From IMG/VR virus record IMGVR_UViG_3300027821_000001, positions 1-52,666 of that record: a stretch of 52,666 nt of DNA; one strand, written 5' to 3'. The notes under the pieces were generated by a model. That model searched no databases and was not told the origin of the DNA. It saw only the letters and a list, made by a program, of their open reading frames with translations. Shown here one piece after another: positions 1 through 52,666 of this stretch. A program made the position numbers and the translations under genes. Numbering within the stretch: position 1 is the stretch's first letter; each line of letters opens with the position of its first letter. The DNA is from a virus. Lineage: Duplodnaviria; Caudoviricetes.

Positions 1-99
1 TCAATTGAGATGCTCGATTGGGCCGACATCATCAATGTTGATTTGATTGTGCGCCCCTATGAGTGGACTGTTAATCAGAAGAGCGGAGTCAAAGCATAT
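1..99. repeat. Terminal overlap, exact copy of 52568-52666 (circular contig)
   Basis: First 99 nt are identical to the last 99 nt; the SSB ORF reads through the junction. Confidence 0.97.
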
Positions 100-171
100 C
101 TGCAGAGCATTTACGTCACGATTGAGGAAGATGCTTTGGAGATGAAGTACAATGAGCTAAATCAAGCATGA
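1..171 (+). CDS. C-terminal part of putative ssDNA-binding protein (starts at 52271)
   Basis: Frame 1 reads SIEMLDWADIINVDLIVRPYEW...GVKAYLQSIYVTIEED...QA*, continuing the ORF at the window end. Confidence 0.75.
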   Translation, partial: SIEMLDWADIINVDLIVRPYEWTVNQKSGVKAYLQSIYVTIEEDALEMKYNELNQA

Positions 172-257
172 CGGAAATTATCGTCACGGCTGTGATAGTT
201 CTGATCAGTGTTCTTATTGGATATGCCCTTGGCATAACACGCAATCGAAACGAATAG
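168..257 (+). CDS. Small membrane protein (29 aa)
   Basis: ATGA overlap with SSB stop; MTEIIVTAVIVLISVLIGYALGITRNRNE has one TM helix; not in ORF track. Confidence 0.6.
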   Translation: MTEIIVTAVIVLISVLIGYALGITRNRNE

Positions 258-264
258 GACTATC

Positions 265-582
265 TTGGAAAATACTAGCCTTACCACCAAGTATGTGCGA
301 AAGCCACTATTCGTGGATGCTGTTCAGGTTACTGAGCAAAACTTTGCTGATATTGCCCGCTGGTGCTTTGGTGAAATTGGTAACATCGATGAGTCGCCAG
401 TCGATAAGTCAGCTGATATTCAGCCAACGAAACAGTATATCCATGTACGAGTTCACAATCCCAAGAACCCGAGGCAAACTAAGGCGTTTGTGGGAGATTG
501 GATTCTCTACACCGAACGAGGCTACAAGGTCTACACAACTAAGGCCTTTCAAGCTAATTTCGATCTAGTAGAGCAGAACTGA
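265..582 (+). CDS. Hypothetical phage protein (GDWI-motif family)
   Basis: Y.RKP..V.A.Q start and A..GDWI...G Y....F end, a pattern common in small phage proteins; AGGA RBS. Confidence 0.75.
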   Translation: MENTSLTTKYVRKPLFVDAVQVTEQNFADIARWCFGEIGNIDESPVDKSADIQPTKQYIHVRVHNPKNPRQTKAFVGDWILYTERGYKVYTTKAFQANFDLVEQN

Positions 583-618
583 TCAGAAGATTATTCTCGG
601 AATAAGGGAGGCTGCACA

Positions 619-801
619 ATGATCACCGAGAAGGTCTCTTTTGTGAAGGCTTGTCAGGATTTCTTCATGAGGGAGCCGTTCGGCAGGAAGATCGAGATCC
701 CCGAGTTCAAGGCGCTGACCACGGAGGATAAGACCGAGCTGCGTGAGATGCTGATCGCGGAGGGTTACGATGTTCGTGAGTTCGGCGAGGTGGCTGCTTA
801 A
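619..801 (+). CDS. Hypothetical protein
   Basis: GGAGG RBS; strongly G/C-ending codons. Confidence 0.75.
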   Translation: MITEKVSFVKACQDFFMREPFGRKIEIPEFKALTTEDKTELREMLIAEGYDVREFGEVAA

Positions 802-809
802 GCCAAGTC

Positions 810-923
810 AGGTCCTGAGTGTGAACTCATGTTCTGCGACCCTGTTGCCGCCCTCTCCCCCGCAGGGTAGTGCCTGTTTCTTCGGTAGGGGAGTACGAAG
901 AAGATACAGACAGCTTAGGATCT
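810..923 (+). ncRNA. Structured RNA with kissing loops, upstream of rpf
   Basis: Closing stem 810-819/914-923 with G-U pairs; hairpins 823-834, 839-868 and 874-909; loops CUCCCC (855-860) and GGGGAG (888-893) are complementary. Confidence 0.7.
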
Positions 924-939
924 TCCGTTAGGAGGATTT

Positions 940-1260
940 TTGACAGTAGTACTGACAGCGTTGTCTCTTATACTAATCTCGCCACAACATTATGATCATC
1001 GCTGGAGAACAGTTCGACCGTACAACGCCAAGTTAGAACGTATGGCCTATTGCGAATGGGGTTATAGTAAACCTCATTGGTTTGGTAATACGAGAAATGG
1101 ATTTTACGGTGGATTGCAGTTTACACTGTCAACATGGAAGTCGGTAGGTGGACGTAGTTATCCGCATCGAAATAGTGAGTTAGAACAAAAGTATCGAGCA
1201 GTAATACTTATTAAGAAAAATCATGGATATGGCGATTGGCCTATATGTGGGAGTGCCTAA
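940..1260 (+). CDS. rpf: Resuscitation-promoting-factor (Rpf)-like lytic transglycosylase
   Basis: A.CE...NGFYGGLQFT.STW..VGG...EQ...A......G.G.WP.C signature with catalytic Glu; hydrophobic N-terminus; AGGAGG RBS. Confidence 0.88.
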   Translation: MTVVLTALSLILISPQHYDHRWRTVRPYNAKLERMAYCEWGYSKPHWFGNTRNGFYGGLQFTLSTWKSVGGRSYPHRNSELEQKYRAVILIKKNHGYGDWPICGSA

Positions 1261-1509
1261 ATGTCTGAGACTCATGAAGTTGAAACAATATGGAAAGAAG
1301 CTGGCGCAACGCTATATGATGCCTATGCAAAAGCTGCCGCAAATTTTATCGAGCATTGTGATGATCTCTTAGAAATGTTCAAATTTCTCGATGATGATAA
1401 GAGTCCTGACGACAAAGTTATGCATGAGTTGCGAGCGGTAAGAAGTCGGATCAATTCAAAGGTAACCGAATTCCAAAGTCAAGCCGAGAAATTGAGAGCA
1501 TCAGAATGA
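1261..1509 (+). CDS. Hypothetical protein
   Basis: Abuts the rpf stop; helical composition. Confidence 0.65.
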   Translation: MSETHEVETIWKEAGATLYDAYAKAAANFIEHCDDLLEMFKFLDDDKSPDDKVMHELRAVRSRINSKVTEFQSQAEKLRASE

Positions 1510-1694
1510 TCTATATGATTTCAGATGAGTATCCTTTGACTAATTTTCGCGGTCTGCAAGTCGACGTGATCGATTTCAAGGACAGCTTTTGTCATATTGT
1601 GCTAATCGACCCAAAACTGTCAAGTAGCGGCGCTCCGATTACTGATTTCTGGCTCAACGCAGATTTCGTGAAAACCCTAGCGGTGGGAGGATGA
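1506..1694 (+). CDS. Hypothetical protein
   Basis: ATGA coupling to upstream ORF. Confidence 0.6.
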   Translation: MIYMISDEYPLTNFRGLQVDVIDFKDSFCHIVLIDPKLSSSGAPITDFWLNADFVKTLAVGG

Positions 1695-1695
1695 T

Positions 1696-1908
1696 TTGGC
1701 CGAACCCAAACTCGAGATTGAACAACGACTCGATCGAATCGAGTTGGCTATTGGTACGATGGCACAATGGTTGGTCCAGGCTCAAACAGGCTTTGGGGCT
1801 CAGGACGCAGAAGGAATCGAGAGAATTCTCCGGGGGGAACAAGGAGCAAAAGGATCCGGAGCAGAAGATGCCGAGCCAGCAGAACCCGGACCAGAAACCA
1901 GCCCTTGA
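1696..1908 (+). CDS. Hypothetical protein with acidic/Pro tail
   Basis: TTG start 5 nt after GGAGG. Confidence 0.55.
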   Translation: MAEPKLEIEQRLDRIELAIGTMAQWLVQAQTGFGAQDAEGIERILRGEQGAKGSGAEDAEPAEPGPETSP

Positions 1909-2098
1909 ATGGACTTGTCATGTTTGTGGCAAGCTGCGTCCGGACGATAAGATCAGCGTTTACAGTCGAGTAAGTACGCGTTTTGGTGTGGAGTTGACTG
2001 AGAACGTTCGTTACTGCAACGACAATCCGGATTGCGTCGAGAAAGCAAAAACATTCACTTTTCTGACCGAGGCGGATGAAGACAGTGTCAATAGTTAA
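1868..2098 (+). CDS. Cys-rich putative zinc-binding protein, paralog A
   Basis: LEW.C.VC.K.RP.DKI...RYCNDNPDC shared with 2615-2824; start chosen at MPSQ. Confidence 0.65.
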   Translation: MPSQQNPDQKPALEWTCHVCGKLRPDDKISVYSRVSTRFGVELTENVRYCNDNPDCVEKAKTFTFLTEADEDSVNS

Positions 2099-2282
2099 AG
2101 TCATTCTTCCAGCTGGACCTCATGAACGTTGGGGAAAAGGTGGAACCGATGGAATGATTGGGCAAGATTTTACTGCCAAGCACGAGGATACTCCAATCGG
2201 CACGGGTAAGGTTATTGATGCAAAGGTAATTGATGACGGTAGAGCTTTAGAGATAACAGTTGACTGGCCGGAGGAATTATGA
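2076..2282 (+). CDS. Hypothetical protein
   Basis: GAGG RBS; overlaps neighbours in operon style. Confidence 0.6.
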   Translation: MKTVSIVKVILPAGPHERWGKGGTDGMIGQDFTAKHEDTPIGTGKVIDAKVIDDGRALEITVDWPEEL

Positions 2283-2389
2283 CTTGGCAATGGGTAGTAC
2301 TAATTCTAGGAATAGTTCTCTTGGTCGTTATTCTCTTTTCTTTTGTTGCCTGGACAAGCATGAAAAGCTCGCAAAGAGACACATCATGA
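2279..2389 (+). CDS. Small membrane protein (36 aa), MTWQWVVL paralog A
   Basis: MTWQWVVLILGIVLLVVILFSFVAWTSMKSSQRDTS; GGAGG RBS; not in ORF track. Confidence 0.7.
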   Translation: MTWQWVVLILGIVLLVVILFSFVAWTSMKSSQRDTS

Positions 2390-2628
2390 CTTGGCAATGG
2401 GTAGTGTTGATTATCGGCATTGTCGCAATCCTCAGTCTCTTATTGGGCTATGTTACTTGGGCCAATATGCGCTTGAAAATGTTTGAATTAACTCCACACA
2501 CAGTTCCAGATCTATTTAAATCTAAAGCGCGAGTGCCCGGCGACGAAGATACGATTGTTGCAGCCGAAACACTGAAACCGGTCTGGCCAGGAGATTTCAC
2601 AGGAGAAGAAGAAGATGCCGCCCCTTGA
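2386..2628 (+). CDS. Membrane protein, MTWQWVVL paralog B
   Basis: First 20 nt identical to 2279; ATGA coupling; N-terminal TM helix. Confidence 0.7.
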   Translation: MTWQWVVLIIGIVAILSLLLGYVTWANMRLKMFELTPHTVPDLFKSKARVPGDEDTIVAAETLKPVWPGDFTGEEEDAAP

Positions 2629-2824
2629 GTGGGTGTGTGCTGTTTGCGAGAAAGCGCGTCCTGAAGACAAAATTAATATTTATCGGCACATACTTACGCA
2701 CGATATTGTGGATACAACCGAAGAAATTCGTTACTGTAACGATAACCCAGACTGTATTGAGCAAGTAAAAACATCAACTGCTATTGAAAAAGTAGCTTCT
2801 AAAACATCAACTCCTATTTGGTGA
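2615..2824 (+). CDS. Cys-rich putative zinc-binding protein, paralog B
   Basis: C..C and YCNDNPDC motifs shared with 1868-2098. Confidence 0.7.
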   Translation: MPPLEWVCAVCEKARPEDKINIYRHILTHDIVDTTEEIRYCNDNPDCIEQVKTSTAIEKVASKTSTPIW

Positions 2825-2927
2825 AAATATGCTCGTAGATTACTTCTACTCGATGGGAGTAGAATATTTATTGGAACGATGGCGTACTAACTGGGCTAAA
2901 CCCAAACCGAGTGTAAGGGTGACCGAG

Positions 2928-3068
2928 ATGCCAGTTCGTAAAGTAAAGGGTGGCTACCAGTACGGTAGCAGCGGTAAGGTGTATCGAGGTAAGGGCGCCA
3001 AGTCAAGAGCGGGAAAACAGGGACGAGCTATTCAGGCGAGTAAGCGCGCCCGAGGTCAGAAAAACTAG
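2928..3068 (+). CDS. Small basic protein (may start at 2829)
   Basis: MPVRKVKGGYQYGSSGKVY...KQGRAIQAS resembles a recurrent small phage protein. Confidence 0.65.
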   Translation: MPVRKVKGGYQYGSSGKVYRGKGAKSRAGKQGRAIQASKRARGQKN

Positions 3069-3299
3069 ATGGTTAGTGAAGAAAATGTTAATCACCCGTC
3101 GCATTATGGCGGTGATATAACTTACGAACCGATCAAGTTCATCGAATATTGGAATTTTGGATTCCATCTTGGTAATGCAATTAAGTATCTGGTTCGATTT
3201 CAAACTGATAAAAAAGGAACTGATCGGCTCGAAGATCTGAAAAAAGCTGCTTGGTATATTAACCGTAAAATTGAGCAACTTGAACAAGAAGAAGAATAG
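3069..3299 (+). CDS. DUF3310 (SaV / T7 gp1.7-like) family protein
   Basis: VNHPSHY...F.LGNAIKY..R...K....EDLKKA.WY motif. Confidence 0.85.
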   Translation: MVSEENVNHPSHYGGDITYEPIKFIEYWNFGFHLGNAIKYLVRFQTDKKGTDRLEDLKKAAWYINRKIEQLEQEEE

Positions 3300-3350
3300 C
3301 CCCCGCGGGACGTTTTTGATCTTCTGAGAGCGAGACGTTGCCAAGGGGGC
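3299..3350 (+). other. Intergenic interrupted stem-loop
   Basis: GCCCCC/GGGGGC and ACGTTTT/GAGACGT pairings; no U-tract. Confidence 0.5.
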
Positions 3351-3369
3351 ATATGGGAGAGGAAAAATA

Positions 3370-3561
3370 ATGCCTGACAAATTTGTACTCCAGCACGATC
3401 GTTCGGGTACTATTCATCAGTTGAAACCAGGCGGTAAAACGACTTACTGTGGAAATGGCAACAACGGTGAAGCAGGCTATACCCGTAAACGACTTAGTAA
3501 AGCGAATGCTCATCCACAGGCGCATCATTGTAATACTCTAGCGTGTAGAGCAAATCGGTAA
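3370..3561 (+). CDS. His/Cys-containing hypothetical protein
   Basis: GAGG RBS; H..., T.CG and C...AC pattern suggests zinc binding. Confidence 0.65.
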   Translation: MPDKFVLQHDRSGTIHQLKPGGKTTYCGNGNNGEAGYTRKRLSKANAHPQAHHCNTLACRANR

Positions 3562-3563
3562 TA

Positions 3564-3688
3564 AGAACTCCCCAGACGGAAGTCAGGAACCATGGATAAC
3601 CTGGCGAACTGGGGTTCTCCGTAGGGCCAGATACGGAGACGGGTTGGCGACGCACCTGGCCAAAGCCTAGGTTTTGGTGAAGCGTCGC
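3564..3688 (+). ncRNA. Cluster of three intergenic stem-loops
   Basis: Stems 3564-3575/3609-3618, 3617-3623/3632-3638 and 3647-3653/3682-3688. Confidence 0.5.
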
Positions 3689-3709
3689 ATAATTTTCATC
3701 TCCTATAAT
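3685..3709 (+). promoter_or_regulatory. Phage promoter P1 (TCGC-N15-TATAAT)
   Basis: TCGC ATAATTTTCATCTCC TATAAT; motif recurs with fixed spacing. Confidence 0.8.
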
Positions 3710-3729
3710 GAAACCTAATAGGAGAAATT

Positions 3730-3939
3730 ATGTTGAATTCAGAGGCAGAAGCGATGCGAGATGAGCTCGTACGTTATACCGCTGAGCTTGACCAGATTCA
3801 ATCCAGTATCGATGAAGGTCGTCTGCTCTATGCAGATGATCCGATTTGTGTCAAGGAATTGGATCTGACTCAAGCTAATGTGGATCACGTTCGTCGCGAA
3901 ATCCGCATTGCTCGACTCTGTATCAAAGAACTTTCCTAG
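3730..3939 (+). CDS. Hypothetical protein (P1 cassette)
   Basis: AGGAG RBS, between P1 and a terminator. Confidence 0.75.
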   Translation: MLNSEAEAMRDELVRYTAELDQIQSSIDEGRLLYADDPICVKELDLTQANVDHVRREIRIARLCIKELS

Positions 3940-3945
3940 CAAGGC

Positions 3946-3980
3946 AAAAATCAGAGTTCTTCACGGACTTTGATTTTTTT
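3946..3980 (+). terminator. Intrinsic terminator
   Basis: TCAGAGTTC/GGACTTTGA stem followed by T7. Confidence 0.8.
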
Positions 3981-4001
3981 ATTTCGAAAGGAGGGTAGCG
4001 A

Positions 4002-4190
4002 ATGGAGGAGCGTCAAATCTTCTTCAAGAAGCAGACGCTTGGAAAGTGGCGGAGATCCGACGGCGAAAGCAAGAAGCTTGTCAATGAAGAATCGATGTTC
4101 CGAGAGATTCGCAAGCTGATTAATGACGGCTGGAATGTACAGTCTCATGGCGTTACTCTCCTGCGTGCGATCACTTTGACTAAGCGATAA
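4002..4190 (+). CDS. Hypothetical protein
   Basis: AAGGAGG RBS. Confidence 0.7.
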   Translation: MEERQIFFKKQTLGKWRRSDGESKKLVNEESMFREIRKLINDGWNVQSHGVTLLRAITLTKR

Positions 4191-4195
4191 AGACC

Positions 4196-4532
4196 CTCCG
4201 TGGGGCACCCGCGGAGATAGGACAGAGTTCCGCTTCTCTCATGCTGGGATGCTGGGATCACGGCTCTGTCTGGGCTCTAGTAGCGGGAGGTCTGATCAAC
4301 CGAGGCGAGGCTAGAGTGTTAGCGGTACGATACCAAATGGAACCCGCCTAAACGATGCACGGTATTACGCGGCTGACATAAGTTTCAAAAGTTCGGAGGG
4401 GCAGCGGTAGCGCCGTACCTGGGTAGCACCCAGGAGGCCACTTATCTTCTAAGCTATAAGCTTCGGTTTGGAAATAAGTGGTCGGCCCCCCGATCACAGA
4501 CTGAGGGCCTCACTGCGGCGGGGCCTTCAGTC
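4196..4532 (+). ncRNA. ORF-free tract of consecutive stem-loops
   Basis: Stems 4196-4216, 4221-4229/4262-4270, 4274-4280/4311-4317, 4317-4323/4372-4378; multibranch ~4397-4490 with a cUUCGg loop; hairpin 4499-4532. Confidence 0.6.
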
Positions 4533-4546
4533 AAATTTCCAAACTA

Positions 4547-4926
4547 CTAAGTCGGAAACAACGTTGAGGAGACAGTCCAGTGGTGTGGATAAGGAGTAGC
4601 TACCTTATTCGTATCCGCGGGATGTGAGGTGGCTCGAAAAGGACTATACTGGTTGTAGCTTGCGGCCAGTTAGTCGTGAAGGCGGGACTCGGCAAACGCG
4701 TTGTGCAAGCAGCGTTAGTAGCAGCCGAATTAAAGATACCCGAGCAATGGGGAAATCCCTGAGCGGAGGTATTGGGCTAGTTTTACAAACTAGTACAGCG
4801 GTGATCCGGTAGGATAGAGAAGGCTCTGAAGAATTGATTGCTATTATACAATGGCAGTGAGCTCTTCGGTCGGGAGTTGCCACAACACTTCCTCTCACAG
4901 TCTCTTCAACGTTGTTTCTGACTTAG
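4547..4926 (+). ncRNA. Large (~380 nt) structured RNA, family not recognised
   Basis: 27-bp closing helix 4547-4573/4900-4926 whose only deviations are 2 G-U pairs; many nested helices. Confidence 0.78.
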
Positions 4927-4933
4927 ATTGAAT

Positions 4934-4982
4934 CTCCGAGGTACGCCCACTCTGCGCCACAGGTGGGTTGAACCCCTCGGAG
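4934..4982 (+). other. Stem-loop
   Basis: CTCCGAGG/CCTCGGAG enclosing GCCCAC/GTGGGT. Confidence 0.5.
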
Positions 4983-4985
4983 CTA

Positions 4986-5033
4986 GGGCAAGAGGCATTT
5001 GGGCCGCCGCAACGATGTCTCTTGCCCGCTTTT
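4986..5033 (+). terminator. Probable terminator ending the RNA tract
   Basis: GGGCAAGAGGCATT/GATGTCTCTTGCCC stem then GCTTTT (short U-tract). Confidence 0.55.
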
Positions 5034-5042
5034 CCACAGAAT

Positions 5043-5067
5043 TCGCATTAATTACACGTATCATAAT
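5043..5067 (+). promoter_or_regulatory. Phage promoter P2
   Basis: TCGC ATTAATTACACGTAT CATAAT. Confidence 0.75.
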
Positions 5068-5090
5068 AGATACTACTACGAAAGGAAATT

Positions 5091-5213
5091 ATGCGATTTC
5101 TTGGAACCCATGAGGAGGAAGTTGTGCAGGCGTTGGCCATTGTTGGCGCTTACATCGTTATCCGCAACGGCCTCTCGCTGGTTACAAGTCTTCGACGTTC
5201 ACTGTCGAAGTAG
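5091..5213 (+). CDS. Small hydrophobic protein (40 aa; P2 cassette)
   Basis: AAGGA RBS; MRFLGTHEEEVVQALAIVGAYIVIRNGLSLVTSLRRSLSK; not in ORF track. Confidence 0.7.
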   Translation: MRFLGTHEEEVVQALAIVGAYIVIRNGLSLVTSLRRSLSK

Positions 5214-5215
5214 CT

Positions 5216-5256
5216 AAAGAAAGGAGAGTCTTAACAAAGACTTTCCTTTTTTCTTT
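5216..5256 (+). terminator. Intrinsic terminator
   Basis: AAAGGAGAGTC/GACTTTCCTTT stem plus T-tract. Confidence 0.8.
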
Positions 5257-5306
5257 TCGCAGAAGTAACTGGTCCTTTCTTTTTTTCAAAAGTGAAAGGC
5301 TAATAC

Positions 5307-5504
5307 ATGCTTTATAGAACAGTCGAAACAAATGAGCGGGTTAGTGTAGACGCTGAACTAACTACTCGCTTTCGTTGGCGAGCAAATCGACTATGTCGAC
5401 AACTGAATGCCCAACGAGAAGTTGATTTCTATCGATTCGAAGTTCATCCTGTGGGTGACAAATGGGAAGTTGTAGCGATGCAAAACAGAGCCGAGCCAAT
5501 ATGA
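5307..5504 (+). CDS. Hypothetical protein
   Basis: AAGG RBS; coupled to the next ORF. Confidence 0.65.
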   Translation: MLYRTVETNERVSVDAELTTRFRWRANRLCRQLNAQREVDFYRFEVHPVGDKWEVVAMQNRAEPI

Positions 5505-5857
5505 GTGAAATGAAAATGGATGACGATCGTTTTAAAGCCGCCCTCGATCTGATGCGTCGAGCAGGAGCTAAGCAAGTTCAGATTCGTTACTCAGATGATG
5601 AACAACCTGTGGTTTGGTTTGTGGTAGCTTGCTATCTTAATGGTAAAGCCGAAGTAGATGCCAGTCTTGATCCAGTCAGAGCTGCGCTACGCTTGTGCGA
5701 ACGTTTGGTTGATGGAGGAATCTGTGCACATTGTAATCGACCAGCGGGCTTAGAACCAGATCAGATTGAAACTATGCCATTAAACGATTTGATTTGCTGG
5801 TATCTGTATGACCCCGAACTGAAGACCTTTCGACGAGGTTGTGAGGGAGATACTTAG
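5501..5857 (+). CDS. Hypothetical protein with CxxC
   Basis: ATGA-coupled start; GG.C.HC.RP motif. Confidence 0.7.
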   Translation: MSEMKMDDDRFKAALDLMRRAGAKQVQIRYSDDEQPVVWFVVACYLNGKAEVDASLDPVRAALRLCERLVDGGICAHCNRPAGLEPDQIETMPLNDLICWYLYDPELKTFRRGCEGDT

Positions 5858-6121
5858 ATGGCTGACGAACCACTTAATCCAGAAGAATTACGCGCAGAAA
5901 TTCTCAGCCTGCTTGCTCGTGCGGTCCCGTTTGGGGAACGTGATGAAGAGGACGAAGAAACTCCAGATTCAGGAGTGCCAACCGCGGTGCTGGTTGTAGT
6001 TGAATGGCAAGCTTCGGACGGACAGCGATGGATGTCACAGATGGGGATGCTCGGCAATGGTCAAGAAGCTCCCCGCTGGACAAGAGAGATGTTGGCTCGA
6101 GAAGTGAGCCATTGGGACTAA
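5858..6121 (+). CDS. Hypothetical protein
   Basis: GGGAG RBS; abuts the upstream stop. Confidence 0.7.
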   Translation: MADEPLNPEELRAEILSLLARAVPFGERDEEDEETPDSGVPTAVLVVVEWQASDGQRWMSQMGMLGNGQEAPRWTREMLAREVSHWD

Positions 6122-6142
6122 TAGAATTGAGGGAGATAATTA

Positions 6143-6343
6143 ATGGATAAGATCGTATTCGAATACGAACTGCTTCCCGAATCGCAAGTGCGCAATCATA
6201 TTCGTAATTGTGAGGGTCGGCATGTCCAGCAAGTAATCTTCAGCACCTTTATGGACACGTTGACCCAGATCTGCTTCACCTGTCTAAAAGTACGTAGCAG
6301 TATCGAATGGGAAGGCGCCGTATCACGCAAAGTGTTCAATTAA
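6143..6343 (+). CDS. Hypothetical protein
   Basis: GGAG RBS; C..C motif. Confidence 0.65.
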   Translation: MDKIVFEYELLPESQVRNHIRNCEGRHVQQVIFSTFMDTLTQICFTCLKVRSSIEWEGAVSRKVFN

Positions 6344-6456
6344 TGGAGAACCAACAAACACAATGCGCATGCACGAAATGTTCAGAAAGGGTTTCTAAAG
6401 ATGATTGGACATATCCGTATTGTCCGCGGTGTTTTGCTAATCCTAAATGTAAATGA
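6343..6456 (+). CDS. Small Cys-rich protein (37 aa)
   Basis: TAATG and ATGA coupling on both sides; [13 protein letters not shown]...YCPRCF. Confidence 0.55.
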
Positions 6457-7634
6457 GTATGGAACTTAAGCCCCATCAGAGATCTGCACTCGACCAGCTC
6501 GCTAATGGCAAAATTCTCTGGGGCGGGGTTGGCTCAGGTAAGTCACAAGTAGCAGCAACTTACTACATCGAGGAAGAGCGACCACGAGATGTGTATGTGA
6601 TCACTACCGCCAAGAAACGTGACACGCTCGATTGGGAAGGTGAGTTTGCTCCTCACGGAATCGGTAAAACACGAGATGCAACTGTCTCTGGTTTGCTGAC
6701 CGTCGATAGTTGGAACAACATCCATAAGTACACTGAAGTTAGCGGTGCTTTCTTTATTTTCGACGAACAAAGATTGGTTGGATCTGGAACCTGGGTAAAG
6801 TCGTTTCTGAAGATTGCCCGCCAGAATCGCTGGATTCTGCTCTCTGCAACTCCGGGGGATACTTGGCTCGACTATATCCCGGTCTTCATCGCCAACGGTT
6901 TCTACAAGAATCGGACCGAATTCAAGCGCGAACACGTGGTCTACAAGCCGTTCAGCAAGTTTCCTAAGGTTGAGCGCTATCTGAACACCGGTCGTCTAAA
7001 TAGATATCGCAATCAGATCTTGGTGCCGATGGCTTACACCAAGCTGACTACCCGCCATTCACGCACGATTCCAGTCGACCATAATGAGGAACTGTTTCAA
7101 AGCGTATTGAAGAATCGCTGGAACATTTTCCTGAATCGGCCGATCCGTGATATCAGCGAAACTTTTGCTGTTTTACGGCGAATTGTGAATAGTGATCCCA
7201 GTCGGGTCAAAGCCGTGAGAGAGCTTCTAAGCACGCATCCTAAGCTGGTAGTGTTCTATAACTTTAACTATGAGTTAGAGCGTCTACGGGCTTTAGAGGA
7301 CGTTACAGCGGTAGCTGAGTGGAATGGACACAAGCACGAAGAGATCCCTGAGGGTAATAACTGGGTTTATCTAGTTCAGTACGTAGCGGGCTCAGAAGGC
7401 TGGAATTGCATCGAGACCGATACGATCGTTTTCTACTCATTGACCTATTCGTACAAGAACTGGGAACAAGCACATGGTAGAATTGATCGACTGAATACAC
7501 CATTCCTGGATCTCTACTACTATACTTTAAAAAGTAAGAACGCGGTCGACACTGCAATCTGGCGGAGTCTGAAAGCAAAACAGAATTTCAATGTCGCCAA
7601 ATTTCCGATCGAAACACTGAAAAATATGAGTTGA
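6453..7634 (+). CDS. SF2 (SNF2-like) DNA helicase
   Basis: LKPHQ Q-motif, GVGSGKS Walker A, FDEQ Walker B, LSATP motif [11 protein letters not shown] motif VI. Confidence 0.9.
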
Positions 7635-7650
7635 AAGTCATAAAACAGCG

Positions 7651-7955
7651 TTGCCAAGATTTTTGCCAAGATTTTTAAATTATAGGAAAAGCCGCATTTT
7701 GCAGGGATTTTGTGCAATTTTGCTTGCCAAGAAAACACGTCCAAAAAGTCCCCTAGGGAATGTCATATAGTATCTAATTTTCTATACCCACGCGCGACCC
7801 CAAAGATAATATATATAATACCTAATAATAGATATTAACTAGAGAATCTATAGAGAGTTCTTCCTCAAAAAATCTTGGCAAGGAAAATAGGGCTCAAACC
7901 CGCATGAACAAAGGGATTGCACTACTTCAAGAAATCTTGGCAAAAATCTTGGCAA
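7651..7955. repeat. Putative replication origin: TTGCCAAG iterons in inverted arrangement around an AT-rich core
   Basis: Perfect 24-bp inverted repeat 7651-7674/7932-7955; extra iterons at 7724 (+) and 7874 (-); AT-rich 7761-7850. Confidence 0.65.
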
Positions 7956-8062
7956 AGGAAGGAGGTTGTTCATCAAGACTACTCACAAGTTAAAGGTGTT
8001 GAGAGATCCCCAAGGCTACGCAGCTTTCCCAAGTGCTTTTAAACGGGTGGAGAAAGAAGGTT

Positions 8063-8557
8063 ATGGAAAACTGGATGTCAATAGAAAATTTCCCCGGATA
8101 TAGCGTAAGCGACCGTGGAAGGATCCGCACTGACAAGTCTGGCAGAATCTTGGTGCTCTCCGAGAATCAATTTGGTCTATTACAAGTAGGAATGATGCGA
8201 GATGGAGTCCAACACCACAGATCGGTCCCACTCCTGGTGGCTAAGGCTTTTATTCCTGAGCCTGTTGGTCCTTTTGATACTCCCATTAATCTTGATGGTG
8301 ATCGACATAATAATAGTATTGAGAACCTAGTTTGGCGACCACGTTGGTTTGCGATCAAATACAACCAGCAGTTTCGTTATCCATATGAAATGCCGATTCT
8401 AACACCAATCGAAGATTTGAAAACTGGCGAAATAAGTGAAAATTCAACTGAGTGTGCAAAAAGATACGGTTTGCTCGAGCAAGACCTAGTACTTTCAATT
8501 CTAAATCGCACTTATGTATGGCCTACATATCAAGAATTTGGTATCGTACGAGATTAG
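8063..8557 (+). CDS. NUMOD4/HNH-family protein with degenerate active site
   Basis: W..I..FPGY.VS..GRIR NUMOD4 motif; LVAKAF...INLDGDRHNN..ENL.W, with Asn at the catalytic His position. Confidence 0.8.
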   Translation: MENWMSIENFPGYSVSDRGRIRTDKSGRILVLSENQFGLLQVGMMRDGVQHHRSVPLLVAKAFIPEPVGPFDTPINLDGDRHNNSIENLVWRPRWFAIKYNQQFRYPYEMPILTPIEDLKTGEISENSTECAKRYGLLEQDLVLSILNRTYVWPTYQEFGIVRD

Positions 8558-8565
8558 ATATTAGT

Positions 8566-8590
8566 TAGCGCCTAATTCGCGTAGTATAAT
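8566..8590 (+). promoter_or_regulatory. Variant phage promoter P3
   Basis: TAGC GCCTAATTCGCGTAG TATAAT AGAA with the same spacing; followed by GGGAT/ATCCC hairpin and T-tract. Confidence 0.5.
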
Positions 8591-8641
8591 AGAAGGGATA
8601 GAACATCCCATTTATTTTTTCTGCGAAGGAGGCACTAAATT

Positions 8642-9217
8642 GTGAAACTTCTCATTATCATAGCAACTGTACTAGCAATTTCGGCTAGTGTAGCGTTAGC
8701 AGGCAGTTCTAATCAGAACCTTAGACGACCGGGATCAGTGATTCTAATTGGTAGCGGCAAAAGAGTTGGTCCGGTTTGTGCCGATTATGGTAAATGGAAT
8801 CCCGTTACTGGTCGAGGACAGGGATTAATGCACTTCATGATGCAGCCGCAGAAGTGTCATGCGGGACAGCAGCGGCTTTATTGGAGTCGTCGCGGTTTGC
8901 GTGGAGTTAGAGGTCCTCGTGGGATCAGAGGTCCTATTGGCCCCGCCGGTCCACAGGGTCCACCAGGTGGAGCAACTGGCGCACAGGGTCCTCGGGGACC
9001 AGCCGGTCCAAAAGGTGCAACCGGTGCTCAGGGCCCAACGGGTCCGGCAGGAATTAATGGTACAGGATTGGGAGACTCACTCTTCTATCTGTGCATTAAT
9101 GACAAGGGCACTCCGGTTAAATTTGGTGGATACGTAGATGGCACTCCCGACTGCGATCCTGGTCATGACGGAATTATTCTGAAAGTCGTATTTCAGGGAC
9201 CACCTATATCTGGATAG
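8642..9217 (+). CDS. Secreted/membrane collagen-like protein
   Basis: Signal-peptide-like N-terminus; Gly-X-Y run; AGGAGG RBS. Confidence 0.8.
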
Positions 9218-9228
9218 GAGGTGCCACT

Positions 9229-9546
9229 GTGACTGAAGCTCAATATCAAGCCAAGTTAATCAAGAAACTTAAGACTATGTTTCCGGGATGTGTGATTCTA
9301 AAAAATGATCCGGCGCATCAACAAGGAGTTCCAGATCTCGTTGTTCTTTGGCATAAGCATTGGGCTTCGCTAGAAGTTAAACTTTTTTCAATGTCTAATA
9401 GACAACCCAATCAAGATTATTACATTGATACTATGAACGAGATGTCGTTCGCCGCATATATTTATCCGGAGAATGAAGAGGAGGTTCTGAATGCGCTTCA
9501 ACAGGCATTTGAATCTCCAAGGCGAGCACGCGTTTCTCAGTCCTAG
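9229..9546 (+). CDS. VRR-NUC-like nuclease (putative Holliday junction resolvase)
   Basis: E..YQ...GVPDL....LEVK....QPNQ PD-(D/E)XK motif. Confidence 0.82.
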   Translation: MTEAQYQAKLIKKLKTMFPGCVILKNDPAHQQGVPDLVVLWHKHWASLEVKLFSMSNRQPNQDYYIDTMNEMSFAAYIYPENEEEVLNALQQAFESPRRARVSQS

Positions 9547-10048
9547 TCAATATCATTGGATCCACTATACACCGGATCGATTGATTGAACGTTGGACTTC
9601 AGCTCAAGCCGGAGCATATGGTGTCGCGCAGCATGATTATGCTCAGAGAGAAATTCAAGCTGGTCGAGTTTCGGATCTCGTCGGAACTGTGGGTATGTAT
9701 ATTAACGACGCGATTCAACATAGAATGACCTGCGAACAAGTTCTATTTTACTCTGAGAATTGTTTTGGTACTGCAGATACAATCTCCTTTCGATACAATA
9801 CTCTTCGAATTCATGATCTAAAAACTGGCGTGTATCCAGGCTCAGTACATCAACTCGAAGTTTACGCAGCTTTGTTTTGTCTTGAATACGATAAGAATCC
9901 ATTCGAGATTAAAATTGAACTTCGAATCTATCAAGATGATGAAGTTTCGGTCTATGATGCTGACCCAGAGGATATTATGTTTATCATGGAAAGAATTCAA
10001 GAATTCGATAAAGTAATCAATCATCGAAGACTAGAGGAGGAGTCGTGA
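9491..10048 (+). CDS. PD-(D/E)XK exonuclease-like protein (DUF2800/Cas4-like)
   Basis: HAFLSPS, EQ.L, FGTAD, IHDLKTG and QL.VYA motifs. Confidence 0.8.
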   Translation: MRFNRHLNLQGEHAFLSPSQYHWIHYTPDRLIERWTSAQAGAYGVAQHDYAQREIQAGRVSDLVGTVGMYINDAIQHRMTCEQVLFYSENCFGTADTISFRYNTLRIHDLKTGVYPGSVHQLEVYAALFCLEYDKNPFEIKIELRIYQDDEVSVYDADPEDIMFIMERIQEFDKVINHRRLEEES

Positions 10049-12786
10049 TTCGTACTCATGAGGATCATCTTGCGCATTACGGTATCCTCCGACGTTCCGG
10101 CCGTTATCCTTGGGGATCTGGTGGTACTCAAAATAAGCGCAATCGAGACTTTCTCGATATGGCGGCTAATTTAAAAAAGCAAGGGATGACTGAAAAACAA
10201 ATTGCCGATGGTATGGGTATTACGATTAAAGAACTTCGTGGTGCTCGAACAGTTGCTCTTGCTCAGCAGCGACAAACGAATATTCTTACTGCGCAGCGTC
10301 TGAAAGATAAGGGTTGGTCTAATACCGCAATTGGTGAACGTATGGGTCATCCCGAATCGACAATTCGTGGTTGGCTTTCTCCAGGTGCAAAAGATAAGGC
10401 GAGTGCACTCGAGACCACAGCCAATATGCTCAAGGAGCAAGTCGATAAGAAGAAGTATGTTGATGTAGGTAAAGGTGTTGAACATCAACTAGGCATTACT
10501 AATTCTCGACTCAATAATGCGCTTGCTGTTTTGAAGGAACAAGGATACCCCGTTCATACCATTTATGTTGAGCAAGTTAACATTCGTGGTAAGTTTACAC
10601 CGATGCAGGTATTGGCTCGACCAGGCACTAAGCTTTCTGAAGTCCAGCAAAACAGAAGAGAAATTCAACAGATTCAAGAACAGTCGATCGATCATGGTCG
10701 AAGTTACTTTAGTCCTCAGGCTCCTCTTTCCGTTGGTTCTAGACGAATCGGTGTTGTTTACGGTAAAGAAGGTGCTAAGGCAGATGGCATGATTTATGTT
10801 CGTCCTGGTGTACCCGATCTTGCTATTGGAAACAATCGTTACGGTCAAGTTCGAATCTTGGTTGATGGTACACACTACTTGAAAGGCATGGCGGTTTATA
10901 AGGAGGATCTTCCTCCGGGCAAGGATCTGATCTTTAATACAAAGGCTGCTGATACCGGACGTAAAAAAGATGCTATGAAACCAATCTCTGAAGATCCGGA
11001 TCTTCCGTTTGGTTCTATCATTCGACAAGTACATGATCCAAAAACGGGTAATGTTACCTCGGCTATGAATCTAGTTGGCAGTCCAACTAAAGAAGGATCT
11101 GGAGAAGAAGGTCAATGGGATACTTGGTCTCGAAATCTTTCGTCCCAGTTTCTGTCTAAGCAAAGTCCAGCTCTAGCAAAGCAGCAACTTGATCTAACTT
11201 ACGATCGGCGCAAAAGAGAATTCGATGAAATCAATGCGCTCACAAATCCAACAGTTCGGAAAGATTTGCTTGAGAAATTTGCAGATCAAACCGATGCTGC
11301 AGCTGTACATCTTAAGTCTGCCGCTTTGCCGCGACAAGCAACTAAAGTTCTAATTCCCGTTCCATCCATGAAACCAACTGAAATTTATGCCCCCACCTTC
11401 AAAGATGGCGACCGTGTTGTTTTGGTTCGTTATCCTCATGGTGGAACATTTGAAATTCCTCAACTGACAGTGAATAATCGCAATCGTGAAGCACGCAAGC
11501 TAATCGGAACTGGTGCTGATAGTACGAGACACGATGCTGTTGGTATTCATCATAAGGTTGCACAACGTTTGTCTGGTGCAGACTTCGATGGTGATACGGT
11601 GCTTATCATTCCTAACAAGAGTGGAAAGATTGAAAGTACCGCTGCTCTAGAAGGATTGAAGGGCTTCGATCCGATGACCTATAAACTACCCAAAGATTCT
11701 CCCATTCCTCGTATTACTAATGCTCGCAAACAAAATGAGATGGGTAAAATCTCCAATCTAATTACGGACATGACTCTTCAAGGAGCGGATACAGATAAAC
11801 TCTCTCGTGCGATTAGACACTCCATGGTTGTTATTGATTCGGAAAAACATGGGCTTGATTTTGCTCAGTCAGAGAAAGATCATGGTATTCTTGATTTGAA
11901 AGAAGAGTATCAAGGTTCGAAGCGAGCAGGTGCTCAGACCATAATCAGTAGGAAAAAATCGCCCATTCGCATAGAAGAGAGAAGACTTAGGTCTGCAGCA
12001 AGAGGTGGACCGATTGATCCTGTCACAGGCAAGAAAGTTTTCGAACCAACTGGACGTACGTTTCCAGAACGTAAACGTGTAAAGGATCCTAAGACAGGAA
12101 AGATGGTCACCGTTAAAACTGGAGTACAGATTAAAAGGAAAGAAGAACATCGAAAGCTGGCTGTAGTTGATGACGCGTTCGATGTCATTCCGAAAGAACG
12201 TACTCCTACCTCTATGGAAGTACTCTATGCAACTCACTCTAATAAACTAAAAGCTTTGGCTAATGAAGCTAGGAAAGAAACAGTAACGATTAAAGGTACC
12301 CCCTATTCTAAGTCAGCCAAGAAGGTATACGAAACCGAAGTGGCTTCAATTAATGCTAAACTTAACCGGGCCGAGAAGAATGCCCCCTACGAAAGACAGG
12401 CCCACCTGTTAGCAAACGCCAATGTCTCCCAGAAGAAACAGGTTAACCCACAGATCGAGGCTGCTGAAGAGAAGAAGATTCGACAACAGGAGTTGAATAC
12501 AGCAAGAGTTAGAACAGGTGCAAAGAAGTATAAGATCGATCTTACTCAAGAGGAGTGGAATGCTATTCAAGCTGGTGCAATCACTCCCTCTAAACTGGAA
12601 AGAGTTCTGAACAATAGTGATAGCGATACCGTTAAGGTATTGGCTATGCCCAAGCATACACCAACAATGACAAGCAGTAAGGTACGTCGTGCTCAGGCTA
12701 TGTTGAACTCTGGGTACACACAGGCTGAGGTAGCTGATGCATTAGGTGTAGGCTTGACCACACTCAAGGTAAGTCTTACTGAGTGA
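10045..12786 (+). CDS. Single-chain two-barrel (YonO/QDE-1-like) RNA polymerase with N- and C-terminal HTH domains
   Basis: ADG (10780), QVR...LKGM (10846-10890), VRYP (11425), GADFDGD (11575-11595), GKISN and HSMVVIDSEK in the order found in cellular RdRp/YonO. Confidence 0.8.
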   Translation: MIRTHEDHLAHYGILRRSGRYPWGSGGTQNKRNRDFLDMAANLKKQGMTEKQIADGMGITIKELRGARTVALAQQRQTNILTAQRLKDKGWSNTAIGERMGHPESTIRGWLSPGAKDKASALETTANMLKEQVDKKKYVDVGKGVEHQLGITNSRLNNALAVLKEQGYPVHTIYVEQVNIRGKFTPMQVLARPGTKLSEVQQNRREIQQIQEQSIDHGRSYFSPQAPLSVGSRRIGVVYGKEGAKADGMIYVRPGVPDLAIGNNRYGQVRILVDGTHYLKGMAVYKEDLPPGKDLIFNTKAADTGRKKDAMKPISEDPDLPFGSIIRQVHDPKTGNVTSAMNLVGSPTKEGSGEEGQWDTWSRNLSSQFLSKQSPALAKQQLDLTYDRRKREFDEINALTNPTVRKDLLEKFADQTDAAAVHLKSAALPRQATKVLIPVPSMKPTEIYAPTFKDGDRVVLVRYPHGGTFEIPQLTVNNRNREARKLIGTGADSTRHDAVGIHHKVAQRLSGADFDGDTVLIIPNKSGKIESTAALEGLKGFDPMTYKLPKDSPIPRITNARKQNEMGKISNLITDMTLQGADTDKLSRAIRHSMVVIDSEKHGLDFAQSEKDHGILDLKEEYQGSKRAGAQTIISRKKSPIRIEERRLRSAARGGPIDPVTGKKVFEPTGRTFPERKRVKDPKTGKMVTVKTGVQIKRKEEHRKLAVVDDAFDVIPKERTPTSMEVLYATHSNKLKALANEARKETVTIKGTPYSKSAKKVYETEVASINAKLNRAEKNAPYERQAHLLANANVSQKKQVNPQIEAAEEKKIRQQELNTARVRTGAKKYKIDLTQEEWNAIQAGAITPSKLERVLNNSDSDTVKVLAMPKHTPTMTSSKVRRAQAMLNSGYTQAEVADALGVGLTTLKVSLTE

Positions 12787-12787
12787 G

Positions 12788-13063
12788 GTGAACATGACAG
12801 TTGAGTACATGTTAACTACAGTTGACAATCCGTTTGATCCATTCACTAGGTTTGATGAATGGTTAGAGTATGATATGAGTATGGGTTATAATACCTCCGC
12901 CTTCTTAGACAGGGTAGCTATTGTGTCTAATGATTTGTCTGAACCTGACCAAGCACTTGCTATCCAAAATGCTATTGATGAAATTGTTTCGGAGAACGTA
13001 TTAGGAATGTGGAGAAAGGTTTCAAGAAATTCCGTAAAAGAATTAGAAGTCTACGATGTATAG
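12788..13063 (+). CDS. Hypothetical phage protein
   Basis: MLTTVDNPFDPFT.F.EW..YD...GYNT motif; GAGG RBS (start may be ATG 12794). Confidence 0.75.
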   Translation: MNMTVEYMLTTVDNPFDPFTRFDEWLEYDMSMGYNTSAFLDRVAIVSNDLSEPDQALAIQNAIDEIVSENVLGMWRKVSRNSVKELEVYDV

Positions 13064-13071
13064 GAGAAGAG

Positions 13072-13239
13072 GTGATCATTCTGTCTCAACGACGACGACT
13101 TGAGCGTCGAGCGTTAGCTACAATTGCAGGAACACCAACTAAGTCCAGCAGCGATGAGGCAAAGTTAATGGCAAGAGTTGCTAACGATGCGCTTCAAGGA
13201 AAAAATTTTAGAACTAATTGGGGGAGAAAATTTTTTTAG
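13072..13239 (+). CDS. Small basic hypothetical protein
   Basis: AGGAG RBS before GTG. Confidence 0.45.
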   Translation: MIILSQRRRLERRALATIAGTPTKSSSDEAKLMARVANDALQGKNFRTNWGRKFF

Positions 13240-13314
13240 GGGGGAGGGGTAAAAATTTTACACCCCCCTCTAGCATCGCCCGGCTTCCAAAAATTTCCCC
13301 GGGGGATATTTTGG
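13238..13314. other. Putative cos/packaging site (candidate overhang CGCCCGGCT, 13277-13285)
   Basis: GC-rich 9-mer flanked by inverted repeats 13238-13270 and 13287-13314, upstream of terS and HNH. Confidence 0.55.
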
Positions 13315-13397
13315 CAGAAAGTCTTTTAATCTGGCGGTTAAAACTAGGTCGAAACTAATTCGAAAAGAGTCCGAACACTCGACGAAGCGAGACAAGC

Positions 13398-13877
13398 ATG
13401 GATGAAAGTACCGAGAGAGTGTTTGAAACCCGTAGTAATCCCGATGGAACTATTGTGTTTAGAAGATCTGATGGTACCACAATTTGGGAAGGCGGCTCAG
13501 GTGATTCGGGAGGGTCTGATCGTCCAGTTCTGCAAGAATTAGTCAAGTATAATTATAGCACAGTTGTGAATCCGCCGCCAAATACAGGTCAAGTTCGTAC
13601 TAACGCTGGCGCTAACCCAGTCGATCAGATTAATACGATCTACGTCCATCGGATGGATGCTGATAACAGAGATGTTAAGTTCTTGCTAATGCAGCAGGGC
13701 AAAGCTGGTAGAATCTTGTTTGTACAGGATACTCAAAACTCAGATAGCAATGCTTTGTTTACCTTGCTTTCGGATCCAGTTGATAATCACGATTATCTTG
13801 TGCTTAATGTTGAATTACTGAGCGTTAGCGGAGTTCCACTAGCAGGATCTGGAATTCTACTTGGCTTGATGATTTAA
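13398..13877 (+). CDS. Hypothetical (possibly virion) protein
   Basis: First long ORF after the putative genome end. Confidence 0.7.
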   Translation: MDESTERVFETRSNPDGTIVFRRSDGTTIWEGGSGDSGGSDRPVLQELVKYNYSTVVNPPPNTGQVRTNAGANPVDQINTIYVHRMDADNRDVKFLLMQQGKAGRILFVQDTQNSDSNALFTLLSDPVDNHDYLVLNVELLSVSGVPLAGSGILLGLMI

Positions 13878-13892
13878 ACGAGAGGAGGTCGT

Positions 13893-14264
13893 GTGCCAGC
13901 AAGGAGAAGAAGATCAGAGCCTGAACAGCAAATTCCTCGTCGACCCGCGACCACTCCCGAAGGTCGTGAAGATCAACTCGTGTCGCAAGCGATCGATCTT
14001 GCCGAGCAGCAAATTCGCGATGGCACAGCTTCCTCGCAGGTGATCACTCATTTTTTGAAGCTGGGTTCAACTCGCGAACAGCTGGAGCAGGAACGACTCG
14101 AGCATGAAAATGAATTGACGCGAGTCAAGATCGAAGCGATCGAATCTCAGAAGCGTGTGGAAGAACTATACCTGGAAGCTCTTACAGCAATGCGCACATA
14201 TGCAGGATCTGAGCCAAGATCGGATGAAGATGATCAAGACCAGAACGTACTCAGAGCTGTCTAA
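13893..14264 (+). CDS. terS: Terminase small subunit (putative)
   Basis: RPA.TPEGRE.QL...A.DLAE.Q...GTASSQVITHFLKLGS motif; position before the HNH gene. Confidence 0.6.
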   Translation: MPARRRRSEPEQQIPRRPATTPEGREDQLVSQAIDLAEQQIRDGTASSQVITHFLKLGSTREQLEQERLEHENELTRVKIEAIESQKRVEELYLEALTAMRTYAGSEPRSDEDDQDQNVLRAV

Positions 14265-14643
14265 ACTAGAAACGTTCGACGAGCGATACGAGTATCTAAA
14301 GTTGGGTGGAGTTACCGGAAGTATTACTTTTGGCTTCGATCGTTGGATTAATCAACGTTTTTACAAATCGCCTGAGTGGGAAACTACTCGAGATCACGTT
14401 ATTATCCGAGATCATGGCTGTGATTTAGGAGTTCCTGGTTACGAGATTTTCGCACAACTTATTGTGCATCATATGAACCCAATTTCGTTGAATAATCTTT
14501 TACACGGAGACCAGGCCATTATTGATCCAGAGTTCCTAATAACTACATCTTTGCGTACACATAACGCTATTCACTATGGTAATTTCAATCTTCTACCTCG
14601 AGATCCTGTAGAAAGACAACGAGGTGATACTACGCTTTGGTGA
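14224..14643 (+). CDS. HNH endonuclease (terminase-associated)
   Basis: FY.S.EW...R..VI.RD.GC...VHHMNP...LIT....THNAIH motif. Confidence 0.85.
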   Translation: MKMIKTRTYSELSKLETFDERYEYLKLGGVTGSITFGFDRWINQRFYKSPEWETTRDHVIIRDHGCDLGVPGYEIFAQLIVHHMNPISLNNLLHGDQAIIDPEFLITTSLRTHNAIHYGNFNLLPRDPVERQRGDTTLW

Positions 14644-14653
14644 AAGGAGGAAT

Positions 14654-15034
14654 ATGCCTGCTGGAAAAATTAATCTCTCACCTCAAGTGCTGGATCTTAC
14701 GCTATATGCCGGAGATGATGCTGAATTTCGCTTGATTTGCAAAGATCCTGATGGCGAGCCGGTGGATATTTCCGGTGGGGTAGAGGCTCAAGTACGACTA
14801 GATCGTTCACAGGGAAGTACAGTTTTAGCTGAATTTGACTCTGATTTAACCGATGCTTTTAACGGAATTGTGATGCTTTCGTTGACTGGTGAACAAACAG
14901 CAGCATTAATTACCGATGATACCGGTAAATTTACTGGTGTTTGGGACGTACAGTGGACATCGGTTGATGCAGAAGTACGTACGCTCTGTCAAGGCAAAGT
15001 GGAGTGTTGGATCGATGTCACCCGACCTGTGTGA
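14654..15034 (+). CDS. Virion structural protein (fibre/baseplate adaptor-like)
   Basis: L.LY.GD......D....PVDISG...AQVR...WDVQ....RTL..G pattern; AGGAGG RBS. Confidence 0.6.
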   Translation: MPAGKINLSPQVLDLTLYAGDDAEFRLICKDPDGEPVDISGGVEAQVRLDRSQGSTVLAEFDSDLTDAFNGIVMLSLTGEQTAALITDDTGKFTGVWDVQWTSVDAEVRTLCQGKVECWIDVTRPV

Positions 15035-15464
15035 ACTAAACGTAACGGTTTCAACCGCAGAAATTGAGCTTCAAGTTGAGGCAGTTCCAGATATTAAGGT
15101 AGATTTTGCATCGTTCGATACAAGTTTGACTGTCGATTCGGCTCCTGATGTTGTTGTAGTAGCTGCGGGTGGTATAGGTCCTGAGGGTCCTAAAGGTCCA
15201 CCGGGACCAGAAGGAGCATCGGGTCCGGTAGGTCCTCCAGGTCCTCCGGGGCCTGTGGGTCCGGCGGATGACCAAACATACATTTTTACTCAGGTAGCAC
15301 TTCTTGATCAATGGGTTATTACACATAATCTTGGTCGTTATCCATCAGTAACTGTTATTGATACTGGTGGTACTGAGATACTTCCAGATGTACATTATAT
15401 TGATGATAAGGAAATACATCTTTCTTTTTTCAATCCGACCTCCGGGAAGGCGTATCTTAACTAA
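15015..15464 (+). CDS. Collagen-repeat virion/fibre protein
   Basis: GPxGPx run followed by W.ITHNLGRYPSVTV domain. Confidence 0.75.
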   Translation: MSPDLCELNVTVSTAEIELQVEAVPDIKVDFASFDTSLTVDSAPDVVVVAAGGIGPEGPKGPPGPEGASGPVGPPGPPGPVGPADDQTYIFTQVALLDQWVITHNLGRYPSVTVIDTGGTEILPDVHYIDDKEIHLSFFNPTSGKAYLN

Positions 15465-15469
15465 GGAGA

Positions 15470-16798
15470 TTGATGCCAACTCTAGCAGCACCACTTGATT
15501 TGGCTAAGCTAGAGGCTCGCAATCTTCGCGCGCATCAGCTTGGCTCCGCTCCCGGGTCTCCGGTCACGGGACAACTTTATTACAATACGGCAGACAATAC
15601 GCTTTACTGGTGGGATGGAACGGCGTGGGTGTCTGCTCGAGGTGGAGTTTCATCTGTACCCGACGCAAGTCCAAGTGTGAAAGGTATTGTTCAATTAGCT
15701 GGCGATCTTGCCGGTACCGCCGCGTCTCCACAGATTGCAGCCGGTGCTGTTACCGATGCTGAAGTAGCAGCGGCAAATAAAGATGGCGCGGCTGCAACGC
15801 CTTCGATGCGAACACTTGGAATGGGTTCGCAGCAGGCGATGAATGGTGGTAATTCGCTATATTTGATTGGATCGAATAATCCATCTGCTGGTCCGATTCC
15901 CATGTCGAGTCAAAGACTTGTGAGTGTTGCGGATCCGACTTCAGCTCAGGACGCAGCTACGAAGAATTATGTAGATAATCTAATTCAAGGCGCAGCTTGG
16001 AAGCAACCGGTACGATGTGTTGCAACTACTAATGTTGGTGCTGGTAGCGCGCCTGGTGGTCCGCAGACAATCGATGGCGTAACGACAGGTAATAACGATC
16101 GTGTCTTGTTAACAGCCCAAACTAATCCACAGTACAACGGGATTTATAGTACTAACACCGGTAGTACTTGGAGTCGAGTGGCTGATGCTAACCAAGCGGC
16201 CGAGCTCTTGAATGCCGCGGTATTTGTTGAGGAAGGTACTTCATATTCGGATACAGCTTGGACTTGTACTACCAATGCACCGATTACAGTTGATACAACT
16301 CCACTGACTTGGGTAGCATTTACCGGCGTAGCAGATTTTAATGCTGGTGCTGGTCTGACCAAATCTGGTAATACTGTTGATGTCGGCGCTGGCGCAGGCA
16401 TTACCGTTAATCCCGATTCAATTCAAGTTGCTAATAACGGGATTACTAATGCGATGATTGCAGACGGCGCAGTTGACTTAGCAAGTGCGGATGTAACTAA
16501 TGCATTACCACTTGCTAAGGGTGGTACGGGACAGACAACAGCTAAGGCTGCACGCGAGACAGGCATGGGTGCTGCTGGTTATTATAATAATGGCGCAGTT
16601 CATGCCGCTGGGACACAGATTGTTATTCTTCAGTCAACACATGGTCTTCGAGCCACTCGATGTTTGCTCGTACAAGTTCAGGATGCGGGTGGGAACGTTC
16701 TTCTCGCGGATGTTACGGTACAGCTTAGCGGCGATGTTTATGTTAATTTTGGTGTAAGCCAAGCCGCCAACTCAATTCTAGTAACCATTATTGGCTGA
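15470..16798 (+). CDS. Fibre/decoration protein
   Basis: GQLYYNT, DA...KGIVQLAG, PT..QDAATKNYVD and DRVLL..QT....NGIY modules. Confidence 0.75.
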   Translation: MMPTLAAPLDLAKLEARNLRAHQLGSAPGSPVTGQLYYNTADNTLYWWDGTAWVSARGGVSSVPDASPSVKGIVQLAGDLAGTAASPQIAAGAVTDAEVAAANKDGAAATPSMRTLGMGSQQAMNGGNSLYLIGSNNPSAGPIPMSSQRLVSVADPTSAQDAATKNYVDNLIQGAAWKQPVRCVATTNVGAGSAPGGPQTIDGVTTGNNDRVLLTAQTNPQYNGIYSTNTGSTWSRVADANQAAELLNAAVFVEEGTSYSDTAWTCTTNAPITVDTTPLTWVAFTGVADFNAGAGLTKSGNTVDVGAGAGITVNPDSIQVANNGITNAMIADGAVDLASADVTNALPLAKGGTGQTTAKAARETGMGAAGYYNNGAVHAAGTQIVILQSTHGLRATRCLLVQVQDAGGNVLLADVTVQLSGDVYVNFGVSQAANSILVTIIG

Positions 16799-18528
16799 TG
16801 ACTACCTTTATTGGCAGTCTAGTAGTTCCGCGCCAATCAGCACCACCTTCGTCGCCTATGACGGGACAACTTTACTACGATATCGATGATAATAAACTTT
16901 ATTGGTGGAATGGCACAATCTGGGTAGATGCTACCGGTACTGCGCCTGGTGCACCAACTATTTATGATAGTGATCAAATCGGTACGGTTAAAGTTTGGAC
17001 GGGTAGGACGATTCCAACCAATTGGCTGTTGGCAGCCGGACAAACGCTAAACGAGAATGCTGGTTATGTAGATTTGGCCAATTTTGCTGCTGCTGAGGTT
17101 GCGGCAGGAAATCCACTTTGGGGAATTACAGGCACTGCACCTAATCGAATTATTACACTTCCCGATTTTCGTCGTAAAATGTTGTACGGTTCAAGTACAC
17201 CAACCTCGGATTTAGGTATGAGTTATCAGAGTGGGGGCGCAGAAACACACACTCTTACTCTTGGTCAGCTCCCAAACCATCAACATGGTCCGGGAACGCT
17301 CTACACAGGTGGGCGTGATACGGCTCATACACATAGTGGTACAACTAGTCCCGCAGGTACCCATAATCATGGTCCATCTACTAGTGATAACTTTGGCACA
17401 ACTACGGGAGCCACAGCAGCGCTTGGTTCGGGTGGTACCTCTCGCTATATTGTCTCGAATTATGGCTGGACCGATTGGGAACCTGATCACCAACACGGTT
17501 TTTCAACTGGTTACGAATCTGCCGATCATGGTCATGCAGTTACTTCGGGTTTGACTGGAGCTGTTGGTAGTGGTAATGCAATTAATAATCTACCACCACA
17601 TATTTTGGTAGCATTCATTATCAAGGTTATGGGTGCAGCTATCAATTCAGGCGGAGTGCTTCAAGGAGCAACGGGCGCACCAGGCGCAAAAGGTGATCCC
17701 GGTCCTTGGCGTGGTGCTTGGTCAGCAGCGACAGCTTATGCCATAGGTGATTCGGTTAGTTATTACGATGGTACTGTTACGGCTAGCTATCGACGTAAAG
17801 TAGCGGGTACAACTGCCGGTAACCCGAAGACCGATACAACGAATTGGGAGATAATTGCTTCGGGTGGTTCGGTTGGAGCTCCGGGAGCAGTTACAGTCTA
17901 CGAACAGCCTGATCAGCCGAGTGATACTACAACTGGTGCGATCTGGGTTGATACCGATGATACGCCTGCAGCCTGGACTCCGCTCATTCCAGTTGTCACT
18001 TCTTTGCCGACTAGTCCATACGATGGGCAAGAAGTTTATTTATTGGCCGATGCTACTGGCGGTGTGATGTGGCATTTACGCTTTCGAGCAGCGAGTCCGA
18101 GTACGTTTAAGTGGGAGGCTATTAGCGGTCCATCTATTTCCGCGGCTGTTGTGACTGATCAATCGTTTGCTGCGAATGCAGGTTACAACGATCCCGCTAC
18201 ACCAGGTCCGTTAATCACCTTCCCGCGCGCAGGCGATTATGAGTACGAGGCTCAATGCGATATGTATGTTGCATCGCAGTCAGCAGCACTCACGGGTGTG
18301 CTTGGATTGACGCCTTCTTCGGGTACTTTCGATGCGAGTGGTGGTACAACAACCGATCCGCATACTGCGTATCTGGCTAACGGTGGTTTAGCTTCCTCGT
18401 TTCTTGCTGTGGGTGTGATTCGGGGTGTCGCCGCAGGCGGGACATTAAAGATGCAGTACCAGGCAAATAATGGTGTGCCGCATGTACGTTGGCGGATTAT
18501 CAAAGCGCGTCCGATTAGGGTGATCTAA
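16798..18528 (+). CDS. Tail-fibre protein with collar domain and HxH motifs
   Basis: IGTVK.W.G..IP..WL collar, LPDFR, GG.ETHTLT..QLP.H.H, several HxH motifs, NNLPP.....FIIK. Confidence 0.8.
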   Translation: MTTFIGSLVVPRQSAPPSSPMTGQLYYDIDDNKLYWWNGTIWVDATGTAPGAPTIYDSDQIGTVKVWTGRTIPTNWLLAAGQTLNENAGYVDLANFAAAEVAAGNPLWGITGTAPNRIITLPDFRRKMLYGSSTPTSDLGMSYQSGGAETHTLTLGQLPNHQHGPGTLYTGGRDTAHTHSGTTSPAGTHNHGPSTSDNFGTTTGATAALGSGGTSRYIVSNYGWTDWEPDHQHGFSTGYESADHGHAVTSGLTGAVGSGNAINNLPPHILVAFIIKVMGAAINSGGVLQGATGAPGAKGDPGPWRGAWSAATAYAIGDSVSYYDGTVTASYRRKVAGTTAGNPKTDTTNWEIIASGGSVGAPGAVTVYEQPDQPSDTTTGAIWVDTDDTPAAWTPLIPVVTSLPTSPYDGQEVYLLADATGGVMWHLRFRAASPSTFKWEAISGPSISAAVVTDQSFAANAGYNDPATPGPLITFPRAGDYEYEAQCDMYVASQSAALTGVLGLTPSSGTFDASGGTTTDPHTAYLANGGLASSFLAVGVIRGVAAGGTLKMQYQANNGVPHVRWRIIKARPIRVI

Positions 18529-19587
18529 ATGGTGCCAATTCCGAAAGCAATTCGAGTTCGTACAAGTTCAGGTTGGCAAGACATAGCGCTAGTTGGACCA
18601 GCAGGACCAGCGGGTGGACCACTTGATATGAAGCGGATTGCCGGTCAATATGAGAACTATAATGGTCCCATCACCTCAACTAGTCTCGTTAATCTTTACT
18701 GTGACAGCGCAGGTACAATTCCGTTGCGTCTGACCTTTACGCCACCTGTTGATGCTTGGTTGGATGCTACTCTTAATATGGGAATTGTCGAGAAATCTGA
18801 TGCCAACTATAATTATGGCTACGCGGTTATGCGATTGACACCTCCTGATGTGGATGGTGTTCAGGACGCGGATCATTATGTAATGCAGCACGCGTCAGTT
18901 AATATTTATGATCACCGCCATGTTCAACGAGTGTTTAAACTTGCGGCCGGGACAAGTTATATTCTAGATGGATTGTTTACGTGCAGCGCTGGTAGTTGGC
19001 GTTATCACGCGGGCAAGGCGATGCTCTATCTTGATGGACGTCTCTGGGCTCGCGGAGCAGCACTTGACCCAGCGAATCGTTGGTTTCAGGTACAGAATGT
19101 AGTCAACGCATCCTCAGTAAATTTCACTGGGCTTGATGGTGCAACAGATCAAGCCTATGAACTTTTTGGACAGTTTCGTTGGCAGTCGGTTGGTCCTGAT
19201 AATCACATTTATCTACGCTTTAATGGAGATGCCGGAGCTGGTGGCCGTTATGTCTGGGTATCGGCGGGGGCGTATTATGATTTAGGACCAGTCCAAGGCG
19301 CAAATGATGGTACGAACACTCCAAGTGGGATTGGGTTGATCCGTTCGAATTGGAATAATGATGGTTACTGTATAATTCGTGGGATTATCACAGCCCAGGC
19401 TGGAGGTATAAATGTTCAAGAATATATGGGTCAGGCATTTTTCCGCGCTGACGCTGCCGGGCCGTATATTTCTGTGAAGAACTATGGTGGACAGTATTAT
19501 TCGGGAAATGCGAATCTGACTTCGCTCTCAATTAACCCGTTGGCTGGAAATGTGACCGGTCGCTTTGCGCTGAGGAGGTTGTATTGA
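18529..19587 (+). CDS. Putative receptor-binding/fibre-associated protein
   Basis: Beta-rich with a short collagen linker; located in the fibre cluster. Confidence 0.6.
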   Translation: MVPIPKAIRVRTSSGWQDIALVGPAGPAGGPLDMKRIAGQYENYNGPITSTSLVNLYCDSAGTIPLRLTFTPPVDAWLDATLNMGIVEKSDANYNYGYAVMRLTPPDVDGVQDADHYVMQHASVNIYDHRHVQRVFKLAAGTSYILDGLFTCSAGSWRYHAGKAMLYLDGRLWARGAALDPANRWFQVQNVVNASSVNFTGLDGATDQAYELFGQFRWQSVGPDNHIYLRFNGDAGAGGRYVWVSAGAYYDLGPVQGANDGTNTPSGIGLIRSNWNNDGYCIIRGIITAQAGGINVQEYMGQAFFRADAAGPYISVKNYGGQYYSGNANLTSLSINPLAGNVTGRFALRRLY

Positions 19588-19794
19588 TTGATCATAGGAG
19601 AGTACGATCCGGCTAATGTAGATAGTATTATAAATACATTGGCAGCATTCTTATCGGGGTTTGGTAGTGTGATTACTGCCTATCTCGGTATTCGATTTGA
19701 GCGAAATCGTAGTCGACAGGAATGTGAAGAAAAAATTAAAGCATTTAGAGAAGGTATGAAACTTGGGCGAACAACCGAGGAGCGTAAAAAGTGA
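19588..19794 (+). CDS. Small membrane protein (holin candidate)
   Basis: One TM segment and a charged C-terminus, upstream of the endolysin. Confidence 0.45.
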   Translation: MIIGEYDPANVDSIINTLAAFLSGFGSVITAYLGIRFERNRSRQECEEKIKAFREGMKLGRTTEERKK

Positions 19795-20120
19795 TGAAAA
19801 CGATTGCATTTATAATCGTAACAATATCACTGGCCGCTGCCTCTGGGTTTTTTGTAGCTTCGGCTATTCAAGGCGCTCCAACTCAAGCAGTTAAAACGGT
19901 TACTGTTACTCTCAAAAATGGAGCAACTGGTCCAACTGGAGAAAAAGGAGTAAAAGGCGAACCTGGAGCAGCAGGGCCAGCAGGACCAGCGGGAGCTCGA
20001 GGACCAACGGGAACAGGAGGAGCACTTACTTGTCCGACTGGATTTGAGGTTGGTGAAGTAGTAATTAATCATCCCGGTGGTCAAGTCACTATCTATGGAT
20101 GTATCAAGGAGGGCCAATGA
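19791..20120 (+). CDS. Membrane-anchored collagen-like protein
   Basis: N-terminal TM/signal, Gly-X-Y run, C-terminal Cys pair. Confidence 0.7.
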   Translation: MMKTIAFIIVTISLAAASGFFVASAIQGAPTQAVKTVTVTLKNGATGPTGEKGVKGEPGAAGPAGPAGARGPTGTGGALTCPTGFEVGEVVINHPGGQVTIYGCIKEGQ

Positions 20121-21109
20121 GCGCACTCCCATGGGAAATCGGTCCTGGACCAAGACCTCATAATAATTCGCGTTTGACTCGCACTCTCTATGCGCCTGAT
20201 AATCCTGATCAACCGACGCAGTCGGATGGCAAAGATGTACAGGCATTAAAGCGGATGGTGAGTCGGGCGGGTTACTGGGATTGGCAAGATTTTGATCGTA
20301 CTTACACCAATGCGTTTGCTCATGGTGCGACAGGACCAACAGGTTCGGGTCCTGGGGTGGATGGATTACGCAAATCAATTGGGATTGGCGACGGCTCAGG
20401 GACGTTGAATGAGCGCGTTTACCATGCCTTACTATATGCTAGAGTACCGGCAAAAGATTGGCGCGGCAATGCGATGTCACATTCGGGCGAATGGATTTGT
20501 GACCAAAAATCGCAGGAACTTTTGACCGCTTACCAGCAGGCATGGAACGAGGATCATCCGGACCCTAAGCCGCCACCTGAGCCAAGTGAGCCAAGTGGTG
20601 ATCGGCGACAGGTGGCCATGGATCATTTGTACGGACGGCTTGGATACACCGAGTCACCAGCGAACTCGAATTGTGATGAGCGCAAAGATGGTATTAGAAC
20701 AGCACAGATGCACACCGCTGGTGGAGGTACTTGGTTGTTGTATCAGCCTTGGTGTGGTTGTTGGTGTTACTACGCACTTGAGGCAGCTGGAGTAAACGGT
20801 ATCGACTCACATATGGCCTCGGTCGCACAGATTGAGGACAATGCCAAACGTAGAGCTAAATGTTACGTCGGTTGGACAGCCGATAGCGCACGCGCGCGCA
20901 AGGGTGATCTAGCTGTGATTGGCGGTTATGGTATGCATGTTGAGACGGTACGTGGAAAAGTTCAGGCGGACGGGGGCTTACCGACCTATGGCGGTAATAC
21001 ATCGTCAGGTAGTTCGGGCTCACAAGCAAACGGAGGAGGAGCCTATGCTCGTGTTCGCTATCCGGGGGAGGTGAGAGGCATTGCGCTTGTTCGATATCCC
21101 GGAGAGTGA
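20117..21109 (+). CDS. Endolysin: putative cell-wall-binding N-domain, Pro linker and CHAP-like peptidase
   Basis: PWCGCW...GDLAV...HVETV...GGNTS catalytic Cys/His pattern; G.DVQALK PG-binding-like start. Confidence 0.8.
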   Translation: MSALPWEIGPGPRPHNNSRLTRTLYAPDNPDQPTQSDGKDVQALKRMVSRAGYWDWQDFDRTYTNAFAHGATGPTGSGPGVDGLRKSIGIGDGSGTLNERVYHALLYARVPAKDWRGNAMSHSGEWICDQKSQELLTAYQQAWNEDHPDPKPPPEPSEPSGDRRQVAMDHLYGRLGYTESPANSNCDERKDGIRTAQMHTAGGGTWLLYQPWCGCWCYYALEAAGVNGIDSHMASVAQIEDNAKRRAKCYVGWTADSARARKGDLAVIGGYGMHVETVRGKVQADGGLPTYGGNTSSGSSGSQANGGGAYARVRYPGEVRGIALVRYPGE

Positions 21110-21248
21110 TACTGATTTTCGTGGTGAACCCGAGACAGTTGATGTCTGGGATCAGCAAGGTGAAGTAGATTGGAGTAAAGAGCCGCTCTCAGATGATAAT
21201 TTATCGGATAAAGTAAAGGGTTTTCTTAACGTATCGAAAGGGGAATAA
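21081..21248 (+). CDS. Possible small acidic protein
   Basis: Open frame filling the gap after the lysin; TTG start after GAGG; weak support. Confidence 0.3.
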   Translation: MRLFDIPESDTDFRGEPETVDVWDQQGEVDWSKEPLSDDNLSDKVKGFLNVSKGE

Positions 21249-21250
21249 GT

Positions 21251-21496
21251 ATGGAAACACAGCATGAGCAGCCAGTAGAGCCGGGTCAGCCTGAGCCCGA
21301 GCCGAAGGCACCAGATCAACCGGTAGAGCCGGGACAGCCCGAGCCAGCTCCAGTTCCAGAGCCGGGACAGCCTGAGCCACAGCCCGGACAGCCCGAGCCA
21401 GCTCCAGAGCCGGGACAGCCCGAGCCTTCTCCTGCTGTTCCAGCTCCAGATACGTCTCCTCCCGAGGAGCAGGGGGATGGAAACGGCGAGGGATAA
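21251..21496 (+). CDS. Pro/Gln/Glu repeat (PGQPEP) disordered protein
   Basis: Five PGQPEP units; RBS present. Confidence 0.65.
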   Translation: METQHEQPVEPGQPEPEPKAPDQPVEPGQPEPAPVPEPGQPEPQPGQPEPAPEPGQPEPSPAVPAPDTSPPEEQGDGNGEG

Positions 21497-21525
21497 TTCA
21501 AAAGAAAGTAAAGCGGGTGAAGTAG

Positions 21526-21933
21526 ATGATTATGAGTATTCTTACTAGTACTAAAAAGGTATTGGGGATTGACGAAAATTATACCGTATTTGACGAAGAT
21601 ATCATCATGCATATTAACACTGCCTTCTCTACTCTTACCCAGCTAGGGGTTGGCCCACCTGAAGGTTACATGATTGATGATGTAGCCGATGAGTGGGATG
21701 ATTTTATTGTCAACGATGCTCAGTATAATTCAGTTAAATCGTACGTTTTTCTCCGTGTTCGACAGCTGTTTGATCCTCCGACGACATCATATCTGATTGC
21801 TGCGTTTGATAGACAAATTCAGGAGCTCGAGTGGCGTTTGAATGTGCATCGAGAAGAAACGGCGTGGGTTGATCCAGATCCACCAAGATACCCGGAAGGT
21901 CCGTATGGCGAAGATCTTAGAAGGGTGGGGTGA
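21526..21933 (+). CDS. Head-to-tail adaptor (putative)
   Basis: SIL.S.KK.LGI....FD.DI..HIN.....L.QLGVGP...FDPP...ELEWRL. Confidence 0.7.
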   Translation: MIMSILTSTKKVLGIDENYTVFDEDIIMHINTAFSTLTQLGVGPPEGYMIDDVADEWDDFIVNDAQYNSVKSYVFLRVRQLFDPPTTSYLIAAFDRQIQELEWRLNVHREETAWVDPDPPRYPEGPYGEDLRRVG

Positions 21934-22106
21934 TGGAAAGAGAAGATCCTCTGGAAGAGAGAAAACGACAGGATAAGGAGAAAGCTGAGGATAATCGAGC
22001 ACGACAGAAGCGTCAGGGAGTAATTTCGGAAGAAGGAGCAGAAGAAGAAGCTGCACCGGAAGCTGCACCTGCACCGGAAGCTAAGACTGCAGCTCCGCCA
22101 AGCTAG
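21933..22106 (+). CDS. Small charged protein (57 aa)
   Basis: TGATG coupling; MEREDPLEERKRQ...APEAAPAPEAK; not in ORF track. Confidence 0.55.
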   Translation: MEREDPLEERKRQDKEKAEDNRARQKRQGVISEEGAEEEAAPEAAPAPEAKTAAPPS

Positions 22107-22114
22107 GGGGCAAA

Positions 22115-22564
22115 ATGTCCCTAAAAATTGTAGAAAGTATTCTCGAGCATCACGGTGTTAGGGGAATGAAGTGGGGTGTTCGTCGAAAAGCTACAGTTGG
22201 ACCACAGGAAGTTATTGTTCGAGACTCAAGAGTTCCAGGTAGCAAGAGACTTGCGACTTCTGGTGGTTCCGGACACCCCGCACATTCCGATGCTGTTCGC
22301 GCCCGTACACTTGGGCAAGTTAGTAAGAAAAGTGGAGTTAAATCGCTTTCTAATCAACAGCTACAGGATTATACGAAGCGATTACAGTTGGAACAGCATG
22401 CTAATCGACTTCGATATAATGATGCAAGCCCACCTAAGAAATTTGTTATGAGTTTGCTTGGACAAACAGGCAAGAATTCAGCTCAACAGGCAGCAAATGA
22501 AGTTGCCTCGCAGCAGGTTAAAAAGCATTTGCTTAAAGCGGGTGTATTGGCTGCTGCAGCATAG
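22115..22564 (+). CDS. HHG.RGMKWGVR-motif protein (putative internal virion protein)
   Basis: LEHHGVRGMKWGVRR N-terminus; LS..QLQ....RLQLE helix. Confidence 0.75.
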   Translation: MSLKIVESILEHHGVRGMKWGVRRKATVGPQEVIVRDSRVPGSKRLATSGGSGHPAHSDAVRARTLGQVSKKSGVKSLSNQQLQDYTKRLQLEQHANRLRYNDASPPKKFVMSLLGQTGKNSAQQAANEVASQQVKKHLLKAGVLAAAA

Positions 22565-22576
22565 AAAGGAGGTTAG

Positions 22577-24322
22577 GTGGGCCTATCTAATATTGCTGTG
22601 CCGATTTATTATGGACAATTTCGCGAAGCAGTTGTTAAAGGTGAAGTTCCTGTTAATCGTGAAATTTCTATGGAAATGAATCGGATTGATGCGCTCATTG
22701 CTAACCCAAATATTTACTACGATGATGAGGCTGTGGAAGGATTTATCCGTTATTGTGAAGGAGAATTAACTTTAACGGATGGATCTGATTTACATTTGCT
22801 TGATTCGTTTAAACTTTGGTCTGAACAAATTTTTGGCTGGTATTATTTCGTTGAGCGTAGTGTTTATGTTCCAACGAAAGAAAATCATGGTGGACATTAT
22901 GAGAAACGTTTAATTAAAAAACGCCTAACACTTAAACAATATCTAATAGTTGCACGTGGTGCAGCTAAATCTATGTATGCATCAGTCATTCAAAGTTATT
23001 TTCTTAACGTCGATACTTCAACCACGCATCAGGTTACTACAGCACCAACGATGAAACAGGCAGACGAAGTCATGTCTCCGTTTCGTACTGCCATTACGCG
23101 CGCACGCGGACCATTGTTTAAATTCTTAACTGAAGGATCACTTCAGAATACAACTGGTTCTCGAGCTAATCGAGTTAAATTAGCTGCAACCAAGAAAGGG
23201 ATTGAGAACTTTCTGACTGGATCGTTACTCGAAGTTCGCCCAATGGCAATCAATAAGCTGCAAGGTCTTCGTCCGAAGATCTCTACGATCGATGAATGGT
23301 TGTCAGGTGATCTGCGAGAAGATGTAGTGGGTGCAGTTGAACAGGGAGCATCGAAGCTCGAGGATTATTTGATCGTTGCTATTAGTTCGGAAGGAACTGT
23401 TCGAGCTGGTTCAGGTGACACCATTAAGATGGAGTTGGCCGATATTCTTAAGGGTGAATACCTCGCACCACACGTTTCGATTTGGCATTATAAGTTAGAC
23501 GAAATTGAGGAAGTTGCCAATCCAGGAATGTGGATAAAAGCAAATCCGAATTTGGGAGCGACGGTTTCTTATGAAACGTATCAGCTTGATGTGGAGCGGG
23601 CTGAAAAGGCGCCTGCGTCCCGAAATGACATTCTTGCTAAGCGTTTCGGGATTCCAATGGAGGGTTATACGTATTTCTTCACCTATGAAGAGACCCTTCC
23701 TCATCCTCACCGAGAATTCTGGCAGTTGCCATGCGCCTTGGGGGCAGACTTATCCCAGGGCGACGACTTCTGTGCATTTACCTTCTTATTCCCATTGGGA
23801 CGTGAGAAGTACGGCATAAAAACACGTAGTTATATTACCGAACTTACGTTGATGAAACTTCCAGCAGCTATGCGCCAAAAATATGAAGAGTTCGTAAATG
23901 AAGGAAGTCTTCATGTAATGGCTGGAAGTATTCTTGACATGATGGAAGTCTATGAAGATCTCGATCATTTTATTCTAACTTCAGAATATGATGTTCGTGC
24001 TTTTGGATATGATCCATATAATGCTAAAGAATTCGTTGCTCGTTGGGAAGTGGAGAACGGACCGTTTGGTATTGTGAAAGTAATCCAAGGAGCTAAGACA
24101 GAATCGGTTCCTTTGGGCGAACTCAAGATTATGAGTGAAGAGCGATTGCTAATTTTCGATCAGGCGCTTATGTCATTTGCAATGGGTAACGCAATTACGT
24201 TGGAAGATACTAACGGAAATCGTAAGCTTTTGAAGAAGCGCCAAGATGAGAAGATTGATAATGTCGCTGCCCTTATGGACGCTTGGATTGCATACAAGCT
24301 AAATAAGGAGGCTTTTGAATGA
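22577..24322 (+). CDS. terL: Terminase large subunit
   Basis: VARGAAKS Walker A, TIDEW Walker B, GADLS..DD RNase H-like domain, YDPYN, KID..AA. Confidence 0.93.
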   Translation: MGLSNIAVPIYYGQFREAVVKGEVPVNREISMEMNRIDALIANPNIYYDDEAVEGFIRYCEGELTLTDGSDLHLLDSFKLWSEQIFGWYYFVERSVYVPTKENHGGHYEKRLIKKRLTLKQYLIVARGAAKSMYASVIQSYFLNVDTSTTHQVTTAPTMKQADEVMSPFRTAITRARGPLFKFLTEGSLQNTTGSRANRVKLAATKKGIENFLTGSLLEVRPMAINKLQGLRPKISTIDEWLSGDLREDVVGAVEQGASKLEDYLIVAISSEGTVRAGSGDTIKMELADILKGEYLAPHVSIWHYKLDEIEEVANPGMWIKANPNLGATVSYETYQLDVERAEKAPASRNDILAKRFGIPMEGYTYFFTYEETLPHPHREFWQLPCALGADLSQGDDFCAFTFLFPLGREKYGIKTRSYITELTLMKLPAAMRQKYEEFVNEGSLHVMAGSILDMMEVYEDLDHFILTSEYDVRAFGYDPYNAKEFVARWEVENGPFGIVKVIQGAKTESVPLGELKIMSEERLLIFDQALMSFAMGNAITLEDTNGNRKLLKKRQDEKIDNVAALMDAWIAYKLNKEAFE

Positions 24323-24411
24323 ACGATAATAAAATGTGGGTTAATGTACCTGGATTGGCGATGATTGTAATTGCTGCTGTAGCTGTAATTGCGCTAATTC
24401 ATTTCTGGTAA
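24319..24411 (+). CDS. Small membrane protein (30 aa)
   Basis: ATGA overlap; AGGAGG RBS; single TM helix. Confidence 0.55.
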   Translation: MNDNKMWVNVPGLAMIVIAAVAVIALIHFW

Positions 24412-24449
24412 GGAGGTCTTTGAGTGAGTTTTGGGGAAGGAGGTGAGAT

Positions 24450-25763
24450 GTGTCGCGATTTGCCACGACGTTGAGGCATGCCTGGAATGTCTTCACTAAT
24501 CAAGCGCAGACAAGGAATCAAAGTAGTCCTTGGCCTGTTCAGCCCGGTTCTCGTATTGAATCTTATGGCGCCTCTTATGGATCAAGACCAGATCGCGTAA
24601 GACTTCGAATTCCCAACGAACGCTCAATGATCGCTTCGATTTATACACGTCTTAGTATTGATGTTGCTTCGGTTGATATGCGTCATATTAGAAATGACGA
24701 CCAAAATCGATATCTCGAAGACATTGATAGTGGTCTTAATAATTGTTTGACGGTTGAAGCCAATATTGATCAAGCTGCGCGCGCTTTTCGCCAAGATATT
24801 GCTATGACACTTTTTGATAGAGGCGTTGCAGCGCTTGTTCCGGTGGATACGTCAATTAGTCCAGAGCAATCTGCTGGTTATGAGATTTTAACGCTGCGTG
24901 TTGGTGATATTGTACAGTGGTATCCACAGCACGTACGAGTAAGTTTGTATAACGAAGCGATTGGAAAACGAGAAGAAATTACTTTGGAGAAATCTGCAGT
25001 AGCGATTGTTGAGAATCCTTTGTATGCAGTGATGAATGAACAAAATTCGACTCTTCAGCGTTTGCTTAATAAACTTAATTTGTTGGATGCGATTGATAAT
25101 CAGTCTGCTTCAGGAAAACTTGATCTGATTATTCAGCTTCCGTATGTAATTAAATCTGAAGCTCGTAGACAGGCAGCAGAACAACGTCGTACGGACATTG
25201 AGTTTCAGCTTAAAGGTAGCCAATACGGTATTGCTTATACAGATGCGACGGAAAAGATCACTCAGCTAAACCGTCCGGCCGAGAATAACCTCATGACCCA
25301 AGTCGAATACCTAACAGCCATGCTCTACGGCCAACTGGGTCTAACCGAAGACGTCATGAATGGTACGGCCGACGAAAAGGCTATGCTGAATTATTGGAAT
25401 CGTACAATTGAACCCGTCCTTACAGCTATTGTCGAATCTATGCGACGCACCTTCTTGACCAAAACTGCTCGGACTCAAAAGCAAACTGTTCAATTCTTTC
25501 GAGATCCATTTCGGTTGGTTCCGATTGGGAACATTGCTGAGATTGCCGACAAGTTTACTCGTAATGAAATTATAACGTCGAACGAAATGCGACAAGCGAT
25601 TGGGTTTCCTCCAAGCAAAGATCCAAAGGCTGATCAGTTGGTCAATAGCAATATGCCACAAGGAAGTAACGGAAGTGTTTCAGCAGAAGATCCAGTGATG
25701 GCTGAAGTGGCATCTGCTGTCAAGGATGCAAAAGTTAGGAGGAACATTCAAAATGGGAGCTGA
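24450..25763 (+). CDS. Portal protein
   Basis: Between terL and capsid; size and T.NE.R..IGFPP C-terminus of HK97-type portals. Confidence 0.88.
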   Translation: MSRFATTLRHAWNVFTNQAQTRNQSSPWPVQPGSRIESYGASYGSRPDRVRLRIPNERSMIASIYTRLSIDVASVDMRHIRNDDQNRYLEDIDSGLNNCLTVEANIDQAARAFRQDIAMTLFDRGVAALVPVDTSISPEQSAGYEILTLRVGDIVQWYPQHVRVSLYNEAIGKREEITLEKSAVAIVENPLYAVMNEQNSTLQRLLNKLNLLDAIDNQSASGKLDLIIQLPYVIKSEARRQAAEQRRTDIEFQLKGSQYGIAYTDATEKITQLNRPAENNLMTQVEYLTAMLYGQLGLTEDVMNGTADEKAMLNYWNRTIEPVLTAIVESMRRTFLTKTARTQKQTVQFFRDPFRLVPIGNIAEIADKFTRNEIITSNEMRQAIGFPPSKDPKADQLVNSNMPQGSNGSVSAEDPVMAEVASAVKDAKVRRNIQNGS

Positions 25764-27807
25764 GGCTACGCCTGACTTTAGCGGCTACGCCACGAAGGCT
25801 GGTCTTAAGTGCTCTGATGGCCGGACGATTACTCCGGATGCCTTTAAGCATCAGGATAGTGAAACTGTTCCATTGGTCTGGCAGCATAATCACAACGAGC
25901 CCGCGAATGTTCTTGGATACGCAGTCCTCGAGCACCGCGACGACGGTGTTTATGCTTATGGGTACTTTAATGAAACCGACCAGGCACAGAACGCGAAGAC
26001 GCTGGTTCAGCACGGAGACATTAAGTCGTTGTCTATTTATGCTAATCAGCTGACCGAGAAGGCAAAGCAGGTTCTTCACGGATTTATTCGTGAACTGAGT
26101 CTAGTTCTATCGGGTGCTAATCCTGGTGCACTTATCGACAACATCACTTTGGCGCATGCCGATGGCGATATGGTTACGTTGGAAGATGAAGCGATTATTT
26201 ACACTGGTTTGGAACTTAATCATGCTGATGGATCCTCCTCGGATTCAACAGAAGAGGTTACCGAAGAGGCAAAGGAAGAGACGACCGAAGAAACAACTGA
26301 AGAGGTAACTCATTCTGTAGAAGATCCAACAGTCCAAGAAGTTTATGACTCCATGAATTCTGTGCAGAAGGAAGTTGTTCACTACATGGTTGGTACTGCG
26401 CTCGCCGAGCGTGCCGCCGAACTTAAACAGAGCTCAACTAATGATTCCGAATCAACAACCGATTCGGTCGAAGAGGAGTCTACTACAGACCTTGCCCATG
26501 ATGACAATAATGAAGAGGAAGGACGGCGAATGTCCCGCAACGTCTTCGAAGAGAGCGGAGGCAAAACGGAAGAAGAGCATGTTCTCAGTCATGACGCGAT
26601 CAAGAGCATTGTCGATGAAGCTCAGAGAACTGGATCGCTGAAAGAAGCCGTCGAGCACTATGCCATCAAGCACGGCATCGATAACATTGAGGTCCTCTTC
26701 CCGGATGCCAAGACTGTTACGGATTCTCCCGAGTTTGATAGTCGGAGAGTCGAGTGGGTTTCCAATGTTATGAACGGCACTAAACACTCGCCGTTCTCCC
26801 GCATTAAGTCGCTTGTCGCGGATATTACCTTTGATGAAGCTCGAGCACGCGGCTACATCAAGGGCAATTTCAAGAAAGAAGAGTGGTTTGCCGTTTCATC
26901 GCGCAGCACGACGCCGAGCACGGTCTACAAGAAGCAGAAGCTAGATCGTGACGACATCATCGATATCACCGATTTCGATATCGTGATGTGGCTCAAGGGT
27001 GAGATGCGGCTTATGCTCGACGAAGAGATCGCTCGTTCGATTCTTATCGGCGATGGTCGTGCAGTTGACGACGACGACAAGATTAAGGATCCTGCTGGCG
27101 CATCTGAGGGTGCGGGAATTCGTTCCATTCTCCACGATCACGACCTCTATGCATCGACGATCAACGTGGACGACTCTGCACCTCCGCCGGACGTGGTTGA
27201 TGCAGTTATTGGATCCATGCAGTACTACAAGGGCTCAGGTTCTCCGACATTCTACACGACGATTCAGGTTCTCACGTCGCTGTTGCTTGCCCGAGATACT
27301 CAGGGCCATCGTTTGTGGAAGACTCCAGACGAGCTTGCTTCCGAAATGGGAGTCTCAAACATCGTTACAGTTGAAGTCATGGAAAGCGAAGATGATCTTC
27401 TCGGTATTGTCGTAAACTTGAAGGATTACACGATTGGTGCCGATAAGGGCGGGGAAGTCAACTTCTTCGACGACTTTGACATCGACTACAACCAGTACAA
27501 GTATCTGTACGAGACTCGTATTTCTGGTGCTCTGACGAAGATTCGTTCGGCCCTGGTCATCAAGAGGGCTCCTAGTGGTACAGTTCTTGTTACGCCAGAG
27601 AAGCCTGACTTCGATGGAACAACTGTTGTTGTGAAGACGACGTCTGGTGTCGTGTACAAGAATAAGGCCACTGGTGCGACGCTTACCACGGCTGCACCTG
27701 TTGCTCTGGCTGAGGGTGACACACTCACAGTTCAGGCTGAGCCGACTGCAGGTAAGTACTTTGCCAACAATCAGGACGACGAGTGGACTTTCCAGAACAA
27801 GAACTAA
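25753..27807 (+). CDS. Prohead protease-scaffold-major capsid fusion with C-terminal Ig-like extension
   Basis: FSGYA, PLVWQH, SLSI and ELSLV..GANPGA protease motifs; acidic linker; capsid domain; AGGAGG RBS. Confidence 0.88.
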   Translation: MGAEATPDFSGYATKAGLKCSDGRTITPDAFKHQDSETVPLVWQHNHNEPANVLGYAVLEHRDDGVYAYGYFNETDQAQNAKTLVQHGDIKSLSIYANQLTEKAKQVLHGFIRELSLVLSGANPGALIDNITLAHADGDMVTLEDEAIIYTGLELNHADGSSSDSTEEVTEEAKEETTEETTEEVTHSVEDPTVQEVYDSMNSVQKEVVHYMVGTALAERAAELKQSSTNDSESTTDSVEEESTTDLAHDDNNEEEGRRMSRNVFEESGGKTEEEHVLSHDAIKSIVDEAQRTGSLKEAVEHYAIKHGIDNIEVLFPDAKTVTDSPEFDSRRVEWVSNVMNGTKHSPFSRIKSLVADITFDEARARGYIKGNFKKEEWFAVSSRSTTPSTVYKKQKLDRDDIIDITDFDIVMWLKGEMRLMLDEEIARSILIGDGRAVDDDDKIKDPAGASEGAGIRSILHDHDLYASTINVDDSAPPPDVVDAVIGSMQYYKGSGSPTFYTTIQVLTSLLLARDTQGHRLWKTPDELASEMGVSNIVTVEVMESEDDLLGIVVNLKDYTIGADKGGEVNFFDDFDIDYNQYKYLYETRISGALTKIRSALVIKRAPSGTVLVTPEKPDFDGTTVVVKTTSGVVYKNKATGATLTTAAPVALAEGDTLTVQAEPTAGKYFANNQDDEWTFQNKN

Positions 27808-27819
27808 GGTAGGTCTTCC

Positions 27820-28161
27820 ATGGCGAAGTTCTTTGGTCGTGTTGGTTACGGATTCACAGTAGAAAACGAGCCTGGCGTATGGGTCGATGAGATTATTGAG
27901 CATTCATATTACGGAGATGTTATTCGTAATACTCGCAATCTTCGCGAAGGCGAGCATCTCAATCAAGACCTAAGCGTACAGAATTCGATCAGTATTGTAG
28001 CCGATGCATATGCTAATGATCATTTCTTTGCCATTCGTTATGTAGAGTGGGCGGGGGCTTTGTGGACGGTTTCGAGCGTTGAAGTGCAGAGTCCCCGTCT
28101 TCTGCTGAGATTGGGGGAGGTGTACAATGGGCCGACGCCTGCAGTTACACCAACTCCTTGA
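27820..28161 (+). CDS. Head-to-tail stopper (putative)
   Basis: Follows the capsid gene; N.ISIVAD.Y...IRYV.W.G..W.V..V....PRL. Confidence 0.65.
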   Translation: MAKFFGRVGYGFTVENEPGVWVDEIIEHSYYGDVIRNTRNLREGEHLNQDLSVQNSISIVADAYANDHFFAIRYVEWAGALWTVSSVEVQSPRLLLRLGEVYNGPTPAVTPTP

Positions 28162-28426
28162 AACGTTTACAGAAAATGTGTATTTTCAGCCACCAACTAA
28201 TATTCAGCTGAAATATCCTTGCATTATCTATAAACGAGACTTTGCGGACACTAAATTTGCGGATGACAAACCATACGATTTTGTATTGAGATATATGGTT
28301 ACGGTCATTGATCAGGATCCTGATAGTGAGATTCCAGGCAAAGTGGCTGCAATGCCAATGAGCTTATTTAATCGTTTTTATACAGCTGATAGCTTAAATC
28401 ACGATGTGTTTAATGTCTATTACTAA
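28127..28426 (+). CDS. Tail terminator (putative)
   Basis: NVYFQPP...LKYPCIIY motif; precedes the major tail gene. Confidence 0.65.
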   Translation: MGRRLQLHQLLETFTENVYFQPPTNIQLKYPCIIYKRDFADTKFADDKPYDFVLRYMVTVIDQDPDSEIPGKVAAMPMSLFNRFYTADSLNHDVFNVYY

Positions 28427-28440
28427 AGGAAAGGAAGCAA

Positions 28441-29157
28441 ATGCCAGGGCCGTTGACATGGGACGAAGTTGGCGAGCGCCTGTATGAAGTTGGCGTAGAC
28501 CATGGCGTTCTATATATTCCAAACGCGACCGGCGTTTATGACAAAGGTTACGCTTGGAATGGACTCACAACTGTTACAGAATCACCCTCTGGAGCAGAAG
28601 CTAATCCACAGTATGCAGATAACATCAAGTATCTAAATCTTTACTCTGCCGAGGAGTTTGGCGGAACGATTGAAGCATTTACTTACCCGGATGAGTTTGC
28701 GCAGTGCGATGGTACAGTGGTTCCTGCGCCTGGTATTGCTGTTAGTCAGCAGGCTCGGAAGATGTTTGGTCTGTCCTACCGCTCCCGTGTCGGCAACGAC
28801 CTCGAGGGGACAGACTTTGGCTATAAGCTACATCTACTGTATGGTCTAACCGCTTCTCCGTCGGAGAAGGCCTATGCCACGATCAATGATTCGCCGGAAG
28901 CAATTGCATTTAGCTGGGATGTAACCTCTATTCCTGCTCCGGCTACCGACCTTAAACCAACTTCTCTAATCGTGATTGATTCGACCGCAGTAGATCCAGC
29001 TGATCTTACGGCACTCGAGACACTTCTGTATGGTGCCGCAGCTACTGAACCGAAGCTTCCAACTCCGGATGAAGTAATTGCGCTTTTTCCTAGCACCCTG
29101 ATGGTTGAAACGGCTGCTGCATCGGGGGCTGCAGAGGAAGAGCCGACTACTTATTGA
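28441..29157 (+). CDS. Major tail protein
   Basis: WD..GER.YE.GVD.GVLY...AWNGLT.V.E...YADNIKY...GYKLHL.Y. Confidence 0.85.
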   Translation: MPGPLTWDEVGERLYEVGVDHGVLYIPNATGVYDKGYAWNGLTTVTESPSGAEANPQYADNIKYLNLYSAEEFGGTIEAFTYPDEFAQCDGTVVPAPGIAVSQQARKMFGLSYRSRVGNDLEGTDFGYKLHLLYGLTASPSEKAYATINDSPEAIAFSWDVTSIPAPATDLKPTSLIVIDSTAVDPADLTALETLLYGAAATEPKLPTPDEVIALFPSTLMVETAAASGAAEEEPTTY

Positions 29158-29174
29158 TGAAAGGAGGTTAGAGA

Positions 29175-29717
29175 ATGCTCATGATTGTGGTTCCAGGTGT
29201 CGAAATGTTCGACGAGCAGTCACAAGAATTTATTACCATCGATGATGTGACTTTGGAGCTAGAGCATTCTCTAATCTCACTGTCAAAATGGGAGTCAATT
29301 TATGAAAAGCCGTTCTTGGGTAAGGACGATAAAACGTCTGAGGAAGTTCTTGGCTATGTAAGAGCGATGACATTGACTCCCAATGTTCCAGAGGAAGTTT
29401 TTCTCAAACTCTCCGAAAGTAATATTACTGCAATTAACGAATACATCGACGCTAAGATGACTGCAACGTGGTTCAACGAACCTCCAGGTGCTCCGAAGAG
29501 CCGAGATGTAATTACAGCTGAGCTAATTTATTACTGGATGGTTGAATTTAGGATTCCGTTCGAATGTGAGAACTGGCATCTTAATAGATTGTTTACTCTG
29601 ATTCGAGTTTGTAACATTAAACAATCGAAGCCACAGAAAATGAGTCGTTCTGAAATTGCAGCTCGCAATCGAGAACTTAATAGACAACGTAAAGCTCAGC
29701 TTGGTACTAAAGGGTAG
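29175..29717 (+). CDS. Tail assembly chaperone (putative)
   Basis: Follows the major tail gene; LEHSL.SLSKWES...WHLNRL.TLI. Confidence 0.65.
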
Positions 29718-29728
29718 AAGGAGGTGGC

Positions 29729-30535
29729 ATGACCCCTCTTGTTTGGGACGTAGTTGGTGAACGAGCTTACGAATTTGGTGTCGATCGTGGAGTTCTCTAT
29801 CTTCATGATGGCACAGTAGCAGTTTGGAACGGACTTACCAAGGTAGATGAGTCTTCTGATTCTGAATTAAAATCCTATTATCTTGATGGCGTTAAGTATT
29901 TGCAAAATTTGATTCCGGGGGATTTTTCGGGGAAACTTTCGGCATTCACTTATCCCGAAGAATTTGACAGAGTTAATGGCAATGAGACTGGCTTCTTAGG
30001 ATTAGCTTTTTATGATCAACCGGCAGAAAGTTTTAATTTATCATATAGAACACGTATTGGTAATGATATAGAGGGTGAAGAACTTGGTTATCACATTCAC
30101 ATTCTCTATAATGTAATGGCTGTTCCTGATAATCTTGGATTTGAAACTTCTAAAGATTCGGGAGCTCAACCAATTGAATTTAGTTGGACGTTAACTGGAA
30201 CGCCACCAAAAATGATAGCTGGATTTAGACCAACAATTCACATTTCTATTGATTCGACAAAATTAACTTCGGACCTTTTGCAGCAAGTGGAAGATGTGCT
30301 CTATGGAACAGATACAACAGCGCCAAGACTTCCATCAATCGACGAAATTGCTAAAGCTTTCGGATATTTGGGTTCGCTTATTATTGTTGATTATGAAACT
30401 GGTGTTTGGGCAGCTGTTGATGAAACAAATTCTTATATTACTATGATCGATGAGACTACTTTTCAGATCGACAATGCTGATGCTACTTACTTAGATGCGG
30501 TTACGTATGAAATTTCGACCACAGAGCCCAGCTAA
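29729..30535 (+). CDS. Second major-tail-protein paralog
   Basis: Aligns by eye with 28441-29157 (WD.VGER.YE.GVD.GVLY, WNGLT.V, AFTYP.EF, LSYR.R.GND). Confidence 0.82.
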   Translation: MTPLVWDVVGERAYEFGVDRGVLYLHDGTVAVWNGLTKVDESSDSELKSYYLDGVKYLQNLIPGDFSGKLSAFTYPEEFDRVNGNETGFLGLAFYDQPAESFNLSYRTRIGNDIEGEELGYHIHILYNVMAVPDNLGFETSKDSGAQPIEFSWTLTGTPPKMIAGFRPTIHISIDSTKLTSDLLQQVEDVLYGTDTTAPRLPSIDEIAKAFGYLGSLIIVDYETGVWAAVDETNSYITMIDETTFQIDNADATYLDAVTYEISTTEPS

Positions 30536-30544
30536 GGAGGTGAA

Positions 30545-31357
30545 ATGGCTACAGTTACTGGTCTTACTGCCGAACGAATGCTGGAAATTGAAGCGGCATC
30601 AGTTGTTGATGGTGATGTTGTTTCTGGCAATTTGATTCTTACCAAACACGATGGATCAACAATTAATGCTGGCGCCGTAATGGGTCCAACGGGTGCTACG
30701 GGACCGACAGGACCACCTGGTGCTACTCCAACTCCAGGCCAGATGATGATTCCAGGTGAGATCAAAATGTGGCCGAATAGTGTCCTACCTGAGTTGGCTC
30801 TATATGGGCTTTGGACTTGGGCTAATGGTGGTATATTTGACGTGGCAGCATATCCAAAAGCAAACTCGCATATTGATCCGGCGTGGAAAACTGCGATGGG
30901 TCTACCTGATCCTGGTGCTGGTAAGTTCCGAGTGCCTGATTTGCGTGGTCTCACCCCAGCTGGTCTTGATGCCATGCCTGTTGGTAGTGCGCGTGCTAAT
31001 CGTGTAGCTCGAGCTGTCGCAATTATCCTCGCAAAGAATACAGGCGAGGAGTATCATGTAGTTAGCGTTGGTGAGATGCCTTTCCATGGGCACGGTGGTT
31101 CTATTAGTCCTGCCGGAGCTCACTCGCATACTCCCGACATTAATAACGATTTCCTGACTGGTGCACGAGGAGGTGCAACTGCCGCGCTCGGTTCGGGTGG
31201 TACGGCTCGCTTCATTGCAAGTAACTCTCGATTCACCACGAATGGTGTTGGAGATCATGCTCACGGTCTGACAATTGATGGTGCTGGTGGCGGTGGTGGA
31301 CATGAGACCATGCAGCCTACAATCTTTGTTCCTTATATTGTGAAGTTGGACGATTAA
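30545..31357 (+). CDS. Minor tail/fibre protein with collar domain
   Basis: Collagen linker, PGEIKMW, FRVPDLRG, HxH motifs, H..MQP......YIVK. Confidence 0.78.
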   Translation: MATVTGLTAERMLEIEAASVVDGDVVSGNLILTKHDGSTINAGAVMGPTGATGPTGPPGATPTPGQMMIPGEIKMWPNSVLPELALYGLWTWANGGIFDVAAYPKANSHIDPAWKTAMGLPDPGAGKFRVPDLRGLTPAGLDAMPVGSARANRVARAVAIILAKNTGEEYHVVSVGEMPFHGHGGSISPAGAHSHTPDINNDFLTGARGGATAALGSGGTARFIASNSRFTTNGVGDHAHGLTIDGAGGGGGHETMQPTIFVPYIVKLDD

Positions 31358-31358
31358 A

Positions 31359-32237
31359 ATGAGAATCGAACTCGCTGGGAGCTTAATCCGCCCCGAGCCG
31401 CTAGTAATCAAATTCATCGCTAATCAAAATTTTGATGTGCAGCAGTATATTGATCTCGGTTATACTCATTTCGATGTAATTTGCATTGGTGCTGGCGGAG
31501 GTCGAGGTGGAGGAGTTGATACCGCAAACAGCGGCACTCTAGTTGTTAATTACGGTGGAGCAGGAGGCGGCGGAGGATTTCATCGAGTTCGTGGTCTACT
31601 ATCGGCTCTACCAAGTCTATGTCCAGTGGTTGTTGGTGTTGCTGGTACTGCGGGAGTCGATCGTGTTAGTAACCCTGCGTCAACCACAGATGGAGGTGAC
31701 GGTGGATATTCTTCATTCAATAATCCCACTTGTCGAGCCTCAGGTGGTAAAGGCGGTAAGCGAGCTCAATCGAATTCTCTCACAGTTTCCACAGCGGCAA
31801 ATGGCGGTGATGGTGGAATAGGAAATCGCACTACTGCTGGTGGTGGAGGTACAGGAGGATTAGCTGGTACTCCGGCCGCATCTGGTTCTGGTACGACGGG
31901 TTTTCCTGGAGCCGATGGAACTTTTCTTTATGATCCTCTTTCTCAGTATGTTGGTAAAGGTGGAGGTGGTGGAGCGGGTGGTGTTGGTAAGTATGGAGAA
32001 ACTCCAGCCACTGCTCATAATTATGCAACTGCTAGTGGACGTGGTTCATGGAATCCTGGAGATATATCGGTTTATGGATCAGCAGATAGTCCAACAAATG
32101 ATCCAGCTACATCAGCACCACAAATTGTCCCTGGAAAAGCTGGTGGAGCTAAGGCAGCACCACTAAACGGTTTGCCATATTTGTTTGGTCGATCTAGCGA
32201 TCCCGGTACTGTAATTCTTCGCTTGACAGCAGAATAA
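31359..32237 (+). CDS. Glycine-rich minor tail protein
   Basis: V.CIGAGGG.G, GGAGGGGG and V.VG.AG..G repeats. Confidence 0.75.
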   Translation: MRIELAGSLIRPEPLVIKFIANQNFDVQQYIDLGYTHFDVICIGAGGGRGGGVDTANSGTLVVNYGGAGGGGGFHRVRGLLSALPSLCPVVVGVAGTAGVDRVSNPASTTDGGDGGYSSFNNPTCRASGGKGGKRAQSNSLTVSTAANGGDGGIGNRTTAGGGGTGGLAGTPAASGSGTTGFPGADGTFLYDPLSQYVGKGGGGGAGGVGKYGETPATAHNYATASGRGSWNPGDISVYGSADSPTNDPATSAPQIVPGKAGGAKAAPLNGLPYLFGRSSDPGTVILRLTAE

Positions 32238-32620
32238 TGGCCGGTCTTATTAAGATTACACAAAAAGGTTCATTTAATAAGACTGAAACATGGCTGAGAA
32301 AAATGAAAGAGCAAGATCGACTAGCTATTCTAAATAAATACGGGTCTTTAGGTGTAAATGCTCTTTCAAATGCTACACCAATAGAATCTGGTTTAACTGC
32401 AGAATCATGGTTTTACACGATCGAACAACGACCAGGATATTACTCGATTCGTTGGCACAATAGTCATGTTGAAGATGGTATTCCAATCGCTGTCATTCTT
32501 CAATATGGTCACGGTACTGGAACCGGTGGTTACGTACAAGGTCGTGATTATATTATGCCAGCAATCCGACCGATCTTCGATCAGATAGTAGCCGAAGCCG
32601 AGAAAGCCTTAAGGGGGTGA
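32237..32620 (+). CDS. Neck/tail-completion protein (HK97 gp10-like)
   Basis: TP..SG.TA.SW, LQYGHGT..GG.V.GRDYI.PA. Confidence 0.7.
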   Translation: MAGLIKITQKGSFNKTETWLRKMKEQDRLAILNKYGSLGVNALSNATPIESGLTAESWFYTIEQRPGYYSIRWHNSHVEDGIPIAVILQYGHGTGTGGYVQGRDYIMPAIRPIFDQIVAEAEKALRG

Positions 32621-32624
32621 CCAA

Positions 32625-35600
32625 GTGGCATCCGTTGATGACAAAATTGTTGCGATTAGCTTTGAATCTACTAAATTCGAACAAGGCGTTAACAGCGCAG
32701 TCAGAGCACTCGATAAATTAAAGAAATCGCTTAATTTTCCTGAAGCGGGTAAGGGCTTGTCATCTATTAGTGACGCCTTTAAGAGACTGCAACTTGGTCG
32801 TGTAGGTCAAGCAGTTGATAATGTTAAGAACAAACTTTCGGCTCTTCGACTGGTTGGAATTGCGGTACTTTCGAATCTAGTAATTGAAGCTGTTCATGCT
32901 GGCGCAAGAATGATCAAAGCCTTAACGCTTGATCCAATCATGCAGGGCTATCATGAGTATGAGACTAAGCTAACTGCAATTCAGACGATTTTGTCTAATA
33001 CTCACGCTGCTGGCGTTAAGTTGAAGGATGTTACCAAAGCGCTTAATGAGCTGAATACATATGCTGACAAAACGATTTACAATTTCTCCGAAATGACTCG
33101 AAATGTTGGTACCTTTACGGCTGCTGGTGTAGATCTGACGACAGCGGTGGCTTCAATCAAGGGTATCGCAAACCTAGCTGCAGTGTCGGGCTCAAATGCA
33201 GAGCAAGCATCAACGGCAATGTATCAGCTTTCGCAGGCGATCTCAGCAGGAACAGTCAAGTTGCAGGATTGGAACTCAGTGGTCAACGCTGGTATGGGCG
33301 GTACACTATTTCAGCGTGCTCTAACACAAACTGCTGAGCATATGGGTACGCTGAAAAAGGGTGCTGTTACGCTCACCGGCGCAATGAAGAATGTTACGAT
33401 TAACGGAGAATCTTTCCGACAATCGCTTGCCTCAGCTGGACCAGGAAAGAAGTCTTGGCTGACGTCGGATGTCTTGACGAGTACGCTTAAGCAGCTTTCG
33501 GGCGATATGACTGATAACCAGTTGAAAGCCGAAGGCTATACCGATGCTCAAATCAAGCTGATCCAGACTCAAGCTAAGATGGCTGTACAGGCTGCAACCC
33601 AGGTTAAGACTCTCTCGCAGCTACTCGATACGACCAAGGAAGCAATTGGTTCGGGTTGGGCCCAGACCTGGGAGCTGATCTTTGGTAACTTCGGCGAAGC
33701 CCGAACATTGTTCACAGGTCTATCCAATGCGATCAACGGTTTCGTCAGTGCCAATGCAGCCGCCCGTAACAAAGTACTAAGCGATTGGAAAGCTCTCGGT
33801 GGTCGGACCGTTTTGATTTCCGCCCTGAAGCAGGCTTTCCATGATTTGGCCGCAGTGGTTAAACCGATTAAGGATGCTTTCCGAGACATCTTCCCGGCCA
33901 AGACGGGCAAAGATCTTTACAACATGACCTTGCAGTTTAAACGATTTACTGAAATGTTGATGCCAAGTCCGGCAACAGTTGAGAATTTGAGACGCACTTT
34001 CCGCGGATTGTTTGCGCTCCTGGACATTGGCAAGCAGATAGTCAGTGGTATCTTTATTGTCATGGGTAAGTTCTTCCAGGCCGTTGGTGTTGGGAGCGGA
34101 GGTTTTCTAGATCTTACTGGTAGTATTGGCGACTTTCTAGTTTCGGTCGATCAGGCTTTAAAGAAGGGTGATCGACTTCACAATTTCTTCGTCAAAATGG
34201 GAGACATTCTTGCTGTTCCGGTAAAAGCAATCGGCAAGTTGCGAGATGCTTTGCTAAGTTTGTTCTCCGGATTTTCCCCGGGGGCGTTTTCTGGACAACT
34301 TGATTCGGCGACCCAAGCAGTGACACCATTGCAAAAAGTGGTTGAAGCACTTACTACTGCTTGGGCAAATTTCCTCGACGGTTTTAGCAATACCGGTCAA
34401 GTCTTGCAGCCCGCAGTGGATGCAATCGTTACTGTGATTCAAGGCCTAGGTCCAGCCATTAACGCAGCTCTCTCAAACATGAATTTCGAAGCAATCCTGG
34501 CTGTTATTAGAACCGGTCTGTTCGGTGCTCTGGTTGTGATGTTCAGACAATTCCTGGGCAAGGGCAGTCTGGCTAAACAATTGGCTGGAGCTGGTGGCGG
34601 AATTCTTGGCAATATTGCTGGCTCATTCAAGGCACTCGAGGGCTCGATGGTAGCTCTCCAGCAGAACATCAAAGCAAAGACTCTGAAAGAAATTGCGATT
34701 GCTGTTGCATTGCTGTCGCTTTCGATTGTTGCCTTGTCCTTTGTTGATCCAAAGAAACTCAATGCTTCTTTAGTTGCAATTACATTTGCTTTTGCTCAGC
34801 TATTGGGTGCGATGGCGATTATGGATAAGATCGGCAAATCGGGCGGTTTCATCAAGATGCCGATTATTGCCGGATCGCTGATTCTTCTAGCTGGTGCGAT
34901 CGACATCCTTGCTATTGCAGTAATTGCGCTTAGTCGACTCAGTTGGGGAGAATTGGTAAAGGGTCTTGGCGCGGTTGGATTCTTGTTGGCTGGGATTGCG
35001 ATCGCGGTAAAACCATTGTCTTCAGGTTCAATCCAAATGGTTGCTGTTGGTGTTGGTCTTAATGCAATTGCGGTAGCCTTGAATATCTTGGCCTTCGCCG
35101 TAGCTAAGCTTGGCGGAATGGATACAGGTACACTTGCCAAAGGTTTGGGTGCCATTGCGATCGCCCTTACTGCCATTGGCCTAGCTGCAAAACTAATGCC
35201 TGCTAATATGCTGATTACGGGCGCTGGTTTGGTTGCCGTAGCTTTCGGTCTGCAGATTATTGCTAAGGTAGTGCAGAAGTTTGGTGGGATGGACTGGCGA
35301 ACAATTGGCAAAGGTATGATAGCTATTGGTGGAGCACTAGTAGTTATTGCCGGTGCAATGCAATTGATGCCAACGAATATGATTGTTACAGCAGCCGGTC
35401 TGTTAATTGTCTCGTTTGCGCTCGGGAAAATTGCTGCTGCAGTGCAGAGTATGGGCGGAATGTCAATCGGTGAAATCGCCAAAGGCTTGGGTACTCTAGC
35501 TGCCTCATTGGGAATCTTGGCAATTGCTTTGTACGCGATGTCAGGAGCAATCGGCGGTGCTGTTGCGCTAGGAGTAGCTGCAGCAGGATTGGCTTTGCTT

Positions 35601-38255
35601 GCTCCAGCCCTGGTCGTTCTAGGAAAGCAGTCATGGACCTCAATTATCAAAGGTTTGGTGGCTCTAGCAGCTGTATTCATCGTCATCGGCGCCGCCGCAG
35701 CTTTGCTTACACCCGCAATACCAGCCATGATCGGCCTAGGTGCCGCCCTAATACTGATTGGTGCTGGCTTGGCGTTGGCCGGTGCTGGAATTGCCCTGAT
35801 CGGGATCGGTCTTAGCGCAATTGTAGTTGCCGCTCCAACTGCAGTCGGAATTATTGTGCAGGCGTTTGTTCAGCTACAAGAAGGTATTATCAAGAACGCC
35901 AAACTCTTGATTCTAGGATTGTTGCAGATTGTCGAGCAAGTCGCAAAGGTGGCACCAAAGTTTGCCGATGCTCTGGTTAAGATTCTCGGCACTTTGATCG
36001 ATGCTCTGATTAAGCTTTCACCAAAAGTAGTGGAAGCAATGAATGCACTCTTGGATGCAGTGTTGGCGGTTATTAGTCAGAATCAGGGTAAGATTATTCA
36101 AGCCGGATTCAGTCTTATCCTAGCGCTGCTGCAAGGTATCAAACAGAACATCGGACAGATTGTTACCGCAGTAGTAAGTATCGTCGTCAAGTTCCTTCAG
36201 GCAATTGGTAATAATCTTAATCGAATTATTATTGCCGGAGGGCAACTACTTCTTTCCTTGATTAAGGGAATTGCTCGATATTACGCGATGCTTGCCACCG
36301 CTGGACTAACGATTATTGCCAAGTTTGTTGGTGCGATTGCCAATAATATTGGTAAGGTTGTTAGTGCGGGTCTTAATATTGTCGTTAAATTGGTGGGAGC
36401 AATTAGTAGGAATGTCGGCAAACTAGTTGCAGCTGGTTCGGACGCAGTTGTGAAATTTATCACTGGTGTCGGTAATGCTGGACCCCGGATCATTACTGCA
36501 GCTACCAACGCGATAATTAAATTCATTAATGCGCTGCAGAAGAATGCCAACAAGCTGGCTGCTGCTGGTGGTAGAGCAATCATCGCCTTCTTGAACGGTA
36601 TTGCTACTACTATCGATCAACAAGCACCTCAAATGAGAGCTGCTGGTATTAGAATTGGAGTAGCTCTTGTCGATGGTATGACCTTTGGTCTGGCTAGTAA
36701 AGCCGCCGGAGTGATCAAGAAGGCCGGAGATCTTGTCGGCAGCGTTAAGCGGAAGCTCGAAGTCTGGAAGAGTCCTCCGTTTGCTTACGGCGAGTTCCTT
36801 GGACAAAGCGTCGTGCTAGGTCTGGCTCAAGGACTATCGGATAATGCTGAGGCGGTTAATGTAGCTGGAGAGACAAGTCGAAGTGTTATCGACATGTTTA
36901 ACACGGTTTTCCAGACGGCATCTCCGTCCAAGGTTACGTATGCGATTGGTCGAGATGTGATCAATGGCTTTGCTCTTGGTTTGAAGAAGGGTACACAAGA
37001 CGATATTAAACAAGCTTTCGCTGATCTGAGACAAAACTTGCTTGGTCAAGCAGCAGATCTTCGCAAGCAGATCGCTGATGAAAAACAGAAGATTGCTGAA
37101 TTGAGGAAAGGCAAAGAAACTAAGGAAGAGACTGCTGAAATTAAAGCTTTGACTGCGGCTCTTAATCTACATAAACTCGAGTTGATCAAAGTAACCGAAG
37201 CACAGGGCGCGTTGAGTAAAGGTCAGCAGAAAAATAAAAAAGATTTGGTTGACTTGGCGAATCGATATGCTGCTCTTGGCGATAAGATTGAGTTGGTTAG
37301 AGGTGTAATTAAAGATTTCCAAGATCAGTATGCTGCCTTACCTCAGATTGAAACTGTGGATTCAGAAGGTCAGCCGCTTACGGGTGCTCAGCAATTGGAC
37401 ATCTATACCAAAGCTCTTACAAATCAAGTTGGAGCTGTTCAACAATACAACGCAACGCTTCAGCAACTTAGAGCGTTGGGTTTGGATGATAATACGTATA
37501 AAATGTTGTTGGCGCAGGGTACATCGGGCGAGGCTTTCGCGGAATCACTACTTGCTGGTGGTGCACCTGCGATTGCGAGTATTAACAAGCTCGATTCTCA
37601 ACTTGATACTGCAGCCGGAACACTTGGTGAAGATGCTGCGGCTAATTTGTACAACGCTGGTAAGAAGGCAGCTGAAGGTCTAATTGCTGGACTGTTGTCC
37701 GATCAAGAGGCTCTCAAGAAATCGATGACTACGCTTGTCAATACGATCGTTAATGCAATTAAGAAGAAACTGAAGATCAAATCACCATCAGAAGTATTTG
37801 CTGACATTGGTGCTTTGACGATGGAAGGTCTGGCGAAGGGTTTCTCTGACTCGACCAAGGTTGTAACCAAGGCTGTCGATCAGGCAGCTCAGGATGCATT
37901 AACGCAAATGCGGAAATCTATGAGCGATGTTTCCAATGTGGTACTCGAGCAGTTGAATCCAAATCCAGTCATTACTCCAATTCTTGATCTCACACAGGTT
38001 CAGGCTAGAAAAGCTGAACTAGATGCATTGACGAATGTGGTTCCGATTACGGCTGCGGTTTCGACAAACCAGGCCTCGGCTATTTCTGCAGGAACAGCAT
38101 CAGCTGAAGGCGATCAAACTACTGTAGCTCCTGGTGGAACTTCATTCAAATTTGAACAGAACAATTATTCTCCGGAGGCATTGTCAGATATCGAGATCTA
38201 TCGAAAGACAAAGAATCAACTTTCTTTGGTCAAGTCTGCACTTGCCATTACGTAA
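32625..38255 (+). CDS. Tape measure protein
   Basis: 1876 aa, Ala/Leu/Gly-rich; N-terminal tape domain (YADKTIY, QLSQA....G.V.LQDW.S); hydrophobic repeats; I.SPS.V motif. Confidence 0.93.
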   Translation: MASVDDKIVAISFESTKFEQGVNSAVRALDKLKKSLNFPEAGKGLSSISDAFKRLQLGRVGQAVDNVKNKLSALRLVGIAVLSNLVIEAVHAGARMIKALTLDPIMQGYHEYETKLTAIQTILSNTHAAGVKLKDVTKALNELNTYADKTIYNFSEMTRNVGTFTAAGVDLTTAVASIKGIANLAAVSGSNAEQASTAMYQLSQAISAGTVKLQDWNSVVNAGMGGTLFQRALTQTAEHMGTLKKGAVTLTGAMKNVTINGESFRQSLASAGPGKKSWLTSDVLTSTLKQLSGDMTDNQLKAEGYTDAQIKLIQTQAKMAVQAATQVKTLSQLLDTTKEAIGSGWAQTWELIFGNFGEARTLFTGLSNAINGFVSANAAARNKVLSDWKALGGRTVLISALKQAFHDLAAVVKPIKDAFRDIFPAKTGKDLYNMTLQFKRFTEMLMPSPATVENLRRTFRGLFALLDIGKQIVSGIFIVMGKFFQAVGVGSGGFLDLTGSIGDFLVSVDQALKKGDRLHNFFVKMGDILAVPVKAIGKLRDALLSLFSGFSPGAFSGQLDSATQAVTPLQKVVEALTTAWANFLDGFSNTGQVLQPAVDAIVTVIQGLGPAINAALSNMNFEAILAVIRTGLFGALVVMFRQFLGKGSLAKQLAGAGGGILGNIAGSFKALEGSMVALQQNIKAKTLKEIAIAVALLSLSIVALSFVDPKKLNASLVAITFAFAQLLGAMAIMDKIGKSGGFIKMPIIAGSLILLAGAIDILAIAVIALSRLSWGELVKGLGAVGFLLAGIAIAVKPLSSGSIQMVAVGVGLNAIAVALNILAFAVAKLGGMDTGTLAKGLGAIAIALTAIGLAAKLMPANMLITGAGLVAVAFGLQIIAKVVQKFGGMDWRTIGKGMIAIGGALVVIAGAMQLMPTNMIVTAAGLLIVSFALGKIAAAVQSMGGMSIGEIAKGLGTLAASLGILAIALYAMSGAIGGAVALGVAAAGLALLAPALVVLGKQSWTSIIKGLVALAAVFIVIGAAAALLTPAIPAMIGLGAALILIGAGLALAGAGIALIGIGLSAIVVAAPTAVGIIVQAFVQLQEGIIKNAKLLILGLLQIVEQVAKVAPKFADALVKILGTLIDALIKLSPKVVEAMNALLDAVLAVISQNQGKIIQAGFSLILALLQGIKQNIGQIVTAVVSIVVKFLQAIGNNLNRIIIAGGQLLLSLIKGIARYYAMLATAGLTIIAKFVGAIANNIGKVVSAGLNIVVKLVGAISRNVGKLVAAGSDAVVKFITGVGNAGPRIITAATNAIIKFINALQKNANKLAAAGGRAIIAFLNGIATTIDQQAPQMRAAGIRIGVALVDGMTFGLASKAAGVIKKAGDLVGSVKRKLEVWKSPPFAYGEFLGQSVVLGLAQGLSDNAEAVNVAGETSRSVIDMFNTVFQTASPSKVTYAIGRDVINGFALGLKKGTQDDIKQAFADLRQNLLGQAADLRKQIADEKQKIAELRKGKETKEETAEIKALTAALNLHKLELIKVTEAQGALSKGQQKNKKDLVDLANRYAALGDKIELVRGVIKDFQDQYAALPQIETVDSEGQPLTGAQQLDIYTKALTNQVGAVQQYNATLQQLRALGLDDNTYKMLLAQGTSGEAFAESLLAGGAPAIASINKLDSQLDTAAGTLGEDAAANLYNAGKKAAEGLIAGLLSDQEALKKSMTTLVNTIVNAIKKKLKIKSPSEVFADIGALTMEGLAKGFSDSTKVVTKAVDQAAQDALTQMRKSMSDVSNVVLEQLNPNPVITPILDLTQVQARKAELDALTNVVPITAAVSTNQASAISAGTASAEGDQTTVAPGGTSFKFEQNNYSPEALSDIEIYRKTKNQLSLVKSALAIT

Positions 38256-38263
38256 ACATTCTC

Positions 38264-38283
38264 GGGCCCTCTTCGGAGGGCCT
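38264..38283 (+). other. GC hairpin with cUUCGg tetraloop between tape measure and Dit genes
   Basis: GGGCCCTC-TTCG-GAGGGCCT with no U-tract, next to the AGGAGG RBS. Confidence 0.6.
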
Positions 38284-38302
38284 AAGGAGGTTCTGACTAG
38301 CC

Positions 38303-39148
38303 GTGTTGACTGAACTTAAGGCGTACAGTTCATGGCAATCAGCTCCTGTACTACCTTTGAGTGATGTTGGCTGGGCTGAGACGGACTTGATCCAAATTAG
38401 AAATATTGATGGATTAGATCCAGTCGCTGCCTCAGTCAATACTTCACCTTTTGGATCAGTTGATGGAGCATCTTACACAGGTAGTAACGTGCTGACTCGA
38501 AATATTGTACTTACCCTGCATCCAAATCCAGATTGGGATCTTTGGACATCTGAGAGTTTGCGTCGATTGCTTTATTCATATTTCATGCCTAAGCGACCAG
38601 TAAAATTGGTTTTTTATAGCGACGACATAGTTCCAGTGCAAATTTCGGGGATTGTTGAATCGGTTGAAGCTAATCCATTCAGCAAAGATCCGGAATTTCT
38701 AGTTTCAGTTATTTGTCCAGATCCATATTTTACCGCGCTCGAGCCGATTGTTGTTACAGGTCTGTCAGTACGTCCAGGAGGAGCGGTAACAACCGTTGAG
38801 TACAACGGAAGTATCGAAACCGGAATGGAAGTCGAGGTTTCATTTGCTTCTGGTTCTGTTCCCGCTTCGATTGGGATTCAAATCGGAAGTCCTGCAATTT
38901 CATATTTTGATGTAGCAGCTTCAGTAAATGCAGCCTTAATTTTTGAGATGTGTTCTAAGCCAATGAACAAATATGTGCAAAATGTTGATCTTAACACCGG
39001 CGTTATTACCAATCTACTATCCAAGGTAGTAAAAGAAGGTTCCACTTGGCCCAGTTTTCAACCGGGTGAGAATGAATTTTCAGTTATCACAAATGCTGGA
39101 GTACAAGATTGGGAGCTGACATATCTTGAACGATTCGGCGGTCTCTAA
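38303..39148 (+). CDS. Distal tail (Dit)-like protein
   Basis: Follows the tape measure; I.GLDP, DG......RNIV, CPDPYF, PGENEF. Confidence 0.8.
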   Translation: MLTELKAYSSWQSAPVLPLSDVGWAETDLIQIRNIDGLDPVAASVNTSPFGSVDGASYTGSNVLTRNIVLTLHPNPDWDLWTSESLRRLLYSYFMPKRPVKLVFYSDDIVPVQISGIVESVEANPFSKDPEFLVSVICPDPYFTALEPIVVTGLSVRPGGAVTTVEYNGSIETGMEVEVSFASGSVPASIGIQIGSPAISYFDVAASVNAALIFEMCSKPMNKYVQNVDLNTGVITNLLSKVVKEGSTWPSFQPGENEFSVITNAGVQDWELTYLERFGGL

Positions 39149-40290
39149 TGGAACTTTTCACTCTGAATCGCAAGTTTCTTAAACAAGATCTAATCGACGG
39201 ATTTAATTCAGCTATTTGGACTGAACGATATTATGGTGATAGTGAAGTTGAGCTAGTAGTTCCACTGTCAGATGAGATGGTTCAGACATTGCCAGAAGGT
39301 ATATTTGTTGGTCTGACTGGATCCGATGAAGTGATGATTATTGAAAGTGTAAGTACGGACAATAGTAATGGTACTCTAAAAGCTTCTGGAATTAGCATTC
39401 TAGCTTGGTTGAATAATCGCTTTATTCGAATATCACCCAAACACGACGAGAACACTTGGATGCTTACCGGCGGTGTGCCGGGTCAGTATTTATGGCTGAT
39501 AGTATATTACATGTGTTGTCAAGGAAGTCCATATTTGAATGGTACCTATGATATCGGTATTCCCAATCCACAACAACTGATAATTCCAGGCTTAGGTCTT
39601 AAGGCTTATGACGCCTCGGGCGATGTTGTTGATATTGCCGTTGATTACCGCGACCCAGTTTATGATGCTTTGCGGAAAATTGCAACTGCTTATCAAATTG
39701 GCATGAAAATTACACTAGACTCAGCCGATGATAATTCATATTTCCTTGGTTTTCGAAGTTACAAAGGGCTTGATCGTACTAGTGCTCAAAACGCAAATGT
39801 AATTGTTCGATTTTCTCCACAGATGGATTCTTTGACGAATATCAAAGAAGTGCGATCGATTGCTGCACTCAAAACCGTGGTATATACCTTCGCTTCGTCG
39901 CTAGATGATGCGGATAAACCACTAGCGACAGCTCCTGGTGAAGCTAGATTAACCGGAACACAATATACCGGATTTGATTTGCGCGCTCTAATGGTACTCG
40001 TAGATAGTATGCCTACGCACGATGTAATTGCAGGAAACGCACAAGTAATCAAAAATGCTTTGATAGCACAAGCTAATTTGAATCTCGCTAATAATAGGTT
40101 TATAGCTATTGTCGATGGCGAAATTGTTCCTGCGAATGAATTTCAGTATGGGGTTGATTATACTCTTGGTGATGTGGTTGAAGTACAAGGAAATAGCGGT
40201 ATAACTCAACGAGTTCGAGTTACCGAGTATATTCGTGCACAAGACGAGGCAGGAGAAAGAGCATATCCAACTGTGGTGGCCCTTGACTAG
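39148..40290 (+). CDS. Baseplate hub/minor tail protein (ReqiPepy6 Gp37-like)
   Basis: S.IWTERY...E.EL N-terminus; F.YG.DY.LGD.V...R.TEYI C-terminus. Confidence 0.78.
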   Translation: MELFTLNRKFLKQDLIDGFNSAIWTERYYGDSEVELVVPLSDEMVQTLPEGIFVGLTGSDEVMIIESVSTDNSNGTLKASGISILAWLNNRFIRISPKHDENTWMLTGGVPGQYLWLIVYYMCCQGSPYLNGTYDIGIPNPQQLIIPGLGLKAYDASGDVVDIAVDYRDPVYDALRKIATAYQIGMKITLDSADDNSYFLGFRSYKGLDRTSAQNANVIVRFSPQMDSLTNIKEVRSIAALKTVVYTFASSLDDADKPLATAPGEARLTGTQYTGFDLRALMVLVDSMPTHDVIAGNAQVIKNALIAQANLNLANNRFIAIVDGEIVPANEFQYGVDYTLGDVVEVQGNSGITQRVRVTEYIRAQDEAGERAYPTVVALD

Positions 40291-40304
40291 GAGGAAGCCG
40301 TGAG

Positions 40305-40559
40305 ATGAATATTTTTTATGGGCTGCTAATCTGGACTGGTGGCTTAATAATCGGTTTCCTGCTTAGAGTCTGGATAGGAAGAGTAACTGGCTATACAGGA
40401 ACTATTTTTGTTAGTAGAACGGAACAAAAGACTGTATATACGCTCGAGCTCGAAGAATACCCAGACGAGATCCGATTTAAAAAAGAAGTAGTTTTTAAAG
40501 TAGATGCTAGTAACTTCGATGAAGTCGATATTTCTGAAAAAAGCTCTAATCGCGAGTGA
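40305..40559 (+). CDS. Membrane protein
   Basis: N-terminal TM helix; AGGAGG RBS. Confidence 0.7.
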   Translation: MNIFYGLLIWTGGLIIGFLLRVWIGRVTGYTGTIFVSRTEQKTVYTLELEEYPDEIRFKKEVVFKVDASNFDEVDISEKSSNRE

Positions 40560-40574
40560 AACATTGCGTATAAT
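40550..40574 (+). promoter_or_regulatory. Phage promoter P4
   Basis: TCGC GAGTGAAACATTGCG TATAAT. Confidence 0.8.
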
Positions 40575-40596
40575 GAGACTCTATCGAAGGAGAACT

Positions 40597-40881
40597 ATGT
40601 TTTCTAGGTCGAATGCCGCAACTCTAATCGAACTCGCGTATAACAGAGCGATTCGTGAGTTGAGTGGTCATGAGATCGGCTCGGAAGAATACAAGACGAT
40701 TTTGGACAGAGCAGTCACATTGCAAAAGCTGATGGATGAAGAAAAGCCATCATCTGTAAGCAAGGACACTCTGGCCGTTATCGGTGCAAATCTGCTGGGC
40801 ATTCTCATGATCATCAAACACGAAAATATCAACGTCATTACGTCGAGAGCGATGAATTTGATCATGAAGCCAAGAGTGTAG
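40597..40881 (+). CDS. Hypothetical protein with C-terminal hydrophobic segment (P4 cassette)
   Basis: AAGGAG RBS; between P4 and a terminator. Confidence 0.78.
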   Translation: MFSRSNAATLIELAYNRAIRELSGHEIGSEEYKTILDRAVTLQKLMDEEKPSSVSKDTLAVIGANLLGILMIIKHENINVITSRAMNLIMKPRV

Positions 40882-40900
40882 TTCCAAAGAAGAGATCAAG

Positions 40901-40940
40901 ATATGGAGGGCCGCAAACGCGGCCTTTCATATTTTTTTTT
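40901..40940 (+). terminator. Intrinsic terminator
   Basis: 14-bp stem ATATGGAGGGCCGC/GCGGCCTTTCATAT followed by a long T-run. Confidence 0.88.
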
Positions 40941-40980
40941 CGATCTAGAAAAAACCCCGGGGGAAGATTTCAATAAAAAG

Positions 40981-41005
40981 TCGCAGTTATTACATCGCGT
41001 ATAAT
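40981..41005 (+). promoter_or_regulatory. Phage promoter P5
   Basis: TCGC AGTTATTACATCGCG TATAAT. Confidence 0.82.
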
Positions 41006-41080
41006 AGAGAGTAATCATGCCTCATATAACTGCAAAACAAAAGTGCGCAGTTGGACTGCAGGAACGGTTACTCTCTTTTT
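41006..41080 (+). ncRNA. Small RNA 1 (~75 nt; P5 cassette)
   Basis: AGAGAGTAATC/GGTTACTCTCT closing stem; inner AACTGC/GCAGTT; T-tail; no RBS. Confidence 0.65.
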
Positions 41081-41104
41081 CGCGATAATTACACGTTATA
41101 TAAT
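41080..41104 (+). promoter_or_regulatory. Phage promoter P6
   Basis: TCGC GATAATTACACGTTA TATAAT. Confidence 0.82.
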
Positions 41105-41133
41105 GAAATGTAAATCTTTATCAAGGAGTAATT

Positions 41134-41256
41134 ATGAATTACGGATTCGGGAAATTTATCCTAGATTTGCTTCTGATCACCTTCACCGGTGGTCTTTGGC
41201 TAATCTGGATCTTTATTCGCGAAATGCGTAGACGTAGCATCATCGTTATAAAGTAA
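41134..41256 (+). CDS. Small membrane protein, TGGLWLIWIF paralog A (40 aa; P6 cassette)
   Basis: AAGGAG RBS; MNYGFGKFILDLLLITFTGGLWLIWIFIREMRRR...; not in ORF track. Confidence 0.8.
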   Translation: MNYGFGKFILDLLLITFTGGLWLIWIFIREMRRRSIIVIK

Positions 41257-41265
41257 CCGCATTTC

Positions 41266-41297
41266 AAAGAGAAGGCCCCACATGGGCTTTCTTTTTT
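41266..41297 (+). terminator. Intrinsic terminator
   Basis: AGAAGGCCC/GGGCTTTCT stem plus T-run. Confidence 0.8.
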
Positions 41298-41300
41298 CAT

Positions 41301-41325
41301 TCGCAGAAAAAACATCCTATATAAT
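41301..41325 (+). promoter_or_regulatory. Phage promoter P7
   Basis: TCGC AGAAAAAACATCCTA TATAAT. Confidence 0.82.
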
Positions 41326-41369
41326 GAGATAGGAAAATGCTTGTCGTTGAAGACAAGACCTATTTTTTT
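41326..41369 (+). ncRNA. Small RNA 2 (~45 nt; P7 cassette)
   Basis: GAGATAGG/CCTATTTT outer stem; CTTGTC/GACAAG inner stem; T-tail. Confidence 0.55.
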
Positions 41370-41389
41370 CTTTTTTCTATGAAAGGATT

Positions 41390-41521
41390 ATGATGGAACA
41401 GGGGGCAGTTGAAGAAGCGCGTCGTTTGCTGGGCGAAGCAGTTGAGAAAATTGCCCTAGCATTCCTCGCACTTGAGATGACTGAAACTGAGCTAGACGGA
41501 GCCGATGAGCAGGCGGCTTAG
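41390..41521 (+). CDS. Small acidic protein (43 aa)
   Basis: AAGGA RBS; MMEQGAVEEARRLLGEAVEKIA...; not in ORF track. Confidence 0.6.
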   Translation: MMEQGAVEEARRLLGEAVEKIALAFLALEMTETELDGADEQAA

Positions 41522-41529
41522 TTTTTTTT

Positions 41530-41679
41530 CTAACCCAGTGGGAGGCTACCTGATATTGAGGGGCGACAAAAGTTATAGGTCGTACAACCTATAGCCACAA
41601 AGCGTCCGCCTTGTACGGGGAAAGTGTCGCTAACGGGTAATTCCCGCAGAGCGGCCCAGGTAGTCTCCCAGTGGGTTAG
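41530..41679 (+). ncRNA. 150-nt structured RNA with kissing-loop pseudoknot
   Basis: 23-bp closing helix 41530-41552/41657-41679; GGCGACA/TGTCGCT; hairpin 41572-41595; loop CGTACAA pairs with TTGTACG (41611-41617). Confidence 0.75.
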
Positions 41680-41752
41680 TTAAGCGAACCGTTGGACAGT
41701 ACAGTCCCGGAAGACACGGCGGATAGGGTTCGATTCCCTATGTACAGCTTAA
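41680..41752 (+). ncRNA. tRNA-like element lacking an anticodon arm
   Basis: T-arm ATAGGG-TTCGATT-CCCTAT (41723-41741); D-loop-like AGTCCCGGAAG; acceptor-like GTTGGACA/TGTACAGC; outer TTAAGC/GCTTAA. Confidence 0.6.
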
Positions 41753-41766
41753 GTTGTCTAATTCAC

Positions 41767-41917
41767 TCAGTCCTGATATTGAGGTTAGCTACACCAAGAC
41801 ATATCGGCTGAAATATAACAAGTGGCTAGTTGCAACGGCGGACAGTCCATTGGAAGGCAAACGTACTTAAAAGTCAGTGGAGTGTAAGTTGTACGTTGAA
41901 AAACTCCACCTGTCCGC
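41767..41917 (+). ncRNA. Two tandem pseudoknot modules
   Basis: 41767-41779/41801-41811 crosses 41786-41792/41822-41828; inside GCGGACAG/CTGTCCGC, AACGTAC/GTACGTT crosses GTGGAGT/ACTCCAC. Confidence 0.6.
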
Positions 41918-41940
41918 TTTTCCTCAAATTAAGGAGATAC

Positions 41941-42150
41941 ATGTTGTTCAAGAATCGGTCATTCCTAGTTAAGTCGATCAAAGATAGCGATGTACAGACG
42001 ACTTTCCCTAATACTCCACCATATATGTTGCCCGATTTTGATCACATGGCCAAAATCATCACCAAGAGTGTAAGTACGTGCATTGCTGTCTACGTTGGTG
42101 CCGACACTATTCGGCGAGTTGTTGTTTACGCAATCTCGGCTAAATATTAG
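41941..42150 (+). CDS. Hypothetical protein
   Basis: AAGGAG RBS before ATG 41941. Confidence 0.7.
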   Translation: MLFKNRSFLVKSIKDSDVQTTFPNTPPYMLPDFDHMAKIITKSVSTCIAVYVGADTIRRVVVYAISAKY

Positions 42151-42168
42151 AAAGGATTGGGGTGATAG

Positions 42169-42402
42169 ATGCTTGAAATTATTCTAGCTATCCTCGTTCT
42201 GTTGACCTGGTGGGGTTTCTTGTTCTTGCTGCGAAAAGGTCGTGCCACGACGCGCCGTGAGATTATCGTGGAGTTTACCGCGAACACAAAAGCAATGGTA
42301 GACGCCCTTACTCGTTGTCAGGCCTCAGCACAATCCGCAGCTGAGGCGATGCGTCGATTTAACAAGGCGTGGAAAGAAGCACAATCTGAACAGAGGCTTT
42401 AA
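42169..42402 (+). CDS. Membrane protein
   Basis: N-terminal TM helix followed by a helical segment. Confidence 0.7.
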   Translation: MLEIILAILVLLTWWGFLFLLRKGRATTRREIIVEFTANTKAMVDALTRCQASAQSAAEAMRRFNKAWKEAQSEQRL

Positions 42403-42433
42403 TTTTTTGTAGAATTTATGAGGGGGAGCCGCC

Positions 42434-42613
42434 ATGAAATGCTTTTGGGCCCGCTGTCAGAACGAAGCGACAGAAACAATCAACGAGAGACCAGTTTGTG
42501 ATGATCCTATCTGCCAAGATTTGCTCAGACGAGGCTTTACCGATTTGCCTGTAACCAGAGGAAAACCGATCGTTCCAGTTTATATGTTTGACCCTTTCGA
42601 GACATCGCAATAA
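42434..42613 (+). CDS. Small Cys-rich protein (59 aa)
   Basis: GGAG RBS; MKCFWARCQNEAT...PVCDDPIC; not in ORF track. Confidence 0.6.
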   Translation: MKCFWARCQNEATETINERPVCDDPICQDLLRRGFTDLPVTRGKPIVPVYMFDPFETSQ

Positions 42614-42629
42614 AAACACATAGTATAAT
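42605..42629 (+). promoter_or_regulatory. Phage promoter P8
   Basis: TCGC AATAAAAACACATAG TATAAT. Confidence 0.82.
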
Positions 42630-42691
42630 AGAAGGTTAAGGCTCCAATAGAGCCGCCTCACTACTACGGTAGTGCGGTTCCTTCTTTTTTT
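42630..42691 (+). ncRNA. Small RNA 3 (~62 nt three-way junction; P8 cassette)
   Basis: AGAAGG/CCTTCT closing stem; GGCTC/GAGCC hairpin; CACTAC-TACG-GTAGTG with cUACGg tetraloop; T-tail. Confidence 0.68.
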
Positions 42692-42713
42692 ATTTTTTCG
42701 TAAAGGAGGTGTG

Positions 42714-42863
42714 ATGTACGTGTATGTCGTGCAGCAGAAGCAATATGGCTTCTGGAGTTTTGTCGGCGACGTCTTTATGTTCTTTCTAACGGGCGGTCTC
42801 TGGCTGATCTGGATCTTCGTCCGTGAGATGCGCAAGTCTAGGTCGTCTGTTCCATATTGTTAG
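42714..42863 (+). CDS. Small membrane protein, TGGLWLIWIF paralog B
   Basis: AAGGAGG RBS; YGF..F..D.....TGGLWLIWIF.REMR shared with 41134-41256. Confidence 0.8.
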   Translation: MYVYVVQQKQYGFWSFVGDVFMFFLTGGLWLIWIFVREMRKSRSSVPYC

Positions 42864-42870
42864 GTCGACC

Positions 42871-43038
42871 ATGCGAAGACGAAACTCAAAACTCTATCGC
42901 ATCCCTCTATATTTTCCGCCGGGTCTGACTCGAACTGTGTTTGTTAGAGGTACTACTCGTCGAGAAGCTGAAGCAAATGCGTTGCGGAAGTTCTCTGATG
43001 CAACTCGAGTAGATCGTTCAGCTCACCACCAAAATTGA
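42871..43038 (+). CDS. Small basic hypothetical protein
   Basis: Fills the gap between neighbours; start at MRRRNSK. Confidence 0.5.
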   Translation: MRRRNSKLYRIPLYFPPGLTRTVFVRGTTRREAEANALRKFSDATRVDRSAHHQN

Positions 43039-43048
43039 AAGGCTGAAT

Positions 43049-43858
43049 ATGCTGATCGGATTTTCCAGTCTGGTTCACAAAGCAAAGTTCTTGTTGAATG
43101 AGAATTCCACCACGATCCTAACGGGGGTGGGTGTAACTGGTACAGTCGCAACTGCATATTTGACCGGTCGTGCCACATTCAAAGCTGCAAAGATTCTGCA
43201 GGATGTGGAAGCAGAAAGACGAGTCTTTACGGAAGAAACTCCAGCTAATGGGACTGTATTGGCGATTCCAGAGCCGAAAGCGTTGACGAAGATTCGTTTG
43301 GTTTGGCGGCTATATTTGCCACCGTTTGCTGTAGGTATTACGACGGTTACCAGTATTATCGCAGCTAATAAGATCGCCTCGAAGAAGATTGCTGCTTTGG
43401 CCGTGGCTTCGGGGATTTCCGAACGAGCTCTGCAAGAGTACAAGGCTAAGGTAGTGGAGAAGCTGGGCGAAAAGCAGGAACAAGCTGTTCGTGATGAGAT
43501 CGCTCAGGATCGGGTCGATAAGCAGCCGGTAGGTCGAGAAATAATTATTGCCGGTTCTGGTGAGGTTCTCTGTTATGACATGCTGACTGGGCGATATTTC
43601 ACAAGCACGGTCGAGAATATCAAGCGTGCTGAGAATAAGATCAATCACGATCTGAATAACTTTATGTCAGCTAGCGCAAGTGAGTTCTACGATGAGCTCG
43701 GGCTGCCACCGACGACGTACACGGACAATGTCGGTTGGAATGCGAACGAACACGTCAAAGTGAGGCTCTCGGCAACGTTGTCTTCTGATCAGCGACCATG
43801 CATGGCGATTGATTTCGAGAATCCCCCTTTCCCGGACTATGCACGGCACTATGATTGA
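43049..43858 (+). CDS. Conserved phage protein (DUF6353-like), paralog A
   Basis: IL.G.G..G.V....L..RAT.K N-terminus and EFY..LGL......VGW...DF C-terminus shared with 46053-46979. Confidence 0.8.
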   Translation: MLIGFSSLVHKAKFLLNENSTTILTGVGVTGTVATAYLTGRATFKAAKILQDVEAERRVFTEETPANGTVLAIPEPKALTKIRLVWRLYLPPFAVGITTVTSIIAANKIASKKIAALAVASGISERALQEYKAKVVEKLGEKQEQAVRDEIAQDRVDKQPVGREIIIAGSGEVLCYDMLTGRYFTSTVENIKRAENKINHDLNNFMSASASEFYDELGLPPTTYTDNVGWNANEHVKVRLSATLSSDQRPCMAIDFENPPFPDYARHYD

Positions 43859-43932
43859 AGAGGATGGCCTCGAGGTTGCGATGGAGATCTCGAGCACTGT
43901 ACTGTGATTGCAGGTTTGGAAGGGATGCGGTA

Positions 43933-44133
43933 GTGAGCGAACCAACGCTCGAACAACTTGAGAATACTGCATTGGCACTAGGTCTTCCGATCTTGAGTGA
44001 AGGCTTGCGTCCACCATATTACGAAGAATCCTTGCGGAATCTTCATGCCATTGCTCAAAAAGCTCTAGATGGTGATGAAGAAGCTGCAAAAAAGCTCGTT
44101 ATGCTTCAAGGAATGTTCGGAAGAAAGGAATAA
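43933..44133 (+). CDS. Hypothetical protein
   Basis: GTG start after AGGGA; true start uncertain. Confidence 0.55.
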   Translation: MSEPTLEQLENTALALGLPILSEGLRPPYYEESLRNLHAIAQKALDGDEEAAKKLVMLQGMFGRKE

Positions 44134-44140
44134 ATAAGGC

Positions 44141-44752
44141 GTGCTCAAAAAGACGATTACTTACGAGGATTTCAACGGCGAGACAGTTAGTGAAGATTTT
44201 TTCTTCCATCTGTCCAAAGCTGAGCTAGTTGAACTCGAGTTGAGTCATGAAGGCGGTCTGTCTGCAGCGTTAGAGCGAATTATTGCAGCTGAAGATGGTA
44301 AGAGCATTATTGCCGAATTTAAGAACATTATTTTGAGCTCGTATGGTGTACGTTCAGAAGATGGTCGACGTTTCGTCAAGAATCAAACGCTACGAGATGA
44401 ATTTGAATCAACCGAGGCTTATTCTACTTTGTTCATGGAATTGGTCACGGATACCGATGCTGCGGTTGTGTTTGTTAACAATGTCATTCCAGCAGGAATG
44501 GCTGAGGAAGCCGCTAAGCTAGCACAAATTACACAAACTGAGCAAACTGAACAAACCGAACCTAAGCCAGAGCTCGAAGCGGTTCCAGCTCCTGAGGTTC
44601 CAGCTCCTGAAGTTCCGGTTCCTACTCCGGAACCGACTGTTTTAGGTAGAGCCGATATAGCAAGAATGTCGAGAGAAGAACTTGCAACGCTTGGCGATCG
44701 TATCCAAGCTGGAGAAGTGGTTTTGGCACCAGACGTTGAGAGTCAAACTTAA
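44141..44752 (+). CDS. Hypothetical phage protein
   Basis: MLKKTITYEDFNG....EDF.F.LSKAEL...YG.RSEDGRRF.K. Confidence 0.8.
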   Translation: MLKKTITYEDFNGETVSEDFFFHLSKAELVELELSHEGGLSAALERIIAAEDGKSIIAEFKNIILSSYGVRSEDGRRFVKNQTLRDEFESTEAYSTLFMELVTDTDAAVVFVNNVIPAGMAEEAAKLAQITQTEQTEQTEPKPELEAVPAPEVPAPEVPVPTPEPTVLGRADIARMSREELATLGDRIQAGEVVLAPDVESQT

Positions 44753-44766
44753 ATACCGGGGTATTT

Positions 44767-44791
44767 TCGCAGAGTAAACACGTACTATAAT
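44767..44791 (+). promoter_or_regulatory. Phage promoter P9
   Basis: TCGC AGAGTAAACACGTAC TATAAT. Confidence 0.82.
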
Positions 44792-44817
44792 GAAACCCCA
44801 CTACTTTAGGAGTATTC

Positions 44818-45081
44818 ATGTCGAACAACGCATTTGCGATTGTCAAGCTGTCTACTCAGTTGGTGGCTGGTTTGGGTGTGACGAAGATTGTCTCTGACAT
44901 CATTCAGAACAACACCAATGTCGAGACCACTGCGCAAGCAGTTAAGGTCTGGGTCGGAGGTGCTGCGCTGGCTGGTGTCATGGTCAAACAGTCTTCTGAT
45001 TACATCGAAGACCAGGCCACTCAGCTGAGAGATTGGCTCGCCAGTCGGAAAGCTGAGACGGCTGAAGAAGCCGCTAAGTAG
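44818..45081 (+). CDS. Hypothetical protein (P9 cassette)
   Basis: AGGAG RBS; between P9 and a terminator. Confidence 0.78.
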   Translation: MSNNAFAIVKLSTQLVAGLGVTKIVSDIIQNNTNVETTAQAVKVWVGGAALAGVMVKQSSDYIEDQATQLRDWLASRKAETAEEAAK

Positions 45082-45084
45082 TAC

Positions 45085-45126
45085 AAAGGGAAGAGTCCAA
45101 AACTTGGACTTTTCCTTTTTCTTTTT
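45085..45126 (+). terminator. Intrinsic terminator
   Basis: GGAAGAGTCCAA/TTGGACTTTTCC stem plus T-run. Confidence 0.85.
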
Positions 45127-45143
45127 CCAATTTAAGGACTTAC

Positions 45144-45788
45144 ATGGAGAGCTCGGAATTTCCGCCCAACAGTGATGCAAGTAAAAGAAGTGAGCCCGAT
45201 AAGCATATCGAACGTGTCACTTCGGGCGAAACTGTTCGACGAAAGAAATCTCTTCGTAAGAAATTCTCGGAAACGTTTATTGCCGGTGATGCTAAGACAG
45301 CATTTCGATATGCGGTGATGGATGTCGTACTTCCGATGGCAAGAGATATGGTTCTCGATGCCATTCAGGGTGGTTTGGAGAAACTGATTTATGGAGAATC
45401 TCGTCGTTATCGAGGATCACAGCCTCCATCGTCAGGTCCACTGGGTTACGTTAATTACAGTCGTTATTCGGGACCAATGGGAGCCAGTAGATCATCTTCG
45501 TATATGCCCGCACCGCAAAGAGTGATCAGTCGTCAAGCACGTGCTCGACACGATTTCGATGAAATTCTCTTGGATTCAAGAACTGAAGCCGAAGAAGTAA
45601 TCGACCGACTATTTGACCTGGTGAGTCGCTATGAATCAGCAACAGTTGCAGATCTTTACGAATTGGTCGGACTTGCCTCTAATCATACCGATCATAAGTG
45701 GGGTTGGACGGATATTCGCGGGGCCGGAGTTTCTAGAACTCGTGACGGTTACCTCTTGGATCTTCCAGAACCGCAACCAATTGGCTGA
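45144..45788 (+). CDS. Hypothetical phage protein
   Basis: AAGGA RBS; ATVADLY.LVG......D.KWGW C-terminal motif. Confidence 0.8.
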   Translation: MESSEFPPNSDASKRSEPDKHIERVTSGETVRRKKSLRKKFSETFIAGDAKTAFRYAVMDVVLPMARDMVLDAIQGGLEKLIYGESRRYRGSQPPSSGPLGYVNYSRYSGPMGASRSSSYMPAPQRVISRQARARHDFDEILLDSRTEAEEVIDRLFDLVSRYESATVADLYELVGLASNHTDHKWGWTDIRGAGVSRTRDGYLLDLPEPQPIG

Positions 45789-45796
45789 GGTGGTGC

Positions 45797-46042
45797 GTGA
45801 ACGAAAACAGTATCCGCAGCTTCCTGAAAGAACGGTATCCGCATAGTACTACTTGGGCAAGAAGAGTAGATCGAATGTCTTATGAACAAGTAGTAGCAAT
45901 TTATCTGAGAATGCAAGGCGAAGAAGAACCAGTCAGAGTAGTTAAACGACCCGATGGTTCCTTGGGAGCTTCACGACCATATACTGGCGAAACGCCATAT
46001 TTCAAGGAAGAAGTATCACCCAAGCAATTGACGCTATTTTAA
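45797..46042 (+). CDS. Hypothetical protein
   Basis: GAGG RBS; YP....W..RVD.M...QV.AIY.R. Confidence 0.7.
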   Translation: MNENSIRSFLKERYPHSTTWARRVDRMSYEQVVAIYLRMQGEEEPVRVVKRPDGSLGASRPYTGETPYFKEEVSPKQLTLF

Positions 46043-46052
46043 GGAGTTAAAG

Positions 46053-46979
46053 ATGAAGTTCGTTCCGGCAGCGATCGGCAGAATGGTCGGCCGTAACGCT
46101 TTGCTCGTTCAAAAAGCTTCTCCAGAAGTTCTACTTGGAGCGGGCATTGTCGGTATGGTGGGAAGTACGGTTCTAGCTTGTCGAGCAACTTTGAAGATGG
46201 ATGCGGTTTTGGATCAAGCACAGGCCAAGCTTAGTATTGCCAAAACGCTTCAGCACGACGACTATAGCGAAGTAGATCGTCGCAAAGACGTTACGCTTAT
46301 TCGTGCTCAAACTGGTATAAGAGTCGTCAAGCTATATGCTCCGGCGGTTATTTTGGGTGGAGTTTCGATTGCTGCCTTGACGCGCTCTCACAACATTCTG
46401 TCTCAACGTAACGCGGCTTTGACTGCAGCTTATGTTGCGCTCGAAAAAGGATTTAACCAGTATCGAGCTCGAGTAATCGAAAAGTACGGTGAGGAAGAAG
46501 ATCGCAATTTCCGTTACGGCACTCGAGAAGTGGAAATTGTAGATCCAGAGACAAATGAAACGAAGACGGTTACACGAGTCTCGCTTGATGATCCGTCGAT
46601 TTATGCTCGTTTCTTTGATCCTACTTCAACCAACTGGAGCAAAGAGCCCGAGTATAATTTGATCTTTCTCAAGTGTCAACAGAGTTATGCCAACGATCTA
46701 CTTCATTCTCGTGGTCATGTCTTTTTGAATGAGGTGTATGACATGATCGGAGTTCCTCGCTCAAAAGCTGGATCGGTGGTGGGTTGGCTTCTAACCCGAG
46801 ATGGTAGCACCGACAATTATGTTGACTTCGGTATCTTTGACGACGATTCAGATCGAGTTCGTGATTTTGTTAATGGCCATGAAGGAACGATTCTACTTGA
46901 CTTCAATGTTGATGGTGTGATCTACGATAAGATCGAATCTAAACATACGGAGGCACTTTCGTGGCAGCGGAGCAATTAA
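46053..46979 (+). CDS. Conserved phage protein (DUF6353-like), paralog B
   Basis: See 43049-43858; FLNEVY..IG.......VGW...LDFNVDG. Confidence 0.8.
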   Translation: MKFVPAAIGRMVGRNALLVQKASPEVLLGAGIVGMVGSTVLACRATLKMDAVLDQAQAKLSIAKTLQHDDYSEVDRRKDVTLIRAQTGIRVVKLYAPAVILGGVSIAALTRSHNILSQRNAALTAAYVALEKGFNQYRARVIEKYGEEEDRNFRYGTREVEIVDPETNETKTVTRVSLDDPSIYARFFDPTSTNWSKEPEYNLIFLKCQQSYANDLLHSRGHVFLNEVYDMIGVPRSKAGSVVGWLLTRDGSTDNYVDFGIFDDDSDRVRDFVNGHEGTILLDFNVDGVIYDKIESKHTEALSWQRSN

Positions 46980-47764
46980 CTGAACAGGTTCTAGAAGAGG
47001 TGGCGGAAGGTCTTGAAGGTGCTGCATCTCATTTTGAAGAAGCCGCCACAATTACTCGCAGAATAGATGCAAGAGGGGTGGGATTTATCCTTGGTGGTCT
47101 TGGCGCTGGACTTGCTATTGGTTTTTACATTGGTTATCGTATTAATCGAGAGAAGATTAGAGCAGAAGCATTCGCAACGAGCGAAGCTGAAGTAGAGAAG
47201 ATCAGAGAACTGTATCGAGAACAGGCAGACTCCGTTCGGATTGCTAAGGAAAAGCCTACTCTCGAAGAGGTAGTTGAAGAACGGGGATATCACGTAGAGG
47301 AAATAGACGTTCGACCTACACGACCGCCAGTTCCAGTTCGTGAACCATCGGAGCATCATTTCTCTCAACATCATCTGGCTAAACGAACTGCAGATGGTGA
47401 GAAGGATAAGAACGAAGGTTGGAATTATCCAGAGGAATTGGCCCAACGATCTCGAGAGCAGCCGTATATTATTCATCAGGACGAGTTCTTCATGAACGAA
47501 GATGAGTACGAAAAAGCAACACTCACCTATTACGCAGGTGACAACGTTCTTACTGATGAAGATGAGTTGCCGGTTGATGCTCCAGATGCAATGGTCGGTT
47601 TGGAAAATCTGACCCGATTTGGACACGGAACCGACGATCTTAACGTCTTGTTTGTTCGAAATGACGTCGTCGAAATGATGTATGAAATTTGTCGTACAGA
47701 GCTAACTTTTATTCCTGCAACAGAACAAGAGCATCTAGGACATGAAAATGGCGAGCCAGATTGA
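46961..47764 (+). CDS. Membrane-anchored acidic protein
   Basis: GGAGG RBS; one TM segment; PYII...F...LTYY.GD.VL.DE. Confidence 0.75.
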   Translation: MAAEQLTEQVLEEVAEGLEGAASHFEEAATITRRIDARGVGFILGGLGAGLAIGFYIGYRINREKIRAEAFATSEAEVEKIRELYREQADSVRIAKEKPTLEEVVEERGYHVEEIDVRPTRPPVPVREPSEHHFSQHHLAKRTADGEKDKNEGWNYPEELAQRSREQPYIIHQDEFFMNEDEYEKATLTYYAGDNVLTDEDELPVDAPDAMVGLENLTRFGHGTDDLNVLFVRNDVVEMMYEICRTELTFIPATEQEHLGHENGEPD

Positions 47765-48251
47765 GCGTGACTACTTCGAATGGCTAGTGTCACAAATTGA
47801 GATTCGGAGTAGAAATACGTACAACGACTTGTTCCAACGAATGCATGACACCGAGTTTGTCTGGACTATTCCGCACGATGACGATCGTCTAAACGATGGT
47901 CGAGATTTGCGGGTTGAGTTCTTGAATGGAACTCGTCATAAGTTCGAGTTTGGCGTTTCGATTCTCGAGGTGTTGATTGCTCTTAGTCGCAGAACTGCAT
48001 TCAATGCCGGTGGTGAAGCCAGACAATGGGCTTGGCATCTGATTGAAAATCTTCGTTTGAACAAAGCATCCGATCCATTTACAAACGGGAAAGCAAACAG
48101 GGTAGACGATATTCTGGAAGCTTTGATTTGGCGAACGTATGCGCCAGATGGAAGTGGGGGGTTCTTCCCTCTCAAATACCCCCAGGCCAATCAGACCAAG
48201 ATCGATATTTGGTTCCAGATGCAGGCCTACGTCAACGAGATTCACGATTAA
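47742..48251 (+). CDS. Hypothetical phage protein
   Basis: YFEWL...F.W....DD.R..DG..LR...S.LEVLIAL..R...G.GGFFPL. Confidence 0.78.
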   Translation: MKMASQIERDYFEWLVSQIEIRSRNTYNDLFQRMHDTEFVWTIPHDDDRLNDGRDLRVEFLNGTRHKFEFGVSILEVLIALSRRTAFNAGGEARQWAWHLIENLRLNKASDPFTNGKANRVDDILEALIWRTYAPDGSGGFFPLKYPQANQTKIDIWFQMQAYVNEIHD

Positions 48252-48281
48252 AAAATCCCAACCCTTGAGAAGGGGGGTTTG

Positions 48282-51200
48282 ATGGATTTTTATCAGATCC
48301 TCTCTAGAGAAACCAAGGATAAGGGTATGGAATTGTACCCGGACTTTATCGTCGGACGTTCTCAGGATCTGATGGTTCAAGGACGGACCTTTTATGCTAT
48401 TTGGGATGAAGAAAAAGGTCTTTGGTCTCGTGACGAGTATGATGTTCAGCGGTTGGTAGATGAAGATCTAGAAACCGAAGCTGATAGGTTGCGACAAAAG
48501 ACAGGAATAAACTACATAGTCAAATACATGCGCTCGTTTCAAAGTAACAGCTGGGCGCTATTTAGAAAATTCCTGGCGAATATCAGTGATAACAGCCGAC
48601 CTCTAGATGCTAAAGTTCTGTTTTCGAATTCGGAGGTAAAGAAAACAGACTACGCAAGTAGAACGCTGAGCTACGCCTTGGGAGAAGGTGATATTTCGGC
48701 GTGGGAGGAGCTCGTTGGAACGTTATACTCTGTAGAAGAACGAGCCAAAATCGAATGGGCTATCGGATCCATTGTGGCTGGCGATTCAAAGAAGATTCAA
48801 AAATTCTTTGTGTTCTATGGCCCAGCTGGATCCGGTAAGTCCACGATTTTAAATGTGTTGCATAAATTGTTTGAAGGCTATACTACTACTTTTGACGGCA
48901 AAGCGTTAGGGCGTGCCGACAGTTCATTCTCTACAGAAGCCTTCAAGCATAATCCCCTAGTGGCTATTCAACATGATGGTGATCTGTCCAAACTTGAGGA
49001 TAATACTCGGTTAAATTCAATCGTTTCTCACGAACAGATGATGATGAACGAGAAATACAAGCCGAGTTATACTGCACGAGCCGATGCATTGCTATTTATC
49101 GGTACAAACCAGCCTGTGAAAATCACGGATGCCAAATCGGGAATCATTCGTCGCTTGGTTGATATTCATCCGACAGGCGTAAAAATTCCGGTTAGGCATT
49201 ACAACACTTTGTTGAGTCAGATTGAGTTTGAATTAGGAGCGATCGCTTCTCATTGTCAGTTGGCATATTTAGCAATGGGTAAAAATTACTACAACAGTTA
49301 TCGCCCATTGGAAATGATGTTACAAACCGATGTCTTCTTCAACTTCATCGAATCATATTACGACGTCTTCAAGTCACAAAATTACACGACTTTGAAGCAG
49401 GCATACGGTTTGTACAAGGAATTCTGTTTGGAAAGTGGGATTGACCGTCCCTTGCCGCAATACAAAATCCGCGAAGAGCTTCGTGATTACTTTGACGATT
49501 TCAAAGATCGAGGCGAAGTGGATGGCGAAATGGTCCGCAGCTTATACCGCGGTTTCAATGCGGAGAAGTTCAAAGCGCCAATCGAAAGTGATGATGATTT
49601 GCCCGCGTTTTCATTGGTGATGGATGAGACAGAGTCACTCTTTGACGCCGAGTTTTCCGGACAACCGGCTCAGTTGGCGAACAAGGAGGAAGTCCCTTCT
49701 CAAAAATGGGTAAATGTCAAAACTAGACTTTCAGATATTGATACATCGAAATTACACTATGTCAGAGTACCCGAAAAACTGATCGTCATTGACTTCGATC
49801 TGAAGGCGACAGATGGACATAACCAACTTGAGCGTAATCTCGAAGCGGCTAGCCAATGGCCAGCAACTTATGCAGAGCTCAGCAAGTCGGGCACGGGTGT
49901 ACACCTTCATTACGAATATGGCGGAGATCCAACGGAGTTGGCCCTTGTATATTCCGAGGGAATTGAGGTTAAAGTGTTTACAGGAGATGCGTCATTACGA
50001 CGACGATTATCTCGCTGTAACGCAGTTCCAATCGCCTCGATAGATAGTGGACTTCCGCTTAAGCAGAAGAAGGAGAAGATGCTTAAGGCTAAGACTATTA
50101 CTAGTGAAAAAGGTCTTAGACAGCTAATCGAGCGAAATCTTCGGAAAGAAATTCATCCTGGAACTAAGCCTTCGGTTGATTTCATAGCCCATATTCTCGA
50201 GGAGGCCTATGAATCTGATTTGAAATACGATGTTACGGATCTACGGCCACGTATTTTAGCGTTTGCCAATAATAGTACTCATCAAGCCTCGACCTGCTTG
50301 AAGACTGTGCAAACGATGAAATTTCAATCCGAGCCAGAGTTAGGTCCGGACTCAACTGTACCAACGGATGATGAACGGATGGCTATATTTGACGTTGAGG
50401 TGTATCCAAATCTATTCGTTATCTGTTGGAAGTTTCGTGGCAGCGATACAGTCGTTAGGATGATCAATCCCACTCAGGCAGAAGTTGAGAACTTGACTAA
50501 ACTAAAACTGGTGGGTTTCTACAATCGTCGCTTCGATAATCATATTCTCTATGCGGCCGTGTTGGGTTATAGTATTAAGCAACTATATGACTTAGCTCAC
50601 AAGATAGTTGTCGATAACAACCGTAATGTGATGTTTGCTCAGGCATATAATCTCTCCTATGCTGACGTATGGGATTTCAGTTCAATTAAACAAAGCTTGA
50701 AGAAATTTGAGATTGATCTAGGTATTCATCATATGGAATTGGACTTGCCCTTGGATCAGCCGGTAGCTGAAGAGGATTGGCCCCGAGTGGTTGAATATTG
50801 TGTCAACGATGTTCGAGCAACTGAATCCGTGCTAGAAGATCGTTGGGAGGATTTCGTCGCTCGGCAAATCCTAGCTGAGCTCAGTGGTTTAACGGTTAAT
50901 GATACTACGCAAAGACATACAGCGAAGATCATATTTGGAGATGATAAAAATCCTCAACAATATTTTGTCTATACCGATCTTAGTGAACAATTTGCCGGTT
51001 ATACTTTCGATGCTGGAAAGAGTTGGTATCGTGGAGAAGACCCAGGGGAAGGTGGTTATGTCTACGCCGAACCTGGAATTTATGCTGACGTTGCTTTGCT
51101 TGACATCGCTTCGATGCATCCCACCACGATCGAAATTCTCAATCTTTTTGGTAAGTATACCGCAAAATTCAGTGAACTCAAATCAGCTCGATTGGCCATT

Positions 51201-52040
51201 AAACGAAGGGACTTCGGCACTGCTAGAAAAATGATAGATGGTCGTTTAGCCCCCTATCTCGAAAATGAAGATGGAGCAGACAAGCTGGCATTTGCCTTGA
51301 AAATTGTGATCAATAGTGTCTATGGATTAACCTCAGCTTCATTTCCTAATCCATTCAAAGACTATCGCAATAAAGATAATATTGTTGCCAAGCGTGGTGC
51401 TCTCTATATGATTGATTTGAAAAACGACCTCAAAGATGCTTTCTATTCCGTTGTCCATATTAAGACGGACTCAGTCAAGCTTCCCTATGCTCATTCCGCA
51501 GATACACATGTGATTGATTTCGTCAAAGAACATGGAGCTCGTTATGGCTACGAGTTTGAACACGAGATAACCTATGAAAAGATATGCCTTGTCAACGACG
51601 CAGTCTATATTGCTTATAAGGATGGTCAATGGACTGCTGTTGGTTCTCAGTTTCAACATCCATATATTTTTAAAACTCTGTTCTCTGGAGAAGCGCTTAC
51701 TTTTGACGACTTCTGCGAAAGTAAGAACGTGGTTCAGGGAACTATGTACCTAGATAGAGAGGAACACGACAAAGATGAAGAACTTTCTATTGAGAACATG
51801 CGTCACGTTGGCCGCTCTGGGCGGTTTGTACCTGTTCAAGAAGGAGGTGGCACCCTCTATCGCGTCAAAGATGAAAAGTATTACGCGGTAACAGGTACTA
51901 AAGGTCATCGCTGGATTGAGGCCGAAATTGCTCAATCGATGCCAGATCTGAAAATCGACGTGTCATATTTCGAGAAGCTCAAAGATGACGCAATAAAAAC
52001 AATCGAAAAGTTCGGTTCCTTCCAGGAGTTTGTCTCATGA
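48282..52040 (+). CDS. Fused SF3 helicase / AEP primase / 3'-5' exonuclease / family B DNA polymerase
   Basis: GPAGSGKST Walker A; VIDFD and SKSG.GVHLH primase motifs; FDVEVY exonuclease; LDIASMHPT, KIVINSVYG and KTDS PolB motifs. Confidence 0.9.
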   Translation: MDFYQILSRETKDKGMELYPDFIVGRSQDLMVQGRTFYAIWDEEKGLWSRDEYDVQRLVDEDLETEADRLRQKTGINYIVKYMRSFQSNSWALFRKFLANISDNSRPLDAKVLFSNSEVKKTDYASRTLSYALGEGDISAWEELVGTLYSVEERAKIEWAIGSIVAGDSKKIQKFFVFYGPAGSGKSTILNVLHKLFEGYTTTFDGKALGRADSSFSTEAFKHNPLVAIQHDGDLSKLEDNTRLNSIVSHEQMMMNEKYKPSYTARADALLFIGTNQPVKITDAKSGIIRRLVDIHPTGVKIPVRHYNTLLSQIEFELGAIASHCQLAYLAMGKNYYNSYRPLEMMLQTDVFFNFIESYYDVFKSQNYTTLKQAYGLYKEFCLESGIDRPLPQYKIREELRDYFDDFKDRGEVDGEMVRSLYRGFNAEKFKAPIESDDDLPAFSLVMDETESLFDAEFSGQPAQLANKEEVPSQKWVNVKTRLSDIDTSKLHYVRVPEKLIVIDFDLKATDGHNQLERNLEAASQWPATYAELSKSGTGVHLHYEYGGDPTELALVYSEGIEVKVFTGDASLRRRLSRCNAVPIASIDSGLPLKQKKEKMLKAKTITSEKGLRQLIERNLRKEIHPGTKPSVDFIAHILEEAYESDLKYDVTDLRPRILAFANNSTHQASTCLKTVQTMKFQSEPELGPDSTVPTDDERMAIFDVEVYPNLFVICWKFRGSDTVVRMINPTQAEVENLTKLKLVGFYNRRFDNHILYAAVLGYSIKQLYDLAHKIVVDNNRNVMFAQAYNLSYADVWDFSSIKQSLKKFEIDLGIHHMELDLPLDQPVAEEDWPRVVEYCVNDVRATESVLEDRWEDFVARQILAELSGLTVNDTTQRHTAKIIFGDDKNPQQYFVYTDLSEQFAGYTFDAGKSWYRGEDPGEGGYVYAEPGIYADVALLDIASMHPTTIEILNLFGKYTAKFSELKSARLAIKRRDFGTARKMIDGRLAPYLENEDGADKLAFALKIVINSVYGLTSASFPNPFKDYRNKDNIVAKRGALYMIDLKNDLKDAFYSVVHIKTDSVKLPYAHSADTHVIDFVKEHGARYGYEFEHEITYEKICLVNDAVYIAYKDGQWTAVGSQFQHPYIFKTLFSGEALTFDDFCESKNVVQGTMYLDREEHDKDEELSIENMRHVGRSGRFVPVQEGGGTLYRVKDEKYYAVTGTKGHRWIEAEIAQSMPDLKIDVSYFEKLKDDAIKTIEKFGSFQEFVS

Positions 52041-52267
52041 TGCAATTATTCTTAGTTGGTGGAACACACGAAGAGCGTTATTTGATCGCTCATCAACGTG
52101 GTATTGATCCTCAGACAATTCATCTAATTATTCACCCAGAAGATTTATACGGTTTTCGTGGAGGTGAATTACTTATTGGTGAAACCGGTTCCTATGATTT
52201 TCTCTATGACTCACTGCAAATTGCGCGTAGACAAAATATCAAAGTGCCCGCGTTTTGTGAGGAGTGA
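52037..52267 (+). CDS. Hypothetical protein
   Basis: ATGA coupling to the polymerase stop; AGGAG RBS. Confidence 0.6.
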   Translation: MMQLFLVGGTHEERYLIAHQRGIDPQTIHLIIHPEDLYGFRGGELLIGETGSYDFLYDSLQIARRQNIKVPAFCEE

Positions 52268-52270
52268 TTG

Positions 52271-52666
52271 ATGCCACCAAATGATAACACCGTCTTGATG
52301 GAAGGTGTCCGGATTATCTTTCGAAATTTCTCGGGAAAGGAGGGCCAGTATAATCGAGAAGGAGATCGTAATTTCGCGGTTCTCCTAGACGAACAAGTTG
52401 CACAGACAATGGCCGAAGATAACTGGAACGTCAAATGGCTTCGTCCTCGTAGCGAAGAGGAAGAAGAAGCTCCGCAGGCATATCTGCCAGTTTCAGTTAA
52501 TTTCAAAGGCCGCCCGCCACGAATAGTGTTGATTACTTCCCGTGGCCGCACCAACCTTGATGAAGGTTCAATTGAGATGCTCGATTGGGCCGACATCATC
52601 AATGTTGATTTGATTGTGCGCCCCTATGAGTGGACTGTTAATCAGAAGAGCGGAGTCAAAGCATAT
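52271..52666 (+). CDS. Putative ssDNA-binding protein, N-terminal part (ends at 171 via the circular junction)
   Basis: RIIFRNFSG.E..YN..G.RNF.V...W.VK motif; position after the polymerase. Confidence 0.72.
   Translation, partial: MPPNDNTVLMEGVRIIFRNFSGKEGQYNREGDRNFAVLLDEQVAQTMAEDNWNVKWLRPRSEEEEEAPQAYLPVSVNFKGRPPRIVLITSRGRTNLDEGSIEMLDWADIINVDLIVRPYEWTVNQKSGVKAY
52568..52666. repeat. Terminal overlap, copy of 1-99
   Basis: Exact identity. Confidence 0.97.

Follow-up and report, generated by a model that had tools for sequence, protein, structure and literature searches.

Which RNA polymerase reads a promoter-like motif that recurs along this phage genome, the one of the host or one of the phage's own? 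The window, i.e. the whole stretch of 52,666 nucleotides analysed here, is a complete 52.6-kb cos phage. It carries eight + strand sites of the form TCGCR-N6-(A/T)CAY-N4-(T/C)ATAAT, all on the gene strand, where shuffles of the window lead one to expect 0-0.3, and a ninth, variant site. We consider it probable, at roughly 0.68, that these nine sites are supercluster-specific promoters that are read by the phage's DFDGD two-barrel polymerase rather than by the host sigma-A holoenzyme. The putative promoters (P1 to P9) and the ORF-less units between them are as follows.

3685 to 3713, + strand: P1, TCGCA..TCAT..TATAAT followed by GAAA; 20-nt leader, ATG at 3730; matrix score 35.9
5043 to 5071, + strand: P2, TCGCA..ACAC..CATAAT followed by AGAT; leader to ATG at 5091; score 25.7
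8566 to 8594, + strand: P9, variant, TAGCG..TCGC..TATAAT followed by AGAAGGG, before the operon whose last gene is that of the polymerase; hairpin and T-run directly downstream, 8595-8620
40550 to 40578, + strand: P3, TCGCG..ACAT..TATAAT followed by GAGA; leader to ATG at 40597; score 26.9
40981 to 41009, + strand: P4, TCGCA..ACAT..TATAAT followed by AGAG; terminator 40898-40945 upstream
41006 to 41079, + strand: ORF-less RNA cassette after P4; MFE -27.6 kcal/mol, T-run adjoining the next promoter
41080 to 41108, + strand: P5, TCGCG..ACAC..TATAAT followed by GAAA; leader to ATG at 41134; score 32.9
41301 to 41329, + strand: P6, TCGCA..ACAT..TATAAT followed by GAGA; terminator before, hairpin and T-run 41340-41372 after
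42605 to 42633, + strand: P7, TCGCA..ACAC..TATAAT followed by AGAA
42630 to 42690, + strand: ORF-less RNA cassette after P7; three-way structure, then T-run; MFE -25.4 kcal/mol
44767 to 44795, + strand: P8, TCGCA..ACAC..TATAAT followed by GAAACCCC; leader to ATG at 44818; score 35.7; strong terminator 45085-45125 after the first gene downstream

P2 comes after an ORF-less structured stretch of 850 nt, and the ORF that starts at 41134, downstream of P5, is a small membrane peptide.

The exact pattern TCGCR-N6-ACAY-N4-TATAAT matches six times (40550, 40981, 41080, 41301, 42605 and 44767, all on the + strand; 0.00 expected from 100 shuffles), TCGC-N15-TATAAT matches seven times in the window (0.10 expected), 3685 being the extra one, and with up to two mismatches 5043 is added as the eighth (0.29 expected, at most 2 in any shuffle). 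All eight positions listed in a preliminary description of this DNA were thereby recovered, and the spacing of 15 nt between TCGC and the hexamer is invariant, as it had claimed. Its further statements that ACA is present in seven of the eight sites (the exception, 3685, has TCA) and that GA or AG always follows the hexamer (GA at five sites, AG at three) were borne out as well, but the hexamer is TATAAT in only seven of the eight, 5043 having CATAAT. As to its two variants, TAGCG-N6-TCGC-N4-TATAAT-AGAAGGG at 8566 is found in relatives at the corresponding position before the polymerase operon, while 5257 was dropped, as the TTTCTT found there is no AT-rich hexamer and the score falls below the matrix threshold. 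A scan of the window with a matrix built from 27 sites gave nine of its ten matches on the gene strand (0.8 in shuffles) and none in the late genes at 13.4-40.3 kb.

The six sequencing runs listed for this phage are all DNA metagenomes, and where transcription would start is judged here from what lies downstream of the hexamer. In 63 sites whose choice did not depend on downstream sequence, purines occupy +1 and +2 throughout (63/63 each), +3 is a purine in 60 and +4 an A in 58, +5 to +7 are mostly C, and 62 of the 63 sites lie in gene-strand orientation. Of 89 promoter instances, 17 have the closing helix of a terminator-ended RNA beginning within -6..+3, compared with 94 of 3000 positions drawn at random; among the 25 closing helices detected, 8 begin outside this interval, and some reach into the hexamer (offsets -6 to -1), which may be an incidental A/T pairing with the U-rich tail. 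Of 10 cassettes folded, taken from four phages, 6 have the nucleotide at +1 paired to the last base ahead of the U-run; at position 30866 of Tatanka, an 11-bp closing stem from +1 is absent from the minimum-energy fold. In the window, the earlier claim that the closing stems of ORF-less cassettes begin with the first base after TATAAT holds for 40981 (11 pairs, from +1 to the T-run) and for 42605 (AGAAGG at +1..+6 with CCTTCT, 6 pairs), but is ambiguous for 41301. Moreover, ribosome-binding sites start at +1 to +4 in several Firmicutes-type relatives, e.g. in TATAAT-AGGAGGAAACGAA-ATG and TTATAT-GAAAGGAGTTGATATTTT-ATG, an argument that is weak in some cases because in 1706 and L130 a start 7 nt further downstream would still leave a partial ribosome-binding site. 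The positions of these RNA features support, at the level of sequence, initiation at the purine that directly follows the hexamer, and the purines, closing helices and ribosome-binding sites at this junction thus lend indirect support to the proposal that +1 lies right after TATAAT.

The sites could instead be ordinary host promoters, at which TATAAT acts as the -10 element of sigma-A, no -35 is needed and RNA synthesis begins about 7 nt past the hexamer, with the phage polymerase serving the late genes. The hexamer of the window is indeed the -10 consensus of sigma-70/sigma-A promoters, perfect in seven of the eight sites, and host use of the window sites may therefore occur. Promoters lacking a -35 are common in actinobacteria, and an Rpf-type transglycosylase domain at 940-1260 hints at an actinobacterial host. 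In addition, the sites precede the polymerase gene within the early arm, the expected place of host-dependent promoters, the late region is free of the motif and hence needs some other transcriber, and the two-barrel polymerase YonO is reported to transcribe late genes in SPbeta (PMC5467207). The geometry nevertheless agrees with the non-sigma70 character that had been ascribed to the sites: none of the nine has a TTGACA-like hexamer 16-18 nt upstream, the TCGCR box ends 14 nt before the hexamer, and no site has a TG at the position of a TGn extended -10, so that neither of these sigma-70/sigma-A features accompanies the hexamer. Matches to canonical promoters are not enriched (20 versus 25.0 expected, 19 versus 21.2 expected) and include none of the nine sites. 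The conserved purines at +1 to +4 with mostly C at +5 to +7 would form a poor start region for the holoenzyme, and closing helices and ribosome-binding sites that begin with the first base after the hexamer do not suit a start 7 nt further on.

The relatives add a further argument against the host holoenzyme. TCGCR and TTACA are conserved, at a constant distance, in phages of two phyla, whereas the hexamer drifts, being TATAAT or TATAGT in some lineages, TGTAGT in Scap1, TGTAAT in G003, TTATAT in G006 and G007, and CTTTAT or TTTTAT in FP_oengus. Recognition of a -10 element by sigma-70-type factors requires an A at position 2. The window sites have both the A (position 2) and the T (position 6) of such a -10 (TATAAT in seven of eight, CATAAT in one), but at homologous sites of four related lineages the hexamers TGTAGT/TGTAAT, TTATAT and CTTTAT have no A at position 2, and for this reason TTATAT, CTTTAT and TGTAAT would be unusable as sigma-70-type -10 elements. 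As a 66-nt query against 50,697 phage records also found no copy of the motif in other phages that infect these hosts, we regard ordinary host promoters as an unlikely explanation.

For a phage enzyme that might read the sites, a candidate is encoded in the window, close to one genome end.

10045 to 12786, + strand: DFDGD gene, 913 aa, predicted single-chain two-barrel RNA polymerase; DFDGD motif coded at 11581
13230 to 13300, no strand assigned: cos-like genome end, G/C runs, GCATCGCC...AAAAATTTCCCCG

The end sequences are the same as in Scap1, Tatanka, Rickmore and 1706. Counted from this physical right end, the polymerase gene is the second, as it is in relatives. The structure model of the DFDGD protein (pLDDT 77) has the Thermus phage gp64/gp62 RNA polymerases as top Foldseek matches (E 9e-6 to 3e-5), with a probability of 1.00 to 8f72 and 8f5m (gp64) at a sequence identity of just 12-15%, and D513, D515 and D517 are invariant in 15 homologues. 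The protein models as a two-barrel RNA polymerase that is closest to Thermus phage gp64; a phage-encoded enzyme with a DxDGD catalytic loop, as promoters of two-barrel enzymes of the YonO/gp64 type presuppose, is thus predicted. Pfam detected HTH_23 and HTH_3 in it, with helix-turn-helix modules at the N-terminal and C-terminal ends, and it is the only helix-turn-helix protein among the 28 window proteins scanned (eight including the polymerase and 20 from the non-structural arm; many small proteins lie outside the scan).

Motif and enzyme go together in related phages. All 15 polymerase-bearing genomes examined, with Arthrobacter, Gordonia, Streptomyces, Lactococcus and Faecalibacterium (two phyla) as hosts, show the same architecture, i.e. 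a TCGCA box, TTACA, N5, an AT-rich hexamer and then the purines GAGA. Site counts are 8 in Scap1, 11 in Rima, 10 each in Tatanka and Rickmore, 9 in 1706, 5 each in G001, G005 and G008, 4 in G002 and 1 in G004, and for variant forms 5 in FP_oengus, 6 in G006, 4 in G007 and 2 in G003; when the patterns were reversed as a control, the core one matched 0-2 times and the looser TCGC-N15-TANNNT 0-6 times. In 80 bacterial-assembly loci with the polymerase gene there are 21 forward matches versus 3 reverse (controls 7 and 3), 8 of the 21 being placed 0.9-1.6 kb upstream of that gene. Among the 50,697 phage records, the 66-nt promoter-plus-leader query matched 219 (Gordonia 55, Streptomyces 54, Arthrobacter 69, 'Siphovirus' 12, Rhodococcus 4, Microbacterium 4) and the polymerase protein 250, with near-identical counts by genus (Gordonia 55, Streptomyces 54, Arthrobacter 95, 'Siphovirus' 12, Rhodococcus 4, Microbacterium 4). 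Because all polymerase-bearing phages belong to one supercluster, this co-occurrence, together with the absence of the motif elsewhere, is confounded by shared ancestry; a large terminase of at least 60% identity is present in 251 records, about as many as carry the polymerase, and the supercluster thus offers no relative lacking the polymerase for comparison. Co-occurrence of motif and enzyme in relatives was likewise taken as evidence in the report on gp64 (10.1101/2022.12.01.518664). That the motif tracks polymerase phages of two phyla while the hexamer drifts supports, indirectly, the earlier preference for the phage RNA polymerase over the host holoenzyme.

How would the phage enzyme use these sites? 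The promoter would be a contiguous block of about 30 bp that opens with TCGCR, goes on with an A/T-rich spacer whose end is TTACA(Y) and, after five unconstrained bases, has the AT-rich hexamer and a purine run (GAGA, GAAA or AGAA), at whose first purine transcription would start. The hexamer would then be the melted -6..-1 segment, comparable to the TATA of T7-type promoters, rather than a -10 element, and the upstream boxes could plausibly be read by the helix-turn-helix modules of the polymerase. Such promoters would drive short early units for small proteins, small structured RNAs and two large structured RNAs, each unit closed by a hairpin-plus-U terminator, and one variant promoter would drive the operon that contains the polymerase gene. 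Since every promoter that can be recognised in the non-structural arm, that of the polymerase operon among them, belongs to this class, the phage-enzyme model requires a separate first source of the enzyme; candidates are polymerase carried in by the virion, a host promoter that escaped recognition, and leaky transcription of the sites by the host.

The same bootstrapping problem arises if the host RNA polymerase is redirected by a phage specificity factor that binds TCGCR/TTACA. T4 middle promoters combine a MotA box near -30 with a -10 element, and a box that lies 14 nt from a -10-like hexamer comes near to this geometry; a phage factor would also account for the conservation across hosts. 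However, the Pfam scan, with the scope given above, found no sigma factor, MotA-like or other regulator among the 28 proteins, and hexamers without an A at position 2 as well as RNA features from +1 misfit a sigma-70 -10. A redirected host enzyme therefore appears improbable to us.

To which known systems does the phage-read promoter compare? T7/T3/SP6-type promoters are contiguous blocks of about 23-30 bp in which +1 is immediately preceded by AT-rich sequence and the first nucleotides transcribed are mainly purines. The window promoters share this geometry, since the 27-site matrix has high information content at positions 0-4, 9-13 and 19-28 and the conserved block runs directly into the purine start of the 63 sites. 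The T7-type likeness noted earlier thus stands for the geometry, but not for the enzyme, which is a two-barrel protein of an unrelated family; no T7-like polymerase domain was found among the 28 scanned proteins, the only polymerase-like gene being the two-barrel one, and the window promoters are not members of the T7/T3/SP6-type family. The nearest structural match, gp64 of Thermus phage P23-45, is likewise a single-chain two-barrel enzyme with an own promoter motif upstream of early genes (10.1101/2022.12.01.518664), but with about 590 aa it lacks the terminal helix-turn-helix modules of the 913-aa window enzyme, its motif is described as GC-rich, and it is made by a second, virion-borne polymerase, whereas no second polymerase was seen in the window. 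YonO of SPbeta and the DFDGD protein can both be placed, broadly, among the single-chain YonO-like two-barrel polymerases; the polymerase of phage 1706, which is 36% identical to the DFDGD protein, is counted as one of five YonO-like families (PMC2919709). The placement is opposite, as YonO is described to transcribe the late genes from a single start (PMC5467207), and the nine window sites are all in the non-structural arm.

That the sites are recombination 'boundary sequences' or operators of a DNA-binding protein, as a 32-bp repeat flanking a rearranging gene cassette in cluster AU might suggest (10.1101/2020.01.10.891226), is highly improbable in view of the strict gene-strand orientation (62/63), the position directly after terminators and 20-29 nt before start codons, the ORF-less units bounded by motif and terminator, and the one site that distant relatives have retained before the polymerase operon. 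The text of that report interprets the repeat as a recombination hotspot, without using the words 'promoter' or 'RNA polymerase', and places it between genes at 28.5-30 kb in all evaluated cluster AU Arthrobacter phages. Judged by size and place, the repeat is probably the same element as our motif: in Tatanka, a congener of the cluster AU phage Gordon, the motif sites are found at 29.4-34.3 kb.

The motif TCGCR-N6-ACAY-N4-TATAAT occurs six times in exact form in the whole window, always on the + strand, against 0.00 matches expected, and the relaxed form TCGC-N15-TATAAT seven times (0.10 expected). With up to two mismatches, all eight sites named in the preliminary description are recovered (0.29 expected), which confirms the observation, and GA or AG directly follows the AT-rich hexamer in each of the eight, as had been noticed there. 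Of the two variant copies added to them, the one at 8566 is real, and the one at 5257 drops out, as it lacks an AT-rich hexamer and does not pass the matrix scan described below. The nine sites and the genome parts they belong to are as follows.

Motif sites and main features of the window
3685: motif site P1, with TCA in place of ACA
5043: motif site P2, with the hexamer CATAAT
40550: motif site P3
40981: motif site P4
41080: motif site P5
41301: motif site P6
42605: motif site P7
44767: motif site P8
8566: variant motif site P9, promoter position of the polymerase operon
6453-7634: gene of a 393-aa protein with no Pfam match, at the position of the Scap1 helicase
10045-12786, + strand: gene of the 913-aa DFDGD protein, second-to-last of the non-structural arm counted from the cos end
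13230-13300 (about 13.24-13.30 kb): cos-like site with G and C runs
13.4-40.3 kb: structural genes, with large terminase (22577-24322), protease-capsid fusion and tape measure protein
40.5 kb through the record end and start to 13.06 kb: non-structural arm, with primase-polymerase (DUF5906), HNH endonuclease and an exonuclease-like gene

Every long ORF is on the + strand, and the gene order is that of Streptomyces phage Scap1. Scap1, Tatanka, Rickmore and 1706 share the cos-like site at their physical genome ends, and the record as deposited is a permutation of the virion DNA. The identical 99-bp direct repeat at its ends (bases 1-99 and 52568-52666) is a circular assembly overlap, so that the unique genome has 52,567 bp. 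All nine motif sites are located in the non-structural arm, and the matrix scan leaves 13.4-40.3 kb without any. A 106-aa protein encoded at 940-1260 has an Rpf-type transglycosylase-like domain (PF06737, E 2.8e-16), which hints at an actinobacterial host despite the GC content of 46%.

Related phages that encode the DFDGD protein have the motif as well. On the gene strand, the loose pattern TCGC-N15-TANNNT is found nine times in Tatanka, six times in Rickmore, five times in Scap1 (four of them good), four times in 1706 (one or two good) and once in FP_oengus, with 0-6 matches of the reversed pattern as control in these five. A scoring matrix built from 27 sites has high information at TCGCA (positions 0-4), TTACA (9-13), the hexamer (19-24) and GAnA (25-28), and it matches 10 places in the window (nine on the gene strand), 8 in Scap1, 9 in 1706, 10 each in Tatanka and Rickmore, and 2 weak ones in FP_oengus, compared with 0.4-1.1 in shuffled genomes. 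Its gene-strand matches all fall into the non-structural arm, except for one weak match in Rickmore at 13,036 (score 10.3). The core ACA-N5-TATART-RRR is present on the gene strand of Rima (11 copies) and of the genomes G001 (5), G002 (4), G005 (5), G008 (5) and G004 (1), with reversed-pattern controls of 0-2. No such core is found on the gene strand of G003, G006, G007 and FP_oengus, which have the same architecture with a different hexamer:

Hexamers of the four relatives without the TATART core
FP_oengus: ACGCG-nn-AAATACA-N5-CTTTAT or TTTTAT, then G; 5 sites, one of them 0.9 kb ahead of the polymerase gene
G006: TTATAT, 6 sites
G007: TTATAT, 4 sites
G003: TGTAAT, 2 sites

In 80 polymerase-encoding loci from bacterial assemblies, the core matched 21 times in forward and 3 times in reverse orientation (controls 7 and 3), and 8 of the 21 forward matches are positioned 0.9-1.6 kb ahead of the polymerase gene.

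Where would transcription start at such sites? Four indirect lines of comparative evidence agree with a +1 position directly after the hexamer. When 63 distinct sites were picked by their upstream sequence only, 62 were on the gene strand, and the bases after the hexamer were purines at +1 (63/63, G in 53), +2 (63/63) and +3 (60/63), A at +4 (58/63), and predominantly C at +5 to +7. When ten cassettes of four phages, either ORF-less or leaders, were folded, +1 paired with the base preceding the U-run in six cases, namely window 40981 and 42605, Tatanka 30960, G001 (locus L063), and Rickmore 36681 and 30609. The closing stem that had been described as starting right after TATAAT thus stands for the window cassettes at 40981 and 42605 and is ambiguous for those at 41301 and 8566; no helix from +1 was obtained by folding the Tatanka cassette at 31108, and at Tatanka 30866 an 11-bp stem is absent from the minimum-energy fold. 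Helices of at least 6 bp between promoter-proximal bases and the bases before a T-run were detected in 25 of 89 promoter instances, 17 of which start at -6 to +3, while 3000 random control positions gave 343 such helices, 94 with a start in that interval. Read-through transcripts are unlikely to explain the helices from +1, since the units lie after upstream terminators, and a start 7 nt further downstream would delete the 5' arm of the sole hairpin that adjoins the U-run. Finally, the ribosome binding site adjoins the hexamer in low-GC relatives, as in TATAAT-AGGAGGAAACGAA-ATG (G002), TATAAT-GAGAGGAAAGT-ATG (G001) and TTATAT-GAAAGGAGTTGATATTTT-ATG (G006), and 1706 has TATAGT-AGAAAGAAGGTATAACACT-ATG three times and close variants at two more sites. 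This is the weakest of the four lines, because some sites keep a partial ribosome binding site with a +7 start; single cases are cited, as an automatic count of its position was noisy due to false calls from ORF-less cassettes.

The distribution of the motif closely follows that of the polymerase, as far as genus counts rather than accession lists can be compared. Among 50,697 phage records, a 66-nt promoter-plus-leader query from Rickmore matched 219 records at 1069 places (Arthrobacter 69, Gordonia 55, Streptomyces 54, 'Siphovirus' 12, Lactococcus 8, and Rhodococcus, Microbacterium and Curtobacterium 4 each), and also five Bacillus records and one Eggerthella record; among the matches listed, one Bacillus and the Eggerthella match both have E = 6. 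The polymerase protein is found in 250 of the 50,697 records (Arthrobacter 95, Gordonia 55, Streptomyces 54, Lactococcus 13, 'Siphovirus' 12, Curtobacterium 7, Microbacterium 4, Rhodococcus 4, Faecalibacterium 2). Large terminases of at least 60% identity define a clade of 251 records, and enzyme and motif are thus inherited together; a polymerase-less relative that could serve as control does not occur in this clade.

The DFDGD protein itself is annotated in the clade only as helix-turn-helix protein or as 'RNA-dependent RNA polymerase', and all that Pfam recognizes in it are helix-turn-helix modules (residues 83-111 and 884-907). The matches of a profile search against PDB sequences, again weak helix-turn-helix similarities (best E 0.003; region 4 of the sigma factor SigL E 0.31), were discounted. 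Its AlphaFold model (pLDDT 77, pTM 0.56) is most similar to non-virion RNA polymerases from Thermus phages (8f72 gp64 and 8f5m gp62; E 9e-6 to 3e-5, probability 1.00), followed by beta-prime and Rpb1 subunits (E 0.05-0.4), and the residues D513, D515 and D517 are invariant in an alignment of 15 sequences. Polymerase activity has already been proposed for this family, which is the signature of a supercluster joining actinophages, Lactococcus 1706-like and Faecalibacterium phages (10.1101/842583); the accessible part of that work has no promoter analysis, and the word 'promoter' does not appear in it. The protein of 1706 was listed among YonO-like families in an earlier review, as far as its accessible text goes (PMC2919709). 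Relatives of the polymerase were found at 348 loci in bacterial assemblies, the nearest with 52% identity. Some of these are inside large isolate contigs (Hungatella hathewayi, Cuneatibacter caecimuris, Blautia faecis, Lachnospira hominis, Enterocloster lavalensis), and temperate members therefore probably exist. Other loci are in MAGs labelled Rothia, Actinomyces, Atopobium or Collinsella, and the labels Bathyarchaeum, Scandinavium and Bryobacteraceae look like binning of phage contigs.

That the motif sites are promoters for the phage polymerase is the reading we favor, with a probability of roughly two in three. The rival view is that the host enzyme reads them as ordinary promoters. To our knowledge, YonO is the only relative studied besides gp64. 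As YonO transcribes late genes according to the accessible part of the 2017 study (PMC5467207), this rival stays alive. Against it, there is no TTGACA-like hexamer 16-18 nt upstream of the motif sites, the TGn extension is absent, and a sigma-70 consensus scan of the window showed no enrichment and did not pick these sites. Moreover, phages of Actinobacteria and of Firmicutes alike keep TCGCA and TTACA at a fixed spacing, and what drifts is the hexamer, the sole bacterial-looking part. Recognition of the -10 box by the sigma-70 family needs A at position 2 and T at position 6, but the hexamer drifts to forms without A at position 2 and, in the other register, without T at position 6. Canonical host promoters are not enriched in 1706 (105 versus 116.6 expected, and 72 versus 69.3), and no host-driven entry point was located there. 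The TTTACA of 1706 is ruled out as a -35 box, since no more than 5 nt separate it from the hexamer. Among the 28 window proteins scanned with Pfam, neither a sigma factor nor a regulator was detected. The earlier proposal of a start at the hexamer end and of phage RNAP rather than host holoenzyme is thus supported by indirect comparative evidence.

Promoters specific to phage polymerases are well known. Taken jointly, the data could represent the first consensus for promoters read by the YonO-like single-chain two-barrel RNA polymerases of the large 1706/actinophage clade. These enzymes would find their promoters without sigma factor through their own terminal helix-turn-helix modules and initiate at the end of an AT-rich hexamer whose likeness to the bacterial -10 box would be mimicry only, the enzyme-promoter pair being conserved and co-evolving in phages of Actinobacteria and Firmicutes. 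For this full combination, we see the odds as evenly balanced. Since all recognizable early-arm promoters, that of the polymerase's own gene among them, belong to this class, the first polymerase molecules need a source, and the virion may carry the enzyme, or the enzyme may act in a self-amplifying loop. Virion-packaged enzymes are known from P23-45, N4 and crAss-type phages; other candidate sources would be a host promoter that has escaped recognition, or the TATAAT sites themselves if the host enzyme uses them weakly. A hairpin and T-run come within about 35 nt after the polymerase-operon promoter P9 (8591-8625). This arrangement is also present in distant relatives, namely the bacterial-assembly loci L083, L100, L130, L138 and L139, where it lies about 0.9 kb ahead of the polymerase gene, and it suggests a conserved leader terminator that may gate polymerase expression. 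A second recurrent motif that might serve as late promoter was found neither by a direct-repeat search of the window nor by visual inspection of the genome ends in five phages; speculatively, late-gene transcription might continue out of the polymerase operon by read-through over the joined cos site, or might depend on another enzyme.

In a preprint on Arthrobacter phage Giantsbane, all evaluated cluster AU phages are described to have an intergenic repeat of 32 bp at 28.5-30 kb, which was read there as a recombination boundary sequence, with promoters and polymerase unmentioned in the accessible text (10.1101/2020.01.10.891226). This repeat is probably a promoter. The searched literature did not reveal the motif as promoter or in connection with the polymerase; an earlier account is possible in Summer et al. 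2011 (ReqiPepy6/ReqiPoco6), in Garneau et al. 2008 (phage 1706) or in supplements. The consensus for this polymerase clade, the -10 mimicry and the lineage drift appear to be new. YonO, gp64 and the crAss-type single-chain two-barrel RNA polymerases are used as study models for the ancestral multisubunit enzyme. For YonO, the promoter sequence was left undefined in the accessible part of the 2017 paper (PMC5467207), and no later definition was found in the searched literature. A 30-bp promoter with lineage variants makes it possible to ask in culturable and harmless hosts (Arthrobacter, Gordonia terrae, Lactococcus lactis) whether the enzyme recognizes promoters unaided, which of its modules is responsible for which box, and how infection is bootstrapped. 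For annotation, the motif is a warning that a perfect TATAAT is no proof of host-dependent transcription, and if the reading is true, polymerase and promoter could be used as a compact orthogonal transcription system.

Several further elements accompany the motif sites. The non-coding gap at 7635-8030, after the gene of the 393-aa protein, looks like an origin; it has iteron-like repeats (TTGCCAAGA direct at 7651, 7663 and 7724, TCTTGGCAA inverted at 7873, 7934 and 7946), and the syntenic gap of Scap1 has TTGACA/TTGTCA repeats. The box AGATATTA is present in the gap (about 7829) and again just upstream of P9. A strong terminator (16-pair stem and T-run) at 45085-45125 lies 3' of the first gene after P8, and as no recognizable promoter follows before the replication genes from 45144 onward, these must be reached by read-through. 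Small paralogous membrane peptides with the common stretch GGLWLIWIF(I/V)REMR are encoded at 41134-41257 and 42714-42863, each downstream of a promoter. A search for sequencing runs that contain 40001-45000 gave six DNA metagenome runs from three studies and no RNA run.

Two ORF-less stretches are predicted to be strongly structured. The 850 nt at 4191-5040, between a small gene and P2, fold with an MFE of -375.9 kcal/mol (z -8.49, 0/20 shuffles as good) and may represent a large, structured non-coding RNA; locus L032 contains a short stretch similar to part of it (ggcaccaaatggaacccgc). The 414 nt at 41522-41935, downstream of P6, reach -146.3 kcal/mol (z -5.53, 0/100 shuffles as good), with a long closing helix and a T-arm-like GGGTTCGATTCCC. 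Rfam gave no family at gathering score in the whole window and nothing meaningful at E up to 1 in 40900-42750 or 3550-5320, and ARAGORN found no tRNA, 41522-41935 included. Promoter-driven ORF-less cassettes with tRNA-like parts are present in Tatanka (30891-30959, locus L040) and 1706 (about 31075-31190, locus L051), where an extended closing stem beginning at the putative +1 encloses a T-arm (GGTTCGAATCC or GGTTCGATTCC).

What the first reader, a model, noticed from the sequence alone, without database searches (positions are those of the whole stretch)
4547..4926. ~380-nt highly structured RNA closed by a 27-bp helix
Seen: CTAAGTCGGAAACAACGTTGAGGAGAC pairs with GTCTCTTCAACGTTGTTTCTGACTTAG. 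Both deviations are G-U on the + strand, which points to selection on RNA rather than a DNA inverted repeat. Nested helices include 4587-4594/4603-4610, 4623-4629/4893-4899, GTGGC/GCCAC, 4642-4675, TCGGC/GCCGA, GATACC/GGTATT, CTAGTT/AACTAG and 4826-4869. No credible ORF is present. I cannot match it to RNase P, tmRNA or a self-splicing intron. Inference: a possibly new class of large phage ncRNA, comparable in concept to GOLLD/ROOL.
Basis: partly seen in the sequence, partly recalled or inferred. Interest (0 to 1): 0.82.

Follow-up and report, generated by a model that had tools for sequence, protein, structure and literature searches.

The report
New large structured phage RNA
A soil phage carries a roughly 380-base RNA gene that folds into an elaborate, evolutionarily maintained shape, matches no catalogued RNA family, and shares one small hairpin with the giant phage RNA called GOLLD, so it adds a new member to the short list of large phage RNAs whose job is still unknown.

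Summary
Window 4547-4926 folds on the + strand to -161.6 kcal/mol (z -8.97) against -116.3 (z -4.96) on the - strand. Rfam 15 gives no hit. One homologue was found in a metagenome contig of a related phage (L119 1621-2017, about 69-72% identical). On the two sequences 109 consensus pairs are all kept. Nineteen of them changed on both sides, against 1-5 in slid controls, and 18-20 are G-U on the + strand. The 27-bp stem is almost wholly different in sequence in L119 but still pairs. Two small metatranscriptome runs hold contigs of the element's interior only. The element is one cassette in an ORF-free island of several conserved structured RNAs whose content and order differ between related phages. 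Some relatives carry Pistol ribozymes there. Its most conserved hairpin, CAAUGGGGRAAUCCCUGAG, recurs in the 5' region of GOLLD RNAs, but the similarity does not extend further. Best reading: a new family of large phage ncRNA, probably released through its long stem. Its function is unknown. It is rare, found in 1 of 89 distinct related upstream regions.

The parts
4547..4573 (+). P1, 5' strand of the 27-bp closing helix
   Evidence: Pairs with 4900-4926 in the MFE fold, with 2 G-U. In L119 the outer sequence is different but pairs over 24 bp with 1 G-U. 8 of 21 aligned pairs changed on both sides.
4900..4926 (+). P1, 3' strand
   Evidence: As for the 5' strand. The inner block CACAGTCTCTT (4896-4906) is invariant between the two members.
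4575..4623 (+). P2 long hairpin directly inside P1
   Evidence: 18 consensus pairs, 3 with changes on both sides.
4624..4629 (+). P3, 5' strand; together with 4893-4898 it closes the multi-helix core
   Evidence: 6 pairs, 2 with changes on both sides.
4893..4898 (+). P3, 3' strand
4631..4689 (+). P4 (4631-4636/4683-4689) enclosing hairpin P5 (4640-4677), flanked by invariant blocks GTGGCTCGAAAAGGA (4629-4643) and GTCGTGAAGGCGGGAC (4673-4688)
   Evidence: P5 has 2 pairs changed on both sides. P4 never varies except one G-C/G-U.
4690..4727 (+). P6-P8 hairpin (CGGC/GCCG closing) with invariant GTTAGTAGCAG (4714-4724)
4735..4773 (+). P9 hairpin carrying the motif CAATGGGGAAATCCCTGAG (4745-4763). 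Its loop reads GAAA here and GGAA in L119.
   Evidence: Invariant apart from the R position. The same 19-mer lies in the 5' region of 5 GOLLD loci. An HMM of GOLLD 5' regions, built independently of this element, has its best hit in the window at 4738-4772, E 9e-4.
4775..4796 (+). P10 hairpin
   Evidence: 6 pairs, 1 changed on both sides.
4796..4826 (+). P11/P12 small junction hairpin within the longest invariant block, CAGCGGTGATCCGGTAGGATAG (4796-4817), plus GAAGGCTC (4819-4826)
   Evidence: No variation, so these pairs are neither supported nor contradicted by covariation.
4826..4869 (+). P13/P14 hairpin; 12 nt longer in L119
4872..4892 (+). P15 hairpin, preceded by invariant TCGGTCGGGAGTT (4866-4878)
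4191..5090 (+). The ORF-poor, GC-richer island that holds the element. It contains module A (about 4261-4394), module B (about 4384-4496), hairpin T (4500-4531), element C, hairpin D (4934-4973) and hairpin E (4976-5019, followed by GCTTTTCC).
   Evidence: GC is 0.523 in 4001-5000. Fold of the island. Modules A and B are conserved with compensatory pairs in other phages. Locus L053 has B, D and E adjoining with no T or C.

Best explanation
Window 4547-4926 is the gene of a structured non-coding RNA of a family not yet catalogued, read from the + strand like every gene of this complete 52.7-kb phage with direct terminal repeats.

Shown:
- The fold is far more stable than chance and is strand-specific.
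- A second member in a related phage keeps every consensus helix through many compensatory and G-U changes, while long single-stranded joining blocks stay invariant.
- The element has no conserved reading frame.
- It is one self-contained cassette in an island of several other conserved structured RNAs. The composition and order of that island differ from phage to phage.

Inferred:
- The island is transcribed as one early precursor (about 0.6).
- The perfect 24-27-bp P1 duplex is cut by the host's RNase III, releasing a stable core of about 330-370 nt. This would play the role that Pistol self-cleaving ribozymes play for neighbouring RNAs in related phages and upstream of GOLLD (about 0.5).
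- The released RNA acts in trans as a compact scaffold that displays a GNRA-type hairpin shared with the 5' cap region of GOLLD RNA. It would therefore address the same, still unknown, partner or contact during infection (about 0.3).

It is a rare accessory element rather than a core function of this phage group.
For: Fold: + strand -161.6 kcal/mol, z -8.97, 0 of 100 shuffles as good; - strand -116.3, z -4.96. The homologue gives + -167.5, z -7.18 and - -128.3, z -5.40.

Homologue: L119 1621-2017, nhmmer E 5.6e-40; 258 of 374 aligned columns identical.

Structure conservation:
- 109 consensus pairs, 218 of 218 cells paired.
- 19 pairs changed on both sides, against 1-5 when the 3' partners are slid by 1-3 columns and 9.6 +/- 2.1 in shuffles (0 of 500 reach 19).
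- 20 of 109 pairs in the window and 18 of 109 in L119 are G-U on the + strand; these would be A-C on the other strand.
- P1 is only 23 of 42 positions identical yet fully paired, whereas junction blocks of 10-22 nt are invariant.

No known family.

No conserved ORF: and the indels.

Expression hint: RNA-library contigs cover 4615-4813 and 4630-4813 in two runs of one study, and nothing else of 3900-5400. That study is not among those flagged as a possible source of the window's DNA. The variant C4745T in those contigs turns a C-G pair into U-G.

Cassette context:
- The element follows A, B and T in the window, but follows an ORF stop and precedes A and F in L119.
- It is absent between B and D in L053.
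- A different module of about 170 nt (F) sits in the same slot in L015 and L035.
- Pistol ribozymes lie in the syntenic island of L026 and L027.

GOLLD link:
- The 19-mer taken only from the window/L119 comparison hits 6 IMG/VR contigs. Five of them carry GOLLD (198-216 bits), with the motif on the same strand 5' of the Rfam model.
- A GOLLD 5'-region HMM finds the window's hairpin as its top hit.
- With up to 3 substitutions allowed, the motif occurs nowhere else in 1.75 Mb of fetched loci.
Against: - Only two members are known. The consensus structure was derived from the same two sequences, so the 100% pairing is partly by construction, and no R-scape-type statistic is possible.
- The RNA evidence consists of assembled contigs at depth 3-5 from tiny libraries. 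DNA carry-over cannot be excluded. No 5' or 3' ends, strand or abundance can be read from them, and one variant (G4750A, one run) would break a pair in the conserved hairpin.
- A strain variant in a DNA run (G4580A) breaks one P2 pair.
- No promoter-like site was found in 3300-5600: 0 against 2.2 expected.
- RNase III cleavage, trans action and any partner are inference only.
- The GOLLD similarity is confined to about 20-35 nt. The element's covariance model aligns only the hairpin in GOLLD loci (16 bits, E about 0.0015). A GOLLD-segment model scores the window at 18.6 bits, E 0.53, and does not list L119.
- The element is absent from the other 88 of 89 distinct related upstream regions, so whatever it does is dispensable for the phage group.
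Confidence: 0.62

Rival explanations
1. The element is a free-standing, diverged relative of the GOLLD 5' (cap) domain, that is a member of the GOLLD superfamily rather than a new family, and it oligomerises as that domain does.
For: It shares the invariant hairpin CAAUGGGGRAAUCCCUGAG, in the same local context (helix, AA bulge, 5-bp stem, A bulge), in two GOLLD 5'-region types that are only 56% identical to each other. Its size (380 nt) is close to the 420-nt 5' region described for GOLLD env-38 (passage read). Both lie in phage ncRNA islands where Pistol ribozymes occur.
Against: There is no similarity beyond the hairpin by covariance model in either direction or by HMM (35 nt only). The Rfam GOLLD model has no hit in the window. 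The apparent parallel in the order of the next two hairpins (alignment) has no statistical support.
Confidence: 0.12
2. The element is a cis-acting part of the early transcript (a processing, stability, termination or antitermination element, or a leader for downstream genes), not a trans-acting RNA.
For: It lies between hairpins that look like terminators or processing sites (T at 4500-4531, E at 4976-5019 followed by GCTTTTCC). A long dsRNA stem is a classic RNase III site in phage early transcripts (general knowledge).
Against: Its neighbours differ completely in the two phages: D, E and a 40-aa ORF follow it in the window, modules A and F in L119. It is therefore not tied to any downstream gene. 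About 300 nt of conserved multi-helix core with invariant junctions is far more than a processing site needs.
Confidence: 0.14
3. The element is a DNA-level mobile element (MITE-like, with terminal inverted repeats) that happened to land in the island.
For: It has 27-bp terminal inverted repeats. It is present or absent among relatives at a defined slot, and the island is mosaic.
Against: - The 'repeats' are the least conserved part (23 of 42 positions), while the interior is conserved. This is the reverse of a transposase-recognised end.
- There is no target-site duplication at either copy (flanks read).
- It is single-copy in the phage.
- A scan for the arm sequence in IMG/VR found nothing, and two conserved-block scans of 185,579 species genomes found nothing.
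- All arm mismatches are G-U on one strand.
Confidence: 0.04
4. It is a DNA structure (replication origin, packaging site or cruciform).
For: It has a long inverted repeat in a non-coding gap near the genome's left end.
Against: The fold shows strand asymmetry, and 18-20 G-U pairs are spread over all helices. There are no iterons or AT-rich tract. A separate AT-rich iteron region that fits an origin better lies at 7651-7955.
Confidence: 0.03

Closest known systems
GOLLD RNA (Rfam RF02032)
   Same: It is a large, ornate, phage-encoded ncRNA of unknown function lying in an ncRNA island. It shares an invariant hairpin of about 19 nt with the GOLLD 5' region. Pistol ribozymes occur next to GOLLD and in the islands of this phage's relatives.
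   Different: It is 380 nt and single-domain, against more than 800 nt and two domains. It has no match to the GOLLD model, which covers the 3' region. No similarity outside the hairpin was found. It is closed by a 24-27-bp terminal helix. Oligomerisation was not tested.
ROOL RNA (Rfam; accession recalled as RF03087)
   Same: It belongs to the same general kind: a large structured RNA of phages and prophages with unknown function, reported to form a cage (Kretsch et al., passages read).
   Different: There is no Rfam match. No shared motif was looked for specifically.
RNase III processing stems of rRNA precursors and phage early transcripts (for example T7 R sites; general knowledge)
   Same: A long, nearly perfect duplex formed by the 5' and 3' flanks of a stable RNA, here 27 bp and 24 bp.
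   Different: Cleavage was not shown here. The host and its RNase III are unknown.
Phage tRNA and ncRNA arrays
   Same: Tandem, abutting, self-contained structured RNAs whose content and order vary between related phages. A relative's island holds a tRNA-like sequence after a Pistol ribozyme.
   Different: ARAGORN finds no tRNA or tmRNA in the window. The modules A, B, C and F are not in Rfam.

Membership tests
GOLLD (RF02032) | Match to the Rfam covariance model (conserved 3' region) | tested here: not met
   No hit at gathering score in the window and none at E<=10 in 4100-5200. The same search gave 198-216 bits on true GOLLD loci.
GOLLD (RF02032) | Two-domain RNA of about 800 nt (5' region, linker, 3' region) | tested here: not met
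   The element is 380 nt and closed on itself by P1. Its flanks hold other modules.
GOLLD (RF02032) | Similarity to the less conserved 5' region | tested here: inconclusive
   A 19-nt hairpin is shared. No extension was found by covariance model.
GOLLD / ROOL | RNA-only homo-oligomeric cage | not testable with these tools
   Needs SEC or cryo-EM of the transcript.
ROOL, OLE, raiA, HEARO, RNase P, tmRNA, group I and II introns, known ribozymes and riboswitches (Rfam 15) | Match to the family's covariance model | tested here: not met
   0 matches at gathering score. At E<=10, only six chance-level hits to unrelated models. L119 gave none at E<=1. ARAGORN found none.
MITE or other element with terminal inverted repeats | Conserved ends, target-site duplication, multiple copies | tested here: not met
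   The ends are the least conserved part. No duplication at the flanks. One copy in the genome. Scans found no other copies.
RNase III substrate | Uninterrupted dsRNA of about two helical turns or more | tested here: met
   27 bp in the window and 24 bp in L119, with G-U as the only non-Watson-Crick pairs. Cleavage itself is not testable here.
Pistol-flanked RNA cassette | Pistol ribozyme adjacent to the RNA | tested here: not met
   No Pistol match in the window or in L119. It is present in relatives L026 and L027 and 5' of GOLLD in L197, L201 and L202.

The most novel reading that the evidence does not exclude
The element is a stand-alone cousin of the GOLLD cap domain. After excision it self-assembles into a ring or cage and points the shared GNRA hairpin at the same target as GOLLD does. 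That hairpin may be the counterpart of GOLLD's L11a, which Kretsch et al. describe as the only conserved loop not used for assembly; this mapping was not tested here. On this reading the surrounding island is a shuffling array of RNA 'parts' (A, B, C, F, Pistol, tRNA-like) that soil phages exchange as cassettes. Large phage RNAs would then be modular, with a common functional hairpin that could finally be used to fish for GOLLD's partner.
Probability: 0.13. Interest if true: 0.9.

Novelty: new variant of a known kind. Interest (0 to 1): 0.7.

Why it matters
Very few large structured phage RNAs are known (GOLLD and ROOL are the main ones), and none has a known function. This element adds a compact family of about 380 nt with clear structural conservation. 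It sits in a previously undescribed array of at least four uncatalogued structured RNAs in a widespread group of soil phages.

The invariant hairpin shared between this RNA and the GOLLD 5' region is a concrete handle. A motif kept identical in otherwise unrelated scaffolds is likely to be the functional contact, and it can be mutated or used as bait. The cassette-like gain, loss and reordering of modules also suggests how such RNAs spread.

Tried and rejected
Sequence searches that found nothing:
- blastn ('distant') of 4200-5100 against INPHARED phages.
- The same for L119 1621-2300.
- The same for a GOLLD 5' region.

Collection scans that found nothing:
- P1 arm pattern in IMG/VR.
- Block GGTGATCCGGTAGGATAG in IMG/VR.
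- Two-block pattern in IMG/VR and in species genomes.
- A second two-block pattern in species genomes.

Because only exact matches are found, these blanks are weak.

I used the spurious 84-aa minus-strand ORF (4644-4898) as a degenerate probe in the search for related loci against IMG/VR and JGI metagenomes. It found nothing, and it also missed L119, which is a contig of the metagenome collection. This negative is therefore uninformative.

A scan for a module-B 20-mer in IMG/VR returned only the contig already held as L053.

nhmmer, blastn and the covariance model R1 over 189-193 related loci found only L119.

A second look for extended GOLLD homology did not go beyond the hairpin (R1 on GOLLD loci; GOLLD-segment model R2; GOLLD 5' HMM). 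The visual parallel in the following hairpins is therefore not claimed. The sixth motif hit (L200) lies inside a 297-aa ORF on the other strand and is taken as chance.

Promoter and terminator scans were at chance level. The weak CRISPR-DR41 hit at 4535-4559 (E 0.044) is rejected, because there is no repeat array.

The long inverted repeat at 7651-7955 was examined as a possible second copy of the same kind of element. It was rejected: it is an AT-rich iteron region.

Runs X6 and X9 (small shares) and the parts of the stretch without RNA cover are not used as evidence.

Literature searches turned up no description of this RNA. They cover only the held open-access library. Supplements were not consulted, and they could hold GOLLD alignments or sequences bearing on the motif mapping.

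Papers:
- Kretsch et al.: passages, section 5 in full, and passages of the Nature version.
- Ren et al. 2026: abstract and outline only.
- Weinberg 2017: search listing only.
- Weinberg 2009 (GOLLD discovery): recalled, not read.
- The label 'YonO-like' for the phrog_4291 polymerase and the ROOL accession are recalled.

Full report
**What the window is.** The window is a whole virus record of 52,666 bp with direct terminal repeats, estimated complete. All sizeable ORFs lie on the + strand. It is a tailed phage. Its recognisable genes are:
- a helicase (6453-7634);
- HNH endonucleases (8033-8557 and 14155-14643);
- a 913-aa polymerase of phrog_4291, annotated 'RNA-dependent RNA polymerase' (10045-12786);
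- terminase, portal, protease and tail genes (15-42 kb);
- a 1253-aa primase-polymerase (48279-52040).

The nearest isolates by the polymerase (under 60% identity) are Streptomyces, Arthrobacter and Gordonia phages. The host of this 45% GC phage is unknown. The finding lies in the left-end region of small ORFs. It sits inside a stretch (about 4191-5090) that lacks credible ORFs and is richer in G+C than its surroundings (0.523).

**The observation.** The arms 4547-4573 and 4900-4926 pair over 27 bp with two G-U pairs. The 380-nt stretch folds to -161.6 kcal/mol, against -114.1 +/- 5.3 for shuffles (z -8.97). The reverse strand reaches only -116.3 (z -4.96). This is well beyond chance and is strand-biased. 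GTGGC/GCCAC is not conserved, and GATACC/GGTATT is specific to this copy.

**Known families.** Rfam 15 gives nothing at gathering score in the whole window, and only chance-level hits at E<=10 around the element. ARAGORN finds no tRNA or tmRNA. INPHARED has no similar DNA.

**Relatives and the search for homologues.** Anchoring on the polymerase and the helicase brought in 33 + 80 loci from IMG/VR and 80 from metagenome contigs. Of 193 related loci, 104 have at least 2 kb upstream of the helicase, giving 89 distinct upstream regions. nhmmer and blastn found the element in exactly one of them: L119 1621-2017 (E 5.6e-40). The two copies share 258 of 374 aligned columns, with 29 gap columns. A covariance model of the core (R1, 297 positions) again finds only the window and L119 among 189 loci. 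Near-identical DNA occurs in runs of three DNA studies, some of which are possibly the source sample.

**Structure conservation.** RNAalifold on the pair gives 109 pairs in 15 helices. All 218 cells are paired. Nineteen pairs changed on both sides and sixteen on one side to or from G-U. Sliding the 3' partners by 1-3 columns leaves 39-44% paired and 1-5 double changes; 0 of 500 column shuffles reach the observed values. These figures carry the usual caveat that the structure was derived from the same two sequences.

Three features point to RNA rather than DNA:
- G-U pairs number 20 (window) and 18 (L119) of 109, spread over the helices.
- The - strand folds 39-45 kcal/mol worse in both members.
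- P1 is the least conserved part in sequence (23 of 42 positions) yet stays a perfect 24-27-bp duplex. Unpaired junction blocks of 10-22 nt are invariant: GAGACAGTCC, GTGGCTCGAAAAGGA, GTCGTGAAGGCGGGAC, GTTAGTAGCAG, CAGCGGTGATCCGGTAGGATAG, TCGGTCGGGAGTT and CACAGTCTCTT.

No reading frame is shared, and indels are mostly not multiples of three.

**Expression.** Two small metatranscriptome runs from one rhizosphere study hold contigs covering 4615-4813 and 4630-4813 at 95-99% identity. That study is not among those flagged as a possible source of the window's DNA. The runs hold nothing else of the 1501 nt laid, which include coding sequence on both sides. The variant C4745T converts C-G to U-G. 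G4750A (one run, depth 3.4) would break a pair. This is a hint that the interior accumulates as RNA. The contigs cannot show ends, strand or level, and DNA carry-over is not excluded.

**Context: a modular island.** The island folds into a chain of self-contained structures:
- Module A (about 4261-4394) recurs in L035/L039, L048/L051 and L119.
- Module B (about 4384-4496) recurs in L053 (L116 and L130 hold the same upstream region) and L120.
- Module F, of about 160 nt and absent from the window, recurs in L119, L035, L015 and L120.

Each shows compensatory pairs: 9 of 29, 7 of 38 and 8 of 34 pairs. None is in Rfam.

The order differs between phages:
- Window: A, B, hairpin T, C, D, E.
- L119: a homologue of the 62-aa ORF 4002-4190 (71% identity) ends 7 nt before C, followed directly by A and F.
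- L053: B, D, E with nothing between B and D.
- L015 and L035: F sits directly 5' of D.

The syntenic islands of L026 and L027 hold Pistol ribozymes (45 and 41 bits). The element is thus one exchangeable cassette in an array, not a leader of a particular gene and not tied to any conserved protein gene.

**The GOLLD link.** All conserved-block scans were blank except one. The block CAATGGGGRAATCCCTGAG (4745-4763) matched 6 IMG/VR contigs. Five of them carry GOLLD RNA by Rfam (198-216 bits). The motif lies on the GOLLD strand 5' of the model's start, in the GOLLD 5' region that the Rfam model does not cover. Three of the five have a Pistol ribozyme just upstream.

These five represent two 5'-region types that are only 56% identical to each other. 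The motif sits in the same local fold as in the element. An HMM built only from those GOLLD 5' regions has its best hit in the 52.7-kb window at 4738-4772 (E 9e-4) and hits L119 at 1820-1839 (E 0.016). Allowing 3 substitutions, the motif occurs nowhere else in 1.75 Mb of fetched loci. The sixth hit is inside an ORF and is taken as chance.

The loop reads GAAA or GGAA in all cases, which is a GNRA pattern (my reading). Kretsch et al. state that GOLLD's 5' region (residues 1-420) forms the cap of the cage, and that L11a, sequence GAAA, is the only conserved loop not engaged in assembly. Whether that loop is this hairpin I could not check. Beyond the hairpin no similarity is detectable, so I do not file the element under GOLLD.

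**Mechanism.**
- Shown: a conserved, strand-specific, non-coding fold, and its cassette behaviour.
- Inferred: co-transcription with the island; excision through P1 by RNase III, since 24-27 uninterrupted base pairs make a standard substrate; and action in trans as a scaffold presenting the shared hairpin.

Rivals are given separately, with odds: a cis-acting processing or regulatory element, a diverged GOLLD 5' domain, a MITE-like element, and a DNA site. The last two are contradicted by the pattern of conservation, the lack of target duplications and the G-U bias.

**Novelty and verdict.** This is a real feature and a new family within the known kind 'large structured phage ncRNA of unknown function'. 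No description was found in four literature searches of the held library. It is rare and so far has two members, which limits the statistics. The shared hairpin with GOLLD and the surrounding array of uncatalogued RNAs raise its interest.

Noticed in passing
window 7635-8032 (repeats at 7651-7676, 7868-7881, 7930-7955): An AT-rich gap between the helicase and HNH genes carries TTGCCAAGATTTTT iterons in direct and inverted orientation, forming a 24-26-bp long-range inverted repeat. Many relatives have 24-42-bp long-range inverted repeats directly after the helicase gene. It looks like a DNA-level site (origin or regulatory region), not an RNA like the finding.
   Followed up: partly
window about 4261-4394 (module A) and about 4384-4496 (module B); L119 2138-2296 (module F): Three further conserved structured RNA modules lie in the same island. 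Each recurs in a few related phages with compensatory base pairs, and none is in Rfam. Module B is a three-way junction closed by GGGGC/GCCCC.
   Followed up: partly
L026 2572-2621; L027 4851-4923: Pistol self-cleaving ribozymes lie in the syntenic ncRNA island of related phages. In L026 the ribozyme is followed by a sequence with a tRNA-like T arm (read).
   Followed up: no
L197 837-912, L201 11396-11471, L202 8127-8202 (all - strand): A Pistol ribozyme sits directly 5' of the GOLLD 5' region in three GOLLD loci, and there are tmRNA-model hits nearby. This suggests that ribozyme cleavage defines the GOLLD 5' end in these phages.
   Followed up: no
window 4002-4190: A 62-aa ORF with no family match immediately precedes the ncRNA island in the window, in L119 (71% identity, ending 7 nt before the element) and in L015 (57%).
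   Followed up: no
window 4934-5026: Hairpins D and E follow the element and have counterparts after the islands of L015 and L053. E is a 14-bp GC-rich stem followed by GCTTTTCC, possibly the terminator of the island. The consensus scan did not call it.
   Followed up: no
window 10045-12786: A 913-aa protein matches phrog_4291 end to end ('RNA-dependent RNA polymerase', 1178 bits). About 250 actinobacteriophage, Lactococcus and other phage records hold relatives, mostly annotated as helix-turn-helix proteins.
   Followed up: no
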